IMG/VR virus record: IMGVR_UViG_3300032275_000001
Span: 45,995-109,994 of that record
Length of the DNA: 64,000 nucleotides
Strand: one strand, 5' to 3'
From: a virus
Lineage: Duplodnaviria > Caudoviricetes
Shown: positions 1 through 64,000 of the stretch, piece by piece
Layout of the letters: each line of letters starts with the position of its first letter
How positions within the stretch are numbered: position 1 is the first letter of the stretch
Translations under genes and position numbers: made by a program
The notes under the pieces: model-generated
Told to the model about the DNA's origin: nothing
Databases searched by the model: none
Seen by the model: only the letters and a program-made list of their open reading frames with translations

Positions 1-930
1 TCTAGATATAATCTTGCTATGCAGATTAAACAAGAGTGTTGGGAACTTGTAGGTATGTCTAAACAACGTATGGGATCTGTTTCTGCTTCTGAATCAGCTA
101 CAGGTACAAACACTGCTATGCAACAGAGTTATTCTCAAACAGAGCCTCTATTCGTGGCTCATGAATATGTAATGGGTCAATTGTATCAGAGTATTATAGA
201 TGCTGCTTTATATGTAGAATCATCTAAACCACAATCCACTCTATCATATATTACATCTGAAGGAGAATCTGCATTTGTACAAGTGAATGGAACAGATCTT
301 AGATTTAGAGATTTGAAAGTGTTCCTTACTAACAGACCAGAAGATACACAAATGTTTAATGAGCTTAGACAATTGTCTCAAGCTATTATACAGAATGGTG
401 GCACACTTTATGATGTTGTTGAACTATACAGTTCTAAATCACAAAGAGATCTTAAGAAAACATTCAAAGATCTTAGAGATAGACAAATTGCACAGCAAGA
501 ACAAGCTCAGCAATTACAACAGCAACAACAACAAGCTCAAGAGCAACAAGCTCAAGCTCAACAACAGTTTGCTATACAACAACATCAAGAACAACTTGCT
601 CATGATGATTATCAAAAAGAACTTGATAGACTATCTAAAGAAAAGATTGCCATCATTGCTGCTACTGGATATGGTAATATTGAGAGTGAAGATGTTAATG
701 CTAATGCTATTCCTGATGTAATGGAGATGAGTAGATTAGCTCATGACCAAGAGAAAGCTTCTAAAGACTATGGATTAAAAATGGCTGATATTCAATCTAA
801 GAATAAACAAGCTAGTGATAAAATGTCTATAGAAAAAGAAAAATTAGCAGTGCAAAGAGAGAATATGGCAAATGATGAAAAAATAGCAAAGATAAATGCA
901 AGCAATAGAGCAAATAAAACAAAGAAATAA
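1..930 (+). CDS. Portal protein, C-terminal part (gene begins upstream of window)
   Basis: Frame is open from base 1 (SRYNLAMQIK...). Contains 'ELVGMSKQRMG..S..ATGTNTAMQQS' and a Gln-rich coiled coil. Lies directly upstream of scaffold and MCP as in crAss-like capsid modules. Confidence 0.75.
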   Translation, partial: SRYNLAMQIKQECWELVGMSKQRMGSVSASESATGTNTAMQQSYSQTEPLFVAHEYVMGQLYQSIIDAALYVESSKPQSTLSYITSEGESAFVQVNGTDLRFRDLKVFLTNRPEDTQMFNELRQLSQAIIQNGGTLYDVVELYSSKSQRDLKKTFKDLRDRQIAQQEQAQQLQQQQQQAQEQQAQAQQQFAIQQHQEQLAHDDYQKELDRLSKEKIAIIAATGYGNIESEDVNANAIPDVMEMSRLAHDQEKASKDYGLKMADIQSKNKQASDKMSIEKEKLAVQRENMANDEKIAKINASNRANKTKK

Positions 931-1633
931 AAAAGGTTTAATTTATAAAATAAACTTAAGTGATAAATTTATTATAGGAAGTACTATAAATTATAAAGAA
1001 AGAGTATATCACCATAAGTATTGTTTAATAAATAATAAACATTGTAATAAACCATTACAGTCATTATATAATAAATTAGATAATAAAAATATTAGCTTTG
1101 AAATATTACAAGAAGATATTCCAGAAATTATTTTACAATATGTAGAGGATATTTGGATAGGTGCAAGTTGTAGTAAAATACAAGATAAAAAACAAGGTTT
1201 AAATATAATAGACGGTTCTAGGATTTCTTATACAAAAGAAATGATAGAACATAAAAGAATTATACAAACTGAAAAAATGAAAAATCTTTCAGTAGAAGAT
1301 AAAAAACAAATATATATAAAAGGACAACTTACTAAAAAAGTAAAAATTATAGAAATAGGAGAAAATATATCAAAAGGTAGAAAAAATAATGCAAAGTTTA
1401 ACTGGGATAATAATCAAACAAAACCTGTTACTCAGTTAACAAAAGATGACATAGTTATCAATACATGGTCTTCTGCTTATCAAGTGCAAAAAGAATTAGG
1501 TTTTAGTTCTTCTAAAATCAGTGCTGTTTGTAGAAATAAATATAATTTAAAAACACATAATAACTATAAATGGAGATTCTCTACAATAGAAGAAATAGAA
1601 AATGCTAAAGGACGTAATAACAAAAAAGGTTAA
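896..1633 (+). CDS. Free-standing GIY-YIG-like homing endonuclease with C-terminal NUMOD1-type HTH
   Basis: N-terminal GLIYKI...FIIGST...R..HH...N.H.N..LQ..YNK. C-terminal KPVTQL.KD...INTW.SA...KELG.SSSKISAVC...YKWRF. Very AT-rich and overlaps the portal stop. Confidence 0.8.
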   Translation: MQAIEQIKQRNKKGLIYKINLSDKFIIGSTINYKERVYHHKYCLINNKHCNKPLQSLYNKLDNKNISFEILQEDIPEIILQYVEDIWIGASCSKIQDKKQGLNIIDGSRISYTKEMIEHKRIIQTEKMKNLSVEDKKQIYIKGQLTKKVKIIEIGENISKGRKNNAKFNWDNNQTKPVTQLTKDDIVINTWSSAYQVQKELGFSSSKISAVCRNKYNLKTHNNYKWRFSTIEEIENAKGRNNKKG

Positions 1634-1639
1634 AAAACT

Positions 1640-1657
1640 TCTCCTCTTCGGGGGAGA
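1640..1657 (+). terminator. Hairpin with TTCG loop (terminator or stabilising stem)
   Basis: TCTCCTC-TTCG-GGGGAGA; no U-tract follows on the + strand. Confidence 0.45.
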
Positions 1658-1670
1658 TAAAAATATTAAT

Positions 1671-1743
1671 GCTATATTATCAACAAAATTGAATCACATT
1701 GGCTGATAATGCTTTGATATTCAAAACTCTTATTATACATTTA
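1671..1743 (+). promoter_or_regulatory. Bacteroidota-type promoter with upstream GCTATATTAT motif
   Basis: GCTATATTAT 1671-1680, TTTG 1713-1716, TACATTTA 1736-1743, ahead of the scaffold ATG at 1777. Confidence 0.6.
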
Positions 1744-1776
1744 CACTAAATAAACCAAACACAAATACAACTACAT

Positions 1777-3039
1777 ATGGCTGACAATTTAGAAACTATG
1801 GGAAACTTTAGTATCCAAGATACTATGGAAATGGGAATGGGTAACCAAGAACTATTAAATGACTTGTTTTCTCCTGAAACAGCATCCTCTAATCCAGAAG
1901 ATGTAACTCCTATTATCAATGAGGCTGATGCACCTGCTGCACCTGCTAAACCAGAAGTTCCAAAAGGTAAGGACATTGTTCCTCCAAAGAGCGTTGATGG
2001 TAAAACAGATGAAGAGAAACTAGAAGGTCAATCAATGATCTCTGATTTCTTAAGTGATAACCCTGATGATGAAGAGGAAGACGCTCCAGTATCAAAAGTT
2101 GCAAAATCTGCAACAGTTGATAATGATGATGAATCTGATGAACCAGAAACAACTCAGTTCACAGCTCTTGCTAATGATCTATATAAACTAGGAGTGTTCA
2201 CATCTGAAGATGATGATGATGATCAAGAACCAGTAACTACAGCAGAAGAGTTTTTAGAAAGATTCAATGCTGAGAAGAAAAAAGGTGCTAGTGAAATAGT
2301 ACAAAACTTCATAGGACAATTTGGAGAAGATTATCAAGAAGCGTTTGATGCCATATTTGTAAAAGGAGTTGATCCAAAAGATTACTTCACTACATATAAT
2401 ACTGTTGTTGGATTTGCTGAGATGGATCTTTCTGATGAGACCAATCAAGTTAGAATAATGAAACAAGCTCTAACTAATCAAGGGTTTGATCCAGAAGATA
2501 TAGAAACAGAAGTTGAAAGACTTAAAAACTACGGTGACTTAGAAAGCGTTGCAACTAAACATCACAAGGTGTTGGTTAAAAAAGAAGCAGCTAAGTTACA
2601 AGAATTAGAAGCTAAATCTGCAGCTGAGCTACAACAAAAAGCTCAAGTCAGAAATCAATATATAAGCAATGTGCAATCCATCTTAAATGATAAGGTGAAA
2701 GCAAAAGAGTTTGATGGTATTCCTATCAATCCAAAATTAGCAACAGAACTACAAGACTTCTTATTAGTAGATAAGTGGAAAACTCCATCAGGAGAAACTC
2801 TTACAGACTTTGATCGTGCTATTCTTGATATGAAAAGACCTGAGAACCACGCAATGAAAGTTAAGGTGGGACTTCTTTTAAAGATGTTAGAAAAAGATCC
2901 TACATTATCAACTATACAAAGAACAGGCGTTACAAAGAAATCTAACGAACTGTTTGGAGAAGTTGCAAGACAAGTTACCAAAGCTAAGAGCACTGGTACA
3001 GGAACAAGTAGTGTTAATACAAAATCGTGGTTTCAATAA
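1777..3039 (+). CDS. Putative capsid scaffolding protein
   Basis: Highly acidic, low-complexity N-half and helical C-half; located between portal and MCP. Confidence 0.6.
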   Translation: MADNLETMGNFSIQDTMEMGMGNQELLNDLFSPETASSNPEDVTPIINEADAPAAPAKPEVPKGKDIVPPKSVDGKTDEEKLEGQSMISDFLSDNPDDEEEDAPVSKVAKSATVDNDDESDEPETTQFTALANDLYKLGVFTSEDDDDDQEPVTTAEEFLERFNAEKKKGASEIVQNFIGQFGEDYQEAFDAIFVKGVDPKDYFTTYNTVVGFAEMDLSDETNQVRIMKQALTNQGFDPEDIETEVERLKNYGDLESVATKHHKVLVKKEAAKLQELEAKSAAELQQKAQVRNQYISNVQSILNDKVKAKEFDGIPINPKLATELQDFLLVDKWKTPSGETLTDFDRAILDMKRPENHAMKVKVGLLLKMLEKDPTLSTIQRTGVTKKSNELFGEVARQVTKAKSTGTGTSSVNTKSWFQ

Positions 3040-3068
3040 CAAATTAATAATTAATAAATTCAAATAAA

Positions 3069-4631
3069 ATGGCAGTTCAAACAATCCCTGGGTTAACTGG
3101 TTTTACTTATGCTCGTGTAGCGTCTATGGACAAGCGTGCAGTAGGTAAACTTACAGACTCGAATCACTTGGAAAGTTTTCACTCTACTGAGCCTGCGGAC
3201 TATGATAAAAAAATCATCAGTCTTTATACCCAGAGTTCATTGTACAGTAATGACTTTCTTGACATGATTAACAAAAGCACACCTTATTACATAGATAATA
3301 ATAGTGATGCCTGGAAATGGCAAGTATCAGTTCCTTACAAATTCCCAAAAATTATTGACATCCCTGCTTCTACGCAAGATTTAATTGCAACTGGAAAAAC
3401 AGGTATTGATGGTCAAGAATTCCAATTAGTATTAGATACTAATGAGTTCTCTAAAAACGCTATCATCTCTGTAGGTACACGTCAATATGGTCCACGTTTC
3501 TACGTGATCAAAGATCCTATGCCTTGGAATGCAGGATATTTGTATTCATTCACTCTTGTGACTGACAATCCTACTATCGATTTCGTTAATCCTTTATTCT
3601 TACAATATGGTATCGAACTTGAATTAGTTGATGCAGCTATTGGAGAATTTGATCAAGACTTATTAGGTCTTCCAAGATTAGGTGAGCAAATCACAATGTT
3701 CGAATCTTTAGGTTCTGGATATGGATATGAGCACAAAATTACAGAATGGGCTGATGATAAAATGATGGTTGATGCTTCAGGTAAACCTCTTGACATTTTA
3801 GTATATGCTCCCCAAAGACGTAACCAATTACCGCTTACACGTAATGATGTTAAATGGGAACCGTTCATTGAGTTCTGGATGCGTAAATCTATGTTGGAAT
3901 TGAAAGTTAAACGTATGATCTGGGCTAAACCAGGTACAGTTAAAACTAACGGTTCTAAACAAGAAGTTAAACGTACATCTGCAGGTGTTTACCACAGAAT
4001 GCGTAACAATGGTAACTTAGTACAATATAACAGAGGTGAATTCTCTGCTAACTTGATTCGTTCAGTATTTGGTGATCTTTTCTACAGAAGAGTGGATGTT
4101 AAAGACAGACGAGTTAAAATGTACACTAACGAAGCTGGATTCGATGTATTCCAACAAGCTTTGAAAACTGATGCATTAAATTCAGGTCTTACTTTTATGG
4201 CAGATTCTGGAAACAGATACATGCAAGGTGAAGGACAACATATCACTTACAACTTTGCATTTGATGCAATGGTTACACGTGAGACTGGTCGTGTTGAACT
4301 TATTCACTTGAAAGAATTAGATTTACCACAAACTAACCTAGAGTTTGGACAAAACAAAAAATCTACTCCAGTATTTATGGTGTTTGATGTTTCTCCAATG
4401 GGTGATGGTTCTATGGTAAATAACATTAGAGAAGTGAGAATGAAAGGTGCTCCTTCTATGACTTGGGGTTATATTGATGGTACTCGTCACCACTTAGGTT
4501 TTGCTAAGTCTCAAGGTATGAGTTCAGCTAACAAATTCCCAGGATACGAAATCTGGATGAAGGACAGATGTGATGTATTTATTGAAGATTTATCAAGAAC
4601 TGTGTTGATTGAGGAAATCCCACAATTCTAA
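3069..4631 (+). CDS. Major capsid protein (crAss-like)
   Basis: 520 aa with highly-expressed codon bias (many CGT), position after portal and scaffold, and sequence character of crAss-like MCPs. Confidence 0.85.
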   Translation: MAVQTIPGLTGFTYARVASMDKRAVGKLTDSNHLESFHSTEPADYDKKIISLYTQSSLYSNDFLDMINKSTPYYIDNNSDAWKWQVSVPYKFPKIIDIPASTQDLIATGKTGIDGQEFQLVLDTNEFSKNAIISVGTRQYGPRFYVIKDPMPWNAGYLYSFTLVTDNPTIDFVNPLFLQYGIELELVDAAIGEFDQDLLGLPRLGEQITMFESLGSGYGYEHKITEWADDKMMVDASGKPLDILVYAPQRRNQLPLTRNDVKWEPFIEFWMRKSMLELKVKRMIWAKPGTVKTNGSKQEVKRTSAGVYHRMRNNGNLVQYNRGEFSANLIRSVFGDLFYRRVDVKDRRVKMYTNEAGFDVFQQALKTDALNSGLTFMADSGNRYMQGEGQHITYNFAFDAMVTRETGRVELIHLKELDLPQTNLEFGQNKKSTPVFMVFDVSPMGDGSMVNNIREVRMKGAPSMTWGYIDGTRHHLGFAKSQGMSSANKFPGYEIWMKDRCDVFIEDLSRTVLIEEIPQF

Positions 4632-4687
4632 TAATAATAGTAGTTGTATTGCTTCCCATTATAGAACAGCATACATCTCTTTTTTCC

Positions 4688-4793
4688 GAGAAGAATCCCC
4701 TCACCTCCTCTCCCTCCTAGAGGGGAAGCTTCTCAAATTAGAGTGATGGATTGTGGTGTCCACAGTCGCATTCCATTCAATTGGAACACTCTG
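4688..4793 (+). ncRNA. Candidate structured RNA: hairpin with CCUCCU-rich loop followed by a tRNA-like three-way junction
   Basis: GAGAAG/CTTCTC and TCCCCTC/GAGGGGA stems. Then TAGAGTG/CACTCTG encloses GATTGTGG/CCACAGTC and TTCCA/TGGAA arms. GC-rich island in AT-rich intergenic DNA. Confidence 0.45.
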
Positions 4794-4796
4794 CAA

Positions 4797-4867
4797 GGCG
4801 GTTTAGTGTAATTGGTAGCATATCGGGCTCATAACCCAATGGCCAGGTTCGAGTCCTGAATCCGCAA
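4797..4867 (+). tRNA. tRNA-Met(CAT), initiator-like, several stem mismatches, no encoded CCA
   Basis: Acceptor GGCGGTT/ATCCGCA, D-arm GTGT-AATTGGTA-GCAT, anticodon arm TCGGG-CTCATAA-CCCAA with three G-C pairs, T-loop GGTTCGAGTCC. Confidence 0.85.
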
Positions 4868-4902
4868 CTAAAATAAACCAAATAAATTAAATTAACTACA
4901 TT

Positions 4903-5871
4903 ATGGGTAAGACTGGAAAAATCTCTACGATCAAACGTGAGTATAATAGTTCGCAATTGCAAACAATGGACAGTGGGCTAGCACAAAAAGGAATGACAAG
5001 AATCCCTGGAACAGGAGTATTCAAATATCCTTACAAAGAATTAGATGGTAAGTACAGAACAGGATTAGATCCTACTGCTTCATATATCAGAAGAATTTCA
5101 GATCCTCTAGAAAAAGAGTTAGAAATTGAGAGAGTTACTAAACTTAAGGCTAAGCTTGAGTATGATTTAGGAGATATTGATTTAGGACCTCGTTCACAAT
5201 TCTGGAACTATGGGCTATCAACTTCTACAGATGACCAGACTCACGTACAATCTGTTAAATTAATGGATGGTGATAACTTCTTTGATCTATCAGTTCCTTT
5301 TCAAGAGATAGCCTTTTCATGGTTAAGAGTACATCCAACAATTGCATCAAGTCACCAAGCTTGGGAAAGAGGTGAGTATCCAGCAGAGACACAGTTCTAT
5401 GTTGTAGATGATGAGATTGAGAATGCAGTTATATACAAGAAAAAACAATTGATTAACAAAGCAATTGTTATGTTTGATTCAATGACTCCTGAAAAGAAAA
5501 AGAAAGTTGCAAGACTTTTAGGACTTCCAGTAACAGAAGAAACCAAAGAAGAAGTTGTTTACAATCAAGTAGATAACGTATTGAAACAAACAGAATTTAA
5601 GAATGGAAAATATTTAGGATTAAATCCAGTTGAAGTGTTCAATAGATTTGCTAATATGAAAGATGACTTACTCCATATTAAAGATTTAGTTAAACAAGCA
5701 ACAGCACATTCAGTATATAGAATCAAACCTAATGGTAAGATATATGAAGGTGAATATGAAGTGGCAAAAGATGAAGATGACTTAGTTAGATTCTTAGCTG
5801 ATGATGATAACCAAGATGAGTTGTTGATATTAGAAGGTAAATTAAAAACTAAAAAACTAGCTTCTGTTTAA
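4903..5871 (+). CDS. Conserved crAss-like capsid-module protein downstream of MCP (function unknown)
   Basis: 322-aa ORF with phage codon usage; syntenic position. Confidence 0.6.
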   Translation: MGKTGKISTIKREYNSSQLQTMDSGLAQKGMTRIPGTGVFKYPYKELDGKYRTGLDPTASYIRRISDPLEKELEIERVTKLKAKLEYDLGDIDLGPRSQFWNYGLSTSTDDQTHVQSVKLMDGDNFFDLSVPFQEIAFSWLRVHPTIASSHQAWERGEYPAETQFYVVDDEIENAVIYKKKQLINKAIVMFDSMTPEKKKKVARLLGLPVTEETKEEVVYNQVDNVLKQTEFKNGKYLGLNPVEVFNRFANMKDDLLHIKDLVKQATAHSVYRIKPNGKIYEGEYEVAKDEDDLVRFLADDDNQDELLILEGKLKTKKLASV

Positions 5872-5883
5872 GGGGCTAGTTTT
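5853..5883 (+). terminator. Rho-independent terminator or attenuator hairpin
   Basis: AAAACTAGCTTCT / AGGGGCTAGTTTT spanning the stop codon. Confidence 0.5.
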
Positions 5884-5899
5884 AAAAATATAAAAGCAT

Positions 5900-6631
5900 A
5901 TGATCCCAGTAGATAGTTTATTATATAAAGTAGATCAAAGACTAAATAAACTATCAACTAATGAGCACCAACAGATTCAATTAGAAGATAAGATTTTAGC
6001 TTTGAACGAAGCTCAGATTAAGTTGATAAAACAAAAGATTGATGGTATAAGTGTTACTAGTGGATTAGGAATGGATTCTTTTAAAAAGCGTTACGAAGAT
6101 TTACAAAGCTTAGTAATGAATTATAATCACCAACCTTTAACATTAACATTAAAAGATCGTGATTTGAATCAATGGGCTGCTAACATTCATTTACTTGAAC
6201 CTAAGTATATGTTTTATGTTGACAGTTATGCATTAGCTGATAAAGGTAGATGTAAAGATAGAAAGATATGGATTAACCGAGATCTTGCTAAACATGGTGA
6301 TCTTCAATTCATATTAAACAATGAGCATTACAAACCTTCATTTGAGTACCAAGAAACATTTAACTTCTTAGCATCGGATGAAATCTCAATTTTTACTGAT
6401 GGTACCTTTACCCCTAAGAATCTACAAATAATGTATATGAGATATCCTCTTTATATTAATAAAACAGGATATATAATGTTAGATGGTAATCCATCATTTG
6501 ATCAAGACTGTGAGCTTGAAACATACTTAGAAGATGAACTTCTAGATCTTACAGTTCAGAATCTAGCAATGTATACTGAAAACTCTGCTGCAGTACAAAG
6601 TGCACAGTTCAGAATACAAACAAACGAATAA
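5900..6631 (+). CDS. Putative tail ring (head-tail adaptor) protein
   Basis: 243 aa with 'LNEAQIKLIKQK', 'Y.RYP' and 'DCEL...LEDELLDLTVQ' typical of crAss-like ring proteins; synteny. Confidence 0.6.
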   Translation: MIPVDSLLYKVDQRLNKLSTNEHQQIQLEDKILALNEAQIKLIKQKIDGISVTSGLGMDSFKKRYEDLQSLVMNYNHQPLTLTLKDRDLNQWAANIHLLEPKYMFYVDSYALADKGRCKDRKIWINRDLAKHGDLQFILNNEHYKPSFEYQETFNFLASDEISIFTDGTFTPKNLQIMYMRYPLYINKTGYIMLDGNPSFDQDCELETYLEDELLDLTVQNLAMYTENSAAVQSAQFRIQTNE

Positions 6632-6655
6632 ACTATTAATTTAAATAAATAAACA

Positions 6656-7825
6656 ATGGCTGATTTTTCATTAACCACGTTATTCGTGGTTCCAGTAGGG
6701 CAAGCAACGATCCCTAGCTCTGGTACGAGTTCAACACAAGACCTTACTGCAGGTATTGTGGGCATTTTTAGCAACAACTATGTTCCTGTTAATTCAGGTA
6801 CAATTGCTGCTTCTCCTTATTTCTACATTGCACAAGGAAGAGAAAACACTTACCTTCAAGGTTCTAAAAGATCTGATAAGATATCAGGTAAAAACAATGC
6901 TGGTACAGGAAGTAATGTAACTGAATGGTACAAAGTAACAGGATGCCCAACTGCGGCAAACCAAATTACTGATGTAACTAACTTCTCTGCACAATGTGGT
7001 GATACAATCACACTTACACTTCGTGCTGACAGTTCTTACCTTAGAACTCTTTATTTCAACGGATTTACACGTTCAGTAACTATTCAAGCACCTTGTTGTG
7101 ATTGTGGTGATGATCCATGTGTTGATGTTGATGTAAATGATTTGATTAATCAATTCATTGCAAAATTAACTGCACAAGCTCCTGGTATCAATCCTGACAA
7201 CATTAGCTTGAACAACTTCTACACATTTGAAAATTTTGATGGAACTACTCTGCGTATTACAGGAAAACCTTTAACTCAATATGGACAACCATGTGATGTT
7301 GCTGCGTTCCCTTTTGAATATGACAGAATGACTTTTAGAACTTTTGTATATGCTGGCCCAGCTACTACTGCTGACTTCATTGTTGCAGATTCTTGTAACA
7401 TTGTTGCTAATGCTGTCATCACTCAACGTTCTTCTTATGCTTCAGGACAAGCTGCAGAATTTATCCAATTGGAGAAAAACTTCTATAGCTACCAAGCTGG
7501 TTACTTGAAACACCTTTACAGAATGAATGGTTACAATGAGAACTTTGAGTCTTATGTTTCTGCTGGTAAAACTTATAATTCATTCTATATCAAATTTAAT
7601 GAATATGATAAGTCTGCTTACCAATGGGGTGATTATATCCAAGAAGATTCTACAGTGATTATTGCTATCCCTCAAGGTGGTTATGATCTTACTAGTGACT
7701 TCCAAGATATTTTAGAAGCTGCTTTAGGAACTGTTACAGATGGTAATGATTGTGTAATCACAACCACTACTACATCAACTGCTGCTCCTAGTACAACAAC
7801 AACATCTTCTACTAACATTCCTTAA
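6656..7825 (+). CDS. Putative auxiliary capsid protein with C-terminal Thr/Ser tail
   Basis: Highly-expressed codon bias, followed by a strong terminator, syntenic with the crAss-like auxiliary capsid gene. Ends ITTTTTSTAAPSTTTTSSTNIP. Confidence 0.6.
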   Translation: MADFSLTTLFVVPVGQATIPSSGTSSTQDLTAGIVGIFSNNYVPVNSGTIAASPYFYIAQGRENTYLQGSKRSDKISGKNNAGTGSNVTEWYKVTGCPTAANQITDVTNFSAQCGDTITLTLRADSSYLRTLYFNGFTRSVTIQAPCCDCGDDPCVDVDVNDLINQFIAKLTAQAPGINPDNISLNNFYTFENFDGTTLRITGKPLTQYGQPCDVAAFPFEYDRMTFRTFVYAGPATTADFIVADSCNIVANAVITQRSSYASGQAAEFIQLEKNFYSYQAGYLKHLYRMNGYNENFESYVSAGKTYNSFYIKFNEYDKSAYQWGDYIQEDSTVIIAIPQGGYDLTSDFQDILEAALGTVTDGNDCVITTTTTSTAAPSTTTTSSTNIP

Positions 7826-7857
7826 GGATAAGTAGAAAATAATAAATTCCTAGTATC

Positions 7858-7895
7858 AAGGGGAGATGAGTTAACAAACGCTCTCTCCCCTTTTT
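7858..7895 (+). terminator. Rho-independent terminator
   Basis: AAGGGGAGA(T)GAG ... CTCTCTCCCCTT followed by a T-run. Confidence 0.7.
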
Positions 7896-7917
7896 ATTAA
7901 CCTTCAAAAACAAAATC

Positions 7918-8481
7918 ATGGCAGATTTAAAATTAGATATAATTGTAGTACCTACATATAGTACATTGACACTTGGAGTGATGGACGCTTCAACCTATCC
8001 AACAGATCCACCAGATGTTGAGAGCCCATCTATAAAGATAACTGTTCCTGGATTTGGTGATACAACATTACCATTTGATATAAATTCATTTAATTTATAT
8101 ACCACTGCAAATCTTGGGATTACTGAAGTGGGTAGCGAACAACCTCTACCTGATGGAATATATAGATTACGTTATTCTATTGCACCAGCATATTTAAACT
8201 TTGTAGAAAGAACAATAATGCGTACAGAAAGAATACAAGAGAAGTTTGATAGAGCTTTTCTTCAATTGGATTTAATGGAATGTGATAGAGCAATTAAAAC
8301 ACAATCTACCGTTACATTAAACACAATCAACTTTTTTATACAAGGATCAATTGCTGCAGGTAATAACTGTGCTGAATATGAGGCAACTAGATTATATAAT
8401 CAAGCAGATAATATGTTAAATAGTTTTTTAAAATCTAACTGTGGTTGTTCAGGTAACAACTATCAAATTAATTTTAATTAA
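7918..8481 (+). CDS. Putative tail hub / fibre-attachment protein
   Basis: 187 aa with 'LPDGIY.L.YS' motif and C-terminal CGC; synteny. Confidence 0.5.
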   Translation: MADLKLDIIVVPTYSTLTLGVMDASTYPTDPPDVESPSIKITVPGFGDTTLPFDINSFNLYTTANLGITEVGSEQPLPDGIYRLRYSIAPAYLNFVERTIMRTERIQEKFDRAFLQLDLMECDRAIKTQSTVTLNTINFFIQGSIAAGNNCAEYEATRLYNQADNMLNSFLKSNCGCSGNNYQINFN

Positions 8482-8483
8482 TC

Positions 8484-8573
8484 ATGGCACAATGTAATTC
8501 ATGTGGAGCTAATGTAGGATGTGGATGTCAATTAAAAAATGGACTATGCGCTACATGCGCAGCTAAAAAATAA
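8484..8573 (+). CDS. 29-aa Cys-rich microprotein (not in ORF track)
   Basis: MAQCNSCGANVGCGCQLKNGLCATCAAKK; fills the gap between two genes exactly. Confidence 0.65.
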   Translation: MAQCNSCGANVGCGCQLKNGLCATCAAKK

Positions 8574-8578
8574 TAAAT

Positions 8579-10114
8579 ATGTTAACACCGAGACTAACTA
8601 ATTGTCCTGAATGTGCAGACATTCCTAATTTATTAAAAAGAATAGATTGTAAGTTAGCAGAATATGCTAATGGTCTATACAACAATGTTGTATTTATGTT
8701 GAATCAAGTTGTTCCTGCAAGAGCAATGATTCAACTTTTGGCGTATAAAAGAATCCTTACATACAAACAATGTAATCCAGACTATTTAAGTGATTTCTGT
8801 ATGGATAAGATTGTAAGTAAAGTGATAAGATTAACATTAGGCTGTAATATCAGACCCATTTTTACTCCAACCCCTACAACATCTACAACATCAACATCTA
8901 CTACTTGTCCTCCATATACCACTACCACTACCACTACAACAATATTATATAATTATATTGTACTTAAATGTAATACATCAGAATATTATATTCTTACATA
9001 TGATGGATCTGAATTATTACCACAAGGACTTATAGTAAGTAGTGAAAGTAATGAATGTTGGCAAATAATACAAAGAACTAATGATGTTGGAAGTATGGCA
9101 ATAGTTACACAATTTGGTATGGATGATTGTACAGTTTGTATAGATTCTTTTACTACTACAACTACTACCACCACTTTACCAAATATTCCATGTAATACAA
9201 CTTATAGTTCAGGAGGAAGTGGTGTTACAGAATATAATATACCATTAGATCCTTTAGGAGGAGTAATATTATTTCAATTTAGTGCTAGAAATGTACCTGA
9301 TAAAATTGAAATAATACATGATAATATTAAAAAATCTACATCAGGAATGTTATCAGATGGTAATTCAGGCCCATTTGATGCTTATGGAGAGCCACCAACT
9401 AATTTACCAACTGTTCTTCAAACATATGATATAAATCAATTTATAGGAAAAACTAATTATAATGTAGACCCTCCTATTTTTTATAAAAATATTCAACCTA
9501 TACCAACTAGACAATTAGAACTTTTAGCTGAAACAGGTATTGATTTAACATTAACAGGTAGTTATGAACAATTTGTATGGTGGGTATACACTCCATCAGA
9601 TTATACAATAAACAATAATGTTATTATTAGAATAACAGGTCCTGCAGGCGGTACAACAGGTTGGGATTTACAAAGATTATGTCCTTCACCTACCACTACT
9701 ACAACTACTACTATATGTCAAAGACCAGAAGGTTTAACTAATGGTAATTTAATTTCCTCTTGTCATAATTCAGGAGACCCTGAATGGATTTTCTATAATG
9801 TATCCGTAGAAGATGCTTGTAATGCTTTTAATTATTATAGAGATAATCCTGAAACTGCTGGAACAGGAGTTAATTATTGGGACATGCAATATGATACTTT
9901 AAATATAGACACTTTAGTATATAGATACAATAATGGTACTGATTGTACTTTAATTAATAATGGATATTATTGGTTTCAACCAAACATTAGTGATATAACA
10001 ACATATTTCAAAACTATTAATCAAATAAGTATTGTCACAATAGTAGCTGGATATATTACAGCAATTGACATATGTAATTATATTCCAACAACAACCACAA
10101 CAACAACAATATAA
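8579..10114 (+). CDS. Putative tail hub protein extended by Cys-bounded modules joined by poly-Thr linkers
   Basis: Helical Cys-containing N-terminal ~90 aa, then five Thr-rich tracts separating beta-rich modules. Confidence 0.55.
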   Translation: MLTPRLTNCPECADIPNLLKRIDCKLAEYANGLYNNVVFMLNQVVPARAMIQLLAYKRILTYKQCNPDYLSDFCMDKIVSKVIRLTLGCNIRPIFTPTPTTSTTSTSTTCPPYTTTTTTTTILYNYIVLKCNTSEYYILTYDGSELLPQGLIVSSESNECWQIIQRTNDVGSMAIVTQFGMDDCTVCIDSFTTTTTTTTLPNIPCNTTYSSGGSGVTEYNIPLDPLGGVILFQFSARNVPDKIEIIHDNIKKSTSGMLSDGNSGPFDAYGEPPTNLPTVLQTYDINQFIGKTNYNVDPPIFYKNIQPIPTRQLELLAETGIDLTLTGSYEQFVWWVYTPSDYTINNNVIIRITGPAGGTTGWDLQRLCPSPTTTTTTTICQRPEGLTNGNLISSCHNSGDPEWIFYNVSVEDACNAFNYYRDNPETAGTGVNYWDMQYDTLNIDTLVYRYNNGTDCTLINNGYYWFQPNISDITTYFKTINQISIVTIVAGYITAIDICNYIPTTTTTTTI

Positions 10115-10126
10115 AATAAATATAAT

Positions 10127-11293
10127 ATGTCCAATTGTCAAAATTGTTTTAATGGATGCACCGAAACTATTTCAGATCAGTGTGTCAAATATACAGGAAT
10201 AAATGTTCCTGAATTAGGAATTAGCACTGGTGATCCTTTATCAGTAATTGAACAATCTCTAACAACATTCCTTGTTTCTGCATTAAATGGAACAGGAATA
10301 AAAATAGATCTAAGTGGTATAGATATATGTACATTAGTACAACAATATCTTCCTACATGTGGAGAAATGTCAATAGCAGATATATCAAAAGCTCTTGTGC
10401 AAGCTGTATGTAATATACAAGAACAAATAGATGCTATTGTAGCAGAACTTGCTATATTAAATGCTGATTATACAATTGACTGTTTGACAGAAGTTACAGC
10501 TTCTTCTGATACACATGCTATTGTACAAGCAGTTATAACAAAACTTTGTACTATTGATACTAACTTAACAGAATTAATTACAGAAGTAGATAATCAATAT
10601 GTTAAAAAAACTGAACTTTGCAGTTTAGTTACAGAGTGCATGAGTGGAGAAAGTGGCACAGATTTAGCTAGTGCAAAAATGCTTCCTTATAGTATCATTC
10701 CTTATTATGGACCAGCATCTGGATATCCAACAGTTAGTGATGGATTTAGTTCAACAGGTGCAGGATATGGATATTGGCTTAATGTATATTTATGTAATGG
10801 AGGAAATCCAGGTGTTCCAGATTTGAGAGGAAGAGTAGCTGTAGGTGCTACAGATATGGCAACAGCAACATGGCCTATGAGTGGACAAACACAACCAGGT
10901 GTTAATAATAATCCTACATATGAATACAAAGATCCAGCTACAGGAATACAAGGAAGTAATTTTACTACATTAACATTAGCACAGATACCAGCACATAATC
11001 ATACTACTTCTACAGCTAGTTCTACAGCTATTACCACTATTCCCCCACATACTCATTCTATATTAGGAATAACAGGTGGAGATAATAGTGATAATAATAA
11101 TACTGTAAGATTTGCTGGTGGAGATAAAAATCAAACAGAACCAGGTTTCTTTTTTACAAATATACAAGCTTGTCAATCTGCAACTTTATCTGCTACAACA
11201 ACATTAACAATATTACCACAAGGACAAGGTGAGAAACATTCAAATGTTCAACCAGGACTTGCAGTTTATTATCTTATCTATATCCCAGCATAA
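10127..11293 (+). CDS. Tail fibre with tail-collar domain
   Basis: LCNG...PDLRGRVAVGA...LTLAQIPAHNH...IPPHTH...HSNVQP..AVYYLI collar and HxH motifs; Cys-rich N-terminal anchor. Confidence 0.75.
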   Translation: MSNCQNCFNGCTETISDQCVKYTGINVPELGISTGDPLSVIEQSLTTFLVSALNGTGIKIDLSGIDICTLVQQYLPTCGEMSIADISKALVQAVCNIQEQIDAIVAELAILNADYTIDCLTEVTASSDTHAIVQAVITKLCTIDTNLTELITEVDNQYVKKTELCSLVTECMSGESGTDLASAKMLPYSIIPYYGPASGYPTVSDGFSSTGAGYGYWLNVYLCNGGNPGVPDLRGRVAVGATDMATATWPMSGQTQPGVNNNPTYEYKDPATGIQGSNFTTLTLAQIPAHNHTTSTASSTAITTIPPHTHSILGITGGDNSDNNNTVRFAGGDKNQTEPGFFFTNIQACQSATLSATTTLTILPQGQGEKHSNVQPGLAVYYLIYIPA

Positions 11294-11299
11294 TAATAT

Positions 11300-12304
11300 A
11301 TGTCTTACCCACCTACTCCACAAAGAAAAGCTTGCAACTGTAGTGATCCTTGTATCTCTACAGATGATGTTTACTATGCTGGTCCCAATCTTCCAAACTT
11401 AGGAGTTAATACAAATGACTTACTTACAGAAGTTATAGAGAAGCTAGATGCTATATATGCTGTTCCTACATTACAGAGAGTTACAGAGATGGATAATCTT
11501 ACCACTTTACCAATAATTGCAGATTCATTTGTAAAGATTGGCGGAGATGGAACTAATATTTTATTGGATGATGGTACAGTATTACCTATAGGTGATTTAC
11601 CTTCACCTACAACTCCTCTATCTTTACAACAAGTATTAGATGAAAATAATCAAGCCTTAAATCAAAATATATTATTAGAATATAATGATGGGGTTAATGT
11701 AGTTGCTAGTACTCAAGTATATCCTGGAAATATAAATATAATATCTAATGAATCAGGTTTATATTTAGGTACAGTAGGATACAGTAGTGGATTAAATAAT
11801 TATGAGTTAGGGGCTATACATTTTAGTTCATCTATTAATAGTCAATCTTATTCAAAAACAGTATTATATGAGAATCCAGAATCTGTTGCTAGTAATCCAA
11901 GTGAATCTTTATTATTAAGACTACCAAAACATATTGGTTCAGAAACAAAAACACTAGCTACACTAGATGATATACCTGCAAGATTATATAAAGTGTACAC
12001 AGCTTTGTTATCACAAACTGGACAAGAAGTTCCTGAACCTACAGTATTAGAAAATACATTAGGAGGAATAGTTGTTTGGACTAGAGACAGTGCTGGTAAT
12101 TATATAGGAACTTTAAATGGTGCGTTTCCTGCAGGTAAAACCGTATGCTTTTATACACATGATGGTTTAAATGGTTCTACAGGATATGGCGGTTTATTAA
12201 GAAAGGATTCTAACAGTGTATGGATGACTTTTAATAATGGCACTGGTATCTATATAGATTCAGAAGGGCAATCAGATTCAATAGAAATAAGAGTATATAA
12301 TTAA
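11300..12304 (+). CDS. Putative fibre / receptor-binding protein
   Basis: Shares N-terminal anchor with neighbours; 'PTLQRVT' and 'SLQQVL' repeats; C-terminal 'YKVYTALLSQTG...ENTLG...SIEIRVY' domain. Confidence 0.55.
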   Translation: MSYPPTPQRKACNCSDPCISTDDVYYAGPNLPNLGVNTNDLLTEVIEKLDAIYAVPTLQRVTEMDNLTTLPIIADSFVKIGGDGTNILLDDGTVLPIGDLPSPTTPLSLQQVLDENNQALNQNILLEYNDGVNVVASTQVYPGNINIISNESGLYLGTVGYSSGLNNYELGAIHFSSSINSQSYSKTVLYENPESVASNPSESLLLRLPKHIGSETKTLATLDDIPARLYKVYTALLSQTGQEVPEPTVLENTLGGIVVWTRDSAGNYIGTLNGAFPAGKTVCFYTHDGLNGSTGYGGLLRKDSNSVWMTFNNGTGIYIDSEGQSDSIEIRVYN

Positions 12305-12325
12305 TATAATAAAAACCAAATAATT

Positions 12326-12940
12326 ATGACAGTAATAATAACATTAACAACAGCAGGTGCAGATACAGGACCATTCAATCTATTTTCAGATGCAAATGAA
12401 TATACAATAGCATTTGCTATAGGAGTAACTAAAGCAGAATTAGAAGCAGGTTATCCATCTGATTTAGTTCCTGATGGTACAACAACAATTAAAGTACAAT
12501 CTGTTAATAGTTTATGTAATAATTTTGCAGATTTACCTACAGGTATAACTACAACAACCTCTACTACATTACCTCCAATTAACTCTGTAGAATAGCTTAC
12601 TGGTGATTATCCTCCTATTGCTTATGGTATTTCTCCTGGAGATATAATTAGCTTAAGTGGGACTGTTGAAATAATAGGGGACCCTGTTACTTTTAGAGCT
12701 TACGCATTTTTACCTACAGGACCTGGTGATGGTGCTGTAGATACTAGCATAAGTATAGGTAATATTGATGTGGAAATAACAAGTAGATATGTAGATGCTG
12801 TAACACCATATGATAATGGCATAAATCAATACTCTACTTCATTCACCCTTCCAGCAGGAATATATGATTGGAATGTACTTTGTACATTCTCTAATACAGC
12901 ATCTATAGGAGGAGAAGGTGGCATAGATTGGGTACAATAA
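12326..12940 (+). CDS. Thr-linker virion protein interrupted by one in-frame TAG (89 aa, or 204 aa with read-through)
   Basis: TAG at 12593-12595, then 114 further sense codons in the same frame to TAA at 12938-12940, filling the gap to the next gene. Confidence 0.65.
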
Positions 12941-12957
12941 TATAAAAATAAAACCAA

Positions 12958-14157
12958 ATGACAGTACTATTAACATTAACAACTGCTGGATCTGATACAG
13001 GTTCATTTGATCTATATTCTAATTTAGATTATGCTATTCCTTTTGAAACAGGAGTTGGTAAAGCTACATTAGAAGCAGGGTATTCAACAGAGGTTCCAGA
13101 TGGTGCAACTATTGTTAGAATTACATCTACAGGAGATTGTATTAATTCTGTAGATATAACATTAAGATTAGCTGAATGTGATTTAGATGGATATGTAGAA
13201 CAATTAACCACTACAACAACAACAACTATATGTATTCCCCAAACAATATATGCTGGAGAAACATATTATAAATCAGGAAATACAGCACTAGAGTCTGGAT
13301 TAAGAGTAAATAATTATGCTTCTTTTTATCCTAATGGAACTAAAGTATTTTTTACACAACATAATAATGGTTTAGCAGGAGGAAATCCTACAGGTATATA
13401 TGATCCAATTATATCATATGATTTAGCAACTCCATGGGATGTATCCTCTATCATTAAAACTGGAGAGTTACAGTCTTCTAATTCGCCTAATCAATGGTTT
13501 AGTACTCCAGCAGTTACGTCAAACTTAACAACATCTTATGGATCACCACTTGAAAACTTTACAGCAGGGCATACCTTTTCAGAAGATGGTACTAAATTAT
13601 TTACAGCTGGAAAAGATAAAGGATTGCTACAAAAATATACTTTAGGTACTGCTTGGGATATTACTACAATGATTTTTGATTCTTCTACATTAGAATATGT
13701 AGTAATTACAGGAGATAGTTTAACAGCAGTTAAATTTAGTAGTGATGGTTTAATTATGATATTGCTTGGAAATAGTATTACAGCAAGATATGAATTAGTT
13801 TCTCCTTGGGACATAATTGGTGCAACATTGATATTTACTTCTACTGGTAATTCTAGTGATATTGATTTTCAAAATGGTGGTTTATATTTATTTACATTTA
13901 GTGGATCTAATTTAGTTAGAAAAACTTTAGGAAGTCCATATGATATAACAACTATAATTGAAACTCAAACACTAATTACTACAGTAATTCCTCAAGCAAT
14001 ATCTCCAAGAATAGTATTTAAAGATGGATTTAAAGGATACATAAGTACATTTAATAGTTTAGAACCTAGTATAATTTCTGCATTTGAGTTAACATGTGAG
14101 TTTGATATTAGTGGTACTATTCCAACAACAACTACTACTACAACATTACTACTATAA
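12958..14157 (+). CDS. Thr-linker virion protein with beta-propeller-like repeat domain
   Basis: N-terminal domain paralogous to 12326; repeated 'F..DG.K.F...Y.L.TPWDI' blades; two poly-Thr tracts. Confidence 0.6.
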   Translation: MTVLLTLTTAGSDTGSFDLYSNLDYAIPFETGVGKATLEAGYSTEVPDGATIVRITSTGDCINSVDITLRLAECDLDGYVEQLTTTTTTTICIPQTIYAGETYYKSGNTALESGLRVNNYASFYPNGTKVFFTQHNNGLAGGNPTGIYDPIISYDLATPWDVSSIIKTGELQSSNSPNQWFSTPAVTSNLTTSYGSPLENFTAGHTFSEDGTKLFTAGKDKGLLQKYTLGTAWDITTMIFDSSTLEYVVITGDSLTAVKFSSDGLIMILLGNSITARYELVSPWDIIGATLIFTSTGNSSDIDFQNGGLYLFTFSGSNLVRKTLGSPYDITTIIETQTLITTVIPQAISPRIVFKDGFKGYISTFNSLEPSIISAFELTCEFDISGTIPTTTTTTTLLL

Positions 14158-14188
14158 AAAATCTGAGTTTGTTGGTTTTCTTAGATTT

Positions 14189-14216
14189 CCTCTCAATATA
14201 TTCTTGGGAGGTTTTT
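14189..14216 (+). terminator. Rho-independent terminator
   Basis: CCTCTCAA-TATATTC-TTGGGAGG followed by TTTTT. Confidence 0.65.
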
Positions 14217-14221
14217 GGTTT

Positions 14222-14297
14222 ATAACCTTTTTGATTATAAAGAATAACATATTTGGTTAAATTTATTTGGATAGTATGAAAAGTATTTTTATCTTTA
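14222..14297 (+). promoter_or_regulatory. Promoter with tandem ATAAC-N7-(A/G)TTA(T/A) boxes
   Basis: Boxes at 14222-14238 and 14244-14260, TTTG 14266-14269, TATCTTTA 14290-14297. Confidence 0.6.
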
Positions 14298-14325
14298 CCC
14301 TAATTTTAAGTAAACTAAACTAAAT

Positions 14326-15549
14326 ATGATTGAGAATCAAGATTTATTATTCAAGTTAGAAGAGTTGTTAAAGCAAAAGAAAAGTAAAAAGTTCTATGCA
14401 GAGAGATTAGGGATAAGTGAAAATGAAGTGAATGAACTTTTAAAAGAACTTAGAGAGAAAGATGATTTACCAATTGAACTATCTCCTAGTTATAAAGAAG
14501 AATTACGTAAGGTGAATGTTGAGAAGGGTACAATAGAAAGCACTATCACTAGTGACTTTGATCCAAAGGATGATATTGAATTAGCAGCATTGCACAAAAT
14601 AAATTTAGACAAATACATCATTACCAACTACTGGTCTAAGATGTTACCAAGTGGAAACTTTACATCTTCCATCTTTAGTAAAAGAAAAGAAGCACAAGAC
14701 TACACCCCTGAAGACTTTGCTAAGTTTTTAGAAAACTACAAACCAAACAATATAACTGTTGTTAAACCAAAAACTAATCTCACTAAAGAACATGTAGATG
14801 TAGAGATATCTATTTCTGATTTCCATTTAGCTAAGAAACATGTAGATGGAGATAATGATCCTGGAAGTAGAGCACTCAGATATTTCAATGTAGCACAATC
14901 TTTGATACATAAGGTGAGAGCTAATTACAATATAGACACTGTTATCCTTCCTATATCGAATGATTTCTTCCACACCGATAACTACCAACATCAAACTACA
15001 AATGGTACCCCACAGGACACTATAATAGATTATGCAGATGAATATGAATTAGGCTTTGCAGTTCTTGTAGATACAATCAATATGTTGAGACAGAATGCAA
15101 ATGATGTAAAGGTGGTACTTGTACAAGGTAATCATGACAGAACTAAATCATTCTACTTAGCACATGCACTAGATGTGTATTTCAAAGACTACTTTGATGT
15201 AGATTTTGATAGAGCACACACTACAATAAAAGGACTTACTATTGGTAATACATTCATAGGATGGCACCATGGTAATTGCAAAATAGATGATCTTCCTTTA
15301 TTATTTGCAACACATCCTCAATATAGCCAAGCATTTGGTAATGCTAAATATAGAGAAGTTCATACAGGTGATAAACATCACTATATGGCTAAAGAACTTA
15401 AAGGAGTAAGAATACAACAAATGCCTAGCTTATCTGGAACAGATAGATGGCACCTAGATAATAATTTTGTCCACTCAGTTAGAGCTGCATTAGCTCTTGT
15501 ATATGACCCAATTGTAGGGAAGATCTGTGAGTTCGAAGAAAGAATATAA
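14326..15549 (+). CDS. HTH-fused calcineurin-like metallophosphoesterase
   Basis: N-terminal HTH (AERLGIS); motifs SDFHL, NDFFH, GNHD, WHHG, HTGDKHH. Confidence 0.85.
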   Translation: MIENQDLLFKLEELLKQKKSKKFYAERLGISENEVNELLKELREKDDLPIELSPSYKEELRKVNVEKGTIESTITSDFDPKDDIELAALHKINLDKYIITNYWSKMLPSGNFTSSIFSKRKEAQDYTPEDFAKFLENYKPNNITVVKPKTNLTKEHVDVEISISDFHLAKKHVDGDNDPGSRALRYFNVAQSLIHKVRANYNIDTVILPISNDFFHTDNYQHQTTNGTPQDTIIDYADEYELGFAVLVDTINMLRQNANDVKVVLVQGNHDRTKSFYLAHALDVYFKDYFDVDFDRAHTTIKGLTIGNTFIGWHHGNCKIDDLPLLFATHPQYSQAFGNAKYREVHTGDKHHYMAKELKGVRIQQMPSLSGTDRWHLDNNFVHSVRAALALVYDPIVGKICEFEERI

Positions 15550-15552
15550 ATT

Positions 15553-16281
15553 ATGGCAACATTAAGAAAATTAGTATCAGATGTTAGAAGTGTCCACAAG
15601 ATACTTTCTACAGATTCACTTATAACAGATCGTGCAATTGCATCTGAAATAAGAAACAACTCTTTATTATTAATCAAAAGAGAAACAAATCTTAGAAAGC
15701 TTTGGGCTACTGATACATTGTTTACTACTATTCCTTGTTTGGAGATGATAGAGGTATCTATTTCTGAATGTTGTAACTATGTAGATCCTTGTTCTATAGC
15801 TAGAACTAAATTTAAACTCCCACGTATATCTGAAGGAAACTATCAATATGTTATACAAGGAGTTTATTCTATTAATGCAATGAGTGGAAAAGGAAGAAAG
15901 CTAAAAGAAATTACAGTTAATAGATATATTAATCTATTAAAACTTCCTGTAATTAAAAAAGAAGAATACTTCTGGATATCTAATGGATATTTATATGTAA
16001 GTAATCCACTTCTTAAAGCAATTAGATTTGTAGCTTTCTTTGAAGAAGATGTAGATAATGAAATCATGTATCCAGAATGTGGATGTGGTGCTCCTGAATA
16101 CACAGTGGAACAATTATGTCAAAATCCTTTAGACAAAGAGTTTCCTCTTCCTGGATACTTAGAACAACAAGTCCTTGAGTTAACATCTAAAAAACTACTA
16201 TCTACTTATTTTAGCATACCTCAAGATTTGTCAGTAAATGGTATTGATGGACAAGATCCAAAATCTCCTAATATAAGATAG
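15553..16281 (+). CDS. Putative tail ring protein
   Basis: 242 aa; synteny upstream of HU-like and tail-tube genes; last 22 aa are duplicated in the next ORF. Confidence 0.55.
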   Translation: MATLRKLVSDVRSVHKILSTDSLITDRAIASEIRNNSLLLIKRETNLRKLWATDTLFTTIPCLEMIEVSISECCNYVDPCSIARTKFKLPRISEGNYQYVIQGVYSINAMSGKGRKLKEITVNRYINLLKLPVIKKEEYFWISNGYLYVSNPLLKAIRFVAFFEEDVDNEIMYPECGCGAPEYTVEQLCQNPLDKEFPLPGYLEQQVLELTSKKLLSTYFSIPQDLSVNGIDGQDPKSPNIR

Positions 16282-16282
16282 T

Positions 16283-16501
16283 ATGCAAAATAATCATTTT
16301 ATTAAAGAGTGGGAATCTCTTAGAGACATACATTCTACATTATATATAAATAAAAATTTTAAAAATTTTAAAAAATATATACTTAATGTAATATCTGGAA
16401 AAAGAAAATCTGCATTTTCTTTTAATTGGAAATATATTAAGACAGACATAAGTCAAGAAGGGATAGATGGACAAGCTCCAAATTCAAAATCAACTAATTA
16501 A
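16283..16501 (+). mobile_element. Truncated homing-endonuclease remnant (NUMOD1-like HTH) ending in a copy of the upstream gene's C-terminus
   Basis: FIKEWES...I.NV.SGKRKSAF.F.WKY then IKTDISQEGIDGQAPNSKSTN; no nuclease domain. Confidence 0.7.
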
Positions 16502-16977
16502 TGCGTGTAAAAGTAGACTGGCGATCTTCTAGTAAAGATAATTATAATTTATTTTGTAAAAATCATCCATCTATTAAACTTACATATGATGAATGGAGAA
16601 ACATTATATATACATATAATGAATTCTTCAAAGAATACATATTAGAGACTGGTGAAAAAGCAAGACTACCTTATGGTTTTGGAGAGTTCTCTATCAATAA
16701 GAAGAAAAGAAGAAAGATGAAAGGCATAGATGGAAAAGAGTTTATTAACTTACCTATCGACTGGCAAAAGACTAAAGAGAAAGGAAAGGTTATCTACAAT
16801 TTCAATTATCACACAGAAGGATATTTCTTTGGATGGATGTGGTTTAAACAAGCAGCACGCTTTAAGAATTCTGACCTTTGGTATTTCAAACCTTCAAGAC
16901 TCACATCAAGATTATTATCACATTACTTAAAGACCAACGATAAGTACCAACATATATACCAAGAGTGGAAAAAATAA
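16501..16977 (+). CDS. HU/IHF-like DNA-binding protein
   Basis: 'ILETGEKARLPYGFGEFSI.KKK' HU-type motif; crAss-like synteny. Confidence 0.7.
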   Translation: MRVKVDWRSSSKDNYNLFCKNHPSIKLTYDEWRNIIYTYNEFFKEYILETGEKARLPYGFGEFSINKKKRRKMKGIDGKEFINLPIDWQKTKEKGKVIYNFNYHTEGYFFGWMWFKQAARFKNSDLWYFKPSRLTSRLLSHYLKTNDKYQHIYQEWKK

Positions 16978-16983
16978 TAAATT

Positions 16984-17913
16984 ATGAGCTACTACTATAA
17001 ATATGCTTTCGTAAGTCCAGAACCTGTTTACTCAACTGTTAAAGAAGAGCTGAAAAGCTATTTTGATACCGCTGCTGTAGATGATCTTTTATTTCCTACC
17101 TATTTAGATAAAGCTCTAAAGAAGTTAGGAAGAACAACTTATGTAATCACTGATGAGATTCTTTTTGTTGAAGACTTTCAAGCTAGACTTCCTGATAACT
17201 TTTATGCTGTTAGAGAAGCATGGATGACTACAGAGGTAGCAAACTACCCATATCAATCAGCTAACTCATTCTATTCACAAGCAGCTTCTGAAACAACAAT
17301 ACAAATGTCTCCATTAACTATTGGTGGAACACAATGTAATAATGGAGGATGTCAAGATCCAGGATGTGAGGGAAACTGTATGCCTGTATTAATACAAGCT
17401 GTATATAAGACAAACAATAGTGTAGCTAGAGGATTTACTCATAACTACTTACTTAAGCCTGGAAACATATCTGCAAGAAAGAATTGTGATGTATTTTATA
17501 CAAATAACTTTACTCCTGGTTCTGCTAGTATTGATTCATTTGATATTAGAGATAATAAGTTTGTTACTAATTTTAGAAATGGTGTTGTACATTTAATATT
17601 CTATGCTACAGAGTATGATGAGACAGGGAACCAATTGATTCCAGATAATTATCGTATAAGAGAATATGTAGAAGCATTCCTTAAATTTAAAGTGTTTGAA
17701 ACTCTTACAAATCAAACTGTTGATGAAACATTTAATCAGTTACAACAGAAACTGATGTATCATAAACAAGCTTATGAAGAAGCTTTCATTATGGCAATGA
17801 TAGAAGTTAAGAAGGAAACTGCTTGGGAAAAACAAAGAAAAATCAAAAATGACTTAAATAGATTTAATATGTACGAACTTCCTACTAGTAGATATGGTAG
17901 AAGACGTAACTAA
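16984..17913 (+). CDS. Putative tail tubular / ring protein
   Basis: 309 aa between the HU-like and stabiliser genes; 'ARLPDNF' and 'YDETGNQLIPD' motifs. Confidence 0.65.
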   Translation: MSYYYKYAFVSPEPVYSTVKEELKSYFDTAAVDDLLFPTYLDKALKKLGRTTYVITDEILFVEDFQARLPDNFYAVREAWMTTEVANYPYQSANSFYSQAASETTIQMSPLTIGGTQCNNGGCQDPGCEGNCMPVLIQAVYKTNNSVARGFTHNYLLKPGNISARKNCDVFYTNNFTPGSASIDSFDIRDNKFVTNFRNGVVHLIFYATEYDETGNQLIPDNYRIREYVEAFLKFKVFETLTNQTVDETFNQLQQKLMYHKQAYEEAFIMAMIEVKKETAWEKQRKIKNDLNRFNMYELPTSRYGRRRN

Positions 17914-17926
17914 TTAAAATATCATT

Positions 17927-20900
17927 ATGGCTGAAGAACAATCACAAGGAAATATAAAACAAGAACTTAACAGTGCTAATATAGGGTTAAACCTAGATAG
18001 CACATTAAATCAAATTAAACAGGGCACGCTCACGTATGCCCTGAATGCTGCTTTAGAAAACTTTGATTCTTCCTCTGTCAACTATCAGAATGAACAAGGA
18101 AATGAATTTTGTGTAAAATTTCCAGAAGAATATGTATTAATAGGAACACATTTTATTAATGAGCAAAGTAAACATATATTCTTTATCACCAATCCAAATA
18201 CAGGAGATAGTGAAATAGGATATATGGATAACAATGATTGTATCTATCGTAAATTAGTTAATGCACCATGCCTTAATTTTAATGTTGACCATCCTATACA
18301 CAAAGCTGTACATAAAATTACAAATTGTACAACAGAAATATATTGGACAGATGGATTCAATCCTAGAAGATATTTAGATTTAAATGATATTCCATATATA
18401 TTAAAAAGTGAGTCTCCTCTTTGTGATCCTAAATATACAGATGAATTAGATTGTAATCAATTAAAACTACAACCTAATTTTAACATTCCAAACCTTGCTA
18501 TTGCAGATATTACTACAGGAGGTTCTCTTCTTGCTGGTACATATCAGTTTGCAGCACAGTATTCTGATGCTGTAGGTAATCCTTTCACTTCTTATTATTC
18601 AATCACCAATCCTACACCAATTGCTGATCCACAGATTGCAACAGTTAACTTTAACTATGTTGTAGGAAAGTCTATTGTTGTTGATGTAAGTAACTTAGAT
18701 TCTTCTGGACAGTTTCAATATTTTAATTTAGCTGTTATTAAAACAGTGAATGCAATTACATCTGTAGAATTAATTGGAACATATTTTATAGATAATACAT
18801 CTTTAAATATAACTTACACAGGACAGATTAATGATAACATTCGTTTATCAATGAATGATGTATTTGAGAAGTTTCCATATTATGATGTAGCAGAAGATTT
18901 AACAGCTGTACAAGACGTTCTTGTATGGGATGGACTTACATCTATAGATAGAATTAATTATCAATCCATAGCCACGCAAATAGATTTGTTGTGGGAAACA
19001 TATCAGATTCCTTCAAATGAAAACTATGCAGATGAATTAAATGCTACAAACCTTAGAGGATATCTTCGTGATGAAGTGTATGCATTTGAAATTGTATTCT
19101 TATTAAAGAATGGAAAACAAACAGATGGTTTCCATATTCCTGGTAGAACATTAACTATACAAGAACAATCTCTTCCAAATATTCATATTACTAATAATGA
19201 TTTTATTGGTGAACCAGAACCAGATACAGATTATAGTCCTTATTGGAAAATATATAATACAGCTTCTGTTATTGGTAATGCTACTGGAGATAAAATTGGT
19301 AATGCCACTCCATATGAATATGGTAATTTTGCATATTGGGAATCAACAGAAAAATATCCATGTAACATAGATCTTTGGGGAGCTCTAGCTGATCAACCAA
19401 TTAGACATCATAAGTTTCCAGATGTATTAGTTAGTCCTATTACACGACCAGCTGTGATATATGATCCTGCAAAGGGTCTTGCTCGTCAAAATAACTATGT
19501 ATATCCAATAGGAGTTAAAATAGATACAGCACAAGTCTATGATTTAATAGATACATCAAATTTAACATCAGATCAAAAAGCTGATATAGTAGGATATAAA
19601 ATAGTAAGAGGAGATAGAGGTACAAATAAATCTATTGTAGCAAAAGGTATTCTTCGTAATGTTGGAGAATATACAAGAGAAGAACAACCTTTTTATTTTC
19701 CTAACTATCCGTATAATGATATTACTGAAGATCCATTTCTTAATGCAAACAATAATGCTTGGTCAGATTTATGTGAAAGATTTATAATAAATGTATTAAA
19801 GCTACCTTCAAAAACAACACTTGGTGTACCTTGTTTAACAATAAGATATGTAAGTTGCAATAGTAATAAAGAATCAACTGAGGAATTTACAACAACAGGT
19901 ATTCATTATATTTGCTCTATAGGTAAACCAACTATAACAAGTCCTGGTGTAACTAATACAATTGATTATAGTCGTGGATGTAATCCAGTACCAAATATAT
20001 CTGATTCAAATTGTATAGGTACAGTTAGTTATGCTGATTATGATGTGTATAAAATAAGATCAGGAAATCATTGTGAATGGCCTGGTTTACAATGTTCTGG
20101 TTGGGGAGCAGAATGGGATGATCCAATTTCTGGACCAGGTGCATATGTATGGATGAAACCAGGTAATAGTTATTGTATACGTGTTAAAAAAGATCAAAAA
20201 CCTTATAGAGTAAGTGGTTCTAGTAAGTGCGGTTGTAATGACATTTCTTTACAATCTACAGTGAGAGATACATCTTGTGGAGCTGTTGCACCACTCACTC
20301 CTATATCAAACAATCCTTCTAGTACGTATAGACAAATATTTAATTCTCCAGAAACTTCTTTTGGTCAACCATTCTTAGGAGATATTCTTAAACTTGAGAA
20401 TGTAATGTTTGGTGCTGGTAAAGCACATTTTGTACCAGTTAAAAGTAATGCCAAGTATAGACTTCTTTCTAAAGAGGCACAAGAAGATGCTCTTGCTAGT
20501 TCCAATAGATTAGCTGCTTATACAAGTCCATTTAATTCCACTGCTATGTGGACAGCATACCAAGCATATTTACAAATATATATAAATGGTATAACTAGAA
20601 GAAACTATGCTTATTCATTTAACTCTACAGCTAGCTATGATTACAATGCAATAATTACTAATAGTGGAGATAAACAGAGAACATTAGATATTAAAAGATA
20701 TTTAATTCCAGGAGTACAAAATGTAGGTGATGATCGCAATGTGAATAACTATCAAAGAGAATCTTCTGTTTATTTAAAAACAGATGAATATAGAGAAGAT
20801 GGTACTACTTCAGTTGCACCATTACCATTTCCTAGTAATAGTACAGAGATGGCTAGTATAGGAATCAAAGATAGATCCAGACTCACTATAGGTGGTAGTG

Positions 20901-23206
20901 GTAGATGTGCTACTCCTGCAAGAGAACAAGATATAACTGTTGTTTCTTATTATGCTTCATTAAAAAATACATTTGTAAATCAATATGGACAGATGTATTC
21001 TTATGATACAATTGATACAGGATTCCAAAGAAGTGTAACAGCTAATACTTCTGCTACAATATTTGGAGGAGATACATTTATATCTAGGTTTGCATTTAAA
21101 ACTAAGCTTCCTTTCTTTATAGACAATAGAGTTAATGCTCCTGATGATAGTGATATATTCTATGATGAGATTGGTAACATAGCTTATCCAAAATATTGGC
21201 ACTCAGCTAGATCTATTCTATCAGATTATACAGCTAAATCAGGCACACTATCTAATGTAATTTCATACAAAGCTCATGAGTTTGATTGTCCTAATGATCA
21301 ACGTCTAGTACCATCAACAGCTAAATCAGATACTAATCCTAATAGAACATTCTATGATGGATATTTTTATTTGTTTGCATATGGTATTCCTAACTTCTAT
21401 TGTGAGAGTTCTTATAACACAGACCTAAGACAAGCATTCAATAACAAAGAAGGGGACTTCTGGCCACATGTATCAACAGGTATTCCTGATGATTGGATGC
21501 AAGAAGATTTTGTATCAATAGCAAATGATAATACATATACATATAATGTAACATTCTCTAAACAAAATAAAGAAAATACATTTACGCATTTACCAGCAGA
21601 TTATAATGGAAATCCATGTTATACATACTACCCATTTAGAGCTGTATACTCAGATGCACAAAACACTGATGCTGACAATAGAGTGAATAGTTGGTTAACA
21701 TACAGAGCTATTTCTTATTATGACTTTCCTCAGAACTATGGTAAACTTATATCATTAGATGGTATTCAAAACAAAGCTGTATTAGCTAGGTTTGAAAACA
21801 AAACATTAATGTATAACAACCTCCTTACAATTGATACAAGTAATCCACAAGCTGCATATGTAGGTAATCCTAATATGTTCAAAGGAGCACCTCCTATTGA
21901 CTTTGCAGAAACAGATCTTGGATACGTAGGTAGTCAAAACAAAATGTTATTAAAGATTCCTCAAGGGCAAATTACAGTTGATGCAAAAAGAGGACAAGTG
22001 TTTCTTATACAAGGAACACAAGTAGAAGACTTATCTGCATTTGGTTCTGGAATGAATAGATTCTTTACAGACCATTTAGCTTTTGAAATACTTAGATATT
22101 TTCCAAAAGTAGATACAGATAACAATTTTAATGGTATAGGATTACATGGTGTATATGATAGTAAGTTTGATAGAGTTATACTTACTAAATTAGATTATAT
22201 TCCATTGAGTAATAATATTAAATATGATCCTACAACAAGAGATTTCTACATAGAAGAATCTTTAGGAAATAATATTTTATTTAAAACAATAGTAAGTTTA
22301 AAAGATTCAGATTATTTCTGTAATAAATCTTGGACTCTTTCATTTAATGTAAATACTAAAAGTTGGGTAAGCTTTCATAGTTATATTCCTAATTGGTATA
22401 TAGCAGAAAACAATTTCTTTTATTCTGGTATAAATGGGTGTTGTGATGAGTTTGATTTTGTTGCAGGAGAATTAGTTCCTACACCAAGTACCACTACTAC
22501 TAGTAGCAGCACATCTACAACCACTACTACATCAACAACACAAGTACCATTAGATTGTACATTAGAAGGAGAAGTAACATTAACTAATTGTGAATTAGAA
22601 GGAACAGGTGTAATCACTATACCTCCTATACCACCACCATGTCAAAGACCTATGAATTTACCAGTATTTGAATTTATAACAGGATATAATATAATATATC
22701 CTCCTTCAACAGTTGTATCTACAGGAAGTCAAGCAGATGCTTGTGACTCTATGAACTACTACAATGAAATTTTTGGACTAGATCCAAATGTAGAATTTAA
22801 TGATATTTTAGCAGAAGTTGTAAATATTGAAATTAATCAAACTGTATATGATGGTACAACAGGTACAGATTGTACATTGATACCTGATGGTTGGTATTAT
22901 ACAGATGAGACAGCAGGTAGTAGTAATGTATTCAGTGTAGTTAATGGTATAATAACTGAAATAGTTAATTGTCCTTCAGATACAACAACAACAACTACTA
23001 CATCACCAAATTGTTTCTCATTTACAGTGCGTAAATCAACACCAGGTACTGTAGCAGTAACTTATATTGATTGTTCAGGAGAACCAGCAAGTGTGAATAT
23101 TGGTAACCCATCACCAGGTGGACCTACTGAAACAACATTCTGTGCACGTAATGGAAGTATAGTTGTACCTGCTGAGGTAACATTAAGTAATAATGGATCT
23201 TGTTAA
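17927..23206 (+). CDS. Tail stabilisation / muzzle protein, main part, with appended poly-Thr-linked modules
   Basis: 1759 aa with 'IYWTDG.NPRRY', 'GYLRDEVYAF.IVF', 'FGGDTFI', 'WTLSF....SWVSFHSYIP' typical of crAss-like stabilisers. Confidence 0.75.
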   Translation: MAEEQSQGNIKQELNSANIGLNLDSTLNQIKQGTLTYALNAALENFDSSSVNYQNEQGNEFCVKFPEEYVLIGTHFINEQSKHIFFITNPNTGDSEIGYMDNNDCIYRKLVNAPCLNFNVDHPIHKAVHKITNCTTEIYWTDGFNPRRYLDLNDIPYILKSESPLCDPKYTDELDCNQLKLQPNFNIPNLAIADITTGGSLLAGTYQFAAQYSDAVGNPFTSYYSITNPTPIADPQIATVNFNYVVGKSIVVDVSNLDSSGQFQYFNLAVIKTVNAITSVELIGTYFIDNTSLNITYTGQINDNIRLSMNDVFEKFPYYDVAEDLTAVQDVLVWDGLTSIDRINYQSIATQIDLLWETYQIPSNENYADELNATNLRGYLRDEVYAFEIVFLLKNGKQTDGFHIPGRTLTIQEQSLPNIHITNNDFIGEPEPDTDYSPYWKIYNTASVIGNATGDKIGNATPYEYGNFAYWESTEKYPCNIDLWGALADQPIRHHKFPDVLVSPITRPAVIYDPAKGLARQNNYVYPIGVKIDTAQVYDLIDTSNLTSDQKADIVGYKIVRGDRGTNKSIVAKGILRNVGEYTREEQPFYFPNYPYNDITEDPFLNANNNAWSDLCERFIINVLKLPSKTTLGVPCLTIRYVSCNSNKESTEEFTTTGIHYICSIGKPTITSPGVTNTIDYSRGCNPVPNISDSNCIGTVSYADYDVYKIRSGNHCEWPGLQCSGWGAEWDDPISGPGAYVWMKPGNSYCIRVKKDQKPYRVSGSSKCGCNDISLQSTVRDTSCGAVAPLTPISNNPSSTYRQIFNSPETSFGQPFLGDILKLENVMFGAGKAHFVPVKSNAKYRLLSKEAQEDALASSNRLAAYTSPFNSTAMWTAYQAYLQIYINGITRRNYAYSFNSTASYDYNAIITNSGDKQRTLDIKRYLIPGVQNVGDDRNVNNYQRESSVYLKTDEYREDGTTSVAPLPFPSNSTEMASIGIKDRSRLTIGGSGRCATPAREQDITVVSYYASLKNTFVNQYGQMYSYDTIDTGFQRSVTANTSATIFGGDTFISRFAFKTKLPFFIDNRVNAPDDSDIFYDEIGNIAYPKYWHSARSILSDYTAKSGTLSNVISYKAHEFDCPNDQRLVPSTAKSDTNPNRTFYDGYFYLFAYGIPNFYCESSYNTDLRQAFNNKEGDFWPHVSTGIPDDWMQEDFVSIANDNTYTYNVTFSKQNKENTFTHLPADYNGNPCYTYYPFRAVYSDAQNTDADNRVNSWLTYRAISYYDFPQNYGKLISLDGIQNKAVLARFENKTLMYNNLLTIDTSNPQAAYVGNPNMFKGAPPIDFAETDLGYVGSQNKMLLKIPQGQITVDAKRGQVFLIQGTQVEDLSAFGSGMNRFFTDHLAFEILRYFPKVDTDNNFNGIGLHGVYDSKFDRVILTKLDYIPLSNNIKYDPTTRDFYIEESLGNNILFKTIVSLKDSDYFCNKSWTLSFNVNTKSWVSFHSYIPNWYIAENNFFYSGINGCCDEFDFVAGELVPTPSTTTTSSSTSTTTTTSTTQVPLDCTLEGEVTLTNCELEGTGVITIPPIPPPCQRPMNLPVFEFITGYNIIYPPSTVVSTGSQADACDSMNYYNEIFGLDPNVEFNDILAEVVNIEINQTVYDGTTGTDCTLIPDGWYYTDETAGSSNVFSVVNGIITEIVNCPSDTTTTTTTSPNCFSFTVRKSTPGTVAVTYIDCSGEPASVNIGNPSPGGPTETTFCARNGSIVVPAEVTLSNNGSC

Positions 23207-23215
23207 TAAATTAAT

Positions 23216-24082
23216 ATGTCAAAAACAATAACAATAAAGTTAACACAAGTGGCACCATCTTCTGGACCATTCTCAATCTATGATCAGTTTGGGAATGTAA
23301 TAGCAGAAGATGTGCCTAAGAAAACTCTTATGCGTGGTATGAGTTATATTGTGAATGATGATGTAAGATTAATTACCCTTAAGTCTATAGGTGATTGTAC
23401 ATCAGAAAAAACAATATACCTAAAAGATATTACAGAAGCAGAGTATATTAATATTAAGGTAAAACAGATTGTTACAGGATGTATATGGAGACACTTAACT
23501 AATATACAATTATACAATTCTTATTATGGTGTAACACATCCGTACATAATTGAATATCCATTTGCTTATAGGTTCCAAGATGAAATCTTACAGAATGTAA
23601 AAGACTATACAAAAGCATATGAATATATATCTATACCAGATGGTGTATTTAATGATAACACAAGAATAGAAACAAACAACAAGTGGTTTAACAAAGCTAT
23701 TCTATACAATGGACAACAGAGTTCAGGAGTGTTGAATCTTGTCGCTAAACCTCTTAATGATATGCGTGCGTACATGCAATATCCAATATTCAATACAGAT
23801 AGTAAAACAATCACATACACTAAGAGTGATAACTTCTATCAATACAATACATTCTGGGCACTTCAGAAAAGTTCTCAAGTTCCATTGTTTAATACAGGCT
23901 GTGAAAGTCTTTCTATTGATAAGGTGATTAACCAAAGCAATATGGATTATGGATCAAGAAGTTTCAAGAAAGCTACACTAAGAGCTAAGGAGCTCAAGAT
24001 ACGTCATATATTAGATGACAATTGTACAACGCATTTAGTGAGTCAATTCATAATTGCTCCTGCACAAATCTCTTACAAGTAA
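23216..24082 (+). CDS. Probable C-terminal part of the muzzle/stabiliser with an added N-terminal domain
   Basis: 'IWRH...YNSYYG...PYIIEY', 'FNKAILYN.QQSSG.LNL' and 'LRAKE.KIR' resemble stabiliser C-termini. First ~70 aa are paralogous to the N-termini of 12326 and 12958. Confidence 0.55.
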   Translation: MSKTITIKLTQVAPSSGPFSIYDQFGNVIAEDVPKKTLMRGMSYIVNDDVRLITLKSIGDCTSEKTIYLKDITEAEYINIKVKQIVTGCIWRHLTNIQLYNSYYGVTHPYIIEYPFAYRFQDEILQNVKDYTKAYEYISIPDGVFNDNTRIETNNKWFNKAILYNGQQSSGVLNLVAKPLNDMRAYMQYPIFNTDSKTITYTKSDNFYQYNTFWALQKSSQVPLFNTGCESLSIDKVINQSNMDYGSRSFKKATLRAKELKIRHILDDNCTTHLVSQFIIAPAQISYK

Positions 24083-24714
24083 TGAGTGGTACAGGTATAT
24101 ATACAATAACTAATATTATTACTGGACATATATATGTAGGTTGTACTAAAAGAACTTTTAATATCAGATGGGGACTTCATAAACGACAGTTAGAAGCAGG
24201 AATACATAATAATACATATTTACAAAGAGCTTGGAATATATATGGTAAAGAAAACTTTATATTTGAAATTTTAGTAGAATGTGATAAAGATATAATATAT
24301 AGTGAAGAACATTACTGGGCTACATTATTAAATGTCCATAATAGAAAGTATGGATATAATTTAAAACCAACACATCCTAATAATGTATCGTTAACATCGC
24401 TAGAGACTAGAGATAAAATTAGAACCAAAGCAACTGGTAGAAAATGGTCAGAAGAATATAAACAACTATTTAAACAAAGCAAACTAGGTAAAAAACATTC
24501 TGAAGAGCATAAACATAAAGCTGCAAAAGGAAAATATAAATCTATTTTACAATATAGTTTAGATGGTATATTTATAAAAGAGTGGGAGTCAGGTAAATCT
24601 GCTTCTATTAGTTTAAATTTAAGTACTAGTAATATAACTTTTGCATTAAAGAAAATTACAAAAACATGTGGAGGATTTATATGGAAATATAAAGATATAA
24701 ATTATGAAAAATAA
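24082..24714 (+). CDS. Free-standing GIY-YIG homing endonuclease (NUMOD3/NUMOD1 modules)
   Basis: MSGTGIYTITNIITGHIYVGC, R...H...L...H.N.YLQRAW, GYN, GKKHSEE and C-terminal HTH. Start at the TAATG overlap (24082) preferred over 24022. Confidence 0.9.
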   Translation: MSGTGIYTITNIITGHIYVGCTKRTFNIRWGLHKRQLEAGIHNNTYLQRAWNIYGKENFIFEILVECDKDIIYSEEHYWATLLNVHNRKYGYNLKPTHPNNVSLTSLETRDKIRTKATGRKWSEEYKQLFKQSKLGKKHSEEHKHKAAKGKYKSILQYSLDGIFIKEWESGKSASISLNLSTSNITFALKKITKTCGGFIWKYKDINYEK

Positions 24715-26743
24715 GTGGTTAGATAATTATAATGATTCTTCTGTATCATTACCAGAAGGATATGTAGGAGAAGGAATATTCAATGGTCCTATATTTGAAA
24801 ACCCTGCTGTTAAAGGACAGTTTCAAATGGGTGGTAATATACCAGGAGCTGTAGGACATATGTATGCTAGAACAGGATCTCCTAGTAAAGGACCACGTAG
24901 AAACCAAACTGATGTTACAGATGCTTCTGCACAGAATGGCAAAGAGATGCAATACTACCAACAAGGATTAGATTGGAAACCAAAAAGTATTAGTAGAGAT
25001 GGTGCATGGTTAGATCAATATGATGTAGCACAGAATGGTAAAAAGAAATTTAAATTAAAGGATGAAAGAGAAGATGCATATACTGTACGAGATAATATAC
25101 AACCATTGTCTTTAAAACAAAAAAGAGGAAATGAACTTTTAATTAAGGAAACAGAAAATGCAAAAAAAGACAAACAAGAATTAACTAATACAGGACAAAT
25201 TAAAAATCCTAGATCTATTCATTATAAAAAACTTGCACCTAAACAAGCAGATTTAAAAACACAAACTAAATCAAATGAAGAACTAGAAGGGCAACTAGGA
25301 TTAGAAAGACCTTTAGTATATTTAGCTAGTCCTGAAAAATTATTAGGAGATTTAGGTGTACCAGGAATGGAAACTTCTGAATTAGACAGACAAGCAGTAA
25401 TGGCTAATAGATTTAATCCTAATCAATCAAGAGAAGAAAGATTTATAAATAATGCTAATATAGGACTAGGGTATGTACCAGAAGCAACAGTAAATACAGC
25501 AATGGCTGCAGCATTTATGCCTGAAGGAAGTGGTGCATTAGGATTAGTTAATGAAGCTTTAAATCCTTTTGCTGGTATGGATAATGGTTTATTTAAAAAT
25601 ATACCAACAAGTATAGCTCCTGAGTTAAGACAAGGATTACAGACAGCAGGAATATCAGATTTATATAAAATTAATCCATTGGCAACTAAAATTGATGATG
25701 CAGCAACTAAAATAGTTGGTGAAGGAAAAAATTCTTTTATATATGATCCTGCTAAAACTATGTACAATAGAACATATGAATCAACTCCAAACTTTCTTAC
25801 AGGGTATAAAAAAATTAAAAAACCTAATAAATTAGATTTTAGTCCTATAATAGATTTACGTACTGAAGAGTTTAAAAATAAAGCACTTCAAAATTTTAAA
25901 ACTCTTACAGGAGGAAAAGCAGATGATATAGATTTAGAACAATTTGTAGACTATTTTAAAAAAGAACAAGAAAGATTATTTACAAAATTGGAATATCAAG
26001 ATTTTTTATCTAATATAAACAGAGAAAAATATTATGATACTCCTGAGTGGAAAAATGTATGGGATGATTCTAGAGATCAAGCAGAAGATATTTTTGGAAA
26101 AATAGAACAAACATTACAACAAAAATCTTCTCCACTAGGAAAAAGATTAGGTTCTGGTGCAGAAGGAAGTGTTTATGAATTAGCAGATGATCCTGATAAG
26201 GTTATTAAAATAGGAAACACTTTTAAAACAAGTAGTGCAGATGATTTAGTAAAATCTTTTGAAGGTATTACAGATGATAATATAGCAAGAGTTTTAAGAG
26301 CACATCAAGATAATAAACATCTTATTGAAATAATGCCTAATTTAAATGCAAATGCAAAATTTAGTAATTTTACAAAAGAACAAGTTTTAGGCAAATTAGA
26401 AAAAGATGCGAAAGGTCTTATGGATAGAGGGTTTCAATTAGACGTTGATAATATTAATGGTAATTTTAGATATAACCCTGATAAAAATAAAGTTGATATT
26501 TATGATATTTCAAAACCTGCTGCTGGACAAACAAGTCAAAACCCAGAAGCAGTTCTCAGAATACTAAGAGATCATTTTAATAATGATTATAGAATATCAG
26601 GAACACATCCTTCATATGATCCTAATATGCCTACTCCTGAATTTAAACAAGGTGGAATCATTAAAGATGATAGAGGACAATGGGCAAAAAATAAAAAAAA
26701 TTTATTACCTTTACAATCTAACTGGTTAAATAAATTTGAATAA
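24704..26743 (+). CDS. Putative ejected (cargo) protein with protein-kinase-like domain
   Basis: LGSGAEGSVYE...KVIKIG, D.DNINGNF and IYDI motifs in the C-terminal third; xxxGG repeats; located at the start of the cargo block. Confidence 0.6.
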   Translation: MKNKWLDNYNDSSVSLPEGYVGEGIFNGPIFENPAVKGQFQMGGNIPGAVGHMYARTGSPSKGPRRNQTDVTDASAQNGKEMQYYQQGLDWKPKSISRDGAWLDQYDVAQNGKKKFKLKDEREDAYTVRDNIQPLSLKQKRGNELLIKETENAKKDKQELTNTGQIKNPRSIHYKKLAPKQADLKTQTKSNEELEGQLGLERPLVYLASPEKLLGDLGVPGMETSELDRQAVMANRFNPNQSREERFINNANIGLGYVPEATVNTAMAAAFMPEGSGALGLVNEALNPFAGMDNGLFKNIPTSIAPELRQGLQTAGISDLYKINPLATKIDDAATKIVGEGKNSFIYDPAKTMYNRTYESTPNFLTGYKKIKKPNKLDFSPIIDLRTEEFKNKALQNFKTLTGGKADDIDLEQFVDYFKKEQERLFTKLEYQDFLSNINREKYYDTPEWKNVWDDSRDQAEDIFGKIEQTLQQKSSPLGKRLGSGAEGSVYELADDPDKVIKIGNTFKTSSADDLVKSFEGITDDNIARVLRAHQDNKHLIEIMPNLNANAKFSNFTKEQVLGKLEKDAKGLMDRGFQLDVDNINGNFRYNPDKNKVDIYDISKPAAGQTSQNPEAVLRILRDHFNNDYRISGTHPSYDPNMPTPEFKQGGIIKDDRGQWAKNKKNLLPLQSNWLNKFE

Positions 26744-27431
26744 AATGGTAACACAAGATTATAAATATCAAACTATAGAAGGTGTAGTAAACAAAAGATG
26801 TTCAAGATGTAGAGTTTTTAAACCTGTTACTTTTGAGTATTATGCTAAAGGACAAGATAGTAAACATGGAATTAAATCACATTGTTTAGAATGTAATAAT
26901 AAGCCTAAATTTAACTTTCCTAATTTTAATGAGAAGGGGTTATTGTTTTGTAGAAAATGTGAAATATATAAAACTGAAGAAGAGTTTCATACACAAAAAG
27001 AAAACAAGCATAGAAATGGTAAAACTAGTAATTGTAAACAATGTAATAATGATTATAAAACTAATTTTAGAAAGTCTACAAAAGGTGAAAACTTAGAGAG
27101 GCATTTAAGTAAAATACTTTCTACATGTAAACTTAGGAGTAAAAAATTAAAATTATCAAGTTTTGAATTTGAGTTAGATGTAAATTTTTTAAAACACTTA
27201 TTTGAAACACAAAATAAAAAGTGTAAATTGTCTGGATTAGAAATGACTTATATTATTAACAATGGTAAATCTATATATAACATTTCTGTAGATAGAATTA
27301 AAAGTAATAAAGGTTATACAAAAGATAATGTACAGTTAGTTTGTAATCAAATTAATACAATGAAAAATTCTTTAGAAGAGGAGAATTTTTTATTTTTTTG
27401 CAAAACAATAGTTAATAATTATGAAAGGTAA
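26736..27431 (+). CDS. Zinc-finger HNH-type (His-Me) homing endonuclease
   Basis: Four CxxC pairs, then KCKLSGLEM...SVDRI.SNKGY.KDNVQLVC..IN.MK; overlaps both neighbours. Confidence 0.8.
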   Translation: MNKMVTQDYKYQTIEGVVNKRCSRCRVFKPVTFEYYAKGQDSKHGIKSHCLECNNKPKFNFPNFNEKGLLFCRKCEIYKTEEEFHTQKENKHRNGKTSNCKQCNNDYKTNFRKSTKGENLERHLSKILSTCKLRSKKLKLSSFEFELDVNFLKHLFETQNKKCKLSGLEMTYIINNGKSIYNISVDRIKSNKGYTKDNVQLVCNQINTMKNSLEEENFLFFCKTIVNNYER

Positions 27432-30400
27432 AGTTAGTAATACAGGGTATAAAAAAAATTCTAAAGATAAGAATAATGATTACAACATTATTCCTACTAA
27501 CAGAATTACTATGAAAGATGTTGATTTTCCAGTTTTAGGAATATCTGATAAGAATGATGTAAGAGTAATGTATCCAGGAGAAGAACATTTATTTGATGGA
27601 ACTTCTGTTTTAGAATATCGTATGGCAAAAAATGGAATTAATCAACAAGATCAAAAAGTTGATGAACAATTAAAACAATTAACTGATTTTTCTAACAATA
27701 GTTTAAAGGTTGGTGGAAATATTAAAAAATCAAATAACATGAAATCACAGATCCTTAAAATTGCTGGTGTTAAATCTGAAAAAGAATTTTATTCTAAATA
27801 TCCTTCAGAGAAAGCATTTATGAAAATACATGGTAAAGAGTTTAAGAAAGCTCAAACTGGTGCTGCAATTAATGCATCACAAGTACATCAACCAGCTTTT
27901 AAACCTTTAAGTTATCAAGATCAATTTGATGATGTTGACAAAATGTTAACAGGTTCAACAGCTGCACAAAGACAAGAGCTTGCACTTAAACAACAAGCTG
28001 CTTCAAAAGATAGTGGTGGTGGTGGATTTGACATTGCTGGTCTTATGAAGTTAGCTGGTGGTGCTATGCAAGGTGGTGGAATGGGTGATATGGGTGGTGC
28101 TGGAGCTGCTGCTGGAGCAAGTTCAGTGGCAGCAGCAGCAAGATATGGGAGAGATATTCCTAAAGCTCAAAATGGAACAGCTGCTTGGTATTCACAAAAT
28201 CCTCCAGGAGGAGCAACTAATTATGGACAAGTACAACCTGCAAATCAATTAAAATCTGTAGGTTCTACAAATCCTTTAGCTACTGGTGGCATAGGAGGAT
28301 TTGATATTTCTAAATTAGGTCCTCAAGGAGTTGGTTCAATGGGTGGTGATACTTTATCTAAAATTGGAGGACAAGTAAGTCAATTTGCAGGACCAGTTGG
28401 AGATGTTATTAGTGGTATTGGAGAATTGAAAAAAGAAAAAGAAGCAAGAAAAGCTGCTGAAGCAGCAAGAGATGTAAGTAAAGTATCTCTTAAAGCAGCA
28501 ACAAGTGTTGATGTAGATGCAAGAAGACAACAATCTGAAAACATAGCTAAGCAAAGAGAAGCACAGATGCCAGTTAATACAGGAGAAGAATTCTTTCCTA
28601 TATATGGTGTAGGTACAAATGTTCTTGCTAGAAATGGTATGATGTTACAAGGTGGTGGAGAAATACAAAATACATTTGCTCCAAATGATATATACATGGA
28701 TAGTGGATATGAACCATTGAATGATAGTAATGTGAAACAATATTATCAAGGTGGAAGATTACATCAAATGCAAGATGGTGGAGCTGCAAATTCTCAAAAT
28801 TATTACAATCAAATAATAGGTGCAGGTAAATCTACAGGTATAATTTCAGGAGGAGATGCTGCTGGTGCTGCTGGTGGAGGAACTCCATGGGGAGCTATAT
28901 CAAGCAAAGCTACAGGTATAGGACAAGAGTTGATGGGTGGTCAAAATGCTGGTGGTAAACTTGGTGGTACAATAGGAGGAGGAATTGGTACAGCTATTGG
29001 AGGACCTATAGGTGGAGCTATTGGTAACTTTGTTGGAGGATTAGCTGGTAATGCTTTAGATACTAATGCTAAAAAAATGAAGAAAGCACAAGATGCTACA
29101 CAAAGAAACATGCAAGGAATGGCTAATGCTAATATGGCTAAAGGTATTCAAGCACAGAACCAATCTTTTATGAAAGATGGTGGATGGGTTTCTAATGATT
29201 GGACTCCACAAGTTATAGCTTCATTTGGTGGTCTTGATGAACAAGAAGTTTATGACTATGCACATGAAGGAATGGATACACTAAGAGCTGGTGGACATCT
29301 AAGAGATTACACACCTCCTAGTGATAGAGCTATGGAAACTTATGAAGATGGTGGTGAGATTCAATCTTATGGACTAGGTGGAGAGTTACAAACACATTGG
29401 GGTGGAGGAGCTGAAACTATTTCACGTAATCCTTACTTACCTGGTACAGGAGAAACAATTATGTTTAGAGGAAAGAGTCATGAAGAATATTCTCCTAATG
29501 GAGAAACAGGAATTGGTGTAACATATGGTGGTAACCCAGTAGAAGTAGAAAGAGGAGAACCTATGGTAGAGTTAGAAGAGGGTGGTACAATAGATCCTGA
29601 AACAGGAGAAGTTCAAAAATCAGGAGTGGTGTTCGGTAACTTACAAATACCTAATCAATATATAGATATGCTAGGAGATAAAAATGCTAAAGGTAAAAAG
29701 TTTAAAAACTATGTAGCTGATCTATCTAAGATAGAAGAGAAACAAAACAGTATTATAGATAAATCATCTAAAGAACTTAATGCTCTTGATCCTATAAACT
29801 CTTTTGATAAGTTAAAGCTTACAGCATTGCAAGCTAACATACAAGGAGCTAATATGAAACTTAAAGATGTAGCTGATAAAAAGATAAACGCAGCTTCTCT
29901 TCAGAATGCTATCAATGATACAGCAGAAGAACGTGGATTAGTTGCTGATGATCTTGCTAGAGGTAAAGCTAAGGTGGACAAAGAAGCTCAAAAACAATCT
30001 GCTAAGTTTGGTGGTAAGTTTGCACAAGCACAAGATGGAGATTGGTATGCTAATAATTCTCCAGCAGGTTCAATGGATTATGGGGAACAATTATCAGATT
30101 GGGATCAAGGAGAACTTCCTGAATTAGTAATTCCTGCAAAAAGAAAACCATTTGGAATACCTAGTGGTATATTTGATGTAAAAGGTAAAATAGATAGTCC
30201 AACACCTGATGAATTAATTCAAGATATAAAATTAGCTAAGAAATTTAAAAAAGATAAACATCGTGCTTCTGATGAAGAATCTGAAGATAAGTTTGATTGG
30301 ATGAATATGGTTAATGCAATACTTCCTACCATTAGACCAAGTGATGCAGAAGATTTAGATACAGCTCAGTTATATCCAGAAATGTTTGCTATGGCTACTA

Positions 30401-31053
30401 ACCAAGTGGCTCCTGTACAAGCACAAACATATCAACCTGATTTAGGAACTCCTTATGATATATCATATCAAGATCAATTGAATGCTAACCAAGCAGATTA
30501 TAGAGCAGCACAAAGAATGATGGGTTACAATCCAGCAGCTCAAGCTAATCTAAATGCACAGAAGTATCAAGCTAATCAATCTGTATTAGCTGATCAGTTC
30601 AGAGCTAATCAAGCAATGAAAGATAAAGTGTATGGTGAGAATAGAAATATGCTTAATCAAGCTAAGCTTACTAACCTAGGTATATTTGATAAGCAATACG
30701 AAAGACAAACAGAAGCATTAGCTAATACAAAAGCTACAACACAAGCTGCTTTGAATTCTATATCTGACAAGTATGCTAAGAATAAATTAGAGAACAGAGA
30801 GTTGAAAACATATGAGAATATGTACAACTATAGATTTGGTCCTAACTTCAGAGCACAGAATATGAATCCTTTAGCACAGTTTGATACAGATTATAAAGGA
30901 GCTTCTGCTGAAGAACTTGATGCTATGTCAGCTTATAAAAAAGCATTAGCTAAGAGAGAAGCTGCTGAAGAAAAGAAAAAGAAACCTTCATTAGCTGGAG
31001 AAAGCATTGCTAAAAGAAATGGTTCTATCGTAAAATCTTACAAGAATATATAA
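27421..31053 (+). CDS. Putative ejected (cargo) protein with glycine-zipper membrane segments; probable second start at 27739
   Basis: GGTIGGGIGTAIGGPIGGAIGNFVGGLAG segment, 'GKSHE..G....VEVERGE' motif and Gln/Ala-rich coiled coils. Confidence 0.65.
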   Translation: MKGKVSNTGYKKNSKDKNNDYNIIPTNRITMKDVDFPVLGISDKNDVRVMYPGEEHLFDGTSVLEYRMAKNGINQQDQKVDEQLKQLTDFSNNSLKVGGNIKKSNNMKSQILKIAGVKSEKEFYSKYPSEKAFMKIHGKEFKKAQTGAAINASQVHQPAFKPLSYQDQFDDVDKMLTGSTAAQRQELALKQQAASKDSGGGGFDIAGLMKLAGGAMQGGGMGDMGGAGAAAGASSVAAAARYGRDIPKAQNGTAAWYSQNPPGGATNYGQVQPANQLKSVGSTNPLATGGIGGFDISKLGPQGVGSMGGDTLSKIGGQVSQFAGPVGDVISGIGELKKEKEARKAAEAARDVSKVSLKAATSVDVDARRQQSENIAKQREAQMPVNTGEEFFPIYGVGTNVLARNGMMLQGGGEIQNTFAPNDIYMDSGYEPLNDSNVKQYYQGGRLHQMQDGGAANSQNYYNQIIGAGKSTGIISGGDAAGAAGGGTPWGAISSKATGIGQELMGGQNAGGKLGGTIGGGIGTAIGGPIGGAIGNFVGGLAGNALDTNAKKMKKAQDATQRNMQGMANANMAKGIQAQNQSFMKDGGWVSNDWTPQVIASFGGLDEQEVYDYAHEGMDTLRAGGHLRDYTPPSDRAMETYEDGGEIQSYGLGGELQTHWGGGAETISRNPYLPGTGETIMFRGKSHEEYSPNGETGIGVTYGGNPVEVERGEPMVELEEGGTIDPETGEVQKSGVVFGNLQIPNQYIDMLGDKNAKGKKFKNYVADLSKIEEKQNSIIDKSSKELNALDPINSFDKLKLTALQANIQGANMKLKDVADKKINAASLQNAINDTAEERGLVADDLARGKAKVDKEAQKQSAKFGGKFAQAQDGDWYANNSPAGSMDYGEQLSDWDQGELPELVIPAKRKPFGIPSGIFDVKGKIDSPTPDELIQDIKLAKKFKKDKHRASDEESEDKFDWMNMVNAILPTIRPSDAEDLDTAQLYPEMFAMATNQVAPVQAQTYQPDLGTPYDISYQDQLNANQADYRAAQRMMGYNPAAQANLNAQKYQANQSVLADQFRANQAMKDKVYGENRNMLNQAKLTNLGIFDKQYERQTEALANTKATTQAALNSISDKYAKNKLENRELKTYENMYNYRFGPNFRAQNMNPLAQFDTDYKGASAEELDAMSAYKKALAKREAAEEKKKKPSLAGESIAKRNGSIVKSYKNI

Positions 31054-31125
31054 CTAAACTCATTATAAAAAATTACTACAAAATGTTATTAAATTTTGAT
31101 AGTATAATAATTTAAATTAAATTTG
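31050..31125 (+). promoter_or_regulatory. Bacteroidota consensus promoter with upstream ATAAC-N7-ATTAT box
   Basis: ATAACTAAACTCATTAT 31050-31066, TTTG 31095-31098, TAAATTTG 31118-31125. Confidence 0.7.
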
Positions 31126-31162
31126 CTAATCTACATATTTATATGTATTAAAATAACAGACT

Positions 31163-33880
31163 ATGGCTTCATGGGCAGATAAAATACCAACTTTCAATCC
31201 TTATGTTCAACAGTTACCAGTGGAAGCAATGGTAAAGGTTGGTATGGCTAAACAGCAACAGTATGAAGAGGGAGTACAAAAGATACAGACAAGTATTGAT
31301 AATGTTGCAGGACTTGATGTTGTTTCAGAGGTAGATAAAAAATACTTACAATCTAAACTTAACTCATTAGGTAATAACTTAAAATTAGTGGCTGCTGGGG
31401 ATTTTTCTAATTTCCAGTTGGTCAACTCTGTTTCTGGTATGGCTAAGCAAATTACTAAAGATGAGAATGTAATCAATGCTGTAAGTTCTACATCAAGAAT
31501 AAGAAAAGAACAAAAGATATTAGAAGAAGCTGAAGCAGCAGGTAAATCATCTATACAGAACAGAGCTAAGTTTGAAGATGGTGTAAATCAATACATCAAT
31601 AAGAAAGACATAAAGCAATCTTATAATGATAGATACACTCAGTATACTAACATAGATAAAAAACTTAGAGACGTAGCTGATAAAATACATGAATCAGATA
31701 CATCATATGATAATCCATTTCAAAGAGATACCTCTGGCAACACTCTTTATTTTTATAAAGATGCAAGTGGTAAAGAAGTGGCTACTACTGATTCTTCAAA
31801 AGGTTCACCTAAACAAGATGCAGCAATGTTAAGTGTTGGATCAAAAGCAAAATCTGCACAGAAGATATTAAATACTTTCTATGACACACTCACTCCTGAT
31901 GATATAGAACAATTAAAGATTGATGGATGGTATCATTATAAAGGTAAAGATGTAGATACATTTAAACAAGATGTGGTATCAAACTATAATAAAACTAAAT
32001 CAATTGTAACTAATGGAGTTACTGAAATGGCTCTAGAACTACAGACCAACAACAAACTTACTCCTGCTCAAAGAGCTCAATATCAAGCTGACATAGATGA
32101 TGCTAATGCAAAACTTGCTGATGGTAGTTTAGAAAAAGCTAGAGACAAAGAGATTTTAGATTTAGAAAGCATTACAGATTTTGAAGGGTATAAAGAAAAA
32201 TTATATACACAGAAGACATTAACTAATCTTGCAGCTGACTTAGCTTATGATGATAAGAAGCTTGAGTTAAAAACTAATCCGTACGAACAAGCTAATGATA
32301 GAAGATTACAACTAAACTTAGCATATAGTAATGCTGCTAGAGGACAAAGTAATTGGGAAAGAGATTTTGCTAGAGACAATGCTCATTGGCAATATGAACA
32401 AGATGCAAAAGCTAAGGAAGAAACAGCAAAAAAACAAAGAGATACTTTTGGAGCAATTGATCCAGGAGCAATATCTACAAATGTAGATGTGCCATCACTA
32501 TCAAAATTAGGAGGGGAAATAAATCTACTAATAGGAAAAAGAGATTCTTCTGGTAGAATTATTATTGAAGGAGAATTAGACAGATTAAATCTAAGTGCAT
32601 TTTCTACTATACCAGGAGGTGATAAAATGTCAAATAAACAAAAGGAAGATTACTTAACAAAGTTAACTGATAAATATTTAAAGAATCCTGGTTCAATTTC
32701 TGATGTTACTAATAATCCTGGATTAAGAAAGTATTTAGAATCTAGGAGAGAACTACAAATAAAAGTTGCGTTAAAACAAAAACTATATAATACTACAAAC
32801 AAATTAACACAAGGACTTGATGCAGATCTTCAAGGTTTAATAAAGTCTCAAAAAGGTATTGTTGATAAGAATGGAAGAGAATTATATTCTGCAAAAGAAT
32901 TATTTGATGTAAATAATGCATTGCAAAAATTTCATAAACTTGTACCACAATCTGGTGGTGGAAAACCAGTTATAAGTTTTGACAAACAAGCAGCAATGAA
33001 TAATTTCAAAGGAACTAAATATCAGAATATTGCAAATGCATATATTAAACAACAAGAACTTATACAAAAAGGTTCTTTACATTCTGAACCTTTATCATAT
33101 TCAGACAGAATAATACTTGACCAGACTAATAAAATAAAATCAAGAGTGACACCTGTTGCTTCTGAAATAAATAATAAAAAACTAACAATTCAATCTGACT
33201 TCCTAGCTAAAAATGATCCTGAGAGACAAACACAAGTTGGTACTTTTAATACAGGAGTTAAAGGAACACGAGATAGAATTGCAGGATTTATTGGAAATGA
33301 ATTAGTTAATCAAAAATTATTAGGAGAGTTTGATTCTGATAAATTAGAGGATGCTTCAGTAGAAACTATTAAAAAAATGTTAAAGACTTCTGGAACTTTA
33401 TATTCAATGGTTAAGAAGTTTGATGGCTCTGCAGATATGATTATTGAAGGTGCTGAGGGTAGACAAGTTTTACATGTTAGTGCTAGTAAGGTGAATAGAC
33501 ATTTTCCAGAAATAGCAAAAGTTAATCCTTTGAATGCTGCAAAATATGCAATTCAAAGTTCTCCTAATCGTACTACAAATTTATTTACTGGTAGTGGAGA
33601 AGGTGGTGCAGTTAACTCTATGTTTAGTGGTTTTGACTTACCATTATTAAGTAATTCTCAGGTAGCACCAAGAGTTAGATTTGATATAGAAGGTAGCCCT
33701 GATAATGATGGTAGTAATCTAGATGAGTTTACATTAAAAATGTATGTACAACCAAAAGGTAGCAATACGTGGGTTAAAGGATATATGAATCAAAACTATG
33801 TATCATTAGCAGGAATACAAGAGACTATAAATAATATAGGGGATACTACTATTGATTCTTTTTTAACAAAAAATAAATAA
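31163..33880 (+). CDS. Putative ejected (cargo) protein preceding the virion RNA polymerase
   Basis: 905 aa, helical, N-terminal 'FNPYVQQLP'; synteny. Confidence 0.6.
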   Translation: MASWADKIPTFNPYVQQLPVEAMVKVGMAKQQQYEEGVQKIQTSIDNVAGLDVVSEVDKKYLQSKLNSLGNNLKLVAAGDFSNFQLVNSVSGMAKQITKDENVINAVSSTSRIRKEQKILEEAEAAGKSSIQNRAKFEDGVNQYINKKDIKQSYNDRYTQYTNIDKKLRDVADKIHESDTSYDNPFQRDTSGNTLYFYKDASGKEVATTDSSKGSPKQDAAMLSVGSKAKSAQKILNTFYDTLTPDDIEQLKIDGWYHYKGKDVDTFKQDVVSNYNKTKSIVTNGVTEMALELQTNNKLTPAQRAQYQADIDDANAKLADGSLEKARDKEILDLESITDFEGYKEKLYTQKTLTNLAADLAYDDKKLELKTNPYEQANDRRLQLNLAYSNAARGQSNWERDFARDNAHWQYEQDAKAKEETAKKQRDTFGAIDPGAISTNVDVPSLSKLGGEINLLIGKRDSSGRIIIEGELDRLNLSAFSTIPGGDKMSNKQKEDYLTKLTDKYLKNPGSISDVTNNPGLRKYLESRRELQIKVALKQKLYNTTNKLTQGLDADLQGLIKSQKGIVDKNGRELYSAKELFDVNNALQKFHKLVPQSGGGKPVISFDKQAAMNNFKGTKYQNIANAYIKQQELIQKGSLHSEPLSYSDRIILDQTNKIKSRVTPVASEINNKKLTIQSDFLAKNDPERQTQVGTFNTGVKGTRDRIAGFIGNELVNQKLLGEFDSDKLEDASVETIKKMLKTSGTLYSMVKKFDGSADMIIEGAEGRQVLHVSASKVNRHFPEIAKVNPLNAAKYAIQSSPNRTTNLFTGSGEGGAVNSMFSGFDLPLLSNSQVAPRVRFDIEGSPDNDGSNLDEFTLKMYVQPKGSNTWVKGYMNQNYVSLAGIQETINNIGDTTIDSFLTKNK

Positions 33881-33885
33881 AAATT

Positions 33886-36800
33886 ATGCCAATTTTTGAT
33901 AATGAACTTATAGATAATACTTCTAATAGAAACTATGAGAAACCTAAGGTGGATCTTAGGTCAATTGTTTTACCAGAAGTTGATACTAATCCTAACATGG
34001 GTGGATTTGAAAGTTATAATCAAGTTCCAGCTAAAAGAGGACTCACTGTAGATGAGATATCAGAAATGAGTAGAGGTGTAAGAGGCTCTACTGGTTGGGA
34101 TTCTCCTATTGAGTTAGTTTCTAAAGGTGAATTATTATCAAATAAACGTTATCCAATGTTTCAAAGAGATGTAGATCTTGAGAACATATATGGATTACAA
34201 CAATCTTGGTACAGTAAACTTGGACGCAGTCTTGTTAAAACAGGAATAACTGCAGCAGGTACATTTGCACAATCTCTTACTGATATTCCTAACACAGTGT
34301 CTGCTATAAAAAGTGGTAATATCTCTAAACTTTCTGGAGATCCAAATGGATACGAAGGTAGTATAGATAGTTGGATGAAGAATATGGAAGATGCCATTCC
34401 TAATTATATGACAAGGGAAGAAAAAGCTCATCCATATTTAGCAATGATTCCATTTGCTCCAGGATCTGCAAACTTCTGGGGAGAATCAGTTCTTAAAAAC
34501 TTAGGATTTACAGCTGGTGCAATTGCTGGAGCAGCTTTACAAGATGTTGCAATAGGTGCAATTACAGGAGGAATAGGAGAAGTTCCATTAGTAGCTAATC
34601 AAATTGGTAAAGCTGCTCTATGGCTTAATAAACTTGCAGGAGGAACTAATAAAATTGACACTGTTTTAGACTTAGCAAAAGGCTTAGGTAAAACAGAACA
34701 ACAACTTTTAAAAATTGAAAAGTTAGGAAACTTAGCACAGTCTACTAAAGTTTTGAATGGTGCAAGATATGGTGTTATTACTTGGGGAGCTGCACAAACA
34801 GAAGCAGGTGTTGAATCTAGAGATGGATACAGACATGTCAAAGAAGAGCTTATAAAAGAATATAAAATACAAAATTATAATGAAGAACCTAGCGGTGATG
34901 CTTTAGCTGAAATAGAAAACTATGCTACTAATGCAATGAATACTAGATTTGGTATTAACATGGCATTACTAACTGTATCAAATGCTGTGCAGTTTGGAAA
35001 TTTATTTAAATCATTCACTACAGCACAAAAAGGTATTACAGGAACTCTTGCAAAAGAACTTGGAACTGCTGGTAAAATAGGTCTTAAAGAAGGAAGCATT
35101 GATGTATTTGAAAAGAAAGCTGCAACTGGTCTTGGTGGTAGAATATGGGACTCTGTTAAACCTAAGCTAGCTAATGTATTATCTGAAGGTGTATATGAAG
35201 AAGGTGGACAGTTTGCTGCTGAAAGAGGAACATATGATTACTATACAAGAAAATATAAAAACCTTAGCAATCCAAATAATAAAAAGAACTGGGATGACTT
35301 AAATGAGATTACTAGTTCTACTACTTATGGATTATCTGAACAGTTCAATACTACTGAAGGTGTTAACAATATGATTGTTGGAGGTATCACTGCAATGTTA
35401 ACAGGTAGTGCTCAACAATTCTATGATTATAAAAAAGGAAATGGTGCAGACAAACGTTTAGACTCTTCTATTAATGCACTTAATAGATATGGATTAACTG
35501 GTATTCTTTCTGATAAATATGATAATACATTAAGCTCTATGGCTATTGCAAAAGAAATGCAAGCTGCAGCTGATAGTGGAAATATATTTAAATATAAAAA
35601 CTTAAAGCATGATATGTTTTTCAATTATGTACAATCTCGTATTCCATCAGGAATGCATGATGTAACAATTGAACAATTAAATATGTTGAAAGATCTTAAC
35701 AAAGAAGATTTTGAAAAGTCTTTTGGTATGGACTTCAATGCATCTAATCAAAATACAGTTGCTGGATATGTAGATTCTTTGATTGAAAAAGCTAATTATA
35801 TTAAATCAACTACAGAAGCTATTGATGGTACATTCAAAAATCCATTTGCATACAATGTAGATCCAAAGAATGAAGAAGAAGCTACTGAATCTTTTAATCA
35901 TGCTACATTTGAAAATTGGAAAAAAGATCTTACATACTATGGAACAGTTAAAGATGATGTAAATGATAGACTTGAATCTATAGAAGAAAAAGTGATTGCA
36001 TCCAATCCACTTGTTAATAATGACATACTAGCTAAAGTTACAGATAAGGATTCATTAACTGAACTATCTAGATCTTATGAAGAACAAGCTAATATATTAA
36101 ATGGAACTATTAATGAGAATACTACCACTGCTGATAGAAAAGCTATAAGAGAGCAAGTAAAAGCTTTACGTACAAGTTCTGAAAAGATTAACCTAGCTTT
36201 AAACAATGGTAATCTAGATTTAAAAACATTCAATTCAATATTGAACTTTGAATTGAACAATCAAGATGGTAAGAAAGATGATGTTGTAGGTTTTGAAAAT
36301 GCAACAGAATTATTTAACTATGGTGCAGATATCAATAGGTTAAACAATCTTAAAAAGAATTCTTCAGAAATATTTGATAACCTAGCTACAGAAAAAGGGT
36401 TTAATAAATATTTCAAACAAGCAGAAGATATTGCTAAAGAAGAAGTTCCTTTAGAAGATTTAGAAAAAGCAGAAACTTCTTTTACATTTGTGAACAAAGA
36501 GAAAGTAAAAGAACCATTACAAGTTGATAGAGAGTATGAAATAAAAGCTACAAAGAAAGCATCCATCAAGAAACTTGCTGATGATAGATATCAAGTAACA
36601 AGTCCTGATGGCACTGTATCATTTCATAAAACTAAAGAAGAAGCTGCTGAAGAGGCAAAAGATCTAACTGATGAGAGCACTAACCTATCTAAAGTGAAGG
36701 TGTTAGCTTTGAACGAAGATGGTACAGTTAAGGTGGAAGATGTGAATGGTGATATATTGAATATTGATTCTAAAAGATTAAGTGGTTATAAGAAACTTGA

Positions 36801-39800
36801 AACAGATCAAGAGAAACTATTAAAGAATAAAGAACAGTTAACTAAAGAACAGGCTGATATAGAAAACAATTCTGGTACAGTGGTTATTACTACAGATACT
36901 TCTTTCACTCCTATGGATGAAGCAGGTGCTATTGTTGATGCTAATATATTTTTTCAATCAGGTACAACTGAATCAGAAGATTATAATGATCCTACATTAT
37001 CTGCACAACATGTAAAAAACTCAAGAGAGTTCTTGAATAACATAGACTTATTACCTAACAAAGGTAGCATGAGAGCTATTCTTGTGACTCCAGGTCAAGA
37101 AAAATTAGTAGGACTAGAAGGACTTGCTAAGTTATCATATGGTAGTTATGATATGTCTAACATATTAGATGTTGAGAATGGATTCATAGGTCAAGTGTTT
37201 ATTGTACAAGAGGGTGGTAAATCTTATTTTATTGATAAGACTGGTACACAACTAGGAGAAGTTGGTAAGCAATTGAGTGAGGAAGATATGAAGAAAGTTA
37301 TCTTCCAAACAATGCGTACTACCAAGACTACTGATAGTAAAGGTAACCCACGTTTCAGAGGAAAGCAACAAGAATTATTTGAAGCATATAAAAAAGAATA
37401 TATTAAGTTCAGAGAAGACTTAATTGCTAATCAGGATCAAATGCCTGCACCTTTTGAATTCACTGTATCTAGAGGTATTCCAAAAGAGAACACTAATCCA
37501 GATGGTACTAAAGAAAGAAATCATGTAGGAGGTATTCTTATTGGTAAAGATAAGATAGGCTCCCAAGAGAATCTAATTGTTATACCAACAACAGGAAGTA
37601 TATTCCATAATGGACAAAGTATAAAGTTTCCTGATGGTACACCTGTGTTACAATATGGTTCTACATTACAATTCTTAAACAACAAGAAGTTTAATACTAA
37701 AGAAGCATCCACTATATTTCAAGTGGTAAAAGCTTTTGCTGCAGATACTCTTGCTCAATCTGAATCAGGAGCTCCTATCAGACTTAACAGAGACTACAGT
37801 GATTACTTACAGAATGTTTTATATTGGAGAGTTGGTCAAACAAAGACTAACAATCAAATAAACATTAATACAACCGCAATGACTATTCAGATAGGAGGAA
37901 AAGAATACTCTATGTCTGAAATAGCAAATAATGAAAAAGAGATAGTTGATAACTTGAAAGAGGCTTTCAATGCAATTAATAATACTACACTTACTAAAAA
38001 GTTTGATGAGGAGTTCTTGGAATATACATTAGATAAGAATGGAGACTTAAACAAAGAACCAATTGAATGGAAGAACTATCAAACATATTTACTATCAGAT
38101 AAGAATCCTGATGGATCTGCAAGATCAATAGATAGTACACCATTAACAACATCTGTAGCTGCACCAACTGCAGACATTCCTTATTCATTCAAACAAAGAT
38201 ATGCTACAATAGAGAGTATGGGATTGTTTATTTCTACTCCTACAGTTGAAGCTAAAGCTGCTGAACCATCAGCACCTGGTGTTGAGAAGATAGGAGAATA
38301 TACTATTGGTAACGATACACCAAATACATATAAATTATCTGGAGATCGTCCTGTAATCTTTACAGCAGAAATAGATGAGAATGGTAAAGTGTCTGTGCAA
38401 ATAGAAAGTAATGAGACAACAAAAGCTATAGCAACAAACAAAACTGCTGATGGTAAAAAAGTTGTTGATGAAGTTATTATTCCTGCACTTAAAACTATTG
38501 CATTAGAGAATGAGCAAGAGTTCGATCTTTTAAAAACTGATGAGGAATATGTATTTGATTATTTAGGAAACACTATTGCTAGTGATTTACAGAATAAAAA
38601 AGATGCAGCTGTGGCTCCTGAAGAGGCTCCTGTAGTAGAAGAAACAGTTGTTGAAGAAGCTCCTGTTGTTGAAGAAGAGAAAAAAGAAATACCTACAGGT
38701 GCAGATAGATTTAGTGGAGGACCTGCTAATCTTCCTGGATACAGAGCTGTTGGTGCGGATGGTAATGAAAGAATGACTGATGCTGAGCTTCAATTATTCA
38801 AAGCATGGCATGCAGAAAATGTTCCAACTATTCCTTATGAAGTGGTGGATACTCTTATCACTATGCATAATGGTGAGAAAGCTTGGGGTGCATTTGAAGA
38901 TGGTGTAGCTAAATTTGTAAGAGGTGGATTAAGAGGTACAGAGTATCACGAGATCTTTGAAGGTATATATAAAGGAATGTTATCTCCTGAAGAACAACAA
39001 GAATTGCTTGATGAGTTTAAATCTAATCAAGGTGTATTTACAGATAGACAATCTGGTAAAAAGATAAACTATGCAGATGCTACAGATCTTCAAGCTAAAG
39101 AAAGAATAGCAGATGACTTTGCTGATTTTAGAAAAGGAAAGCTTCCAGCTAGATCATTAGGAGAAGCTATACGTAATTTATTTTCTAGAATACTAAACTT
39201 CTTTAAATCATTTGTAACCAATCCTTCATTGAAAGAAGATTTGTTCAGAGCAATTGATACAGGTAAGTTTAAAGAAAGAACATTATCACCCACTGTATTT
39301 AATGAAGCTGCTGAATATAGAGCTGTAGAAGGATTAACTGAACAACAAACAAGAGAGTTTGTTCAAGATATGACAGCTAGAGCTGCAGGTATATTATATA
39401 GTGAAGGAGAGAAAGGTTTATTGTTTTCTCCTGATGGAATCACTAGTGGTTCTATGTATAGTAAAATAAAAGCACAATACAGTAATGAGTATTACGCTAA
39501 TGGTTTCAGTAAAATGGAATTGTTAGGAGATGTTGCATGGGATGAACTTAAAGAAAAAACAACACTTTCATTACGTACATTAGGTATAAGTTTTAATGAA
39601 GAAGATAAAGTTAGCATTAATGATGAAGAAGCAAATAAAAATGATTATGCTCCAGAACCTTTCTCAACAGATTGGAAAAAGAATTCTACAGGAGCTATTA
39701 AGTTCTCATTAGCTACATTATTAGAAGTACAAGCAACTAATCAAGAGAATTCTCTTTCATTTAAACTACCTGCTCCTAAAGTATCTAGTGTAGTAGGATT

Positions 39801-42800
39801 TAAACTTTTAAACTTCACTAGAGCATTTGCTACAGTGTTGGATAAACTTTCAAACACTACATCTGTTACAAAGATGGTAGATAAACTTAGTGACTTGGCT
39901 AAAGATGATCCTAACTATGTTAGATTGTTTCAACGTGTAGGTGGTAAGTTATCTAATAGAAGTGTTCCATTCAGTGACTTTGATGCAACTGACTGGAGAT
40001 ACTTTATTCAGTTTACACAAACATTTACTAAACAAAAACCTGATGCATTAATTCAATATAAAGAAGGGACAGAAACTTATGTAGCTCCTGCTAATTTATA
40101 TACAGCAATTAAACAAACTCAAAATGGTTGGATGGAGAACATTAAACTGTTATCATCATCAGATGCATCATTAATTAGTTATGATAAAGTTAATAAAACA
40201 TATCAAGTTGATACAGAAAGAATACAAAATCTACCAACTAATTTTCCACAAGATAGAGTTAAGTTCTTAGAAGAGATAGGTATTGACTTTCCATTGGAAG
40301 TTTATAATAAATTAAAAGATCTTGAACAAGTTTCATTTGAAAAAGCAGTAAGTGCTATTAAAAAATATCTAGGTGCTGAGAAAAATATAATGACTGTATC
40401 AGGAAAGACTCTTGGTAATATTGGTGGTCAGTTTACTAAGTTAGCAGAACTATACAACAAAGTAACCAATCCTAATCAAGAGAGTACATACTCAGGAGTG
40501 GAAGGACAAAAGATAGGTGCCTTTGCTGAGAACAATGTTCCTTCATTATTTGAAAATGAATTCAATGAAGCTAACACACTTGATGAGTTATTAGAGAAAA
40601 GACCTGAACTAAGAGATGTTTATTCTAAAGGAAGTCAAGTCTTGAAGAAAGGTGGATTATTCTTTGATGCAGAAGGTAAGAGAATCAAAGAGATGAAAGT
40701 TTCTTACATACAAGGAACTAAACTTATTGATGATAACAAAGGTATAGCTACAACTAAATTAACTTTAGGAGAAAGGTTTACACAAGAAATAAATCAAAAC
40801 CTTGATGGTAACTATTATGTATTAATTCCTGCAGATGGTTCTACTGAGTGGATGATGAATCTTGGTAACACTATAAAACTAAAAGAGATTGAGGGTGGAA
40901 GAGCTTGGAGTAAAATCAATAAGATATTCAAAGGATATTTAATGGATGACATTAACTTAGCTTTAGATGCTGATAATAGAAAACAATTACGAAATATTAC
41001 AGATAAAGCTAAGGAGTTAAGATTCTTCAAAGATATACTTTCTGAAAAAGCACTAGCTGATATAAATGAACTTATATCTGATAATGCTACTATGGAATCA
41101 TTTGAAACTTACATTAGTGAGAATGCAGAAGATATTAATAATTCTATAAAAGAATACATAGATTCAACTGTTGTTGAAACAAGAGCAATACTTGAAGAAA
41201 GTAAACAAATTAGATTACTTAAAGAGGGTGTATACGCTTATAGTGGGTTAATTGATGCATTTGCAAAAGATGAATCATTTAATAAGTTAGCTCTTTCTGA
41301 TCAAACAGTAAATGATATATTGACATTTGCTAATGTTAATTACATTATCAATAATATTGAATACCACAAAGTTTTATTTGGAGATCCTTATCAGTTTGCT
41401 ATTAAGAAAGATGGATCTTTAGATGAAACCAAACGTATCAAATCTTTCTTATCTCCTAGAAGAACTACATTTGATACTCCTGAATTTAATACATTCTTGA
41501 ATCAAAACTTAAATAAGATTGGTGAGATCAATTTAAAACCTACAGATCCTGGATACCAACAATTCAAAGCTTATACTAACACTGTAACATTTAAAGATAT
41601 AACTACTGCAGGAAGTCTTAGTAATGCTATTTCTGCTTATAGTAAAACAAATGAAGCTGATGCAATGTCTTGGTTAATGGATGGTACATATAGAGAGATT
41701 AAACTTAAGAATGGTCAATGGAGTGAAGAAGCTGAAGCTTGGCACCAATGGCAAATGGCTTATACAAGACAAAACTATCCAGGATATACATACACTAGTG
41801 ATAACCTTAAAAGACATGATGCTGCTTTAGTTAAAACTAAAGAGCCTAAACATGTAATAGAAGTATTAAAACCTATTGTGTCTGGTAATAAATATGGTAA
41901 AAACAATTTAGATCTTGTGCTAGATAAGTTTTCACAAATGCCTGTATACTACAGTATGGTAAAAGGTACTACACTGGAGAAACTTTACACTAATATGTTT
42001 GAAGCTGGTATAGGATATGCTATTGTTGAATCTGGTAGAAAGGTTGGAGCTGAAGAGCTACATTCATTATACAATCAAGATGGTTCATTTAATGATAATG
42101 CATTTAATAATAATATTCAAGTACCTTGGAAAGCTTATGGTATCCAAGTAGAAACTGCAACAGAAGGAACTAAAGAACAAACAAGAGGATCCCAGCTTAC
42201 TAAGTTATCAAGTATGGATTTATTTGATAATGGAAACACTATTGGAGCTACACCTGAAAGACAAGAAGCTATTAGAAATGAATACAATCGTAATGTAAGA
42301 ATCTTAAATGATTTACATCAACATGGATATAACACTCTATTAACTAGACTTGGTGTTGTAGATAATGGGAACGGATTTACACTTAAAAATGGTAAAGCTG
42401 TATCTGAAACTCTTATGCGTGAATTGTTAAGAAGAGAAGCTTCTGATAATACAATAGATACATTACAGCTTGATAAAGAGACTAATCAATTCTTAATTCC
42501 ATTTGAAGCATCTCCTTCTTATATTGAGATAAGAAATGTTCTTTACTCATTAATTGATAAATCTATCATTTCTCCTAAGATGAATGGTGGTGCTCATGTG
42601 CAGGTTCCTGCAACAATGTTTGAGCAAGCAACTAAAGGAAGAAGTCTTGCTATTAAAACAGCAGAAGGTTGGAAGAAAATATCTAAACAAGCTTATAATA
42701 CTCTTTCTGATGCAGATAAGAAAAACGTAATGTTAACTGATGATACACTTAAGTTTTACACTAAAACAGATCCTTATTGTGAAATATTACTTCCTCATTG

Positions 42801-45675
42801 GTTAAAAGGTAAACTTGGTCAGCATGCTAATAAAACAGATGAAGAACTAATAGAATACCTAAACAATACACCTGATGGTAAAGCTTTGTTACAAGGTATT
42901 GGTTTCCGTATTCCTACACAAGCTCTATCCTCTGTAGAAGCAGTTAGAGTGAAAGGTTTCCTTCCACAATACATGGGATCAACTGTTGTTGTTCCTTCAG
43001 AAATCACTACTAAAGCAGGATCGGATTTTGATATAGATAAGTTAAACATGTACCTTAAATCTACTTACTTAGATAAGAATGGAGATGTTAGACTAATCAA
43101 ATACATGGGATCAGAAGAAGCTACTAAAGAGTACTATGGTGAACTATTTGATAAAGGATTACTTCTTACTAAACAACAACAACGTGAACTTGAAAGATTT
43201 TTAGAATCTTCAAAGACCACTCCAGAATTAAATGCTTTATTATATTCTTATACAGAAGGTTCAGTATTTGATAAAGATGATATAACATCAGAATTTCTTT
43301 CAGATTTAGCTAAGCAAGGTATTAAAGAAACTGTTATTGGTGAAATGTATAAAAAATCTTTAGAAAATGAGTACTATGATTCTCTTGAGAAACTTGTTAC
43401 ACTTCCTGAAAACTTTGATAGACTTATATCACCTATTGATGATGCTGGACTTAAATCATTGTCAACTAAACTGGATGAGTTAAGAGGGTATGATGAGACA
43501 ACTATTAAGAATAGAATACTTAATAGAAACTATATGACTACACTTAGAAACTCATTTGTTACTGCTAAGAGGTGGGTAGGTATTGCTGCTGTTAATATTA
43601 CAAATCTTTCATTAAAACAAAAGAGTGAAGTGTATATTGATACTAATAAGTTCTATGACTTATCTGAACAAGATAGAAAATTCTTAGGAGATGGAACTAT
43701 TGCATTAAAACATAATACAGTGTTAATTGGTGGAATAGAAAAAGTTTCTTTATCCGTAACCACTGTAAAAGATTCTAATGAACTTATATCTAATAGACTA
43801 TCTGGGTATGCAACATCTTTTGTGGATGTAGCTAAAGATGATTATATAACAAAGATTATACAATCAGATCTTGTGATTCGTACATTTATGTTCCTTGAGA
43901 ATATTGGAACTGGTGAACAAGCAGCCATGTTTTTAAATCAACCTATTATTTCTGAGTATTTAAAATATCTAAACAGCATAAGTGCTAAGAGTTTGTTTAG
44001 TCAAAAAAATATTGTAGTTATGAAAGATAAATTCATCACTACAGGAGACATGTTTAAGAATACAGAATTAGATGTAACTAACCTAGAAGGTAACATAAAA
44101 GATTATTACACAGGAACTATTTTTAATGCAAAACAAAATGCTAATCAATTACGTATACTTGACGAGTTCTTGAAATATGCTAAGATGGCTGAGTTTAATT
44201 TTAAATTCACACAAGCTACAAACTATGATACCACTAAGCTAAGAAGTGCTGAAACACTTTCTAAGAAACAATGGAGAACACAAACTGCATTAGATACAAA
44301 TATAATAAGTTCTGTTGATAATATATTGAACTCTACATTCATTGGCCCACAATCTAAATTCTTAGATAAATCTACTGAAGCAATGGGAGCTGTTCTTAAA
44401 CTTGATCAACTTGAGTTTAAAGAAATAACTAACACTGTTCTTAAAAGTTTTGGTGATAATGAGTATTTAGCTAATGATAAGTTTGAAAAGATAGCAGTAG
44501 AAATTAAAGCTGCATTTATTGACTATGTTGTACAGAATGATACTAAATATAGTGATAGAATAAAAGAATTGCTTATAGATGACAACACTTCTGTAGCAGT
44601 TAGAATGGAGATAGCTAAAAAGACTAATCCAAGTTTACAAATTCTTAAAGAATTACAGGCTGATACAGGAGAAAGACCTGATGGTGTAAAAACTATTAGA
44701 TTAAAAACGAGACCTGAGAATGCTATGGATAAGAATATGTATACAGGAATGATGAGAGAACTTAGAGATACTCCTGCAACAAATCAATTATATAAAGATA
44801 TTGTAGAACTATCTATATTACAAGGAACTTATGCTTCTCCATTATCTATTAGAGAGATTATTCCTATAGAAGATTATAGTGCTATAGTTGAACCAATTAT
44901 TTCTGGACTTGTAGCTAATCAAAATCTTGACAAGTTTACTGAAGGATGGTATCAAAGAAACAATTTTAGAAATTCTGATGTTTTTCCTGTTATAGAAAAT
45001 ATTAAATTCTTTCAATCATTTACAGAAGAACCTATACATACACCAGAAGGAGATTTATATAAATACTTTTCTTATTCATTTCCAGCAGCAGAAGGTCTTG
45101 GTATAAAATCTGAGGATAGAAAAATTCTTTTTCTTAGTGAGAAATATAACTTTATGGATTTAAAACATGATTATGTTAAAATTCCAAGAGTTGTAGGTGG
45201 TATAGATATGGTTAATGGTAGAGAAGTTAACTCAGCTGATTATGCTAGACGAAAAGCCAAAGGTGATTATTCATTAAAAGATTATTTTGGATATGCAAAA
45301 GTTAAAAATGATTTTGGTCAACCATTGATTGTATACAATAAAATTAAAAATAAAATAATAGGTCATCATGTATATAAACTTATCAATCTATATGGAGATG
45401 GTGATAGAGCTACAGAGAACTATGAATATTTCAAACCATCAGCAATTGACAATGGTTCAATGAAAATTAGTTTAGAGATCCCTAATGCTGATATTATTAA
45501 TTATTATGGTGCTGGATTAACAAAAGAAGATGTATCTTTACAGACAGAAGATGATAATACAATAACATTGAAAGATGGTAAAGAATATAACAAGTCTGAT
45601 ATCAATAGTAATATGCTAGAAGCATTAGGATATAATCCAAAAGAAATAGGTAAAATTTTAAAATCAATATGTTAA
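33886..45675 (+). CDS. Giant virion-packaged DNA-dependent RNA polymerase (crAss-like, phi14:2 gp66 type)
   Basis: 3929 aa; GFRIPTQ and catalytic GSDFDIDK (43024-43041); zincin-like YHEIFE segment near 38947; hydrophobic N-terminal region. Confidence 0.9.
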   Translation: MPIFDNELIDNTSNRNYEKPKVDLRSIVLPEVDTNPNMGGFESYNQVPAKRGLTVDEISEMSRGVRGSTGWDSPIELVSKGELLSNKRYPMFQRDVDLENIYGLQQSWYSKLGRSLVKTGITAAGTFAQSLTDIPNTVSAIKSGNISKLSGDPNGYEGSIDSWMKNMEDAIPNYMTREEKAHPYLAMIPFAPGSANFWGESVLKNLGFTAGAIAGAALQDVAIGAITGGIGEVPLVANQIGKAALWLNKLAGGTNKIDTVLDLAKGLGKTEQQLLKIEKLGNLAQSTKVLNGARYGVITWGAAQTEAGVESRDGYRHVKEELIKEYKIQNYNEEPSGDALAEIENYATNAMNTRFGINMALLTVSNAVQFGNLFKSFTTAQKGITGTLAKELGTAGKIGLKEGSIDVFEKKAATGLGGRIWDSVKPKLANVLSEGVYEEGGQFAAERGTYDYYTRKYKNLSNPNNKKNWDDLNEITSSTTYGLSEQFNTTEGVNNMIVGGITAMLTGSAQQFYDYKKGNGADKRLDSSINALNRYGLTGILSDKYDNTLSSMAIAKEMQAAADSGNIFKYKNLKHDMFFNYVQSRIPSGMHDVTIEQLNMLKDLNKEDFEKSFGMDFNASNQNTVAGYVDSLIEKANYIKSTTEAIDGTFKNPFAYNVDPKNEEEATESFNHATFENWKKDLTYYGTVKDDVNDRLESIEEKVIASNPLVNNDILAKVTDKDSLTELSRSYEEQANILNGTINENTTTADRKAIREQVKALRTSSEKINLALNNGNLDLKTFNSILNFELNNQDGKKDDVVGFENATELFNYGADINRLNNLKKNSSEIFDNLATEKGFNKYFKQAEDIAKEEVPLEDLEKAETSFTFVNKEKVKEPLQVDREYEIKATKKASIKKLADDRYQVTSPDGTVSFHKTKEEAAEEAKDLTDESTNLSKVKVLALNEDGTVKVEDVNGDILNIDSKRLSGYKKLETDQEKLLKNKEQLTKEQADIENNSGTVVITTDTSFTPMDEAGAIVDANIFFQSGTTESEDYNDPTLSAQHVKNSREFLNNIDLLPNKGSMRAILVTPGQEKLVGLEGLAKLSYGSYDMSNILDVENGFIGQVFIVQEGGKSYFIDKTGTQLGEVGKQLSEEDMKKVIFQTMRTTKTTDSKGNPRFRGKQQELFEAYKKEYIKFREDLIANQDQMPAPFEFTVSRGIPKENTNPDGTKERNHVGGILIGKDKIGSQENLIVIPTTGSIFHNGQSIKFPDGTPVLQYGSTLQFLNNKKFNTKEASTIFQVVKAFAADTLAQSESGAPIRLNRDYSDYLQNVLYWRVGQTKTNNQININTTAMTIQIGGKEYSMSEIANNEKEIVDNLKEAFNAINNTTLTKKFDEEFLEYTLDKNGDLNKEPIEWKNYQTYLLSDKNPDGSARSIDSTPLTTSVAAPTADIPYSFKQRYATIESMGLFISTPTVEAKAAEPSAPGVEKIGEYTIGNDTPNTYKLSGDRPVIFTAEIDENGKVSVQIESNETTKAIATNKTADGKKVVDEVIIPALKTIALENEQEFDLLKTDEEYVFDYLGNTIASDLQNKKDAAVAPEEAPVVEETVVEEAPVVEEEKKEIPTGADRFSGGPANLPGYRAVGADGNERMTDAELQLFKAWHAENVPTIPYEVVDTLITMHNGEKAWGAFEDGVAKFVRGGLRGTEYHEIFEGIYKGMLSPEEQQELLDEFKSNQGVFTDRQSGKKINYADATDLQAKERIADDFADFRKGKLPARSLGEAIRNLFSRILNFFKSFVTNPSLKEDLFRAIDTGKFKERTLSPTVFNEAAEYRAVEGLTEQQTREFVQDMTARAAGILYSEGEKGLLFSPDGITSGSMYSKIKAQYSNEYYANGFSKMELLGDVAWDELKEKTTLSLRTLGISFNEEDKVSINDEEANKNDYAPEPFSTDWKKNSTGAIKFSLATLLEVQATNQENSLSFKLPAPKVSSVVGFKLLNFTRAFATVLDKLSNTTSVTKMVDKLSDLAKDDPNYVRLFQRVGGKLSNRSVPFSDFDATDWRYFIQFTQTFTKQKPDALIQYKEGTETYVAPANLYTAIKQTQNGWMENIKLLSSSDASLISYDKVNKTYQVDTERIQNLPTNFPQDRVKFLEEIGIDFPLEVYNKLKDLEQVSFEKAVSAIKKYLGAEKNIMTVSGKTLGNIGGQFTKLAELYNKVTNPNQESTYSGVEGQKIGAFAENNVPSLFENEFNEANTLDELLEKRPELRDVYSKGSQVLKKGGLFFDAEGKRIKEMKVSYIQGTKLIDDNKGIATTKLTLGERFTQEINQNLDGNYYVLIPADGSTEWMMNLGNTIKLKEIEGGRAWSKINKIFKGYLMDDINLALDADNRKQLRNITDKAKELRFFKDILSEKALADINELISDNATMESFETYISENAEDINNSIKEYIDSTVVETRAILEESKQIRLLKEGVYAYSGLIDAFAKDESFNKLALSDQTVNDILTFANVNYIINNIEYHKVLFGDPYQFAIKKDGSLDETKRIKSFLSPRRTTFDTPEFNTFLNQNLNKIGEINLKPTDPGYQQFKAYTNTVTFKDITTAGSLSNAISAYSKTNEADAMSWLMDGTYREIKLKNGQWSEEAEAWHQWQMAYTRQNYPGYTYTSDNLKRHDAALVKTKEPKHVIEVLKPIVSGNKYGKNNLDLVLDKFSQMPVYYSMVKGTTLEKLYTNMFEAGIGYAIVESGRKVGAEELHSLYNQDGSFNDNAFNNNIQVPWKAYGIQVETATEGTKEQTRGSQLTKLSSMDLFDNGNTIGATPERQEAIRNEYNRNVRILNDLHQHGYNTLLTRLGVVDNGNGFTLKNGKAVSETLMRELLRREASDNTIDTLQLDKETNQFLIPFEASPSYIEIRNVLYSLIDKSIISPKMNGGAHVQVPATMFEQATKGRSLAIKTAEGWKKISKQAYNTLSDADKKNVMLTDDTLKFYTKTDPYCEILLPHWLKGKLGQHANKTDEELIEYLNNTPDGKALLQGIGFRIPTQALSSVEAVRVKGFLPQYMGSTVVVPSEITTKAGSDFDIDKLNMYLKSTYLDKNGDVRLIKYMGSEEATKEYYGELFDKGLLLTKQQQRELERFLESSKTTPELNALLYSYTEGSVFDKDDITSEFLSDLAKQGIKETVIGEMYKKSLENEYYDSLEKLVTLPENFDRLISPIDDAGLKSLSTKLDELRGYDETTIKNRILNRNYMTTLRNSFVTAKRWVGIAAVNITNLSLKQKSEVYIDTNKFYDLSEQDRKFLGDGTIALKHNTVLIGGIEKVSLSVTTVKDSNELISNRLSGYATSFVDVAKDDYITKIIQSDLVIRTFMFLENIGTGEQAAMFLNQPIISEYLKYLNSISAKSLFSQKNIVVMKDKFITTGDMFKNTELDVTNLEGNIKDYYTGTIFNAKQNANQLRILDEFLKYAKMAEFNFKFTQATNYDTTKLRSAETLSKKQWRTQTALDTNIISSVDNILNSTFIGPQSKFLDKSTEAMGAVLKLDQLEFKEITNTVLKSFGDNEYLANDKFEKIAVEIKAAFIDYVVQNDTKYSDRIKELLIDDNTSVAVRMEIAKKTNPSLQILKELQADTGERPDGVKTIRLKTRPENAMDKNMYTGMMRELRDTPATNQLYKDIVELSILQGTYASPLSIREIIPIEDYSAIVEPIISGLVANQNLDKFTEGWYQRNNFRNSDVFPVIENIKFFQSFTEEPIHTPEGDLYKYFSYSFPAAEGLGIKSEDRKILFLSEKYNFMDLKHDYVKIPRVVGGIDMVNGREVNSADYARRKAKGDYSLKDYFGYAKVKNDFGQPLIVYNKIKNKIIGHHVYKLINLYGDGDRATENYEYFKPSAIDNGSMKISLEIPNADIINYYGAGLTKEDVSLQTEDDNTITLKDGKEYNKSDINSNMLEALGYNPKEIGKILKSIC

Positions 45676-45678
45676 GTT

Positions 45679-48600
45679 ATGGCAAATTGTCCAAATAAGA
45701 ATTTAGAAGAATGGAAATTACTAGTAGCATCTAGAGGAGAAGATGTAGCTTATTACCTATGGGATAAATATAACACTCGTGTTCCTGAATCAGAAAGTAA
45801 AATAGAAATTGTAAAGACTGGTTTAAAAGCTACAAATATTTTACAATCTCCTAAAGCTGATCAGTTCTTTGGTGCTGTAGCTAAAAACAAAATCTCTGGT
45901 GATTTCTTCTGGAAGAAAATGCAAGCTGATCTTGGTGTTCCTAAAGATCAGTTAGAAATTCTCAAGTCATTTAATACACAAGATAGAGGAGAACTTATTT
46001 CTTCTCTTCTTGCTAATTATAGTTTTGCTATTGAGATTAACACTGCTAAAACTAAAGACACATTAACTTCTTATGAAGAAAGTGGAGGAGTTAGTGCTTT
46101 TAAAAGAGATGGAAAATATTATATGTCTGATCCTGATGTTGGAGAAAGTAATGAAATTACTAAAGAAGCTTATGATCAATGGATAAAAGATAGTAAAACT
46201 TTTTTAGATAAAAATGCTGATTATTATTCTAACCTAACAGTTCCAGGAGGAACTAATTATACAGAGAATGAAATAGCTACACCAGCTATTACACCAAGTA
46301 TAAAAGGACATGCTCAGTTTGCTACAGACCAAGGTATAGGTTGGTTTAGAAGTGATGAACAAGCAGTAGTAACTTCTCCTGAAAATGTTGAAGATGATAT
46401 AGATTTATGGACAGCTAAAAAAGTTAATGGTAAAATAATAGTACCTACAAATAAAGCAACTAAAACTCGTAGAATACTAGAAGTACAATCTGATCTTTTT
46501 CAGAAAGGTAGAGATAGAAAAAATTTAACTGGTATTCCTACTAATAGTGTTATTACAGCAGCTCTGTTTGAAAATGAAGAATATAGTTTTGAACTAAATG
46601 ATTATGCGTATGATGCAGTTGTAGAAGATATATATTATGAAGAAGAAAATCAAACCGAACCAACTACTGTGTATTATAAAAATGGCATGAGAATTTCTAA
46701 TAAAGAAATGGAAATTGCTAAAAAAGAATATGAAAAACAAAATATTCCTCAATCAAAAAATCAATTCTTACAACTATTAAACCAAGGATCTAACTGGGTA
46801 ACATTCTTTGTTAAATCTATTATACAAGACAGTGCTAAGAAAGGATATGAGAAAGTGTTATTTCCTTCTGGAGAAACTGCTGCTAAAGTAGAAGGTCATG
46901 AAACATTAGCTAATCAATTACAAACAATGAATCAAGATTTAGAAAATTTTAAATCTGATTTAGAAATAGAAAAAACAGCCCTTGCTAAATTAGAGTCTTT
47001 TAGAAAATTAAAAGAAGAAGAACTTTATGAATATAATCTTACAAAAGATTCTTTAGAAAGAGAAATTACAAATGTAGAAGGAAGTATAGTTTCAACTGAT
47101 ACAAAAATAAATCAAGTAGAAGCTAAAATTAAAAATTATAAAGATAATGGTATAGGAAAACTTAAACCTATTGAAAACTTCTATGAAAACACTGTAAAGA
47201 ATGTTCTTAACAAACAATATGGTAAAGAGAATGTAAAACAAGTTACTGATGAGTATGGTAATACATGGAATGAAATAAACATTGTTCCTGAGAGAGAACA
47301 ACAACCTATAATGTTACAAAAGAAAGAAGGACCTATACCAACATCTGCTTCTTCAAAAACTATTGCTGCATTAAAAGATTTCATTAAACGTATTGGTGTA
47401 GATATAAAGAATGTAAAAGACATTGTTATTGATGGTGTAAGACAAGATGCTAATGGTGCTGCATTTATGATGCAAAAGCTTATACAAGTGGTAGAGGGTA
47501 AAGAAGCACAAGCTCTTCCTGAAGAAGCTATGCACTTTGCTATTGAGATAATTGAACAGAAAAATCCTAAACTATTTAATCAATTTCTTAAAGAAATTAC
47601 TGATTACACTATTTATAATGAAGTGTTGAGAGATTACTCAGATGATCCTAAATATCAAACTCCAGAAGGCAAACCAGACATCCGTAAGTTAAAGAAAGAA
47701 GCTATTGGTAAAGTGTTAGCTGAAGTGATAATTAATCAATCTGAGGGCATCAGTGAGCATCCAGAGAAAATAGCTAAAGTTGAAACTTGGTGGTCTAAAA
47801 TAGTTGACTACTTGACAAACTTATTCACTACAAGTGGATTTGATAAAGCTTCTATGGATATACTTTCTGGCAAGAGTATTGGTACAGCTGAAGATATAGT
47901 AGATGGAGGTGTATACTTACAAAAGACAGAACAAACTAAACAAGAACAAATTTATAATTCAATAAAAGAAATAGCTAGTAAGATAAAGAAAGAAGATGAT
48001 GGTTATTCTATAGATGGTAAAAAGATTGGTGAGAGAGTGTCTGATATTGTAGCTAAGTGGTATAAAAGAAGACTTGGAGAAGGATCGTTAACTAATGATG
48101 AGTTCACTAATACAGTAAATGATCTTAAAGCAACTAAAGGTACAGCAGGACATGCTGATCTTGAACATGCGTTTGAAATATTTGTTGATGAGAATGGAAA
48201 ATTAAGAGATGAAATATTAAATGATGATGGATATGTTTCTCAATTAAATCCTAATGATAGGACTATGTATGATATATTGAAGAAGAATCTTCAAGATAGA
48301 CTTGCTACATTCCCTAAAGGAACTATATTCATGTCTGAAGCTACATTGTATGATGCTAAAAGAGATCTTGCTGGTACTGTGGATTTCTTAGCTATTACAC
48401 CAGAAGGAAAGGTGAACATTCTTGACTGGAAGTTCATGGATCTTAATACAAATAAGTATGAAGACATCCCTTGGTATAAAATCAATGCATGGAACATTCA
48501 GATGGAACAATATAAATACATGATTAGTCGTGTATACAATGTTAAGAATGAAAACTTTGAACAAACAAGGATGATTCCTATCAAAGCTGTTTACTCAGAG

Positions 48601-51600
48601 GCTAATAGAAAAACAGGAGCAATGCCTCAATTGCTAAGTATTAAGATTGGTGATGTAAATGTTAAAAATATACAAGAGGATTATTTAATTCCTGTAGGTC
48701 TTGAAGCTGAAAAAACTGGAAACAAAAAGATTGATGGCTTATTAGAAAAACTAAATGGTATCTATAAAAAACTTTCTGCAGAGAAAGCTCTTCCTTCAGA
48801 AAAAATAAATAAAGCTGAGCAATTGAATGCTTTGTTTTCTGCTATTAGACAATTGCAAATGAAACAAAACATTGCTCCATTGTTATATCAAGCAAAAATA
48901 TTAAACAAACAAATTGAAGCTACTATAGATATATATAATACTAAATTCAAGGGTCAGGATAAATCTAAATTTACTGAGCCTGAAATTAGTGAATTCTCAA
49001 ATACATTAGAAGTTATACAGCAAGCTTTAGATTCTTATATAAATCTAGATACAGAATTAAAATTCTTATTTCAAGGTGAATTATCTGAAGAAGATAAGAA
49101 GTTAAAAGAAGAACTTAGAGATACAGTTGATAATGCTAGAGAGTACAAGGATCAATTAAAAGATGTTGATATAGAATATATTGAAAATATAGTTGGTGGA
49201 TCTGCTACAGCTGAGAAGATAGTAAAAGGACTAACTAAATGGTTTGGCAACACTGCTACAATTCAATTGAAAGCATTAGATGTGCTATTTAAAAAATCTA
49301 ATAAAGCATATGCTTTAGCTGGAATGGATGTTCAAACAGAAGTTAAAAGACTAACTGATATAAAGAGTTCTTTTGAAAAGTGGGCATCAGCCAAAGGACT
49401 TAGTGTTAAAAATCAATTTGATTTACTTAAGAAGAAAGAGTCTAATGAATTAATCGATGAGTTCGATCCTAAGTTCTATTCTACATTAAAAGAAAAGATT
49501 AAAGATAAAGACATTAGTTGGATCAAAGATAATGTAGATGTAGAAGCATATAGAAAATATCTTGAAGAAAAAAGAGAGGAAGAGTATCAAAGAATTGATG
49601 ATAAGGCTGCGTACAGAGTAGGTAGCGAAGAACAAATTAATAAAGATATAGCTAGAGAGAAATCTAAAGTGAGTGATCTTTATAATATTCTATCAGATAA
49701 ATCTGTAGGATGGTTACTTGAAAATGATATAAAGAAGTTTCCTAAAAGAGAAACTTGGGAATCTGCTAACTGGAAAGAATTAAATAAACCAGAGAATGCT
49801 CCAGCTAAAGAGTTCTATGATTATATTAAAGAAAGAAATCAATATTACCAAAGTATAGGATATATAAATGCAGCTGATGCTAGAACGTTTCTTCCATGGG
49901 TTAGAAAAAGTTTTACAGAAAAACTTATATTTGGTGGGAATGTTACAATAGGAGAACAGTTCTTAAGAAACATATCTGTTGATGAAGGAGACACAGGATA
50001 TGGAGCGATTGACCCTAATACAGGTAAACCAATTGACACTATACCTAGATACTTAACAGGTAAGATAAATGGAGAAGTATCTACAGATTTATTTAAAACT
50101 ATGGCAATGTACAATGAGTTTGCTATTAAGTTTAAATATTTAACAGATATAGAAGCACAGGGTAGAGCTCTTGTTAGATTGGAAAGAAATAAAAAAGCTA
50201 TTGCAACATCTTATTTTGGTAAAACTGAATATAAAGATGGTGTACTACAATATAATCCAGATAACACAGAGAACACTAAACTAGTTGAGGATATGGTAAA
50301 AGCTATTATCTATCAACAACAATATATACAAAGTGATACATTTGATCAAGTGCTAGGAACATTTGGTAAGTTAGGTGAAAGAGTTAATAAAAAGTTAGGG
50401 ATGAAAATACTTCCTGAAAACTTAGAAGGAAGACAAGTTTCTGTAAACAAAGTAGTTACACAATTAAATAATTCATTCCAAGTGATGACATTAGGATTGA
50501 ACCCTCTATCTTCTTTGTCAAATTTATTTGGTGGTAAGACACAATCATTTATAAACTCAGGTAAGTATTTTACTAAGACAGATTTTGTAACTACAGAGAT
50601 GTGGTTATTAGGAAATAAAATGGGTGGACAAGATAAACAAAAAGCATTAGCTGCTTTAGATTATTTCATTCCATTCACTGATAATTATAATAGACAGGCT
50701 GCTACAAAACTTTCTCTAAATAAGTTAAATGATGAGGCTGTTCAAGATTTTCTTATGGTTATGATGAGAAGTGGTGAGGAGTCTGTACAGACTACTAACT
50801 TCTTTAGCTTTATAAAGAATTCAATTGTATTAGATGCTCAAGTGATTAATACTAGAGAGTATTTAAAATCAACTGATGAATATAGAGACTTCTATGCAGG
50901 AACACAAAGTGAAAGAGATGCTAGAGCTACAAAGTTTGAAGAAGATGTAAAAGCTCTTAATGAAGAGAAAGGTGTTTTACAATTAGGAAAAGTTGTTGAG
51001 GGTGAGTTTGTAATTCCTGGTGTAGAAAGAAAGTCTGATTCTGTAATAGAACTTAGAAGAAAGGTGCAACAGTTCACTAGTGATGCATTAGGAAACTTAA
51101 CAGAAGAGAACAAACGTTTAATCAACTTAAATGTATATGGTAAATCATTCATGGTGTTCAAGAACTGGATTCCTAGACTTGTAGATGTACGTATGGGTAA
51201 TGTTAAATATAATTCTGCTTCTGATGCATATGAATGGGGAAGAACTAGAATGTTTGTTAGAATGATATCTGAAGATCTAATGGGATCTGTAGGAAACATC
51301 ATTAATACATTACAAGGAAATGATAAGGGGATGGCATTTGTTAGAGAACTCTATGAAAAAAAGAAAGCTGATTATGAAACTGATACTAATAAAGAGTTTC
51401 AAATGACAGAGGCTGAGTTCACTGATCTTGTTAAACAGAATTTAAAAAATCAAATTGTAGATTTCTTATTCTATGCAGGATTGTTTGCATTATATCTAGG
51501 AGTGAAAGCACTTGCACCTGATGATGATGAGGACCCAGCAGTAAGAAATCAACACAAGTTTGCATTAAAAGCAATTGATAAACTTAGAGATGAGATTGGA

Positions 51601-51882
51601 TATTTCTATGATCCAACTAGTATTGGTACATTAGTATCAGGAGGAGTATTTCCATCAGTACAATTGTTAACTAATTATAGAAAGGCATTAAGTAGTTTCT
51701 TAGTTGAAAATTATGCAATTGCAACAGGAGATGAAAAACTAGAAGAAAAGAATAAAGTGATTAAATACTGGATGAAATCTTTCAAGGTGACTAATCAAAT
51801 GTCAGCTCTGCTACCTTTATTTTCACCAGAGCTTGCAAAAGATCTTGACATCAGAATGCAATCAAAATTTGGTATTAGGTAG
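45679..51882 (+). CDS. Large multidomain virion protein with PD-(D/E)xK nuclease-like and zincin-like domains
   Basis: KGTAGH...AGTVDFL...VNILDWK (48361-48432), PEEAMHF (~47520), N-terminal ILEVQSD domain. Confidence 0.7.
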   Translation: MANCPNKNLEEWKLLVASRGEDVAYYLWDKYNTRVPESESKIEIVKTGLKATNILQSPKADQFFGAVAKNKISGDFFWKKMQADLGVPKDQLEILKSFNTQDRGELISSLLANYSFAIEINTAKTKDTLTSYEESGGVSAFKRDGKYYMSDPDVGESNEITKEAYDQWIKDSKTFLDKNADYYSNLTVPGGTNYTENEIATPAITPSIKGHAQFATDQGIGWFRSDEQAVVTSPENVEDDIDLWTAKKVNGKIIVPTNKATKTRRILEVQSDLFQKGRDRKNLTGIPTNSVITAALFENEEYSFELNDYAYDAVVEDIYYEEENQTEPTTVYYKNGMRISNKEMEIAKKEYEKQNIPQSKNQFLQLLNQGSNWVTFFVKSIIQDSAKKGYEKVLFPSGETAAKVEGHETLANQLQTMNQDLENFKSDLEIEKTALAKLESFRKLKEEELYEYNLTKDSLEREITNVEGSIVSTDTKINQVEAKIKNYKDNGIGKLKPIENFYENTVKNVLNKQYGKENVKQVTDEYGNTWNEINIVPEREQQPIMLQKKEGPIPTSASSKTIAALKDFIKRIGVDIKNVKDIVIDGVRQDANGAAFMMQKLIQVVEGKEAQALPEEAMHFAIEIIEQKNPKLFNQFLKEITDYTIYNEVLRDYSDDPKYQTPEGKPDIRKLKKEAIGKVLAEVIINQSEGISEHPEKIAKVETWWSKIVDYLTNLFTTSGFDKASMDILSGKSIGTAEDIVDGGVYLQKTEQTKQEQIYNSIKEIASKIKKEDDGYSIDGKKIGERVSDIVAKWYKRRLGEGSLTNDEFTNTVNDLKATKGTAGHADLEHAFEIFVDENGKLRDEILNDDGYVSQLNPNDRTMYDILKKNLQDRLATFPKGTIFMSEATLYDAKRDLAGTVDFLAITPEGKVNILDWKFMDLNTNKYEDIPWYKINAWNIQMEQYKYMISRVYNVKNENFEQTRMIPIKAVYSEANRKTGAMPQLLSIKIGDVNVKNIQEDYLIPVGLEAEKTGNKKIDGLLEKLNGIYKKLSAEKALPSEKINKAEQLNALFSAIRQLQMKQNIAPLLYQAKILNKQIEATIDIYNTKFKGQDKSKFTEPEISEFSNTLEVIQQALDSYINLDTELKFLFQGELSEEDKKLKEELRDTVDNAREYKDQLKDVDIEYIENIVGGSATAEKIVKGLTKWFGNTATIQLKALDVLFKKSNKAYALAGMDVQTEVKRLTDIKSSFEKWASAKGLSVKNQFDLLKKKESNELIDEFDPKFYSTLKEKIKDKDISWIKDNVDVEAYRKYLEEKREEEYQRIDDKAAYRVGSEEQINKDIAREKSKVSDLYNILSDKSVGWLLENDIKKFPKRETWESANWKELNKPENAPAKEFYDYIKERNQYYQSIGYINAADARTFLPWVRKSFTEKLIFGGNVTIGEQFLRNISVDEGDTGYGAIDPNTGKPIDTIPRYLTGKINGEVSTDLFKTMAMYNEFAIKFKYLTDIEAQGRALVRLERNKKAIATSYFGKTEYKDGVLQYNPDNTENTKLVEDMVKAIIYQQQYIQSDTFDQVLGTFGKLGERVNKKLGMKILPENLEGRQVSVNKVVTQLNNSFQVMTLGLNPLSSLSNLFGGKTQSFINSGKYFTKTDFVTTEMWLLGNKMGGQDKQKALAALDYFIPFTDNYNRQAATKLSLNKLNDEAVQDFLMVMMRSGEESVQTTNFFSFIKNSIVLDAQVINTREYLKSTDEYRDFYAGTQSERDARATKFEEDVKALNEEKGVLQLGKVVEGEFVIPGVERKSDSVIELRRKVQQFTSDALGNLTEENKRLINLNVYGKSFMVFKNWIPRLVDVRMGNVKYNSASDAYEWGRTRMFVRMISEDLMGSVGNIINTLQGNDKGMAFVRELYEKKKADYETDTNKEFQMTEAEFTDLVKQNLKNQIVDFLFYAGLFALYLGVKALAPDDDEDPAVRNQHKFALKAIDKLRDEIGYFYDPTSIGTLVSGGVFPSVQLLTNYRKALSSFLVENYAIATGDEKLEEKNKVIKYWMKSFKVTNQMSALLPLFSPELAKDLDIRMQSKFGIR

Positions 51883-51886
51883 GAAC

Positions 51887-51948
51887 GCTATATTATACCA
51901 TCTATTTTCTATAACACTTTGACGTTAAGTTTATAAACATTATTTTTA
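51887..51948 (+). promoter_or_regulatory. Promoter with upstream GCTATATTAT motif
   Basis: GCTATATTAT 51887-51896, TTTG 51918-51921, TATTTTTA 51941-51948. Confidence 0.6.
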
Positions 51949-51967
51949 CACATTATACAACATACCT

Positions 51968-53653
51968 ATGAATCAATTTTGTGAAGCTATACCATGTCCT
52001 GTTATACTAAATTCTACCTGCGTATTCTACGAAGGAGCTAGTTTAGTATGTTCAGGAATCAATACTAATGATACCCTTGAGACTGTCATAGTTAAGTTAA
52101 ATCAAAAACTATGTAATGTTAGTGGAACATCTGGTACAAGTGGCACTAGTGGGACCAGTGGTACAGCAGGTACAAGTGGTCAAAATGGAGATAGATATAG
52201 AACAACTAGTACTGATGAATTTACATTAGGACAAGGAGGATCATTAAATGTTGATACATTCTTATCATACACTCCTGGACAATCTATTGTTATATCACAC
52301 AATGCATATAACTATCAAGAATGTATTGTTATTAATTATGATCCTTTAACAGGCATATTAAACTTTGAGTCTCCTACACAAGTTATTGGATCAGGAACAT
52401 TTGACTATTGGGATATAAACCTTGATGGTTCAACAGGTGGTGATGGATCTTCAGGAAGCTCTGGATCTTCTGGCACAACAGGTACCTCAGGAACATCAGG
52501 AACAAGAGGAACTTCTGGAAGCAGTGGTTCATCAGGTGTTAACGGAACTAGTGGAACTAGTGGTAGTAGTGGAAGTAGTAGTACGTCTGGTACTGCTGGT
52601 ACAAGTGGTACATCAGGAAATAATGGATTGGGTGGTAGCAGTGGTACATCTGGGACTAGTGGAACAAATGGAGCCAATGGTATAAATGGAACAAGTGGTA
52701 CTACAGGTACATCAGGTACTAGCGGAACAAGTGGTAACACTGGTTTAAATGGTAGTAATGGAACTTCTGGTACATCAGGCACAACAGGAACTAGTGGTAG
52801 TGATGGAAGTTCAGGCACATCGGGCACTACAGGAACTTCTGGTACTAGTGGTAGTTCAGGAACAAGCGGTACTTCAGGCAATGATGGTTCTTCTGGAACT
52901 AGTGGAACGTCAGGAACTAGTGCTACGTCTGGAACAAGTGGTACTAGTGGTGTAAATGGTATATCATCAGGACAGGTTTATTATTTTAATGAATCTATCA
53001 ATCAAACACCATATAAAGAATTTTCACCTATACCAACAAGTGAAATTCAACAAACTATAACTGCTACTATTGCAAATGGTGTAACATCAACTATTCAATC
53101 ATATTTAACACCTTCAACTTATCCGAATGTTTCAGTAATACCATTAGGTGTATGGTCATTCTACTTACACGCATATAAACAAAATAATAATGCAAGTTTT
53201 GATATATTCTGTGAAGTTTATAAAAGAACAACAGGAGGAGTTGAAACTTTATTATTTTCAACTGACCCATCACCTGTAACATCAAATTCACCAAATCCAT
53301 CAATGATATTATCTGATGGATTTCAGGCAGGATTTTCAATAAATACAACAGATAGAATATTAGTTAAAGTTAGAGCAACTAATACATCAAACCAATCACA
53401 TACAATTACCTTTGTTACTGAAGGAACAACTTATTATTCTTTTGCTCAAACAACATTAGGTGTAGTTAATAGTTCATCTGGTACTAGTGGATCTTCAGGA
53501 ACTTCTGGTAGTAATGGTTCAAGTGGAAGTAATGGTAGTTCTGGAACAAATGGAAGTAATGGATCTTCAGGTACTAGTGGAACAGCAGGAAACAATGATG
53601 GAAACTCAGATTATTTACTTATGGTAAGTTTTAGAACATTATATAATTATTAA
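51968..53653 (+). CDS. Fibre-like protein with long Gly-Thr-Ser (G-X-Y) repeats
   Basis: Cys-rich N-terminal anchor like 10127 and 11300; three (GTS/GSS)n blocks separated by beta domains. Confidence 0.7.
   Translation: MNQFCEAIPCPVILNSTCVFYEGASLVCSGINTNDTLETVIVKLNQKLCNVSGTSGTSGTSGTSGTAGTSGQNGDRYRTTSTDEFTLGQGGSLNVDTFLSYTPGQSIVISHNAYNYQECIVINYDPLTGILNFESPTQVIGSGTFDYWDINLDGSTGGDGSSGSSGSSGTTGTSGTSGTRGTSGSSGSSGVNGTSGTSGSSGSSSTSGTAGTSGTSGNNGLGGSSGTSGTSGTNGANGINGTSGTTGTSGTSGTSGNTGLNGSNGTSGTSGTTGTSGSDGSSGTSGTTGTSGTSGSSGTSGTSGNDGSSGTSGTSGTSATSGTSGTSGVNGISSGQVYYFNESINQTPYKEFSPIPTSEIQQTITATIANGVTSTIQSYLTPSTYPNVSVIPLGVWSFYLHAYKQNNNASFDIFCEVYKRTTGGVETLLFSTDPSPVTSNSPNPSMILSDGFQAGFSINTTDRILVKVRATNTSNQSHTITFVTEGTTYYSFAQTTLGVVNSSSGTSGSSGTSGSNGSSGSNGSSGTNGSNGSSGTSGTAGNNDGNSDYLLMVSFRTLYNY
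52438..52965 (+). repeat. Degenerate 9-bp coding repeat (GGN-ACN-TCN/AGY)n
   Basis: About 55-60 G-X-Y triplets with heavy synonymous variation; shorter blocks near 52121-52182 and 53471-53600. Confidence 0.9.
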
Positions 53654-53666
53654 AAATAAATAAATT

Positions 53667-54116
53667 ATGGCATTGACGAATGGACAAATACCAGTATTAG
53701 CAAACGTACCAAATAGTGGTGTTGCGGTAATAACTGGAACAACAATTGGAACTTTAGGTTCTGATACAAATGGTGTAGTAGTATATACTGCAGGTAGTTT
53801 AGGTGGTAGAATATATTCACTTACAGCAGTTACAAGCTCAACAGTAATTGTAAATACATATGTATATATATTAAGAGGATCAACAGTTATTCCATTGGGA
53901 TTAGTTAGTATTCCTTTATCATCAGGTAATACATTGGCAGTAAAATTTAATGTTGATTATCTTGATGGTGTAAATATATTAGGATTACCATTAGATAATA
54001 CTGGTAAAAGATATATTCCTCTTCAAGGTGGTGATAAATTAAAACTAACTACTATTATCAATATAGCAGCAGGATCTGCTTGGGTTACTGCTCATGGTGC
54101 TGATTATCAAGCATAA
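53667..54116 (+). CDS. Hypothetical beta-rich protein (possible fibre accessory)
   Basis: 149-aa ORF in operon with the GTS fibre. Confidence 0.55.
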   Translation: MALTNGQIPVLANVPNSGVAVITGTTIGTLGSDTNGVVVYTAGSLGGRIYSLTAVTSSTVIVNTYVYILRGSTVIPLGLVSIPLSSGNTLAVKFNVDYLDGVNILGLPLDNTGKRYIPLQGGDKLKLTTIINIAAGSAWVTAHGADYQA

Positions 54117-54130
54117 AATAATAACTATAT

Positions 54131-55204
54131 ATGACTGGTATTGAAAATGGTTTAGTAAATGGTGTATATGATAATTCATTAAATGGGTTATGTGGAGGAC
54201 TTATGGGACAACATCAACAAATAAGTGAAGTAAATACATTTATCTTTACTATTAAAACAACTTCAACAAAAACTATTGTTCTTCCACTTATGTCAACTGG
54301 AACTTATAATTTCTGGGTTGATTGGGGTGATGGTATTAAAGATTTTGTAAGAACCTACGGTCAAATATACTCAGGCGAAACTGTTGCAAGAACACATACT
54401 TACCCGACTGCGTTAAGAAACTATACCATAAAAATAACTGGAGTATGCCGTGGATGGTCGTATTTCGGATTAACGCTTGAACAAACTAAAATATTGACAA
54501 TAGAAAGATTTGGGTGTTTGGAATTAATTAGCGATGCCAATGGGCAACAATTTGCGGGTTGTAGTATTTTAGATTTATCAAATGTTAAAGATACACCAAG
54601 ATTAAATTATATAACTCAACTTGTCCAAACATTTCAATATTGTAGTAAATTAAAAATTAATTTACTTAATAATTGGGATGTTAGTAAAATATTTAGTCTT
54701 TCAACAACATTCAATGGGTGTTCCGTGCTTAATGAAGATATTGGTAATTGGAACGTGAGTACTGTATCGAATATGGGAGGATTATTTGCAGATGCAGTAT
54801 TATTTAACAGAGATATTAGTAATTGGAACGTGAGTAACGTGACATTTATGCAAGCAACATTCTCAAACGCTGCGTCCTTTAACCAATCTATCGGGTCGTG
54901 GGATGTTAGTAAAGTAACGAGTATGAATGGTATGTTTAGTAACGCCGCTGCTTTCGACCAAAACATAGGAAATTGGAACGTAAGTATATGTACTAATTTT
55001 GGAAGTTTTATGTCAACAAAAACACCTGCAACATTTTCAGCAGCTAATTTAGATGCTATTTATAATGGTTGGAGTAGTAGACCATCAAATTCAAATTTAA
55101 GTATTTCTTTTGGTACTGCAAATTATACAATAGCAGGTGGTAGTGCAGGCAGATCGATTTTAGTAAGTCGTGGATGGACAATAGTTGACGGAGGAGGAAT
55201 TTAA
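54131..55204 (+). CDS. BspA-like / DUF285-type leucine-rich-repeat surface protein
   Basis: VDWGDG...HTY PKD-like motif and 25-aa repeats 'FN.DI.NWNVS.V..M..MF'. Confidence 0.85.
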   Translation: MTGIENGLVNGVYDNSLNGLCGGLMGQHQQISEVNTFIFTIKTTSTKTIVLPLMSTGTYNFWVDWGDGIKDFVRTYGQIYSGETVARTHTYPTALRNYTIKITGVCRGWSYFGLTLEQTKILTIERFGCLELISDANGQQFAGCSILDLSNVKDTPRLNYITQLVQTFQYCSKLKINLLNNWDVSKIFSLSTTFNGCSVLNEDIGNWNVSTVSNMGGLFADAVLFNRDISNWNVSNVTFMQATFSNAASFNQSIGSWDVSKVTSMNGMFSNAAAFDQNIGNWNVSICTNFGSFMSTKTPATFSAANLDAIYNGWSSRPSNSNLSISFGTANYTIAGGSAGRSILVSRGWTIVDGGGI

Positions 55205-55215
55205 AAACAAATAAT

Positions 55216-55410
55216 ATGAACAATTTTTATTTAGCACATAACGAGATAGATGTATTTCATTATGGTAGTATTCAAGAAGGTCAAACTGTAACAACAGGAC
55301 AACCGTTCCTTGAATATTTTGAAACAGAACAAGGTTTAATTGACAGAGTGCTTGAGTTAGATCAAGAATATATAAGTACATCACCAATTATTAATCAATC
55401 ACAAATATGA
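55216..55410 (+). CDS. Small hypothetical protein
   Basis: 64-aa ORF directly after the BspA-like gene. Confidence 0.55.
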   Translation: MNNFYLAHNEIDVFHYGSIQEGQTVTTGQPFLEYFETEQGLIDRVLELDQEYISTSPIINQSQI

Positions 55411-55670
55411 ATAAATTTATAGAAGAAAGATGGTACATGCATCTAATAGGTGGGGCTATTACAGTAACACCAATTATTTGGTTGTTGATTAAATTTGATC
55501 CTTCCTTTGATATAGGTAAAATTGCTCAAGTATTTATTGCTGGGTTATTTGCTTATTTTATAGGATTTACATGGGAATGGTACAATGGAAAATACCACGA
55601 AGCACCTTTTGATTGGAATGATATAGCATTTACAATGCTAGGAGCAATTATAGGAACAATATTATTATAA
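55407..55670 (+). CDS. Small membrane protein (about 3 TM)
   Basis: Hydrophobic segments with H..G, WE and DWND motifs. Confidence 0.6.
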   Translation: MNKFIEERWYMHLIGGAITVTPIIWLLIKFDPSFDIGKIAQVFIAGLFAYFIGFTWEWYNGKYHEAPFDWNDIAFTMLGAIIGTILL

Positions 55671-55731
55671 AGGCAGCTGCTATGGGAATTAGCTGGTTGG
55701 AGAGAACAAAGCTGCCTTTAAATTTTAAATT

Positions 55732-55812
55732 ATGACAAATCAAGATAAAAATTGGATATTATTTTGGATATATGTTATTGTAACAACAATATTTATTCTT
55801 TCATTTAAGTAA
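55732..55812 (+). CDS. 26-aa single-TM micropeptide (not in ORF track)
   Basis: MTNQDKNWILFWIYVIVTTIFILSFK with an AT-rich leader. Confidence 0.35.
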   Translation: MTNQDKNWILFWIYVIVTTIFILSFK

Positions 55813-55820
55813 TCAAATAT

Positions 55821-55843
55821 AAACCCTCTATACGAGGGTTTTT
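55821..55843. terminator. Bidirectional terminator between convergent units
   Basis: AAACCCTC-TATAC-GAGGGTTT followed by TT. Confidence 0.65.
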
Positions 55844-58806
55844 ATTATTTCTATTACCATGTTTGGTGTCACACTATTCTGACATTCAAACTGTCTCTCT
55901 GTGCCTTCATGCAATGGACACCAGTTCCAATTTGATTTATCAAACTTATATTCTGGTTTATTCCAACATCCATGGCATACATTTGTATTGATTGGTCTAT
56001 GACATGTAAACTCATGATCTTTATCAGTGAAATTACTGATCATTATCACTGGTACATCTAATCCCCAGGCCAACCAACTGAGACCTGAACTTAAACCTAT
56101 AAAGAATTCACTTTGTGCTATCCATTTTATCGTACTCTCAACTGATTTATCAAGTAATGGATCACAGTTGTCAAATGGATTGTTTTCTAGTGATACATTC
56201 TTCACTGTATACTCTTGATCATGTAGATAGTTAATTACTTCTTGCCAAGCTTCTCTGGGCCAGAACTTACAGCCTGATGTACTATTTGTAGCTATTGTAA
56301 CTAGTTTATGATTTACTTTAAGTCCTGAGTTATGTACACTAGGTTTGATTTCTATATAATCAAGACCTAGAATGTTTGTAGCTGTCTTTTGTAAAGGAAT
56401 TGTATTAGGAAGAACAGGTTCTTTATTATCATTATAGAACCAACCTAACTTATACATTGCATACAGATTGTTAAATACATATCCTGGTTCCACAAACTCA
56501 AGCTCTGTATAAGTGTCAAGTATATTGTTCCAAAAACTTGACACAATCACATGGCAATTGTGTTTCTTTTTAAACTCAAGAGCGTACGGTATCCAAGCTA
56601 ATGTATCTCCTAATGAAAAACTATCAAAAGCAATGTACACTCTCTTGTCTGTCAAATCTATTATCTTATTGTACACTTCCACACCATCCTTGTACACTAT
56701 AGTTTGCCATGTAGTAAAGTATTCTCTGTTAAGTTTTATCCAATGATTGCACTTTATTGTATCATAATGAACTAACTTTTGTGTTTCTACATCATGAAAC
56801 TCTACATCAAATGTACTATCACTGGTTCCTGTTATTTCAAGGAATGGTTGTCCAACAAAATTTTGTATGATATTATAATCATTTACAGGCTTTTTGTTTG
56901 GAATAACGGACATTGCTTTCTCATATAATGACATGTGATCTTTAGCAAAATCATCAGTTGTATTATTAGTTAGTATATGATAATTTGTATGATCTGTTAA
57001 CATATCTTCTACTTGACGTTTTAGTTTTTTAGGATCTAGAGTTGTAATATATCTAGTAAACATATTTTTATATTGAGGAAGATCTCTAGCAATAATTTTT
57101 TTACCAAAACTAATAGCTTCTCTTAATACTAATGGATTACATTCCCATGTAGAGTTAAACATAACTATATCAGCAGCCATTATAAAATATTTAGCATCAT
57201 CTCGTTCTCCCCATATCTTTACATTATCTGGAACATCATTCATAAGTGGTTCCCAATAGTCTTGAAAGTTACCAGCTTGATTACCTATAAAATGAAATCC
57301 TACATCTGGCATTTGTTTAGCTAATTCAAGCATCTCACCTTGGTTCTTTCCAGGAGTCCATAAACCAACATTTACAACATGTTTCATTTTAAGATTCATA
57401 CCAAGAGCTATCTTAGCTTCATAACAATCATCTTCTGAAACTCTATAGTTATCAATAGGAAACTCAATCACTTCTTTATAATATCCTTCTACATTAGCAA
57501 ATGTATCTAAGTGATAAGGAGTGCAGAAAGCGTATGCATCAGGTGTAAATATCTTATTAGCAGGATTAAAAGAAACATCATGGCAAGTCTCAACTATCCT
57601 ATATTTCCTATCAGGAGAGTAAAGTCTTCTTACCATTTTAGGATCTAGTCTTTCAGACATCTCATCTATGTGTATAATGTCTGGTTTAAACTCATCTACA
57701 GCCTTGAAGATTCTCATCTTATCTTCATTTAATGTATATAAGCCTGTAAGCTTTATAATTTCATCTCTCTGTACAACATAATCTTTGCTGTAACATTGAT
57801 ATTCTACCACTTGAATTGATACATTTGGCAGAGTTTGCAACGCTTGTATTCTCTTAAGAAGGAATGCTGGCATACCACCTGTAGATAGGTGAGGAGCAAG
57901 GAATAGGATTTTTAGTTTAGACATTGGTTTAAATATTTTAGACATTATTTTAGACATTTGAACTGGATCTTTCTCTCCATGTAGGAATAGTAATTGTTCT
58001 TTACACTCTGGTAACCTGAACCAACTCTCAACATGTTTGCCCCAGTTATCTTCATTGTATATCCTATCTAGCTTATCAAGACCAGTGTTAGTGTATATAT
58101 AAGGAAGACCTTGATGTATATTATATTTCCACAATAGCACATTTACTATTGTTTCTTCGTGATAGGGAGCATAGATTTGTGGATTATTAAGAACAATAGG
58201 ATGCGTGCACATCCAATACCACTCATCTAGAAATGATATAGTGTTCTTACCAGCTACAAAGTAACCAGTTTGTCTATATCTTTCTCTTACATATTGATTT
58301 ACATTGAATAAGTCACATGCTGGATGTTCTAGTGTTGTAGAGAGATCATCTTTGCTATCAGCTCCTCCTCTTCCATTAATATGTAGATAGTCATATATAC
58401 CTTCTACAAAATATGGATGTCCACATTCAGTGTTATACATATCAAATATACTATCTATGTATTGTGTAGCAATTGAATCAGAATCTACATAACATATTGT
58501 ATCAGCAAAGTTCTCAAGAGCATGCTTAACTACAAGAGGTCTTTGAATTAATAACTTGTATACATTAGGATTGTTTCTGTCTATATAATCAGCTTTGACT
58601 GAATAGTCAACATCACATTCCCAATAGACAGTGTTAGCTCCAGGAACCTCTCTGTGATCATCTAGCATATACACTGTGATTGGTATATTGCTAAACTGTT
58701 GAATGCTCTCTACAGCCATACATACAGTGCTGTAATAAGATGCGTTTGCATATAAAACATACATTTTATCTGCTTTTATATGTTCATACGTATAACTATC
58801 GGACAT
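55828..58806 (-). CDS. Three-domain glycosyltransferase: GT-A (DxD) + GT4-like GT-B + Aah/TibC-type protein O-heptosyltransferase
   Basis: YVDSDS; KILFLAPHLSTGGM...NSTWECNPLVLREA; KRVYI.FDS.SLGDTLAW.PY..EF.KKHNC, FIGLSSGLSWLAW and CHGCWN...WCPLHEGTERQFEC. Start taken at ATG 58806, just after a minus-strand TATCTTTG box. Confidence 0.85.
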   Translation of the reverse strand: MSDSYTYEHIKADKMYVLYANASYYSTVCMAVESIQQFSNIPITVYMLDDHREVPGANTVYWECDVDYSVKADYIDRNNPNVYKLLIQRPLVVKHALENFADTICYVDSDSIATQYIDSIFDMYNTECGHPYFVEGIYDYLHINGRGGADSKDDLSTTLEHPACDLFNVNQYVRERYRQTGYFVAGKNTISFLDEWYWMCTHPIVLNNPQIYAPYHEETIVNVLLWKYNIHQGLPYIYTNTGLDKLDRIYNEDNWGKHVESWFRLPECKEQLLFLHGEKDPVQMSKIMSKIFKPMSKLKILFLAPHLSTGGMPAFLLKRIQALQTLPNVSIQVVEYQCYSKDYVVQRDEIIKLTGLYTLNEDKMRIFKAVDEFKPDIIHIDEMSERLDPKMVRRLYSPDRKYRIVETCHDVSFNPANKIFTPDAYAFCTPYHLDTFANVEGYYKEVIEFPIDNYRVSEDDCYEAKIALGMNLKMKHVVNVGLWTPGKNQGEMLELAKQMPDVGFHFIGNQAGNFQDYWEPLMNDVPDNVKIWGERDDAKYFIMAADIVMFNSTWECNPLVLREAISFGKKIIARDLPQYKNMFTRYITTLDPKKLKRQVEDMLTDHTNYHILTNNTTDDFAKDHMSLYEKAMSVIPNKKPVNDYNIIQNFVGQPFLEITGTSDSTFDVEFHDVETQKLVHYDTIKCNHWIKLNREYFTTWQTIVYKDGVEVYNKIIDLTDKRVYIAFDSFSLGDTLAWIPYALEFKKKHNCHVIVSSFWNNILDTYTELEFVEPGYVFNNLYAMYKLGWFYNDNKEPVLPNTIPLQKTATNILGLDYIEIKPSVHNSGLKVNHKLVTIATNSTSGCKFWPREAWQEVINYLHDQEYTVKNVSLENNPFDNCDPLLDKSVESTIKWIAQSEFFIGLSSGLSWLAWGLDVPVIMISNFTDKDHEFTCHRPINTNVCHGCWNKPEYKFDKSNWNWCPLHEGTERQFECQNSVTPNMVIEIIKTLV

Positions 58807-58824
58807 AGGTTTGATTTTTAAAAA

Positions 58825-58915
58825 CAAAGATATAAAAATATATTTAGCTTATGCTATATTATGAAGGAAATCTCATCAGACCATTTTATTATATGGAATA
58901 TATGATTTATATTTG
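58825..58915. promoter_or_regulatory. Divergent promoters flanking a GCTATATTAT motif
   Basis: Minus-strand TATCTTTG (58832-58825), GCTATATTAT 58853-58862, plus-strand TATATTTG 58908-58915. Confidence 0.6.
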
Positions 58916-58996
58916 TTATAAAATATCATAATTATTATTTGCATACAATTAACTTTTCAAATTGTATATATGTTATAACAATCCCACCTTACCATT

Positions 58997-59320
58997 ATGG
59001 AAAAATTAATTGAAAAACAAATAGAAAAAGAATTAAAAAGCATGGACCAACGCCTATATGATCTAGAGGAGAAAATGACTTCAATAGATACGAAATTGAC
59101 ACAAGTTGTGGACGCTATATTAGGAAACGCATTAACTAAAGCAGGAGGATTTGTTGCTGATATAACAGAGCTTAAAGCTAAAATAAAAACACTAGAAGCT
59201 AAACTGGAAAAACAAGAAACTTTTAAAAACAAGGTGTTATGGACAGTAGGTGTAATGGTAGCCATGGGTGTTGTGTTACAATATGTAGCAAGTATTTATT
59301 ACAATATAACAAGAATATGA
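58997..59320 (+). CDS. Coiled-coil protein with C-terminal TM (holin/antiholin-like)
   Basis: Heptad repeats then VLWTVGVMVAMGVVLQYVASIYY; first gene of the lysis cluster. Confidence 0.5.
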   Translation: MEKLIEKQIEKELKSMDQRLYDLEEKMTSIDTKLTQVVDAILGNALTKAGGFVADITELKAKIKTLEAKLEKQETFKNKVLWTVGVMVAMGVVLQYVASIYYNITRI

Positions 59321-59928
59321 TGTTTATAAAAAAGAACTACTTATACTTAATCATAGGTGTCTTACTTCTTGTAATACTGTTACAGAGATGTACATCTGGT
59401 GAACCCATTAAGCCTGTACCACCAACTGTCAAAATAGACACTGTATGGGTGAAACATGATAGTATTATATATTCTAAACCTAAGATAATTACAGTTATTA
59501 AAGGAGTTCCTGAGATACAATATGTACCAGATACATCTTATTCAAAACTTGTTATACAATACAAAAGCTTAGTTGATCTGTGTACAGCAAAGAATGTATA
59601 CTCAGATACATTGAAAATAGATTCTATTGGATATGTAAATGTTTTAGATACGATTTCAAAAAACAGGATACAAGGAAGAAGATTTAAGTATGACTTAAAG
59701 TATCCTGTAATTACTAAGACAATCACTCTTCAAGCACCTCCTAAAACACAAGTATATATAGGTGGAGGATTGCAAGGAAATCAATACAACATAGTTAATC
59801 AGTTTAGTGCAGGCCTACTGCTCAAGACTAAGAAAGATCAAATCTATGGAGTGTATACAGGAATGAATACAGATGGAAAAGTACAATATGGCTTACAAAG
59901 CTATTGGAAAATAAAATTAGGTAAGTGA
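59317..59928 (+). CDS. Membrane-anchored / lipoprotein lysis accessory (spanin-like)
   Basis: N-terminal hydrophobic stretch ending LLQRC; 'DTVW..HDSI' repeats; beta-strand C-terminus ending YWKIKLGK. Start at the ATGA overlap. Confidence 0.5.
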   Translation: MMFIKKNYLYLIIGVLLLVILLQRCTSGEPIKPVPPTVKIDTVWVKHDSIIYSKPKIITVIKGVPEIQYVPDTSYSKLVIQYKSLVDLCTAKNVYSDTLKIDSIGYVNVLDTISKNRIQGRRFKYDLKYPVITKTITLQAPPKTQVYIGGGLQGNQYNIVNQFSAGLLLKTKKDQIYGVYTGMNTDGKVQYGLQSYWKIKLGK

Positions 59929-60188
59929 TAAGACTATTTAAATACATAGAACCATTATGGTTAGGGACCAACAGTAAGATATCTATACGCAAAATCTTAT
60001 CGTTGGCTTTTTCTATTGATTTAATACGCAACATATCATATACAATACATAACTGGGAAATAGGTAAATCATATTCTGATGTAGCTATGTTACTAGGACT
60101 AGAGGCTGCTCTTATAGCTGCTCTACTATCACTCACCACATATTCAACTATGGTGGCAAATAAAAAATCAAATACAGAAATAGACTAA
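59925..60188 (+). CDS. Putative holin
   Basis: 87 aa, 'KISIRKILSLAF' plus a hydrophobic helix, immediately upstream of the endolysin. Confidence 0.5.
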   Translation: MIRLFKYIEPLWLGTNSKISIRKILSLAFSIDLIRNISYTIHNWEIGKSYSDVAMLLGLEAALIAALLSLTTYSTMVANKKSNTEID

Positions 60189-60604
60189 TGGTAACAAGTG
60201 CACAAGCTTTAAAGAAATACGGAGACCCAACTAAAGAATCTGGTATGACATTATGGGATGTACCAAAAGAATTAGAAATAGGCGTTCTACCTAAGAGATT
60301 ATATTGTAACAAAGATATGATCCTACCACTAACCAAAGCTTTTAAAAATCTCATATCTACAGGATGTGTTAAGGAATTAAAAACTTGGGATGGGTGTTTC
60401 AACATTCGTAAGAAAAGAGGACTTGCATCAATGTCTTTACATTCATGGGGAATAGCCATTGATGTAAACGCTGCATGGAATGGTTTAAACAAAGAACCAC
60501 AACTAAGTAAAGAGTTTGTTAATTGTTTTACATTAGCAGGATTTGATTGGGGAGGAATCTGGACAAGAAAAGATGGAATGCACTTCCAATTAAAAACTAT
60601 ATAA
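60188..60604 (+). CDS. Endolysin, peptidase M15 family
   Basis: R...SLHSWGIAIDVN...WGG.W...DGMHFQL motifs. Confidence 0.9.
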   Translation: MVTSAQALKKYGDPTKESGMTLWDVPKELEIGVLPKRLYCNKDMILPLTKAFKNLISTGCVKELKTWDGCFNIRKKRGLASMSLHSWGIAIDVNAAWNGLNKEPQLSKEFVNCFTLAGFDWGGIWTRKDGMHFQLKTI

Positions 60605-60607
60605 ACC

Positions 60608-60745
60608 ATGGCAAAACAAACCAATACAGTACAGAAGAGAGTGAAGGTTAAAGTGAGTAGACCAGGCATTCATTCTAAAAACAAAACATCAAAACTTAAA
60701 TCTTCCAAGAATTACAAAAAAAGTTATTCTGGGCAAGGTAGATAA
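60608..60745 (+). CDS. 45-aa highly basic peptide (not in ORF track)
   Basis: MAKQTNTVQKRVKVKVSRPGIHSKNKTSKLKSSKNYKKSYSGQGR. Confidence 0.6.
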   Translation: MAKQTNTVQKRVKVKVSRPGIHSKNKTSKLKSSKNYKKSYSGQGR

Positions 60746-60808
60746 CTTTTTTGATTATTTTAATTCATTAACAATTATGTATGTTTACATAAATTATTTA
60801 TATTTTTG
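60742..60808 (+). promoter_or_regulatory. Promoter with upstream ATAAC-N7-ATTAT box
   Basis: ATAACTTTTTTGATTAT 60742-60758 (16/17 identical to 14222-14238); TATTTTTG 60801-60808. Confidence 0.6.
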
Positions 60809-60832
60809 TAACTACCAAACAAACAATCAATT

Positions 60833-60973
60833 ATGGCAATACCAGCTAAACAAGTCGGCCAATCAGCAGAAGCAAATCTTTTGTGGCAAATATCTAAGCA
60901 GTTGGAACTTTTAATTAAAGTGACAGCAGCTAACAATCCTACTACCACTACCACTACCACTCCTGCCCCTTAA
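60833..60973 (+). CDS. 46-aa microprotein with poly-Thr tail (not in ORF track)
   Basis: MAIPAKQVGQSAEANLLWQISKQLELLIKVTAANNPTTTTTTTPAP. Confidence 0.7.
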   Translation: MAIPAKQVGQSAEANLLWQISKQLELLIKVTAANNPTTTTTTTPAP

Positions 60974-61006
60974 TTGCAAAATTAAAACATAATAAACCAA
61001 CTACAT

Positions 61007-62023
61007 ATGAAAGATTTAAAATTTGTGCAAGCTTGCCCAAGTGATGTATATTATACATGGCAAGTTCATTTATGGCTTGAAAGCTTAAGAAACATTGGAC
61101 ATAGTGATAAAGCTATATCAGTGATATTCACACCTAAGGGAAGAGAGAATAGAGACAAATGGAAACAGATAGAAGACCTCTATCCAGAATCAGAGTTTCA
61201 TTATTACAATGATGAAGACAATTTAAATCAACTACTAGGGATATATATCCCTGTACTAAGACCATATGTACTTTGGAAACATTTCAAAGCTAATCCAGAA
61301 CTAAGTGAGAAAGCAATATTCTATTGTGATTCAGATATTCTGTTCACTAAAGATTTCAATGTAGATGAGTTCTTAGATGATGATGTTAACTACCTATCAG
61401 ATACAAACAGCTACATCAATGCTACATATTTTGATAGTAAAATAAGAGATGTTCTCTCAGAGAAGCTAGAAGCATACAAAACAAGAGATGTTCTTGGAGA
61501 AATAGCTAGTGTTATTGGTATAGATAGAGCAACATGTGAAGCTAACAACCTACACTCAGGAGGAGCACAATATCTACTAAAGAATGTAGATGGTGAGTTC
61601 TGGAGTAAGGTGATGAATGATTGCATTCTTATTAGAACCTATTTACAAACAGTGAATAGAGAATATTTTAAAGATGAGAATACAGGATATCAATCATGGT
61701 GTGCAGATATGTGGGCTGTTCTTTGGAACTTATGGTTTAGAGAACAAGAAACAAAAGTGGTTCCTGAACTAGCATTCACCTGGGCAACAGATCCTATATC
61801 TAAACTAGACAGTCATACAATCTTTCATAATGCAGGAATAACAGGAGTATCAATGAATGGATATCCTTGTTTCTACAAAGGAAAATATCATCAAGGAACT
61901 GACCCTACAAAAGATCCACACTTAGATGATGTATTAAATAACACAGAATCACAGAAGTATTGCACATGGTTCTATGCAAATGAACTAAATAACATAAAAA
62001 ATAAATATAACCTTAATTATTAA
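61007..62023 (+). CDS. GT-A glycosyltransferase resembling plant peptidyl O-glycosyltransferases (HPAT / SGT1)
   Basis: YYTWQ, YIPVLRPYVLWKHF, YCDSDILF (DxD) and WCADMWA occur in the same order as the HPAT/SGT1 motifs. Confidence 0.7.
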   Translation: MKDLKFVQACPSDVYYTWQVHLWLESLRNIGHSDKAISVIFTPKGRENRDKWKQIEDLYPESEFHYYNDEDNLNQLLGIYIPVLRPYVLWKHFKANPELSEKAIFYCDSDILFTKDFNVDEFLDDDVNYLSDTNSYINATYFDSKIRDVLSEKLEAYKTRDVLGEIASVIGIDRATCEANNLHSGGAQYLLKNVDGEFWSKVMNDCILIRTYLQTVNREYFKDENTGYQSWCADMWAVLWNLWFREQETKVVPELAFTWATDPISKLDSHTIFHNAGITGVSMNGYPCFYKGKYHQGTDPTKDPHLDDVLNNTESQKYCTWFYANELNNIKNKYNLNY

Positions 62024-62028
62024 ATATC

Positions 62029-62433
62029 ATGAACAAACGTGACTTAAAAGCGTATTCACGCTTCGATGGAACTGGTAGAATTGTACCAGGAAGTACTGTA
62101 CTTAGACGTCAAAAACCTAAAGTGGGAAATTGGAAAGAAGTTCCAGCATATGAATGCTGTAATGATGTAACATTAACATTTACACCTTCTTCTCCAATAA
62201 TTAGCGATGTAACATTAAGACTTTTTTGTAATGGTACACAGATAAATTATTTGTATACACCAAGTGATTCTACTACTATTGAATCATTAGTTAATATATT
62301 AAATAATACATTTAATGTATTAGGAACATTTACAAATCCTAGTGGAAACATTATCCAACTAGTAATGAGTGGTGCACAAAAAACTGCACTATGTCCTGTA
62401 GGAACATTAACATTTGATGTTATTGCTGACTAA
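62029..62433 (+). CDS. Hypothetical protein whose N-terminal 45-aa domain is shared with the next ORF
   Basis: LKAY.RFDG.GR.V.GS..LR..KPKVG.W.E..AY.CCN followed by a variable beta domain. Confidence 0.65.
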   Translation: MNKRDLKAYSRFDGTGRIVPGSTVLRRQKPKVGNWKEVPAYECCNDVTLTFTPSSPIISDVTLRLFCNGTQINYLYTPSDSTTIESLVNILNNTFNVLGTFTNPSGNIIQLVMSGAQKTALCPVGTLTFDVIAD

Positions 62434-62446
62434 TTAAAAAAATAGG

Positions 62447-62620
62447 ATGAACAGTAGACCTTTAAAAGCTTATGTAAGATTTGATGGATCTGGACGTGTA
62501 GTCTCAGGTAGTCTTATATTGCGCAAAAACAAACCAAAGGTGGGTAAGTGGCAAGAGATTACAGCATATCAGTGTTGTAATCCAACCACTAGTACAACTA
62601 CAACATCACCAACACCTTAA
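62447..62620 (+). CDS. 57-aa paralog with Thr/Ser/Pro tail (not in ORF track)
   Basis: MNSRPLKAYVRFDGSGRVVSGSLILRKNKPKVGKWQEITAYQCCNPTTSTTTTSPTP. Confidence 0.75.
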   Translation: MNSRPLKAYVRFDGSGRVVSGSLILRKNKPKVGKWQEITAYQCCNPTTSTTTTSPTP

Positions 62621-62630
62621 CATTTAAACT

Positions 62631-63044
62631 ATGGCACTAAAATCACTATTCCCAGAAGAAATGATGGGAGATAAAGGTTCTAGTCTTACATTAGAGACTA
62701 TTGCAGGAAAGCTTACTCATATACAAGAACAATTGCATTTATTGCATTGGCAAACAACTAGTTATGCAGAGCATAAAGCTCTTGGAAAGTTGTATGAATA
62801 TGTACAGGATTTCAAAGATGGTGTGGTTGAGAAACTTATGGGATATACAGGTAAAAGACCTGGAGCTTATAAAATAGAACCTCTTGGTGGAGCAAATGCT
62901 ACATCTGTTGTTTCTGAACTTATGAGCTTTGCATCATCATTAAAAGCATATGGTGAAAAGAATTCCTATCACGATGTATGTAATCTTGCAGATAGTTTAT
63001 CTGGAGAAGCAGCTAAAACTAAATTCTTATTAACATTGTCATAA
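62631..63044 (+). CDS. Ferritin/Dps-like four-helix protein
   Basis: LHLLHWQT.SYAEHKALG.LYE....D..VE..MG motif. Confidence 0.75.
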   Translation: MALKSLFPEEMMGDKGSSLTLETIAGKLTHIQEQLHLLHWQTTSYAEHKALGKLYEYVQDFKDGVVEKLMGYTGKRPGAYKIEPLGGANATSVVSELMSFASSLKAYGEKNSYHDVCNLADSLSGEAAKTKFLLTLS

Positions 63045-63226
63045 TGAATGTAATTAGAAAAACTCCTACTAAAGCTAAAAAAGTAATAGATACAGAGACA
63101 AATATAATATTTGATACAATCAAAGATGCTGCATTAGCAAATAATATGACTAATTTTAATTTAAGAAATAGACTTATAGGTAAAGTTAAAAATAATACAA
63201 ATTTAAGATTATTAACTAATGAGTGA
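63044..63226 (+). mobile_element. Homing-endonuclease remnant (NUMOD1-like HTH only)
   Basis: AKKVIDTET..IFDTIKDAA....L.NRL.GK.KN.T; overlaps both neighbours. Confidence 0.6.
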
Positions 63227-63509
63227 GTTAATTAAAAAAGGATTCAATAAAATTGTTTCAGACAATGATGAAGTATTTTTAAGTCACTTAAAAGGATGTA
63301 TTGAAGGTATAGATGAGTTATGCAGTATTCAAATAACTAAACTTTCTAATAAAATAATTTTCAGAATAGCAGCAAGTCTTCCTAAGTATAACAATATGCT
63401 TATAGAAGAGATATTAAAGTTTTGTAACATGTTTAACATTAGAGTGGATATGAGCAAGAGCATCAAAACTAGTTCAGTAATAACATTTGAAATAAATTTG
63501 GAAGTGTAA
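63219..63509 (+). CDS. Hypothetical protein
   Basis: 96-aa ORF in operon. Confidence 0.55.
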   Translation: MSELIKKGFNKIVSDNDEVFLSHLKGCIEGIDELCSIQITKLSNKIIFRIAASLPKYNNMLIEEILKFCNMFNIRVDMSKSIKTSSVITFEINLEV

Positions 63510-63528
63510 CAAATTCTTTCTACATTTG
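63497..63528 (+). promoter_or_regulatory. Bacteroidota consensus promoter
   Basis: TTTG at 63497-63500 and TACATTTG at 63521-63528, upstream of ATG 63563. Confidence 0.65.
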
Positions 63529-63562
63529 TTACAATTATAAACCAATTAAATATTTTTACATT

Positions 63563-63817
63563 ATGGCAGAGTATAATCCTAATGCACGTTACACATGGAC
63601 TCCTGAAGACAAATTTGAATTATCAGGACAAGAATTTGGTCTATTCCTTAATATGGTAAGATCTTATTTAGCATCAGAAGATGGCGCACGTTTTCAATTA
63701 ATGTCTCAAGCTAATGAAACAATTGAGAAGATTATGAAAGCTGGTGTTGAAGCTGATGTTATTAAGGAAGTGTCAGACACTCCTATAGAAGCTCTAGAAG
63801 CTGAAGTTATGGAATAA
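63563..63817 (+). CDS. Hypothetical acidic protein
   Basis: 84-aa ORF with its own promoter and a downstream hairpin. Confidence 0.6.
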   Translation: MAEYNPNARYTWTPEDKFELSGQEFGLFLNMVRSYLASEDGARFQLMSQANETIEKIMKAGVEADVIKEVSDTPIEALEAEVME

Positions 63818-63874
63818 CACAATATAGCTGCTGGGTGACGAATAGCAGCTCTTTTCTAAAAAAAGCACTTCTCT

Positions 63875-64000
63875 ATGAGAATATACGAACCAAAGAATAG
63901 AATAGATGTTACAACACCCAAGGGAGAGGGAGTAATATTTCTTGTTACAGATTATGGAACGGAAACAGATACTATCTATACAATTATAATAAACACTACA
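63875..64000 (+). CDS. Hypothetical protein, runs off window end
   Basis: MRIYEPKNRIDVTTPKGEGVIFLVTDYGTETDTIYTIIINT... open to base 64000. Confidence 0.5.
   Translation, partial: MRIYEPKNRIDVTTPKGEGVIFLVTDYGTETDTIYTIIINTT

What the first reader, a model, noticed from the sequence alone, without database searches (positions are those of the whole stretch)
6656..62620. Candidate phage-encoded protein O-glycosylation system building a mucin-like glycan coat on a crAss-like virion
Seen: about 14 poly-Thr or Thr-Ser tracts occur on seven proteins (6656 C-tail, 8579, 12326, 12958, 17927, 60833, 62447), and long GTS repeats on an eighth (51968). None are obvious in the portal fragment, MCP, cargo proteins or RNAP. 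The window also encodes four glycosyltransferase domains in two genes. Established: Aah/TibC heptosyltransferases and plant HPAT/SGT1 are both families that put the first sugar on hydroxy-amino acids in repetitive protein tracts. Inference: the phage glycosylates Thr/Ser tracts on its capsid decoration, hub, muzzle and fibre proteins, with the extra GT-A and GT4 domains elongating the glycans. Possible roles are shielding, stiffening linkers or adhesion. Virion glycosylation is known in some mycobacteriophages; I know of no description for crAss-like phages or with these enzyme families. No nucleotide-sugar synthesis genes are visible here, so host donors are implied.
Basis: partly seen in the sequence, partly recalled or inferred. 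Interest (0 to 1): 0.9.

Follow-up and report, generated by a model that had tools for sequence, protein, structure and literature searches.

The report
Phage sugar-coating enzymes with threonine tags
This uncultured crAss-like phage carries two sugar-adding enzyme genes that travel, across many unrelated phages, with seven-threonine tags and with a proline-free collagen-like fibre, so its particle is probably sugar-coated, though nobody has measured a sugar on it.

Summary
In detail: 14 Thr/Ser tracts lie on seven ORFs, there is none in the 46-kb replication half, and there is a Gly-Thr-Ser collagen-like fibre.

The reading is partly supported and needs splitting into two systems.

1. The 338-aa gene (61007-62023) is a GT8-like retaining GT-A.
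   - It is present in 10 of 10 near-complete relatives.
   - In all 10 of these genomes (the window's own and nine relatives) it is flanked by mini-proteins of a conserved family, Thr-tailed in nine.
   - Its homologues sit beside capsid or tail-tube genes ending in poly-Thr tails in 10 of 10 cultured phages examined.
   - Four syntenic Streptococcus phages without it lack the tails.
   - Thr runs peak sharply at seven residues.

2. The 999-aa enzyme ends in a true TibC/Aah domain (TIGR04414, 254 bits against a cut-off of 200).
   - It is accessory, found in 3 of 10 relatives.
   - It does not track the Thr tracts.
   - It tracks proline-free Ser/Thr collagen-like fibres: 4 of 4 genomes with it against 0 of 6 without.

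No sugar has been shown. The plant HPAT/SGT1 kinship is unsupported. This scan has already noted both pairings on other DNA.

The parts
6656..7825 (+). 389-aa virion protein just downstream of the capsid genes, ending in a two-part Thr tail (nt 7760-7780 and 7790-7813). Probable glycan acceptor.
   Evidence: Tracts. The tail is kept in the orthologue of 9 of 9 relatives, two-part in 8 and a single T7 in G010, at 68-75% identity. Weak lead to crAss_AuxCP PF25650 (score 0.85, lead only). phrog_15060, function unknown.
8579..10114 (+). 511-aa modular protein with five Thr tracts (nt 8876-8905, 8918-8941, 9152-9175, 9692-9712, 10088-10108). The tracts separate Cys-bracketed modules, and the last one forms a C-terminal tail.
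   Evidence: Orthologues carry 0-5 tracts. No Pfam or PHROG family.
12326..12595 (+). 89-aa ORF made of an adaptor-like N-domain plus a TTTTSTT tract (nt 12548-12568).
   Evidence: The best hits in 9 of 9 relatives carry 1-4 tracts.
12958..14157 (+). 399-aa paralogue with the same N-domain, a T7 linker (nt 13207-13227), a variable distal domain and a T7 C-tail (nt 14125-14145).
   Evidence: Orthologues in 9 of 9 relatives carry 1-2 tracts, while their distal parts differ.
17927..23206 (+). Muzzle protein (1759 aa) with two tracts near its C-terminal modules (nt 22487-22540 and 22982-23005).
   Evidence: PF25731 crAss_MUZ, 105 bits against a cut-off of 27. phrog_37948. 2-4 tracts in 9 of 9 orthologues.
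51968..53653 (+). Proline-free Gly-Thr-Ser collagen-like fibre (561 aa). Proposed acceptor of the TibC-type enzyme.
   Evidence: PF01391, E 3e-30. Tail-fibre PHROGs. GXY tracts are T 0.21, S 0.30, P 0.00. This type is found in 4 of 4 genomes with the TibC-type gene and 0 of 6 without.
55828..58827 (-). Three-domain glycosyltransferase, probable start ATG at 58806. It has an N-terminal DxD domain (about aa 8-300; its fold class is inferred), a GT4 domain (about aa 305-640) and a complete TibC/Aah-type protein O-glycosyltransferase (about aa 660-999).
   Evidence: PF00534 and PF13692. TibC 4rap, E 7e-43. Foldseek TMt 0.81-0.84, rmsd 2.5. TIGR04414, 254.4 bits against 200. Invariant G733-D734 and C944, C947, C963, C975 in 20 homologues.
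60833..60973 (+). 46-aa mini-protein (family A) ending P-T7-PAP, just upstream of the GT-A gene.
   Evidence: Same family and position, with T7-T8 tails, in G002, G006, G008 and G009.
61007..62023 (+). 338-aa GT8-like retaining GT-A glycosyltransferase with DxD at D108/D110. Proposed poly-Thr O-glycosyltransferase.
   Evidence: AF2 pLDDT 97.3. Foldseek and VIA matches: glycogenin Z 14.3, LgtC 14.0, GlyE 13.1. Invariant D108 and D110 in 72 sequences. Present in 10 of 10 relatives. phrog_4417.
62029..62433 (+). 134-aa protein with the family-B N-domain joined directly to a globular C-domain, with no Thr tract here. Relatives have a Thr linker at this junction.
62447..62620 (+). 57-aa mini-protein (family B): a conserved 45-aa N-domain ending CCN, then a P-TTSTTTTS tail.
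   Evidence: Alignment of 10 members from 8 genomes shows 68-82% identity in the N-domain and variable tails of 1-3 Thr modules.

Best explanation
The phage carries two separate, cytoplasmic protein O-glycosylation systems. Both act on its own virion proteins before or during assembly and draw on host nucleotide sugars.

System 1 (core)
- The enzyme is the 338-aa GT8-like retaining GT-A (61007-62023).
- It puts sugar on the hydroxyls of short poly-Thr units, typically Pro-Thr7 followed by a hydrophobic residue.
- These units occur as C-terminal tails, as linkers between an anchor domain and a variable distal domain, and as the whole tail of dedicated 45-95-aa mini-proteins encoded on either side of the enzyme gene.

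System 2 (accessory, swapped in and out with the fibre module)
- The enzyme is the three-domain protein at 55828-58827.
- Its TibC/Aah-type domain starts glycans on Ser/Thr of the proline-free Gly-Thr-Ser collagen-like fibre (51968-53653).
- Its GT4 and N-terminal domains extend those glycans. Some relatives have a fourth, SAM-methyltransferase domain that would methylate them.

Shown: the tracts, their conservation, the enzyme folds and family membership, and the co-occurrence patterns.

Inferred: that sugar is transferred to these proteins at all, which enzyme starts and which extends, the identity of the sugars, and what the coat is for (shielding, linker stiffening or adhesion).
For: GT-A identity
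- AF2 pLDDT is 97.3.
- GT8-type retaining enzymes top both structure searches. Foldseek gives glycogenin at E 1.7e-6.
- VIA gives glycogenin Z 14.3, Skp1 alpha-galactosyltransferase 14.3, LgtC 14.0, GlyE of the pneumococcal serine-rich-repeat pathway 13.1 and PBCV-1 capsid-glycosylating A64R 11.2.
- D108 and D110 are invariant in 72 homologues.
- Longer family members are fused to GT2, GT6, Gly_transf_sug or methyltransferase domains in 5 of 10 scanned.

Link to Thr tracts inside this phage group
- The gene is in 10 of 10 near-complete relatives.
- In all 10 genomes compared (the window's own and nine relatives) mini-proteins of a conserved family lie next to it, with Thr tails in nine and a short T5 run in the tenth.
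- Tracts are kept at the same places in orthologues at 56-75% identity.
- Thr-run lengths over the 10 genomes are T4 21, T5 38, T6 16, T7 87, T8 13, T9 1, a sharp mode at seven.
- Pro precedes 83 of 173 tracts.

Link across unrelated phages
- tblastn finds the enzyme in 77 INPHARED records, mostly Firmicutes siphophages.
- I picked 10 of them by hand for diversity. In all 10, T>=5 runs lie in virion genes in the fetched stretch. In nine of them the enzyme gene directly follows the tail-tube, capsid or another Thr-tract-bearing gene.
- A jumbo-phage lineage from IMG/VR shows the same pattern.
- Pro precedes 26 of 61 of these runs.

Controls
- Four Streptococcus phages have the same gene order and MCPs 60-69% identical to phiFL1A's.
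- They have no such enzyme and no T>=5 run.
- Their capsid and tail-tube proteins stop where the phiFL1A tails begin.
- Leptolyngbya phage Lbo-JY46, the nearest cultured MCP relative, has neither feature in 36 kb.

TibC-type enzyme
- phmmer to TibC gives E 7e-43 over 302 residues.
- The model superposes on nearly all of TibC: TMt 0.81-0.84, rmsd 2.5 A, about 368 columns.
- It passes the curated TIGR04414 cut-off, 254.4 bits against 200.
- The LGD Asp and four Cys are invariant in 20 homologues.

Link to the fibre
- 19 of 28 IMG/VR loci holding the enzyme have a Gly-Thr/Ser collagen-like ORF in the flank. Most of the 9 misses are cut short on that side.
- Among 10 whole genomes the proline-free Ser/Thr type occurs in 4 of 4 with the enzyme and 0 of 6 without. 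My hand Fisher value is 1/210.
- In Microcystis phage Mel-JY01 a TibC domain ends a 1227-aa enzyme next to a structural protein that is 26% Ser/Thr.
Against: - No glycan has been seen on any protein of this phage or of any phage carrying these enzymes. Everything rests on co-occurrence and fold.
- Within the crAss-like group the GT-A is universal, so no within-group correlation can be tested. The cross-lineage test used 10 records chosen by hand out of 77 and five controls, not a census.
- GT8 enzymes closest in fold include elongating enzymes such as GlyE and LgtC, so the GT-A might extend rather than start a glycan.
- The fibre and the TibC-type gene lie in the same variable module. Their 4-of-4 against 0-of-6 pattern could reflect linkage and shared ancestry: 10 related genomes are not 10 independent events.
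- If any collagen-like ORF is counted rather than the Ser/Thr type, the split is 4 of 4 against 5 of 6, with Fisher p 1.0.
- One full-flank locus with the enzyme (L013) shows no collagen-like ORF.
- Whether the unknown host makes TibC's own donor (ADP-heptose, as named in the title of PDB entry 4rb4) was not tested. No heptose-pathway gene was found among the ORFs scanned.
- Poly-Thr tracts flanked by Cys (113 of 173) would also work as plain linkers.
Confidence: 0.65

Rival explanations
1. The Thr tracts are plain, unmodified linkers and tails. They would serve as stiff or flexible spacers between disulfide-braced modules, and as short DNA homologies that let modules be swapped. The glycosyltransferases would act on something else.
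For: - Most internal tracts sit between an anchor domain and a variable distal domain, and the distal domains differ between relatives.
- Cys lies within 10 residues of 113 of 173 tracts. From the 1.24% Cys frequency I expect about 22% (my arithmetic).
- No sugar has been measured.
Against: - It does not explain why bare tails with nothing attached exist: 47 of 173 tracts lie within 12 residues of a C-terminus.
- It does not explain why the tails appear only where the GT-A gene is present in otherwise syntenic phages.
- It does not explain why mini-proteins that are little more than an anchor plus a tail flank the enzyme gene.
- The mixed codons argue against slippage as the source of the tracts.
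Confidence: 0.15
2. One enzyme starts a glycan on the Thr tracts, and the domains of the 999-aa protein extend the same glycan. All tract-bearing proteins and the fibre would then carry one kind of coat.
For: - Both enzyme genes lie within 6 kb of each other and of the fibre.
- Multi-domain enzymes of this kind usually build oligosaccharides.
- GT8 relatives such as GlyE extend glycans that another enzyme started.
Against: - The 999-aa gene is absent from 7 of 10 near-complete relatives.
- The six of those sequenced in full carry 12-22 tracts, against 14-34 in carriers.
- Firmicutes phages with Thr tails carry the GT-A alone. For example, none of the other 60 annotated features of phiFL1A is named as a glycosyltransferase.
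- The 999-aa gene tracks the Ser/Thr collagen-like fibre instead.
Confidence: 0.12
3. The enzymes modify a non-protein target: phage DNA, as the T4 glucosyltransferases do, or host envelope glycans, as seroconverting phages do.
For: Phage glycosyltransferases are best known for these roles, as stated in passages of PMC12619734. GT4 and GT8 folds are common in envelope synthesis.
Against: - The C-terminal domain passes the equivalog model for the protein-directed TibC/Aah enzymes, not the LPS heptosyltransferases. TIGR02193 scores 24 bits against a cut-off of 185.
- The GT-A sits inside head-tail operons of small temperate siphophages.
- No base-hypermodification gene turned up among the 20 largest replication-module ORFs.
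- Neither target explains the co-occurrence with Thr tails.
Confidence: 0.06

Closest known systems
Virion O-glycosylation of mycobacteriophages (Freeman et al. 2023, Cell Host Microbe 31:1216)
   Same: Phage-encoded glycosyltransferases, with glycans on the C-termini of capsid and tail-tube subunits. I know this from passages in citing papers (PMC12619734; PMC12894461; PMC12691614). The layout found here in Firmicutes phages matches it: enzyme gene plus tails on capsid and tail tube.
   Different: - The paper itself is not held, so its enzyme families and tail sequences are known to me only from recall.
- No Mycobacterium phage is among the 77 records matching the GT-A.
- Here the tags are also internal linkers and mini-protein tails.
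- The host group and virion type (crAss-like podovirus) differ.
- There is a second, TibC-type system.
- Glycosylation is proven there and only inferred here.
TibC-TibA and Aah-AIDA-I of E. coli (autotransporter O-heptosyltransferases, TIGR04414; PDB 4rap, 4rb4)
   Same: - The C-terminal 330 residues pass the curated family model.
- They superpose on nearly the whole TibC chain.
- They keep the LGD motif and the four Cys.
- Both are cytoplasmic enzymes acting on Ser in a repetitive protein.
   Different: - Here the domain is fused behind two, and in relatives three, further enzyme domains.
- It is phage-encoded.
- There is no autotransporter. The nearest repetitive protein is a proline-free collagen-like fibre.
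- Donor sugar and oligomeric state are unknown.
GT8-type retaining GT-A enzymes: glycogenin, LgtC, GlyE of the pneumococcal PsrP pathway, Skp1 alpha-galactosyltransferase
   Same: Fold (Z 13-14.3 over 212-239 aligned residues) and the DxD motif. Several of these act on proteins or protein-bound glycans in the cytoplasm.
   Different: Sequence identity is 8-12%. There is no Pfam or NCBIfam hit. It is a family of its own (phrog_4417, 'unknown function').
Glycosylated collagen-like proteins: BclA of the Bacillus anthracis exosporium, Mimivirus collagen-like fibres (recalled, not checked in any call)
   Same: Gly-X-Thr type collagen-like repeats carrying O-glycans on a surface fibre.
   Different: Different enzymes. 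The repeats here are proline-free Gly-Thr-Ser. This is a recalled analogy only.
PBCV-1 A64R, the chlorovirus glycosyltransferase for the major capsid protein (PDB 2p6w)
   Same: A virus-encoded GT-A that glycosylates the virus's own capsid. Fold match Z 11.2.
   Different: It ranks lower than the GT8 enzymes. It comes from a eukaryotic virus and is described as making N-linked glycans (recalled).

Membership tests
TibC/Aah autotransporter O-heptosyltransferases (BAHT, TIGR04414) | Scores above the curated equivalog cut-off over the whole model | tested here: met
   254.4 bits against a cut-off of 200. Residues 663-990 match profile positions 26-373 of 374.
TibC/Aah autotransporter O-heptosyltransferases (BAHT, TIGR04414) | Same three-dimensional architecture as solved TibC | tested here: met
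   Foldseek E 6e-27, TMt 0.81-0.84, rmsd 2.5 A, about 368 columns of a 380-390-residue chain. The model's mean pLDDT is 84.2.
TibC/Aah autotransporter O-heptosyltransferases (BAHT, TIGR04414) | LGD motif with the catalytic Asp, and the four-Cys iron finger (the role of these residues is recalled, not from a call) | tested here: met
   SLGD aligns with TibC LGD, and four Cys align with TibC's. G733, D734, C944, C947, C963 and C975 are invariant in 20 homologues.
TibC/Aah autotransporter O-heptosyltransferases (BAHT, TIGR04414) | Uses ADP-heptose and acts on an autotransporter passenger domain | not testable with these tools
   No autotransporter is present in the window. No heptose-pathway gene was found in the ORFs scanned. 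Donor and acceptor need bench work.
GT-A fold glycosyltransferases, GT8-like retaining clan | Rossmann-like GT-A fold with a DxD metal-binding motif | tested here: met
   pLDDT 97.3. Glycogenin, LgtC, UGGT and GlyE score Z 13-14.3 and Foldseek E about 2e-6. D108 and D110 are invariant.
Plant HPAT (GT95) and SGT1 (GT96) peptidyl O-glycosyltransferases | Detectable sequence or structural kinship with these families | tested here: inconclusive
No Pfam or NCBIfam family at E up to 10 and 0.01 respectively. No such entry appears among the structure matches listed. I do not know whether models or solved structures of these families are in the libraries.
Mycobacteriophage-type virion glycosylation system | Phage-encoded glycosyltransferase together with Ser/Thr-rich tails on exposed virion proteins | tested here: met
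Mycobacteriophage-type virion glycosylation system | O-linked glycans demonstrated on the virion proteins | not testable with these tools
   Needs glyco-staining or mass spectrometry. There is no isolate of this phage.
Collagen triple-helix repeat proteins | Long uninterrupted Gly-X-Y repeats | tested here: met
   PF01391, 104 bits against a cut-off of 27.2. 225 residues lie in runs of at least 8 triplets. The repeats contain no proline, unlike classical collagen.
crAss-like phages | Signature virion genes | tested here: inconclusive
   The muzzle protein PF25731 is met, 105 bits against 27. The portal and MCP PHROG hits are generic. The two giant ORFs have no Pfam family. The nearest cultured MCP is a Leptolyngbya phage at 26% identity.

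The most novel reading that the evidence does not exclude
Pro-Thr7 is a portable, length-quantised glycosylation tag read by one GT8-like enzyme family in phages of at least three bacterial phyla.

This crAss-like lineage has gone further than the others:
- It uses the tag as a universal joint between anchor domains and swappable distal domains.
- It encodes dedicated 'mini-mucins', a 45-aa anchor plus one to three tags, beside the enzyme gene.
- It runs a second, orthogonal code on the same particle: a TibC-type enzyme acting on a proline-free Gly-Thr-Ser collagen-like fibre.

If this is right, virion glycosylation is a common, sequence-predictable trait of environmental and gut phages and not a peculiarity of mycobacteriophages.
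Probability: 0.35. Interest if true: 0.85.

Novelty: new variant of a known kind. Interest (0 to 1): 0.72.

Why it matters
The only demonstration of glycosylated phage particles cited in the passages I read concerns mycobacteriophages.

If the reading here is right:
- An abundant environmental phage group is sugar-coated. Its MCP was found at 94-99% identity in the best 80 loci kept, out of at least 599 matching stretches in IMG/VR.
- Many phages of enterococci, lactobacilli, lactococci, staphylococci and clostridia are sugar-coated by the same enzyme family.
- The acceptor can be read straight from the sequence.

That would bear on several questions:
- how phages stick to mucus and surfaces;
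- how they resist proteases;
- how antibodies see them;
- how phage particles might be made to carry defined glycans.

It also gives a clean bench test with cultured, harmless phages, and it gives a function to a PHROG currently labelled 'unknown'.

Tried and rejected
Structure and complex prediction
- Complex prediction of the GT-A with the 57-aa mini-protein gave no verdict. It counts neither way.
- The N-terminal domain of the 999-aa protein has no Pfam hit at E up to 10.
- Against the GT-A family alignment, hhalign gave only a 31-column match around the DxD, at 8.9% probability.
- The whole-protein Foldseek list was filled by the other two domains.

Thr tracts against the TibC-type gene
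- I tested whether tract count follows the gene. It does not, so I rejected that reading.
- My first orthologue table suggested that G008, which lacks the gene, has the fibre. The composition check showed that hit to be a short proline-type collagen-like protein. The script's Fisher test on 'any collagen-like ORF' gave p 1.0.

Literature
- Nine searches found no paper linking poly-Thr tails to a glycosyltransferase in phages, and no paper on glycosylation of crAss-like virions.
- From these I saw listings and abstract starts only. I read passages of PMC8402811, PMC12619734, PMC6821194, PMC12894461 and PMC12691614.
- PMC8402811 concerns host glycolipid on a cystovirus and does not bear on this finding.
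- PMC12894461 reports no glycoprotein stain on ten other phages.
- Freeman et al. 2023 is not held. What I say of it comes from citing passages and recall.
- Supplements were not consulted.

Searches that added little
- P0192 had no match in viral contigs.
- The Atlas look-up for 6656 gave only a lead at 0.85.
- The two giant ORFs have no Pfam family.

Full report
**What the window is**

The window is the right-hand 64 kb of a single 109,994-bp phage contig. It runs as follows:
- end of the portal gene, then MCP (phrog_11589);
- virion proteins, then a muzzle protein (PF25731, 105 bits);
- very large ORFs;
- a variable fibre and accessory region.

The left 46 kb encodes RecA, primase, helicases, a family-A DNA polymerase and endonuclease VII. 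The muzzle hit supports 'crAss-like'. The giant ORFs have no Pfam family. The nearest cultured MCP is that of a Leptolyngbya phage at 26% identity. The host is unknown.

The group is abundant. The MCP scan matched at least 599 stretches in IMG/VR, and the best 80 kept were 94-99% identical to the window's MCP.

**The observation**

All 14 tracts on seven ORFs are real, and none lies in the replication half.
- They are written in mixed Thr codons, with ACC enriched.
- They are far beyond chance. Thr is 7.6% of codons, so by my arithmetic a T7 run is expected less than 0.001 times per genome.
- The fibre at 51968 is a proline-free Gly-Thr-Ser collagen-like protein.

**The tracts are under selection**

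I fetched nine near-complete relatives whole and compared them with the window's genome.
- Every genome has 12-34 tracts on 6-12 proteins.
- Orthologues at 56-75% identity keep them. The 6656 protein ends in a Thr tail in 9 of 9 relatives, two-part in 8 and a single T7 in G010. The muzzle has 2-4 tracts in 9 of 9.
- Thr-run lengths pooled over the ten genomes are T3 143, T4 21, T5 38, T6 16, T7 87, T8 13, T9 1. No other residue tested shows such a second peak.
- Pro precedes 83 of 173 tracts, and V, L, A or I follows 120 of them.
- 47 tracts lie within 12 residues of a C-terminus.
- 113 have a Cys within 10 residues.

The unit is thus Pro-Thr7-hydrophobic. It is used both as a tail and as a joint between a conserved anchor domain and a variable distal domain.

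**The 338-aa enzyme**

- It has no Pfam, NCBIfam or PDB sequence match.
- It belongs to phrog_4417, 'unknown function'.
- It has 763 cluster representatives at E up to 0.001 in the representative library.
- With 72 of these the AF2 model reaches pLDDT 97.3.
- Both structure searches put it among retaining GT8-type GT-A enzymes.
- D108 and D110 (DxD) are invariant.
- Of ten longer family members scanned, five are fused to other glycosyltransferase or methyltransferase domains.

**Its link to the Thr tags**

Inside the group, the gene is present in 10 of 10 relatives. Small proteins flank it in all 10 genomes compared (the window's own and nine relatives):
- Family A is 45-56 aa, lies upstream and is seen in 5 genomes.
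- Family B is 56-95 aa, lies downstream and is seen in 9 of 10 genomes, often twice.
- Each has a conserved N-domain followed by one to three Thr modules.
- The tenth genome, G001, has a 150-aa neighbour with a T5 run and a 127-aa one with TTTSTTT instead.

Outside the group, tblastn finds the enzyme in 77 cultured-phage records: Lactobacillus 23, Enterococcus 21, Staphylococcus 11, Lactococcus 8 and others, plus one Chryseobacterium phage. I chose ten for diversity. In all ten, virion proteins in the fetched stretch carry T5-T12 runs, mostly as C-terminal tails on capsid, tail tube, portal or head proteins. In nine of the ten the enzyme gene directly follows the tail-tube, capsid or another Thr-tract-bearing gene; in nattely the nearest tract-bearing gene lies one gene further upstream. 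A jumbo-phage lineage reached through a 33%-identical family member shows five T6 tracts in the next gene.

The reverse holds too.
- Four Streptococcus phages have the same head-tail gene order as phiFL1A, and their MCPs are 60-69% identical to it.
- They have no such enzyme and no T>=5 run.
- Their capsid and tail-tube proteins end exactly where the phiFL1A tails begin.
- The Leptolyngbya phage has neither feature.

This joint gain and loss is the strongest argument that the enzyme acts on the tags. The sample is small and hand-picked.

**The 999-aa enzyme**

- Its last 330 residues are a true TibC/Aah enzyme by sequence (E 7e-43), by curated model (254 bits against 200) and by structure (TMt 0.81-0.84).
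- The LGD motif and four Cys are invariant.
- A GT4 domain precedes it.
- Before that lies a DxD domain whose fold class I could only infer.
- Relatives exist as two-domain, three-domain and four-domain forms. The four-domain forms carry an added N-terminal domain with a SAM-methyltransferase-like ILDVG motif.

The gene is accessory. It is in 3 of 10 relatives, one of them with it split into two genes. It does not follow the Thr tracts.

It does follow the fibre:
- 19 of 28 loci holding it have a Gly-Thr/Ser collagen-like ORF nearby, usually the next large gene on the other strand. Most misses are truncated loci, and L013 is a real exception.
- Among the ten whole genomes, the proline-free Ser/Thr type is in 4 of 4 carriers and 0 of 6 non-carriers.
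- Five of the six non-carriers have only short proline-containing collagen-like tracts.

Linkage within one variable module could produce this pattern, so I hold this half at lower confidence than the first.

**Mechanism proposed**

There are two cytoplasmic systems using host donors:
1. GT8-like enzyme onto Pro-Thr7 tags.
2. TibC-type initiation with GT4 and DxD-domain extension onto the Gly-Thr-Ser fibre.

Donor sugars, glycan structures and the benefit to the phage are open.

**Relation to what is known**

- Virion glycosylation by phage enzymes on capsid and tail-tube C-termini is established for mycobacteriophages. I read this only in citing passages; the paper itself is not held.
- My nine literature searches found nothing on these enzyme families, on poly-Thr tags or on crAss-like virions.
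- Earlier AI notes of this scan had already recorded both pairings on other DNA: the GT-A with poly-Thr tails in Enterococcus and Clostridium phages, and TibC-type enzymes with Ser/Thr collagen-like fibres in large phages.
- I read those notes after reaching the same conclusions. I took from them only the TIGR04414 lead.

New here are:
- both systems in one crAss-like genome;
- the tags as internal joints;
- the seven-residue quantisation;
- the mini-protein cassette.

**Verdict**

This is a new variant of a known kind. It is of real interest but unproven at the bench.

Noticed in passing
L188:8469-9210 and L191:9137-9926: In Staphylococcus phage PT1-4 and Arcanobacterium phage TPWB06 the tail-tube gene ends in a Thr tail. 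An overlapping ORF in another frame carries four or five more Pro-Thr6-7 modules. A programmed frameshift may therefore make a longer, more heavily tagged tube subunit.
   Followed up: no
window 6656-23206 and relatives G001-G010: Cys lies within 10 residues of 113 of 173 Thr tracts. From the 1.24% Cys frequency I expect about 22%. This suggests disulfide-braced modules on either side of the tags.
   Followed up: partly
window 896-1633, 24022-24714, 26736-27431: Homing-endonuclease-like ORFs (HNH PHROG hit for the first) are present in only some of the nine relatives. They interrupt otherwise conserved virion genes.
   Followed up: no
window 54131-55204: A DUF285 ('Mycoplasma') repeat protein (PF03382, E 9e-74) lies between the fibre and the TibC-type gene. 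It has no counterpart in any of the nine relatives. The same is true of 53667-54116 and 55407-55670.
   Followed up: no
window 62631-63044: A DUF5856 / phrog_858 'starvation-inducible transcriptional regulator'-like protein directly follows the enzyme and mini-protein cassette. It has a counterpart in 9 of 9 relatives, lying close downstream of the cassette in eight.
   Followed up: no
L007, L010, L012, L013, L014, L018, L021, L109: Homologues of the 999-aa enzyme carry an extra N-terminal domain of about 160 aa with an ILDVG motif typical of SAM methyltransferases. This makes a four-domain enzyme. The domain was not scanned against a family library.
   Followed up: partly
L192:3065-8430 (Microcystis phage Mel-JY01): A TibC-type domain ends a 1227-aa protein annotated 'methyltransferase FkbM'. 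The gene before it is a 'structural protein' that is 26% Ser/Thr, with ISSS and SGS repeats. A cytidylyltransferase-like gene lies 3 kb further on.
   Followed up: partly
window 3069-4631 versus 27421-51882: The MCP is 93-98% identical across the nine relatives, while the cargo-sized and giant proteins fall to 26-73%. The difference in divergence within one genome is strong.
   Followed up: no
window 12326-12940: The 89-aa ORF stops shortly after its Thr tract, while its paralogue at 12958 continues into a distal domain. Another note of this scan proposes read-through of that stop. I did not examine this.
   Followed up: no

What the first reader, a model, noticed from the sequence alone, without database searches (positions are those of the whole stretch)
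60742..62620. Plant HPAT/SGT1-like glycosyltransferase in an operon with unannotated poly-Thr-tailed microproteins
Seen: one promoter precedes a 46-aa ORF ending PTTTTTTTPAP, the 338-aa GT, a 134-aa ORF, and its 57-aa paralog ending CCNPTTSTTTTSPTP. Both microproteins are missing from the ORF track. The GT motifs YYTWQ / YIPVLRPYVLWKHF / CDSD / WCADMWA parallel, as I recall them, the Y..WQ / Y...N(R/K)P.....W / DxD / W..EMY motifs of hydroxyproline arabinosyltransferase and peptidyl-serine galactosyltransferase, which modify runs of hydroxy-amino acids in extensins. Inference: enzyme and substrates are encoded side by side, either as glycosylated virion decorations or as a RiPP-like glycopeptide locus. 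The 62029/62447 pair suggests a 45-aa anchor domain that carries either a folded domain or a glycan tail.
Basis: partly seen in the sequence, partly recalled or inferred. Interest (0 to 1): 0.8.

Follow-up and report, generated by a model that had tools for sequence, protein, structure and literature searches.

The report
Phage glycosyltransferase with poly-threonine stalk proteins
An uncultured phage encodes a sugar-adding enzyme flanked by tiny genes whose products end in runs of seven threonines, and the same enzyme family travels with threonine-tailed capsid and tail proteins in unrelated phages, pointing to a widespread but untested way for phages to sugar-coat their particles.

Summary
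The four ORFs and quoted motifs are real. The window is the late half of a 110-kb uncultured phage. The 338-aa protein is phrog_4417 (E 1.9e-53), with a GT-A fold (pLDDT 97) closest to retaining GT8-type enzymes and an invariant DxD. The HPAT link is weak: 2 of 71 relatives at E>=0.012, 0 of 5 records with the Pfam model.

The micro-ORFs are genuine genes. Their N-terminal modules recur beside the GT in 72 and 77 of 80 related loci with a coding signature. They are minimal members of two modular families: module, then T7-xAP blocks, then nothing or an adhesin/lectin-like domain.

This GT family co-occurs with poly-Thr virion proteins across phyla: 6 of 6 GT-bearing annotated phages versus 0 of 7 GT-less controls, and 8 of 60 poly-Thr IMG/VR records versus 0 of 39 controls.

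Best reading (about 0.55): a cytoplasmic O-glycosyltransferase that decorates poly-Thr stalks of virion-displayed proteins. No glycan has been shown. New variant of the known mycobacteriophage virion glycosylation.

The parts
60801..60808 (+). TATTTTTG, a match to the Bacteroidota -7 promoter consensus TAnnTTTG (consensus recalled), 32 nt upstream of the 46-aa ORF
   Evidence: the motif lies within 60 nt upstream of 14 of 134 ORFs against a 4.3% background. There is one here and none before the next five genes. Weak evidence; the sigma-70 scan shows no excess.
60833..60973 (+). 46-aa microprotein: family-A N-terminal module (MAIP..Q.G....NLLWQISKQLE.L..V) followed by one T7 block and PAP
   Evidence: The module is in 72 of 80 related loci; 114 distinct members span 44-682 aa; all 46 members of <=100 aa end in a poly-Thr tail; coding signature present.
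61007..62023 (+). 338-aa soluble GT-A glycosyltransferase of phrog_4417; DxD = D108/D110; other invariant residues Y80, Y136, F257, H274, K291, Y323
   Evidence: pLDDT 97.2; 155 PDB hits at E<=1e-3 led by glycogenin, WbbM, UGGT and XXYLT1; fused relatives carry GT2, GT6, Gly_transf_sug and methyltransferase domains.
62029..62433 (+). 134-aa protein: family-B N-terminal module (residues 1-45, ends ECCN) plus an ~88-aa alpha/beta cargo domain with no known relatives
   Evidence: AF2 pLDDT 85.9; 0 PDB fold hits at E<=1e-3; orthologues at 75-84% over the cargo domain in L004, L011, L037 and L041.
62447..62620 (+). 57-aa microprotein: family-B module followed directly by PTTSTTTTSPTP
   Evidence: The module is in 77 of 80 loci; invariant L6 A8 R11 D13 G14 R17 S22 P30 G33 C43 C44; 72 of 75 members of <=100 aa end in a poly-Thr tail.
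6656..7825 (+). 389-aa structural-module protein with a C-terminal Thr/Ser-rich tail (TTTTTST AAP STTTTSST NIP); candidate acceptor
   Evidence: (phrog_15060).
8579..10114 (+). 511-aa protein of small Cys-flanked domains joined by five Thr runs, the last at the C-terminus; residues 125-191 are the same cargo domain found behind modules A and B in relatives
   Evidence: (36-40% identity, E 1e-10 to 1e-12).
12326..12595 (+). 89-aa protein with a near-C-terminal TTTTSTT run
12958..14157 (+). 399-aa protein with an internal T7 and a C-terminal PTTTTTTTLLL
17927..23206 (+). 1759-aa virion-module protein with two Thr/Ser-rich linkers near its C-terminal end
62631..63044 (+). DUF5856 / phrog_858 gene directly downstream; conserved neighbour, role in the system unknown
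   Evidence: found in 70 of 80 related loci.

Best explanation
The 338-aa protein is a soluble, metal-dependent GT-A glycosyltransferase made in the infected cell's cytoplasm. It uses a host nucleotide sugar to O-glycosylate blocks of about seven threonines on phage proteins before or during virion assembly. Its clients would be the flanking gene products and the poly-Thr-bearing proteins of the structural module. The flanking genes belong to two modular families. A short conserved N-terminal module is inferred to dock the protein on the virion. One or more T7-xAP blocks are inferred to form a stiff, glycosylated, mucin-like stalk. A swappable C-terminal head completes the protein: lectin, LRR or adhesin-like domains in relatives, a small novel domain in the 134-aa protein, and nothing at all in the 46-aa and 57-aa proteins. 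Those two would then be bare glyco-stalks. Shown: the fold, the invariant DxD, gene conservation, the modular architecture, and the statistical link between this GT family and poly-Thr virion proteins. Inferred: that Thr is the acceptor, which sugar is used, that the modules attach to virions, and what the coat does (shielding, adhesion or stability).
For: Enzyme. phrog_4417 at E 1.9e-53. AF2 pLDDT 97.2. GT-A fold with 155 PDB hits at E<=1e-3, led by glycogenin, WbbM, UGGT and XXYLT1, and GT8-type viral enzymes in BFVD. D108 and D110 are invariant in 71 sequences. Fused relatives carry GT2, GT6, Gly_transf_sug and methyltransferase domains. The first beta strand starts at residue 4, so there is no signal peptide or membrane anchor.

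Link to poly-Thr.
(a) In this genome, Thr runs occur in 7 of 134 ORFs, all in the late half: 5 in the structural module and 2 flanking the GT.
(b) In 6 of 6 GT-bearing annotated phages (hosts Chryseobacterium, Enterococcus x2, Lactococcus, Clostridium, Staphylococcus) the GT lies in the structural module. Neighbouring genes hold 16 Thr-rich runs, 11 of them within 12 residues of the stop, including major tail and capsid proteins.
(c) Seven GT-less control records (262 kb) hold 1 run and none at a C-terminus. 6/6 vs 0/7 gives p about 6e-4 by my arithmetic.
(d) Starting from (ACN)10 anywhere in IMG/VR, 8 of 60 searchable records encode the family, against 0 of 39 (GAN)10 controls. One-sided Fisher p = 0.015.

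Clients are real genes. Modules are present in 72 of 80 and 77 of 80 loci. They show a coding signature, and the Thr runs use mixed codons. All 46 (family A) and 72 of 75 (family B) small members end in poly-Thr. Run length peaks sharply at 7, with VAP/AAP spacers.

Display role. Cargo domains behind the modules are LRR_5 (3e-28), Fib_succ_major (2.5e-40), Laminin_G_3 (2.5e-17), DUF285 (6.5e-15) and Lcl_C (8.3e-10). One cargo domain also sits between Thr linkers in the window's 511-aa structural-module protein.

Precedent. Mycobacteriophages glycosylate capsid and tail-tube C-termini with their own GTs (passages in PMC12363180 and PMC12619734 citing Freeman 2023).
Against: No glycan, mass shift or enzyme activity has been observed; everything rests on sequence, predicted fold and co-occurrence. 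The association is not exclusive: 40 of the 48 IMG/VR records with a coded T10 run lacked the GT in the fragment held, so poly-Thr linkers also exist without this enzyme. None of the 6 IMG/VR records whose T10 run lies within 12 residues of a stop was GT-positive; in that sample the GT-positive runs were internal linkers. The control phages were picked by me from memory, not at random, and relatedness among the GT-bearing phages was not corrected for. The IMG/VR enrichment is modest (p = 0.015). Virion attachment of modules A and B is pure inference. They have no known fold or family, and the only hint is an Atlas hit at 0.90 to a crAss auxiliary capsid protein cluster, within that tool's chance range. 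The genome encodes no sugar-nucleotide enzymes, so the donor is unknown. RNA-library contigs of relatives cover the locus, but DNA carry-over is not excluded.
Confidence: 0.55

Rival explanations
1. The poly-Thr tracts are ordinary unmodified flexible linkers or tails. The GT acts on something else made by the phage or host, and the co-occurrence reflects shared ancestry or a shared genomic hot spot.
For: 40 of the 48 IMG/VR records with a coded T10 run show no GT of this family in the fragment held. Thr-rich linkers are common in secreted bacterial proteins (general knowledge). No chemistry has been shown.
Against: The pairing recurs in unrelated phage lineages with hosts in different phyla, and the GT is inserted right after the Thr-tailed tail or capsid gene. 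GT-less phages of the same host genera lack Thr tails altogether. The sharp T7 length mode is not expected of a simple spacer.
Confidence: 0.17
2. The GT modifies a host envelope glycan (LPS, teichoic acid, capsule) during infection, for example to block superinfection or ease release, as serotype-converting phage GTs do.
For: Phage GTs that alter host surface polymers are well known (passage in PMC12619734). WbbM, an O-antigen enzyme, is among the top fold hits. Fused relatives carry polysaccharide-type GT2 domains.
Against: The protein has no membrane segment. In siphophages it sits between the tail-tube gene and the tail-chaperone genes, inside the late structural operon. This reading does not explain the poly-Thr association.
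Confidence: 0.12
3. The GT glycosylates phage DNA (hydroxymethylated bases) to evade restriction.
For: This is a common role of phage GTs (abstract listings; passage).
Against: The 74 early-region ORFs gave 17 Pfam families at E<=1e-5, all replication or recombination. None is a hydroxymethylase, TET/JBP enzyme or second GT. The gene lies in the late region and, in relatives, inside the structural module.
Confidence: 0.04
4. The microproteins are RiPP-like or glycocin-like precursors: a conserved leader, a glycosylated Thr core, then export as bioactive glycopeptides.
For: Conserved N-terminal part and variable C-terminal part; conserved Cys residues; a GT next door.
Against: The same 'leaders' precede folded domains of up to about 640 aa. 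No protease, exporter or immunity family was found in the neighbours scanned. The context is a lytic-phage late region next to an endolysin. Poly-Thr also occurs in virion-module proteins that lack the modules.
Confidence: 0.03

Closest known systems
Mycobacteriophage virion glycosylation (Che8 gp110, Corndog gp38; Freeman et al. 2023, seen only through passages in PMC12363180 and PMC12619734; the paper itself is not held)
   Same: A phage-encoded GT is proposed to glycosylate the phage's own capsid and tail-tube subunits at their C-termini. In the Firmicutes relatives the likely acceptors are also capsid and tail-tube C-termini.
   Different: Che8's capsid and tail-tube C-termini (...NKTGS...YSDGS) have no poly-Thr. 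tblastn with this GT found 77 phage records, none from Mycobacterium, so the enzyme family differs at BLAST level. Here the acceptor would be repeated T7-xAP blocks, also used as inter-domain stalks and on dedicated microproteins. Glycosylation is not shown here.
GT8-type retaining GT-A glycosyltransferases (glycogenin, XXYLT1; also the UGGT catalytic domain and WbbM)
   Same: Best fold matches (E about 2e-6, TM 0.42-0.46 by query and 0.50-0.58 by target). DxD present and invariant. Glycogenin, UGGT and XXYLT1 act on proteins or protein-linked glycans (general knowledge).
   Different: The Pfam GT8 model PF01501 finds nothing in 5 phage records at E<=10, although it rings in 6 of 14 control genomes. 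Identity is 9-14%. This is a separate sequence family, and its retaining mechanism is only inferred from the fold neighbours.
Plant/algal hydroxyproline O-arabinosyltransferase (HPAT, GT95; Pfam PF23452) and peptidyl-serine galactosyltransferase (SGT1, GT96)
   Same: Proposed chemistry is alike: sugars added to runs of hydroxy-amino acids in extended, extensin- or mucin-like segments. PF23452 was the Pfam family matched by most members (2 of 71, best E 0.012). One related viral Atlas cluster carries the HPAT label on 10% of its members.
   Different: No hit for the window protein at E<=1, for 6 phage homologues, or in 5 records with the model itself. The protein is soluble rather than, as I recall, Golgi-anchored. 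The acceptor would be Thr, not Hyp or Ser. GT96 could not be tested because no model or structure was at hand.
Thr/Pro-rich O-glycosylated linkers of secreted bacterial glycoside hydrolases and eukaryotic mucins (general knowledge, recalled)
   Same: Thr blocks with Pro-containing spacers between folded domains, expected to be extended and protease-resistant when glycosylated.
   Different: Those are modified in the periplasm or secretory pathway. Here the proteins have no signal peptides and the enzyme is cytoplasmic and phage-encoded. The block length is sharply fixed at 7.

Membership tests
phrog_4417 (phage protein family, function unknown) | Significant full-length match to the family profile | tested here: met
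   E 1.9e-53, residues 5-330 on profile positions 2-291 of 293.
GT-A fold nucleotide-sugar glycosyltransferases | Rossmann-like alpha/beta/alpha fold | tested here: met
   AF2 pLDDT 97.2. Foldseek: 155 PDB hits at E<=1e-3; the listed top hits are almost all GT-A enzymes. 121 BFVD hits at E<=1e-3.
GT-A fold nucleotide-sugar glycosyltransferases | DxD metal/diphosphate-binding motif after a beta strand | tested here: met
   D108 and D110 (CDSD) are invariant in 71 sequences, directly after strand 103-107.
CAZy GT8 / Pfam PF01501 | Match to the family profile | tested here: not met
   0 of 5 GT-bearing phage records at E<=10, while the model rings in 6 of 14 control genomes. No Pfam hit at E<=1.
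CAZy GT8 / Pfam PF01501 | Second metal ligand His and diphosphate-binding Lys downstream of the DxD (motif recalled from memory) | tested here: inconclusive
   H274 and K291 are invariant, but no residue-level superposition on glycogenin was available.
GT95 HPAT / Pfam PF23452 | Match to the family profile above its cut-off | tested here: not met
   Window protein: none at E<=1. 2 of 71 relatives, best E 0.012. 0 of 6 phage homologues. 0 of 5 records. In one search the model also rang in none of the 14 control genomes, so that call alone is uninformative.
GT95 HPAT / GT96 SGT1 | Membrane anchor of a Golgi-resident enzyme (recalled) | tested here: not met
   The fold's first strand begins at residue 4, leaving no room for an N-terminal hydrophobic segment.
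GT96 SGT1 | Sequence or fold similarity to SGT1 | not tested
   No SGT1 profile, sequence or structure was obtainable from the tools.
Phage virion self-glycosylation systems (mycobacteriophage type) | Phage-encoded GT genetically linked to capsid and tail-tube genes whose C-termini are the acceptors | tested here: met
   The gene-order and sequence part only. The GT directly follows Thr-tailed tail or capsid genes in phiFL1A, 1706, phiCTP1, SA2 and VPE25.
Phage virion self-glycosylation systems (mycobacteriophage type) | Glycans demonstrated on virion proteins and dependent on the GT | not testable with these tools
   Needs MS or glycoprotein staining of virions.
Phage virion self-glycosylation systems (mycobacteriophage type) | Homology of the enzyme to Che8 gp110 / Corndog gp38 | tested here: not met
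   tblastn of the GT against 50,697 phage records: 77 records hit, none from Mycobacterium phages. No direct pairwise test against gp110 was run.
RiPP / glycocin loci | Short precursor with a leader, plus a dedicated protease/exporter and immunity genes | tested here: not met
   Neighbours are an M15 endolysin, DUF5856 and unknowns. The 'leaders' also head proteins of up to 682 aa.

The most novel reading that the evidence does not exclude
A cross-phylum phage 'glyco-stalk' system. One dedicated GT family reads a simple acceptor code, blocks of about seven threonines separated by xAP, on capsid, tail-tube, fibre and decoration proteins. This turns them into mucin-like bottle-brush stalks. In this Bacteroidota-type phage lineage the code has become a plug-and-play junction: two virion-anchor modules can be joined to any adhesin head, or left headless as pure glycan bristles encoded by 46-57-aa genes.
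Probability: 0.4. Interest if true: 0.85.

Novelty: new variant of a known kind. Interest (0 to 1): 0.72.

Why it matters
Virion glycosylation is experimentally known in phages only for a few mycobacteriophages, where it blunts antibody recognition (passages). If this GT family does the same on poly-Thr tails, virion glycosylation would extend to phages of Enterococcus, Staphylococcus, Lactococcus, Lactobacillus, Clostridium and Bacteroidota, and to an abundant uncultured aquatic lineage. The family has 2725 proteins at E<=1e-3 and 763 clusters at 50% identity. That bears on phage-therapy immunogenicity, on dairy-phage biology, and on how phages stick to mucus or particles. It gives a function to a phage orphan family (phrog_4417). 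It suggests a very short genetically encodable glycosylation tag (T7-xAP) with a single soluble enzyme, which would be useful for glyco-engineering. It also shows that two classes of conserved sub-60-aa genes, easily missed by gene callers, are real.

Tried and rejected
Sequence and profile searches of the GT against PDB sequences gave nothing useful.

Pfam on the GT, its six annotated phage homologues and both microproteins gave no family.

Complex prediction of the GT with the 57-aa protein returned 'no answer' (score 0.01, controls not folded). I draw nothing from it.

The fold search of the 134-aa protein model found 0 PDB hits at E<=1e-3. The Atlas gave only scores of 0.90-0.92 for it, within that tool's stated chance range.

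The capsid protein has one remote cultured relative (Leptolyngbya phage, 26%), and megablast of the locus against phages found nothing. The host is therefore inferred only from weak signals: SD-like cores before 6 of 134 ORFs and TAnnTTTG enrichment.

Modules A and B were sought elsewhere in the window and in MA9V-3 and the Firmicutes loci. None was found beyond the three known copies.

RNA evidence: four metatranscriptome runs hold contigs of relatives over parts of the locus. These are contigs only, DNA carry-over is possible, and uncovered parts mean nothing. I treat this as no more than a hint. The small-share habitat labels of those runs are not used. A joint 60986->62631 in one run (side 37, likeness threshold 80) is probably a tail-to-tail mis-match of similar Thr-coding ends, and I do not interpret it.

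Literature: searches, and passages read, turned up no report of this GT family or of poly-Thr virion tails being glycosylated. The library lacks most subscription papers, including Freeman 2023 and the original 1706, phiCTP1 and phiFL papers, and supplements were closed. A prior mention cannot be excluded.


Full report
WHAT IS THERE. The window is the last 64 kb of a 109,994-bp IMG/VR virus record rated 96% complete. It has about 31% G+C and nearly all genes on the + strand. It holds a capsid gene (phrog_11589), tail-fibre-like genes and giant ORFs of 3929 and 2067 aa. A lysis region follows, with an M15 endolysin at 60188-60604. After that come the four ORFs of the finding, exactly as described. 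Gaps between them are 33, 5 and 13 nt, with 10 nt to the next gene. The other 46 kb of the genome encodes RecA, a family-A DNA polymerase, DnaB, endonuclease VII and similar proteins. There is no hydroxymethylase, no TET/JBP enzyme, no second GT and no sugar-nucleotide enzyme: 17 Pfam families at E<=1e-5 among 74 ORFs.

Shine-Dalgarno-like cores precede only 6 of 134 ORFs, against an 8.5% background. The Bacteroidota -7 box TAnnTTTG is enriched upstream of ORFs (14 of 134 vs 4.3%). One copy lies 32 nt before the 46-aa ORF, with none before the next five genes. A sigma-70 scan shows no excess. The capsid has a single remote cultured relative. This is an uncultured lineage, probably of a Bacteroidota-like host. 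Its DNA turns up in sediment, lake and freshwater metagenomes at shares >=0.29.

THE ENZYME. The 338-aa protein has no Pfam family but belongs to phrog_4417, function unknown (E 1.9e-53). It has 2725 relatives at E<=1e-3 in the 90% database and 763 representative clusters at 50%. AlphaFold2 on a 71-sequence alignment gives pLDDT 97.2. Foldseek places it among GT-A enzymes, with glycogenin-1 first (E 2e-6), then WbbM, the UGGT catalytic domain, XXYLT1 and alpha-1,3-galactosyltransferase. In the viral library, uncharacterised phage homologues come first (including Lactobacillus phage LP65 Orf49, TM 0.73), followed by GT8-type enzymes of giant viruses. Longer relatives are fused to GT2, GT6, Gly_transf_sug and methyltransferase domains, as expected of glycan-building enzymes. 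The chain starts straight into the first beta strand, so it is soluble.

Neither the GT8 nor the HPAT Pfam model detects it. HPAT appears only as a marginal hit in 2 of 71 relatives (E>=0.012) and as a 10% label on one Atlas cluster. Membership of GT95 is not supported.

THE SMALL ORFS. tblastn over 80 related IMG/VR loci (GT identity 64-98%) finds the 57/134-aa N-terminal module downstream of the GT in 77 loci. It finds the 46-aa module upstream in 72 loci, often in two to four copies. Most misses are loci cut short. Extracting the ORFs gave 114 distinct family-A proteins of 44-682 aa and 118 family-B proteins. Both modules show a coding signature. Differences by codon position are 75788/55086/105060 for A and 88067/60517/162716 for B, and 41% and 49% of differing codon pairs are synonymous.

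Family B keeps L6, A8, R11, D13, G14, R17, S22, P30, G33 and a Cys-Cys pair invariant. In the model of the 134-aa protein the module is a small beta-rich unit. A Thr/Ser run directly follows the module in 72 of 114 (A) and 87 of 118 (B) members. All 46 A members and 72 of 75 B members of <=100 aa end in a Thr tail. The Thr runs use ACT, ACA and ACC mixed, so they are selected as protein and are not DNA slippage products. Their length is sharply quantised: 7 in 52 of 102 runs (A) and in 136 of 186 runs (B), with 8 next, and spacers mostly VAP, AAP or IAP. The micro-ORFs are thus the minimal members of the families, a module plus a stalk only.

In longer members the stalk leads to BspA-type LRR, Fib_succ_major, ConA-like lectin, DUF285 or Lcl_C domains. 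Three of 10 family-A and 7 of 10 family-B long members gave no Pfam family; three further A members gave only sub-threshold hits. One ~67-aa cargo domain occurs behind module A, behind module B, and between two Thr runs of the window's own 511-aa structural-module protein. Domains are therefore shuffled at Thr junctions. An RNA-library contig of a relative even shows module B joined straight to a Thr-coding stretch where the window has the 134-aa protein's cargo (joint 62162->62618).

POLY-THR BEYOND THE LOCUS. In this genome Thr runs occur in 7 of 134 ORFs: the two microproteins and five proteins of the structural module, four of them at or near the C-terminus. None is in the early half.

THE CROSS-PHYLUM LINK. 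tblastn finds the GT family in 77 annotated phage records, mostly of Lactobacillus, Enterococcus, Staphylococcus, Lactococcus and Clostridium. I examined six.
- In phiFL1A the homologue follows the major tail protein, which ends NGTTTTTSTTTTTTSSTTTTTTTQASSK. A 332-aa protein upstream ends in T5-KP-T5-KP-T7.
- In phage 1706 the capsid/protease, the 'major structural protein' just before the GT, and a putative holin all end in T7-T10.
- In phiCTP1 three structural proteins end in T5-xAP-T6-type tails.
- In VPE25 and SA2 the tail protein ends in T8-T10, and an overlapping Thr-rich frame follows the capsid or tail gene.
- In Chryseobacterium phage MA9V-3 the two genes before the GT carry long internal Thr tracts and share their own N-terminal module.

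In total that is 16 runs in 113 kb, 11 of them within 12 residues of a stop. Seven GT-less records (phiCD119, sk1, TP901-1, phiEf11, phi11, SPP1 and Che8 1-16 kb; 262 kb) have one marginal run and none at a C-terminus.

The reverse test started from (ACN)10 in IMG/VR. There, 8 of 60 searchable records encode the family, against 0 of 39 records found with (GAN)10. One-sided Fisher p is 0.015. All 8 positives are among the 48 records where T10 is read in an open frame of >=60 aa. In five whole-contig cases the run lies 236-624 nt upstream of the GT on the same strand (coordinates).

Against the reading: 40 of those 48 records lack the GT in the piece held, and the six with a T10 right at a C-terminus were all GT-negative. 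The controls were my own choice.

HOW IT MOST LIKELY WORKS. Late in infection the soluble GT would load sugars from a host nucleotide sugar onto T7 blocks. The coincidence of enzyme family and acceptor-like tracts in unrelated phages is the main argument. The GT8-like neighbours that act on proteins are suggestive only. Glycosylated Thr-Pro segments are stiff and protease-resistant (general knowledge). They would hold lectin- or LRR-type heads away from the particle, or form a glycan coat when headless. The N-terminal modules would be the virion docking pieces. That step is the least supported, because no fold or family match exists.

RIVALS. These are unmodified linkers with an unrelated GT target, host-envelope modification, DNA glycosylation, and a RiPP-like locus. 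They are weighed in their own sections. The last two fit the data poorly.

COMPARISON AND NOVELTY. The nearest known system is mycobacteriophage virion glycosylation. There the capsid and tail-tube C-termini carry no Thr tract, and the enzymes are not detectably related at BLAST level. I found no report of this family's function or of Thr-tailed virion proteins in seven full-text searches. Key subscription papers and supplements were out of reach. I rate it a new variant of a known kind: same idea, but a different enzyme family, a different and very simple acceptor architecture, a much wider host range, and a modular display system with dedicated microproteins.

VERDICT. Confidence in the protein O-glycosylation reading is about 0.55. 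Interest is 0.72, because a cheap experiment on cultured phages could settle it.

Noticed in passing
L086:11649-11927 (Staphylococcus phage SA2) and L085:8462-8617 (Enterococcus phage VPE25): Thr-rich open frames of 93 and 52 codons overlap the 3' end of the major tail gene (SA2) or capsid-region gene (VPE25) in another frame, just before the GT. They may be programmed-frameshift extensions that add a long poly-Thr tail to a fraction of subunits, as SPP1 does with gp17.1*.
   Followed up: no
L083:964-1368 (Lactococcus phage 1706 orf3): A gene annotated as putative holin also ends in T7, five residues before its stop. Either the annotation is wrong or Thr tails are not limited to virion proteins.
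   Followed up: no
window 60608-60745: A 45-aa, very Lys-rich ORF between the endolysin and the 46-aa ORF is conserved at 42-98% identity in 32 of 80 related loci. It is a third conserved microprotein of unknown role.
   Followed up: partly
window 8579-10114: A 511-aa protein is built of about five small Cys-flanked domains separated by T7-T10 runs. Cys residues hug the Thr runs (for example C..DSF-T8-LPNIPC), a pattern also seen in GT-positive IMG/VR records.
   Followed up: partly
L081:2615-3352 and L081:3718-5004 (Chryseobacterium phage MA9V-3): The two poly-Thr proteins upstream of that phage's GT share a ~45-aa N-terminal module of their own, different from modules A and B. This suggests the 'anchor module + Thr stalk' design arose more than once.
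   Followed up: no
window 62631-63044: A DUF5856 / phrog_858 ('starvation-inducible regulator') gene follows the locus in 70 of 80 related loci. Its link to the GT cassette, if any, is unknown.
   Followed up: no
window 33886-45675 and 45679-51882: Two giant + strand ORFs of 3929 and 2067 aa lie in the virion module; I did not examine them.
   Followed up: no
whole genome (G000): Shine-Dalgarno-like cores are rarer before ORFs (6 of 134) than in random sequence (8.5%), and TAnnTTTG is enriched upstream of ORFs. This points to a Bacteroidota-like host for an abundant uncultured aquatic and sediment phage lineage.
   Followed up: partly
families A and B in L001-L080: Thr/Ser run length is sharply fixed at 7, with 8 next, and VAP/AAP/IAP spacers. 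Firmicutes phage tails use similar T5-T8 blocks with KP, AP or VKP spacers. No explanation tested.
   Followed up: partly
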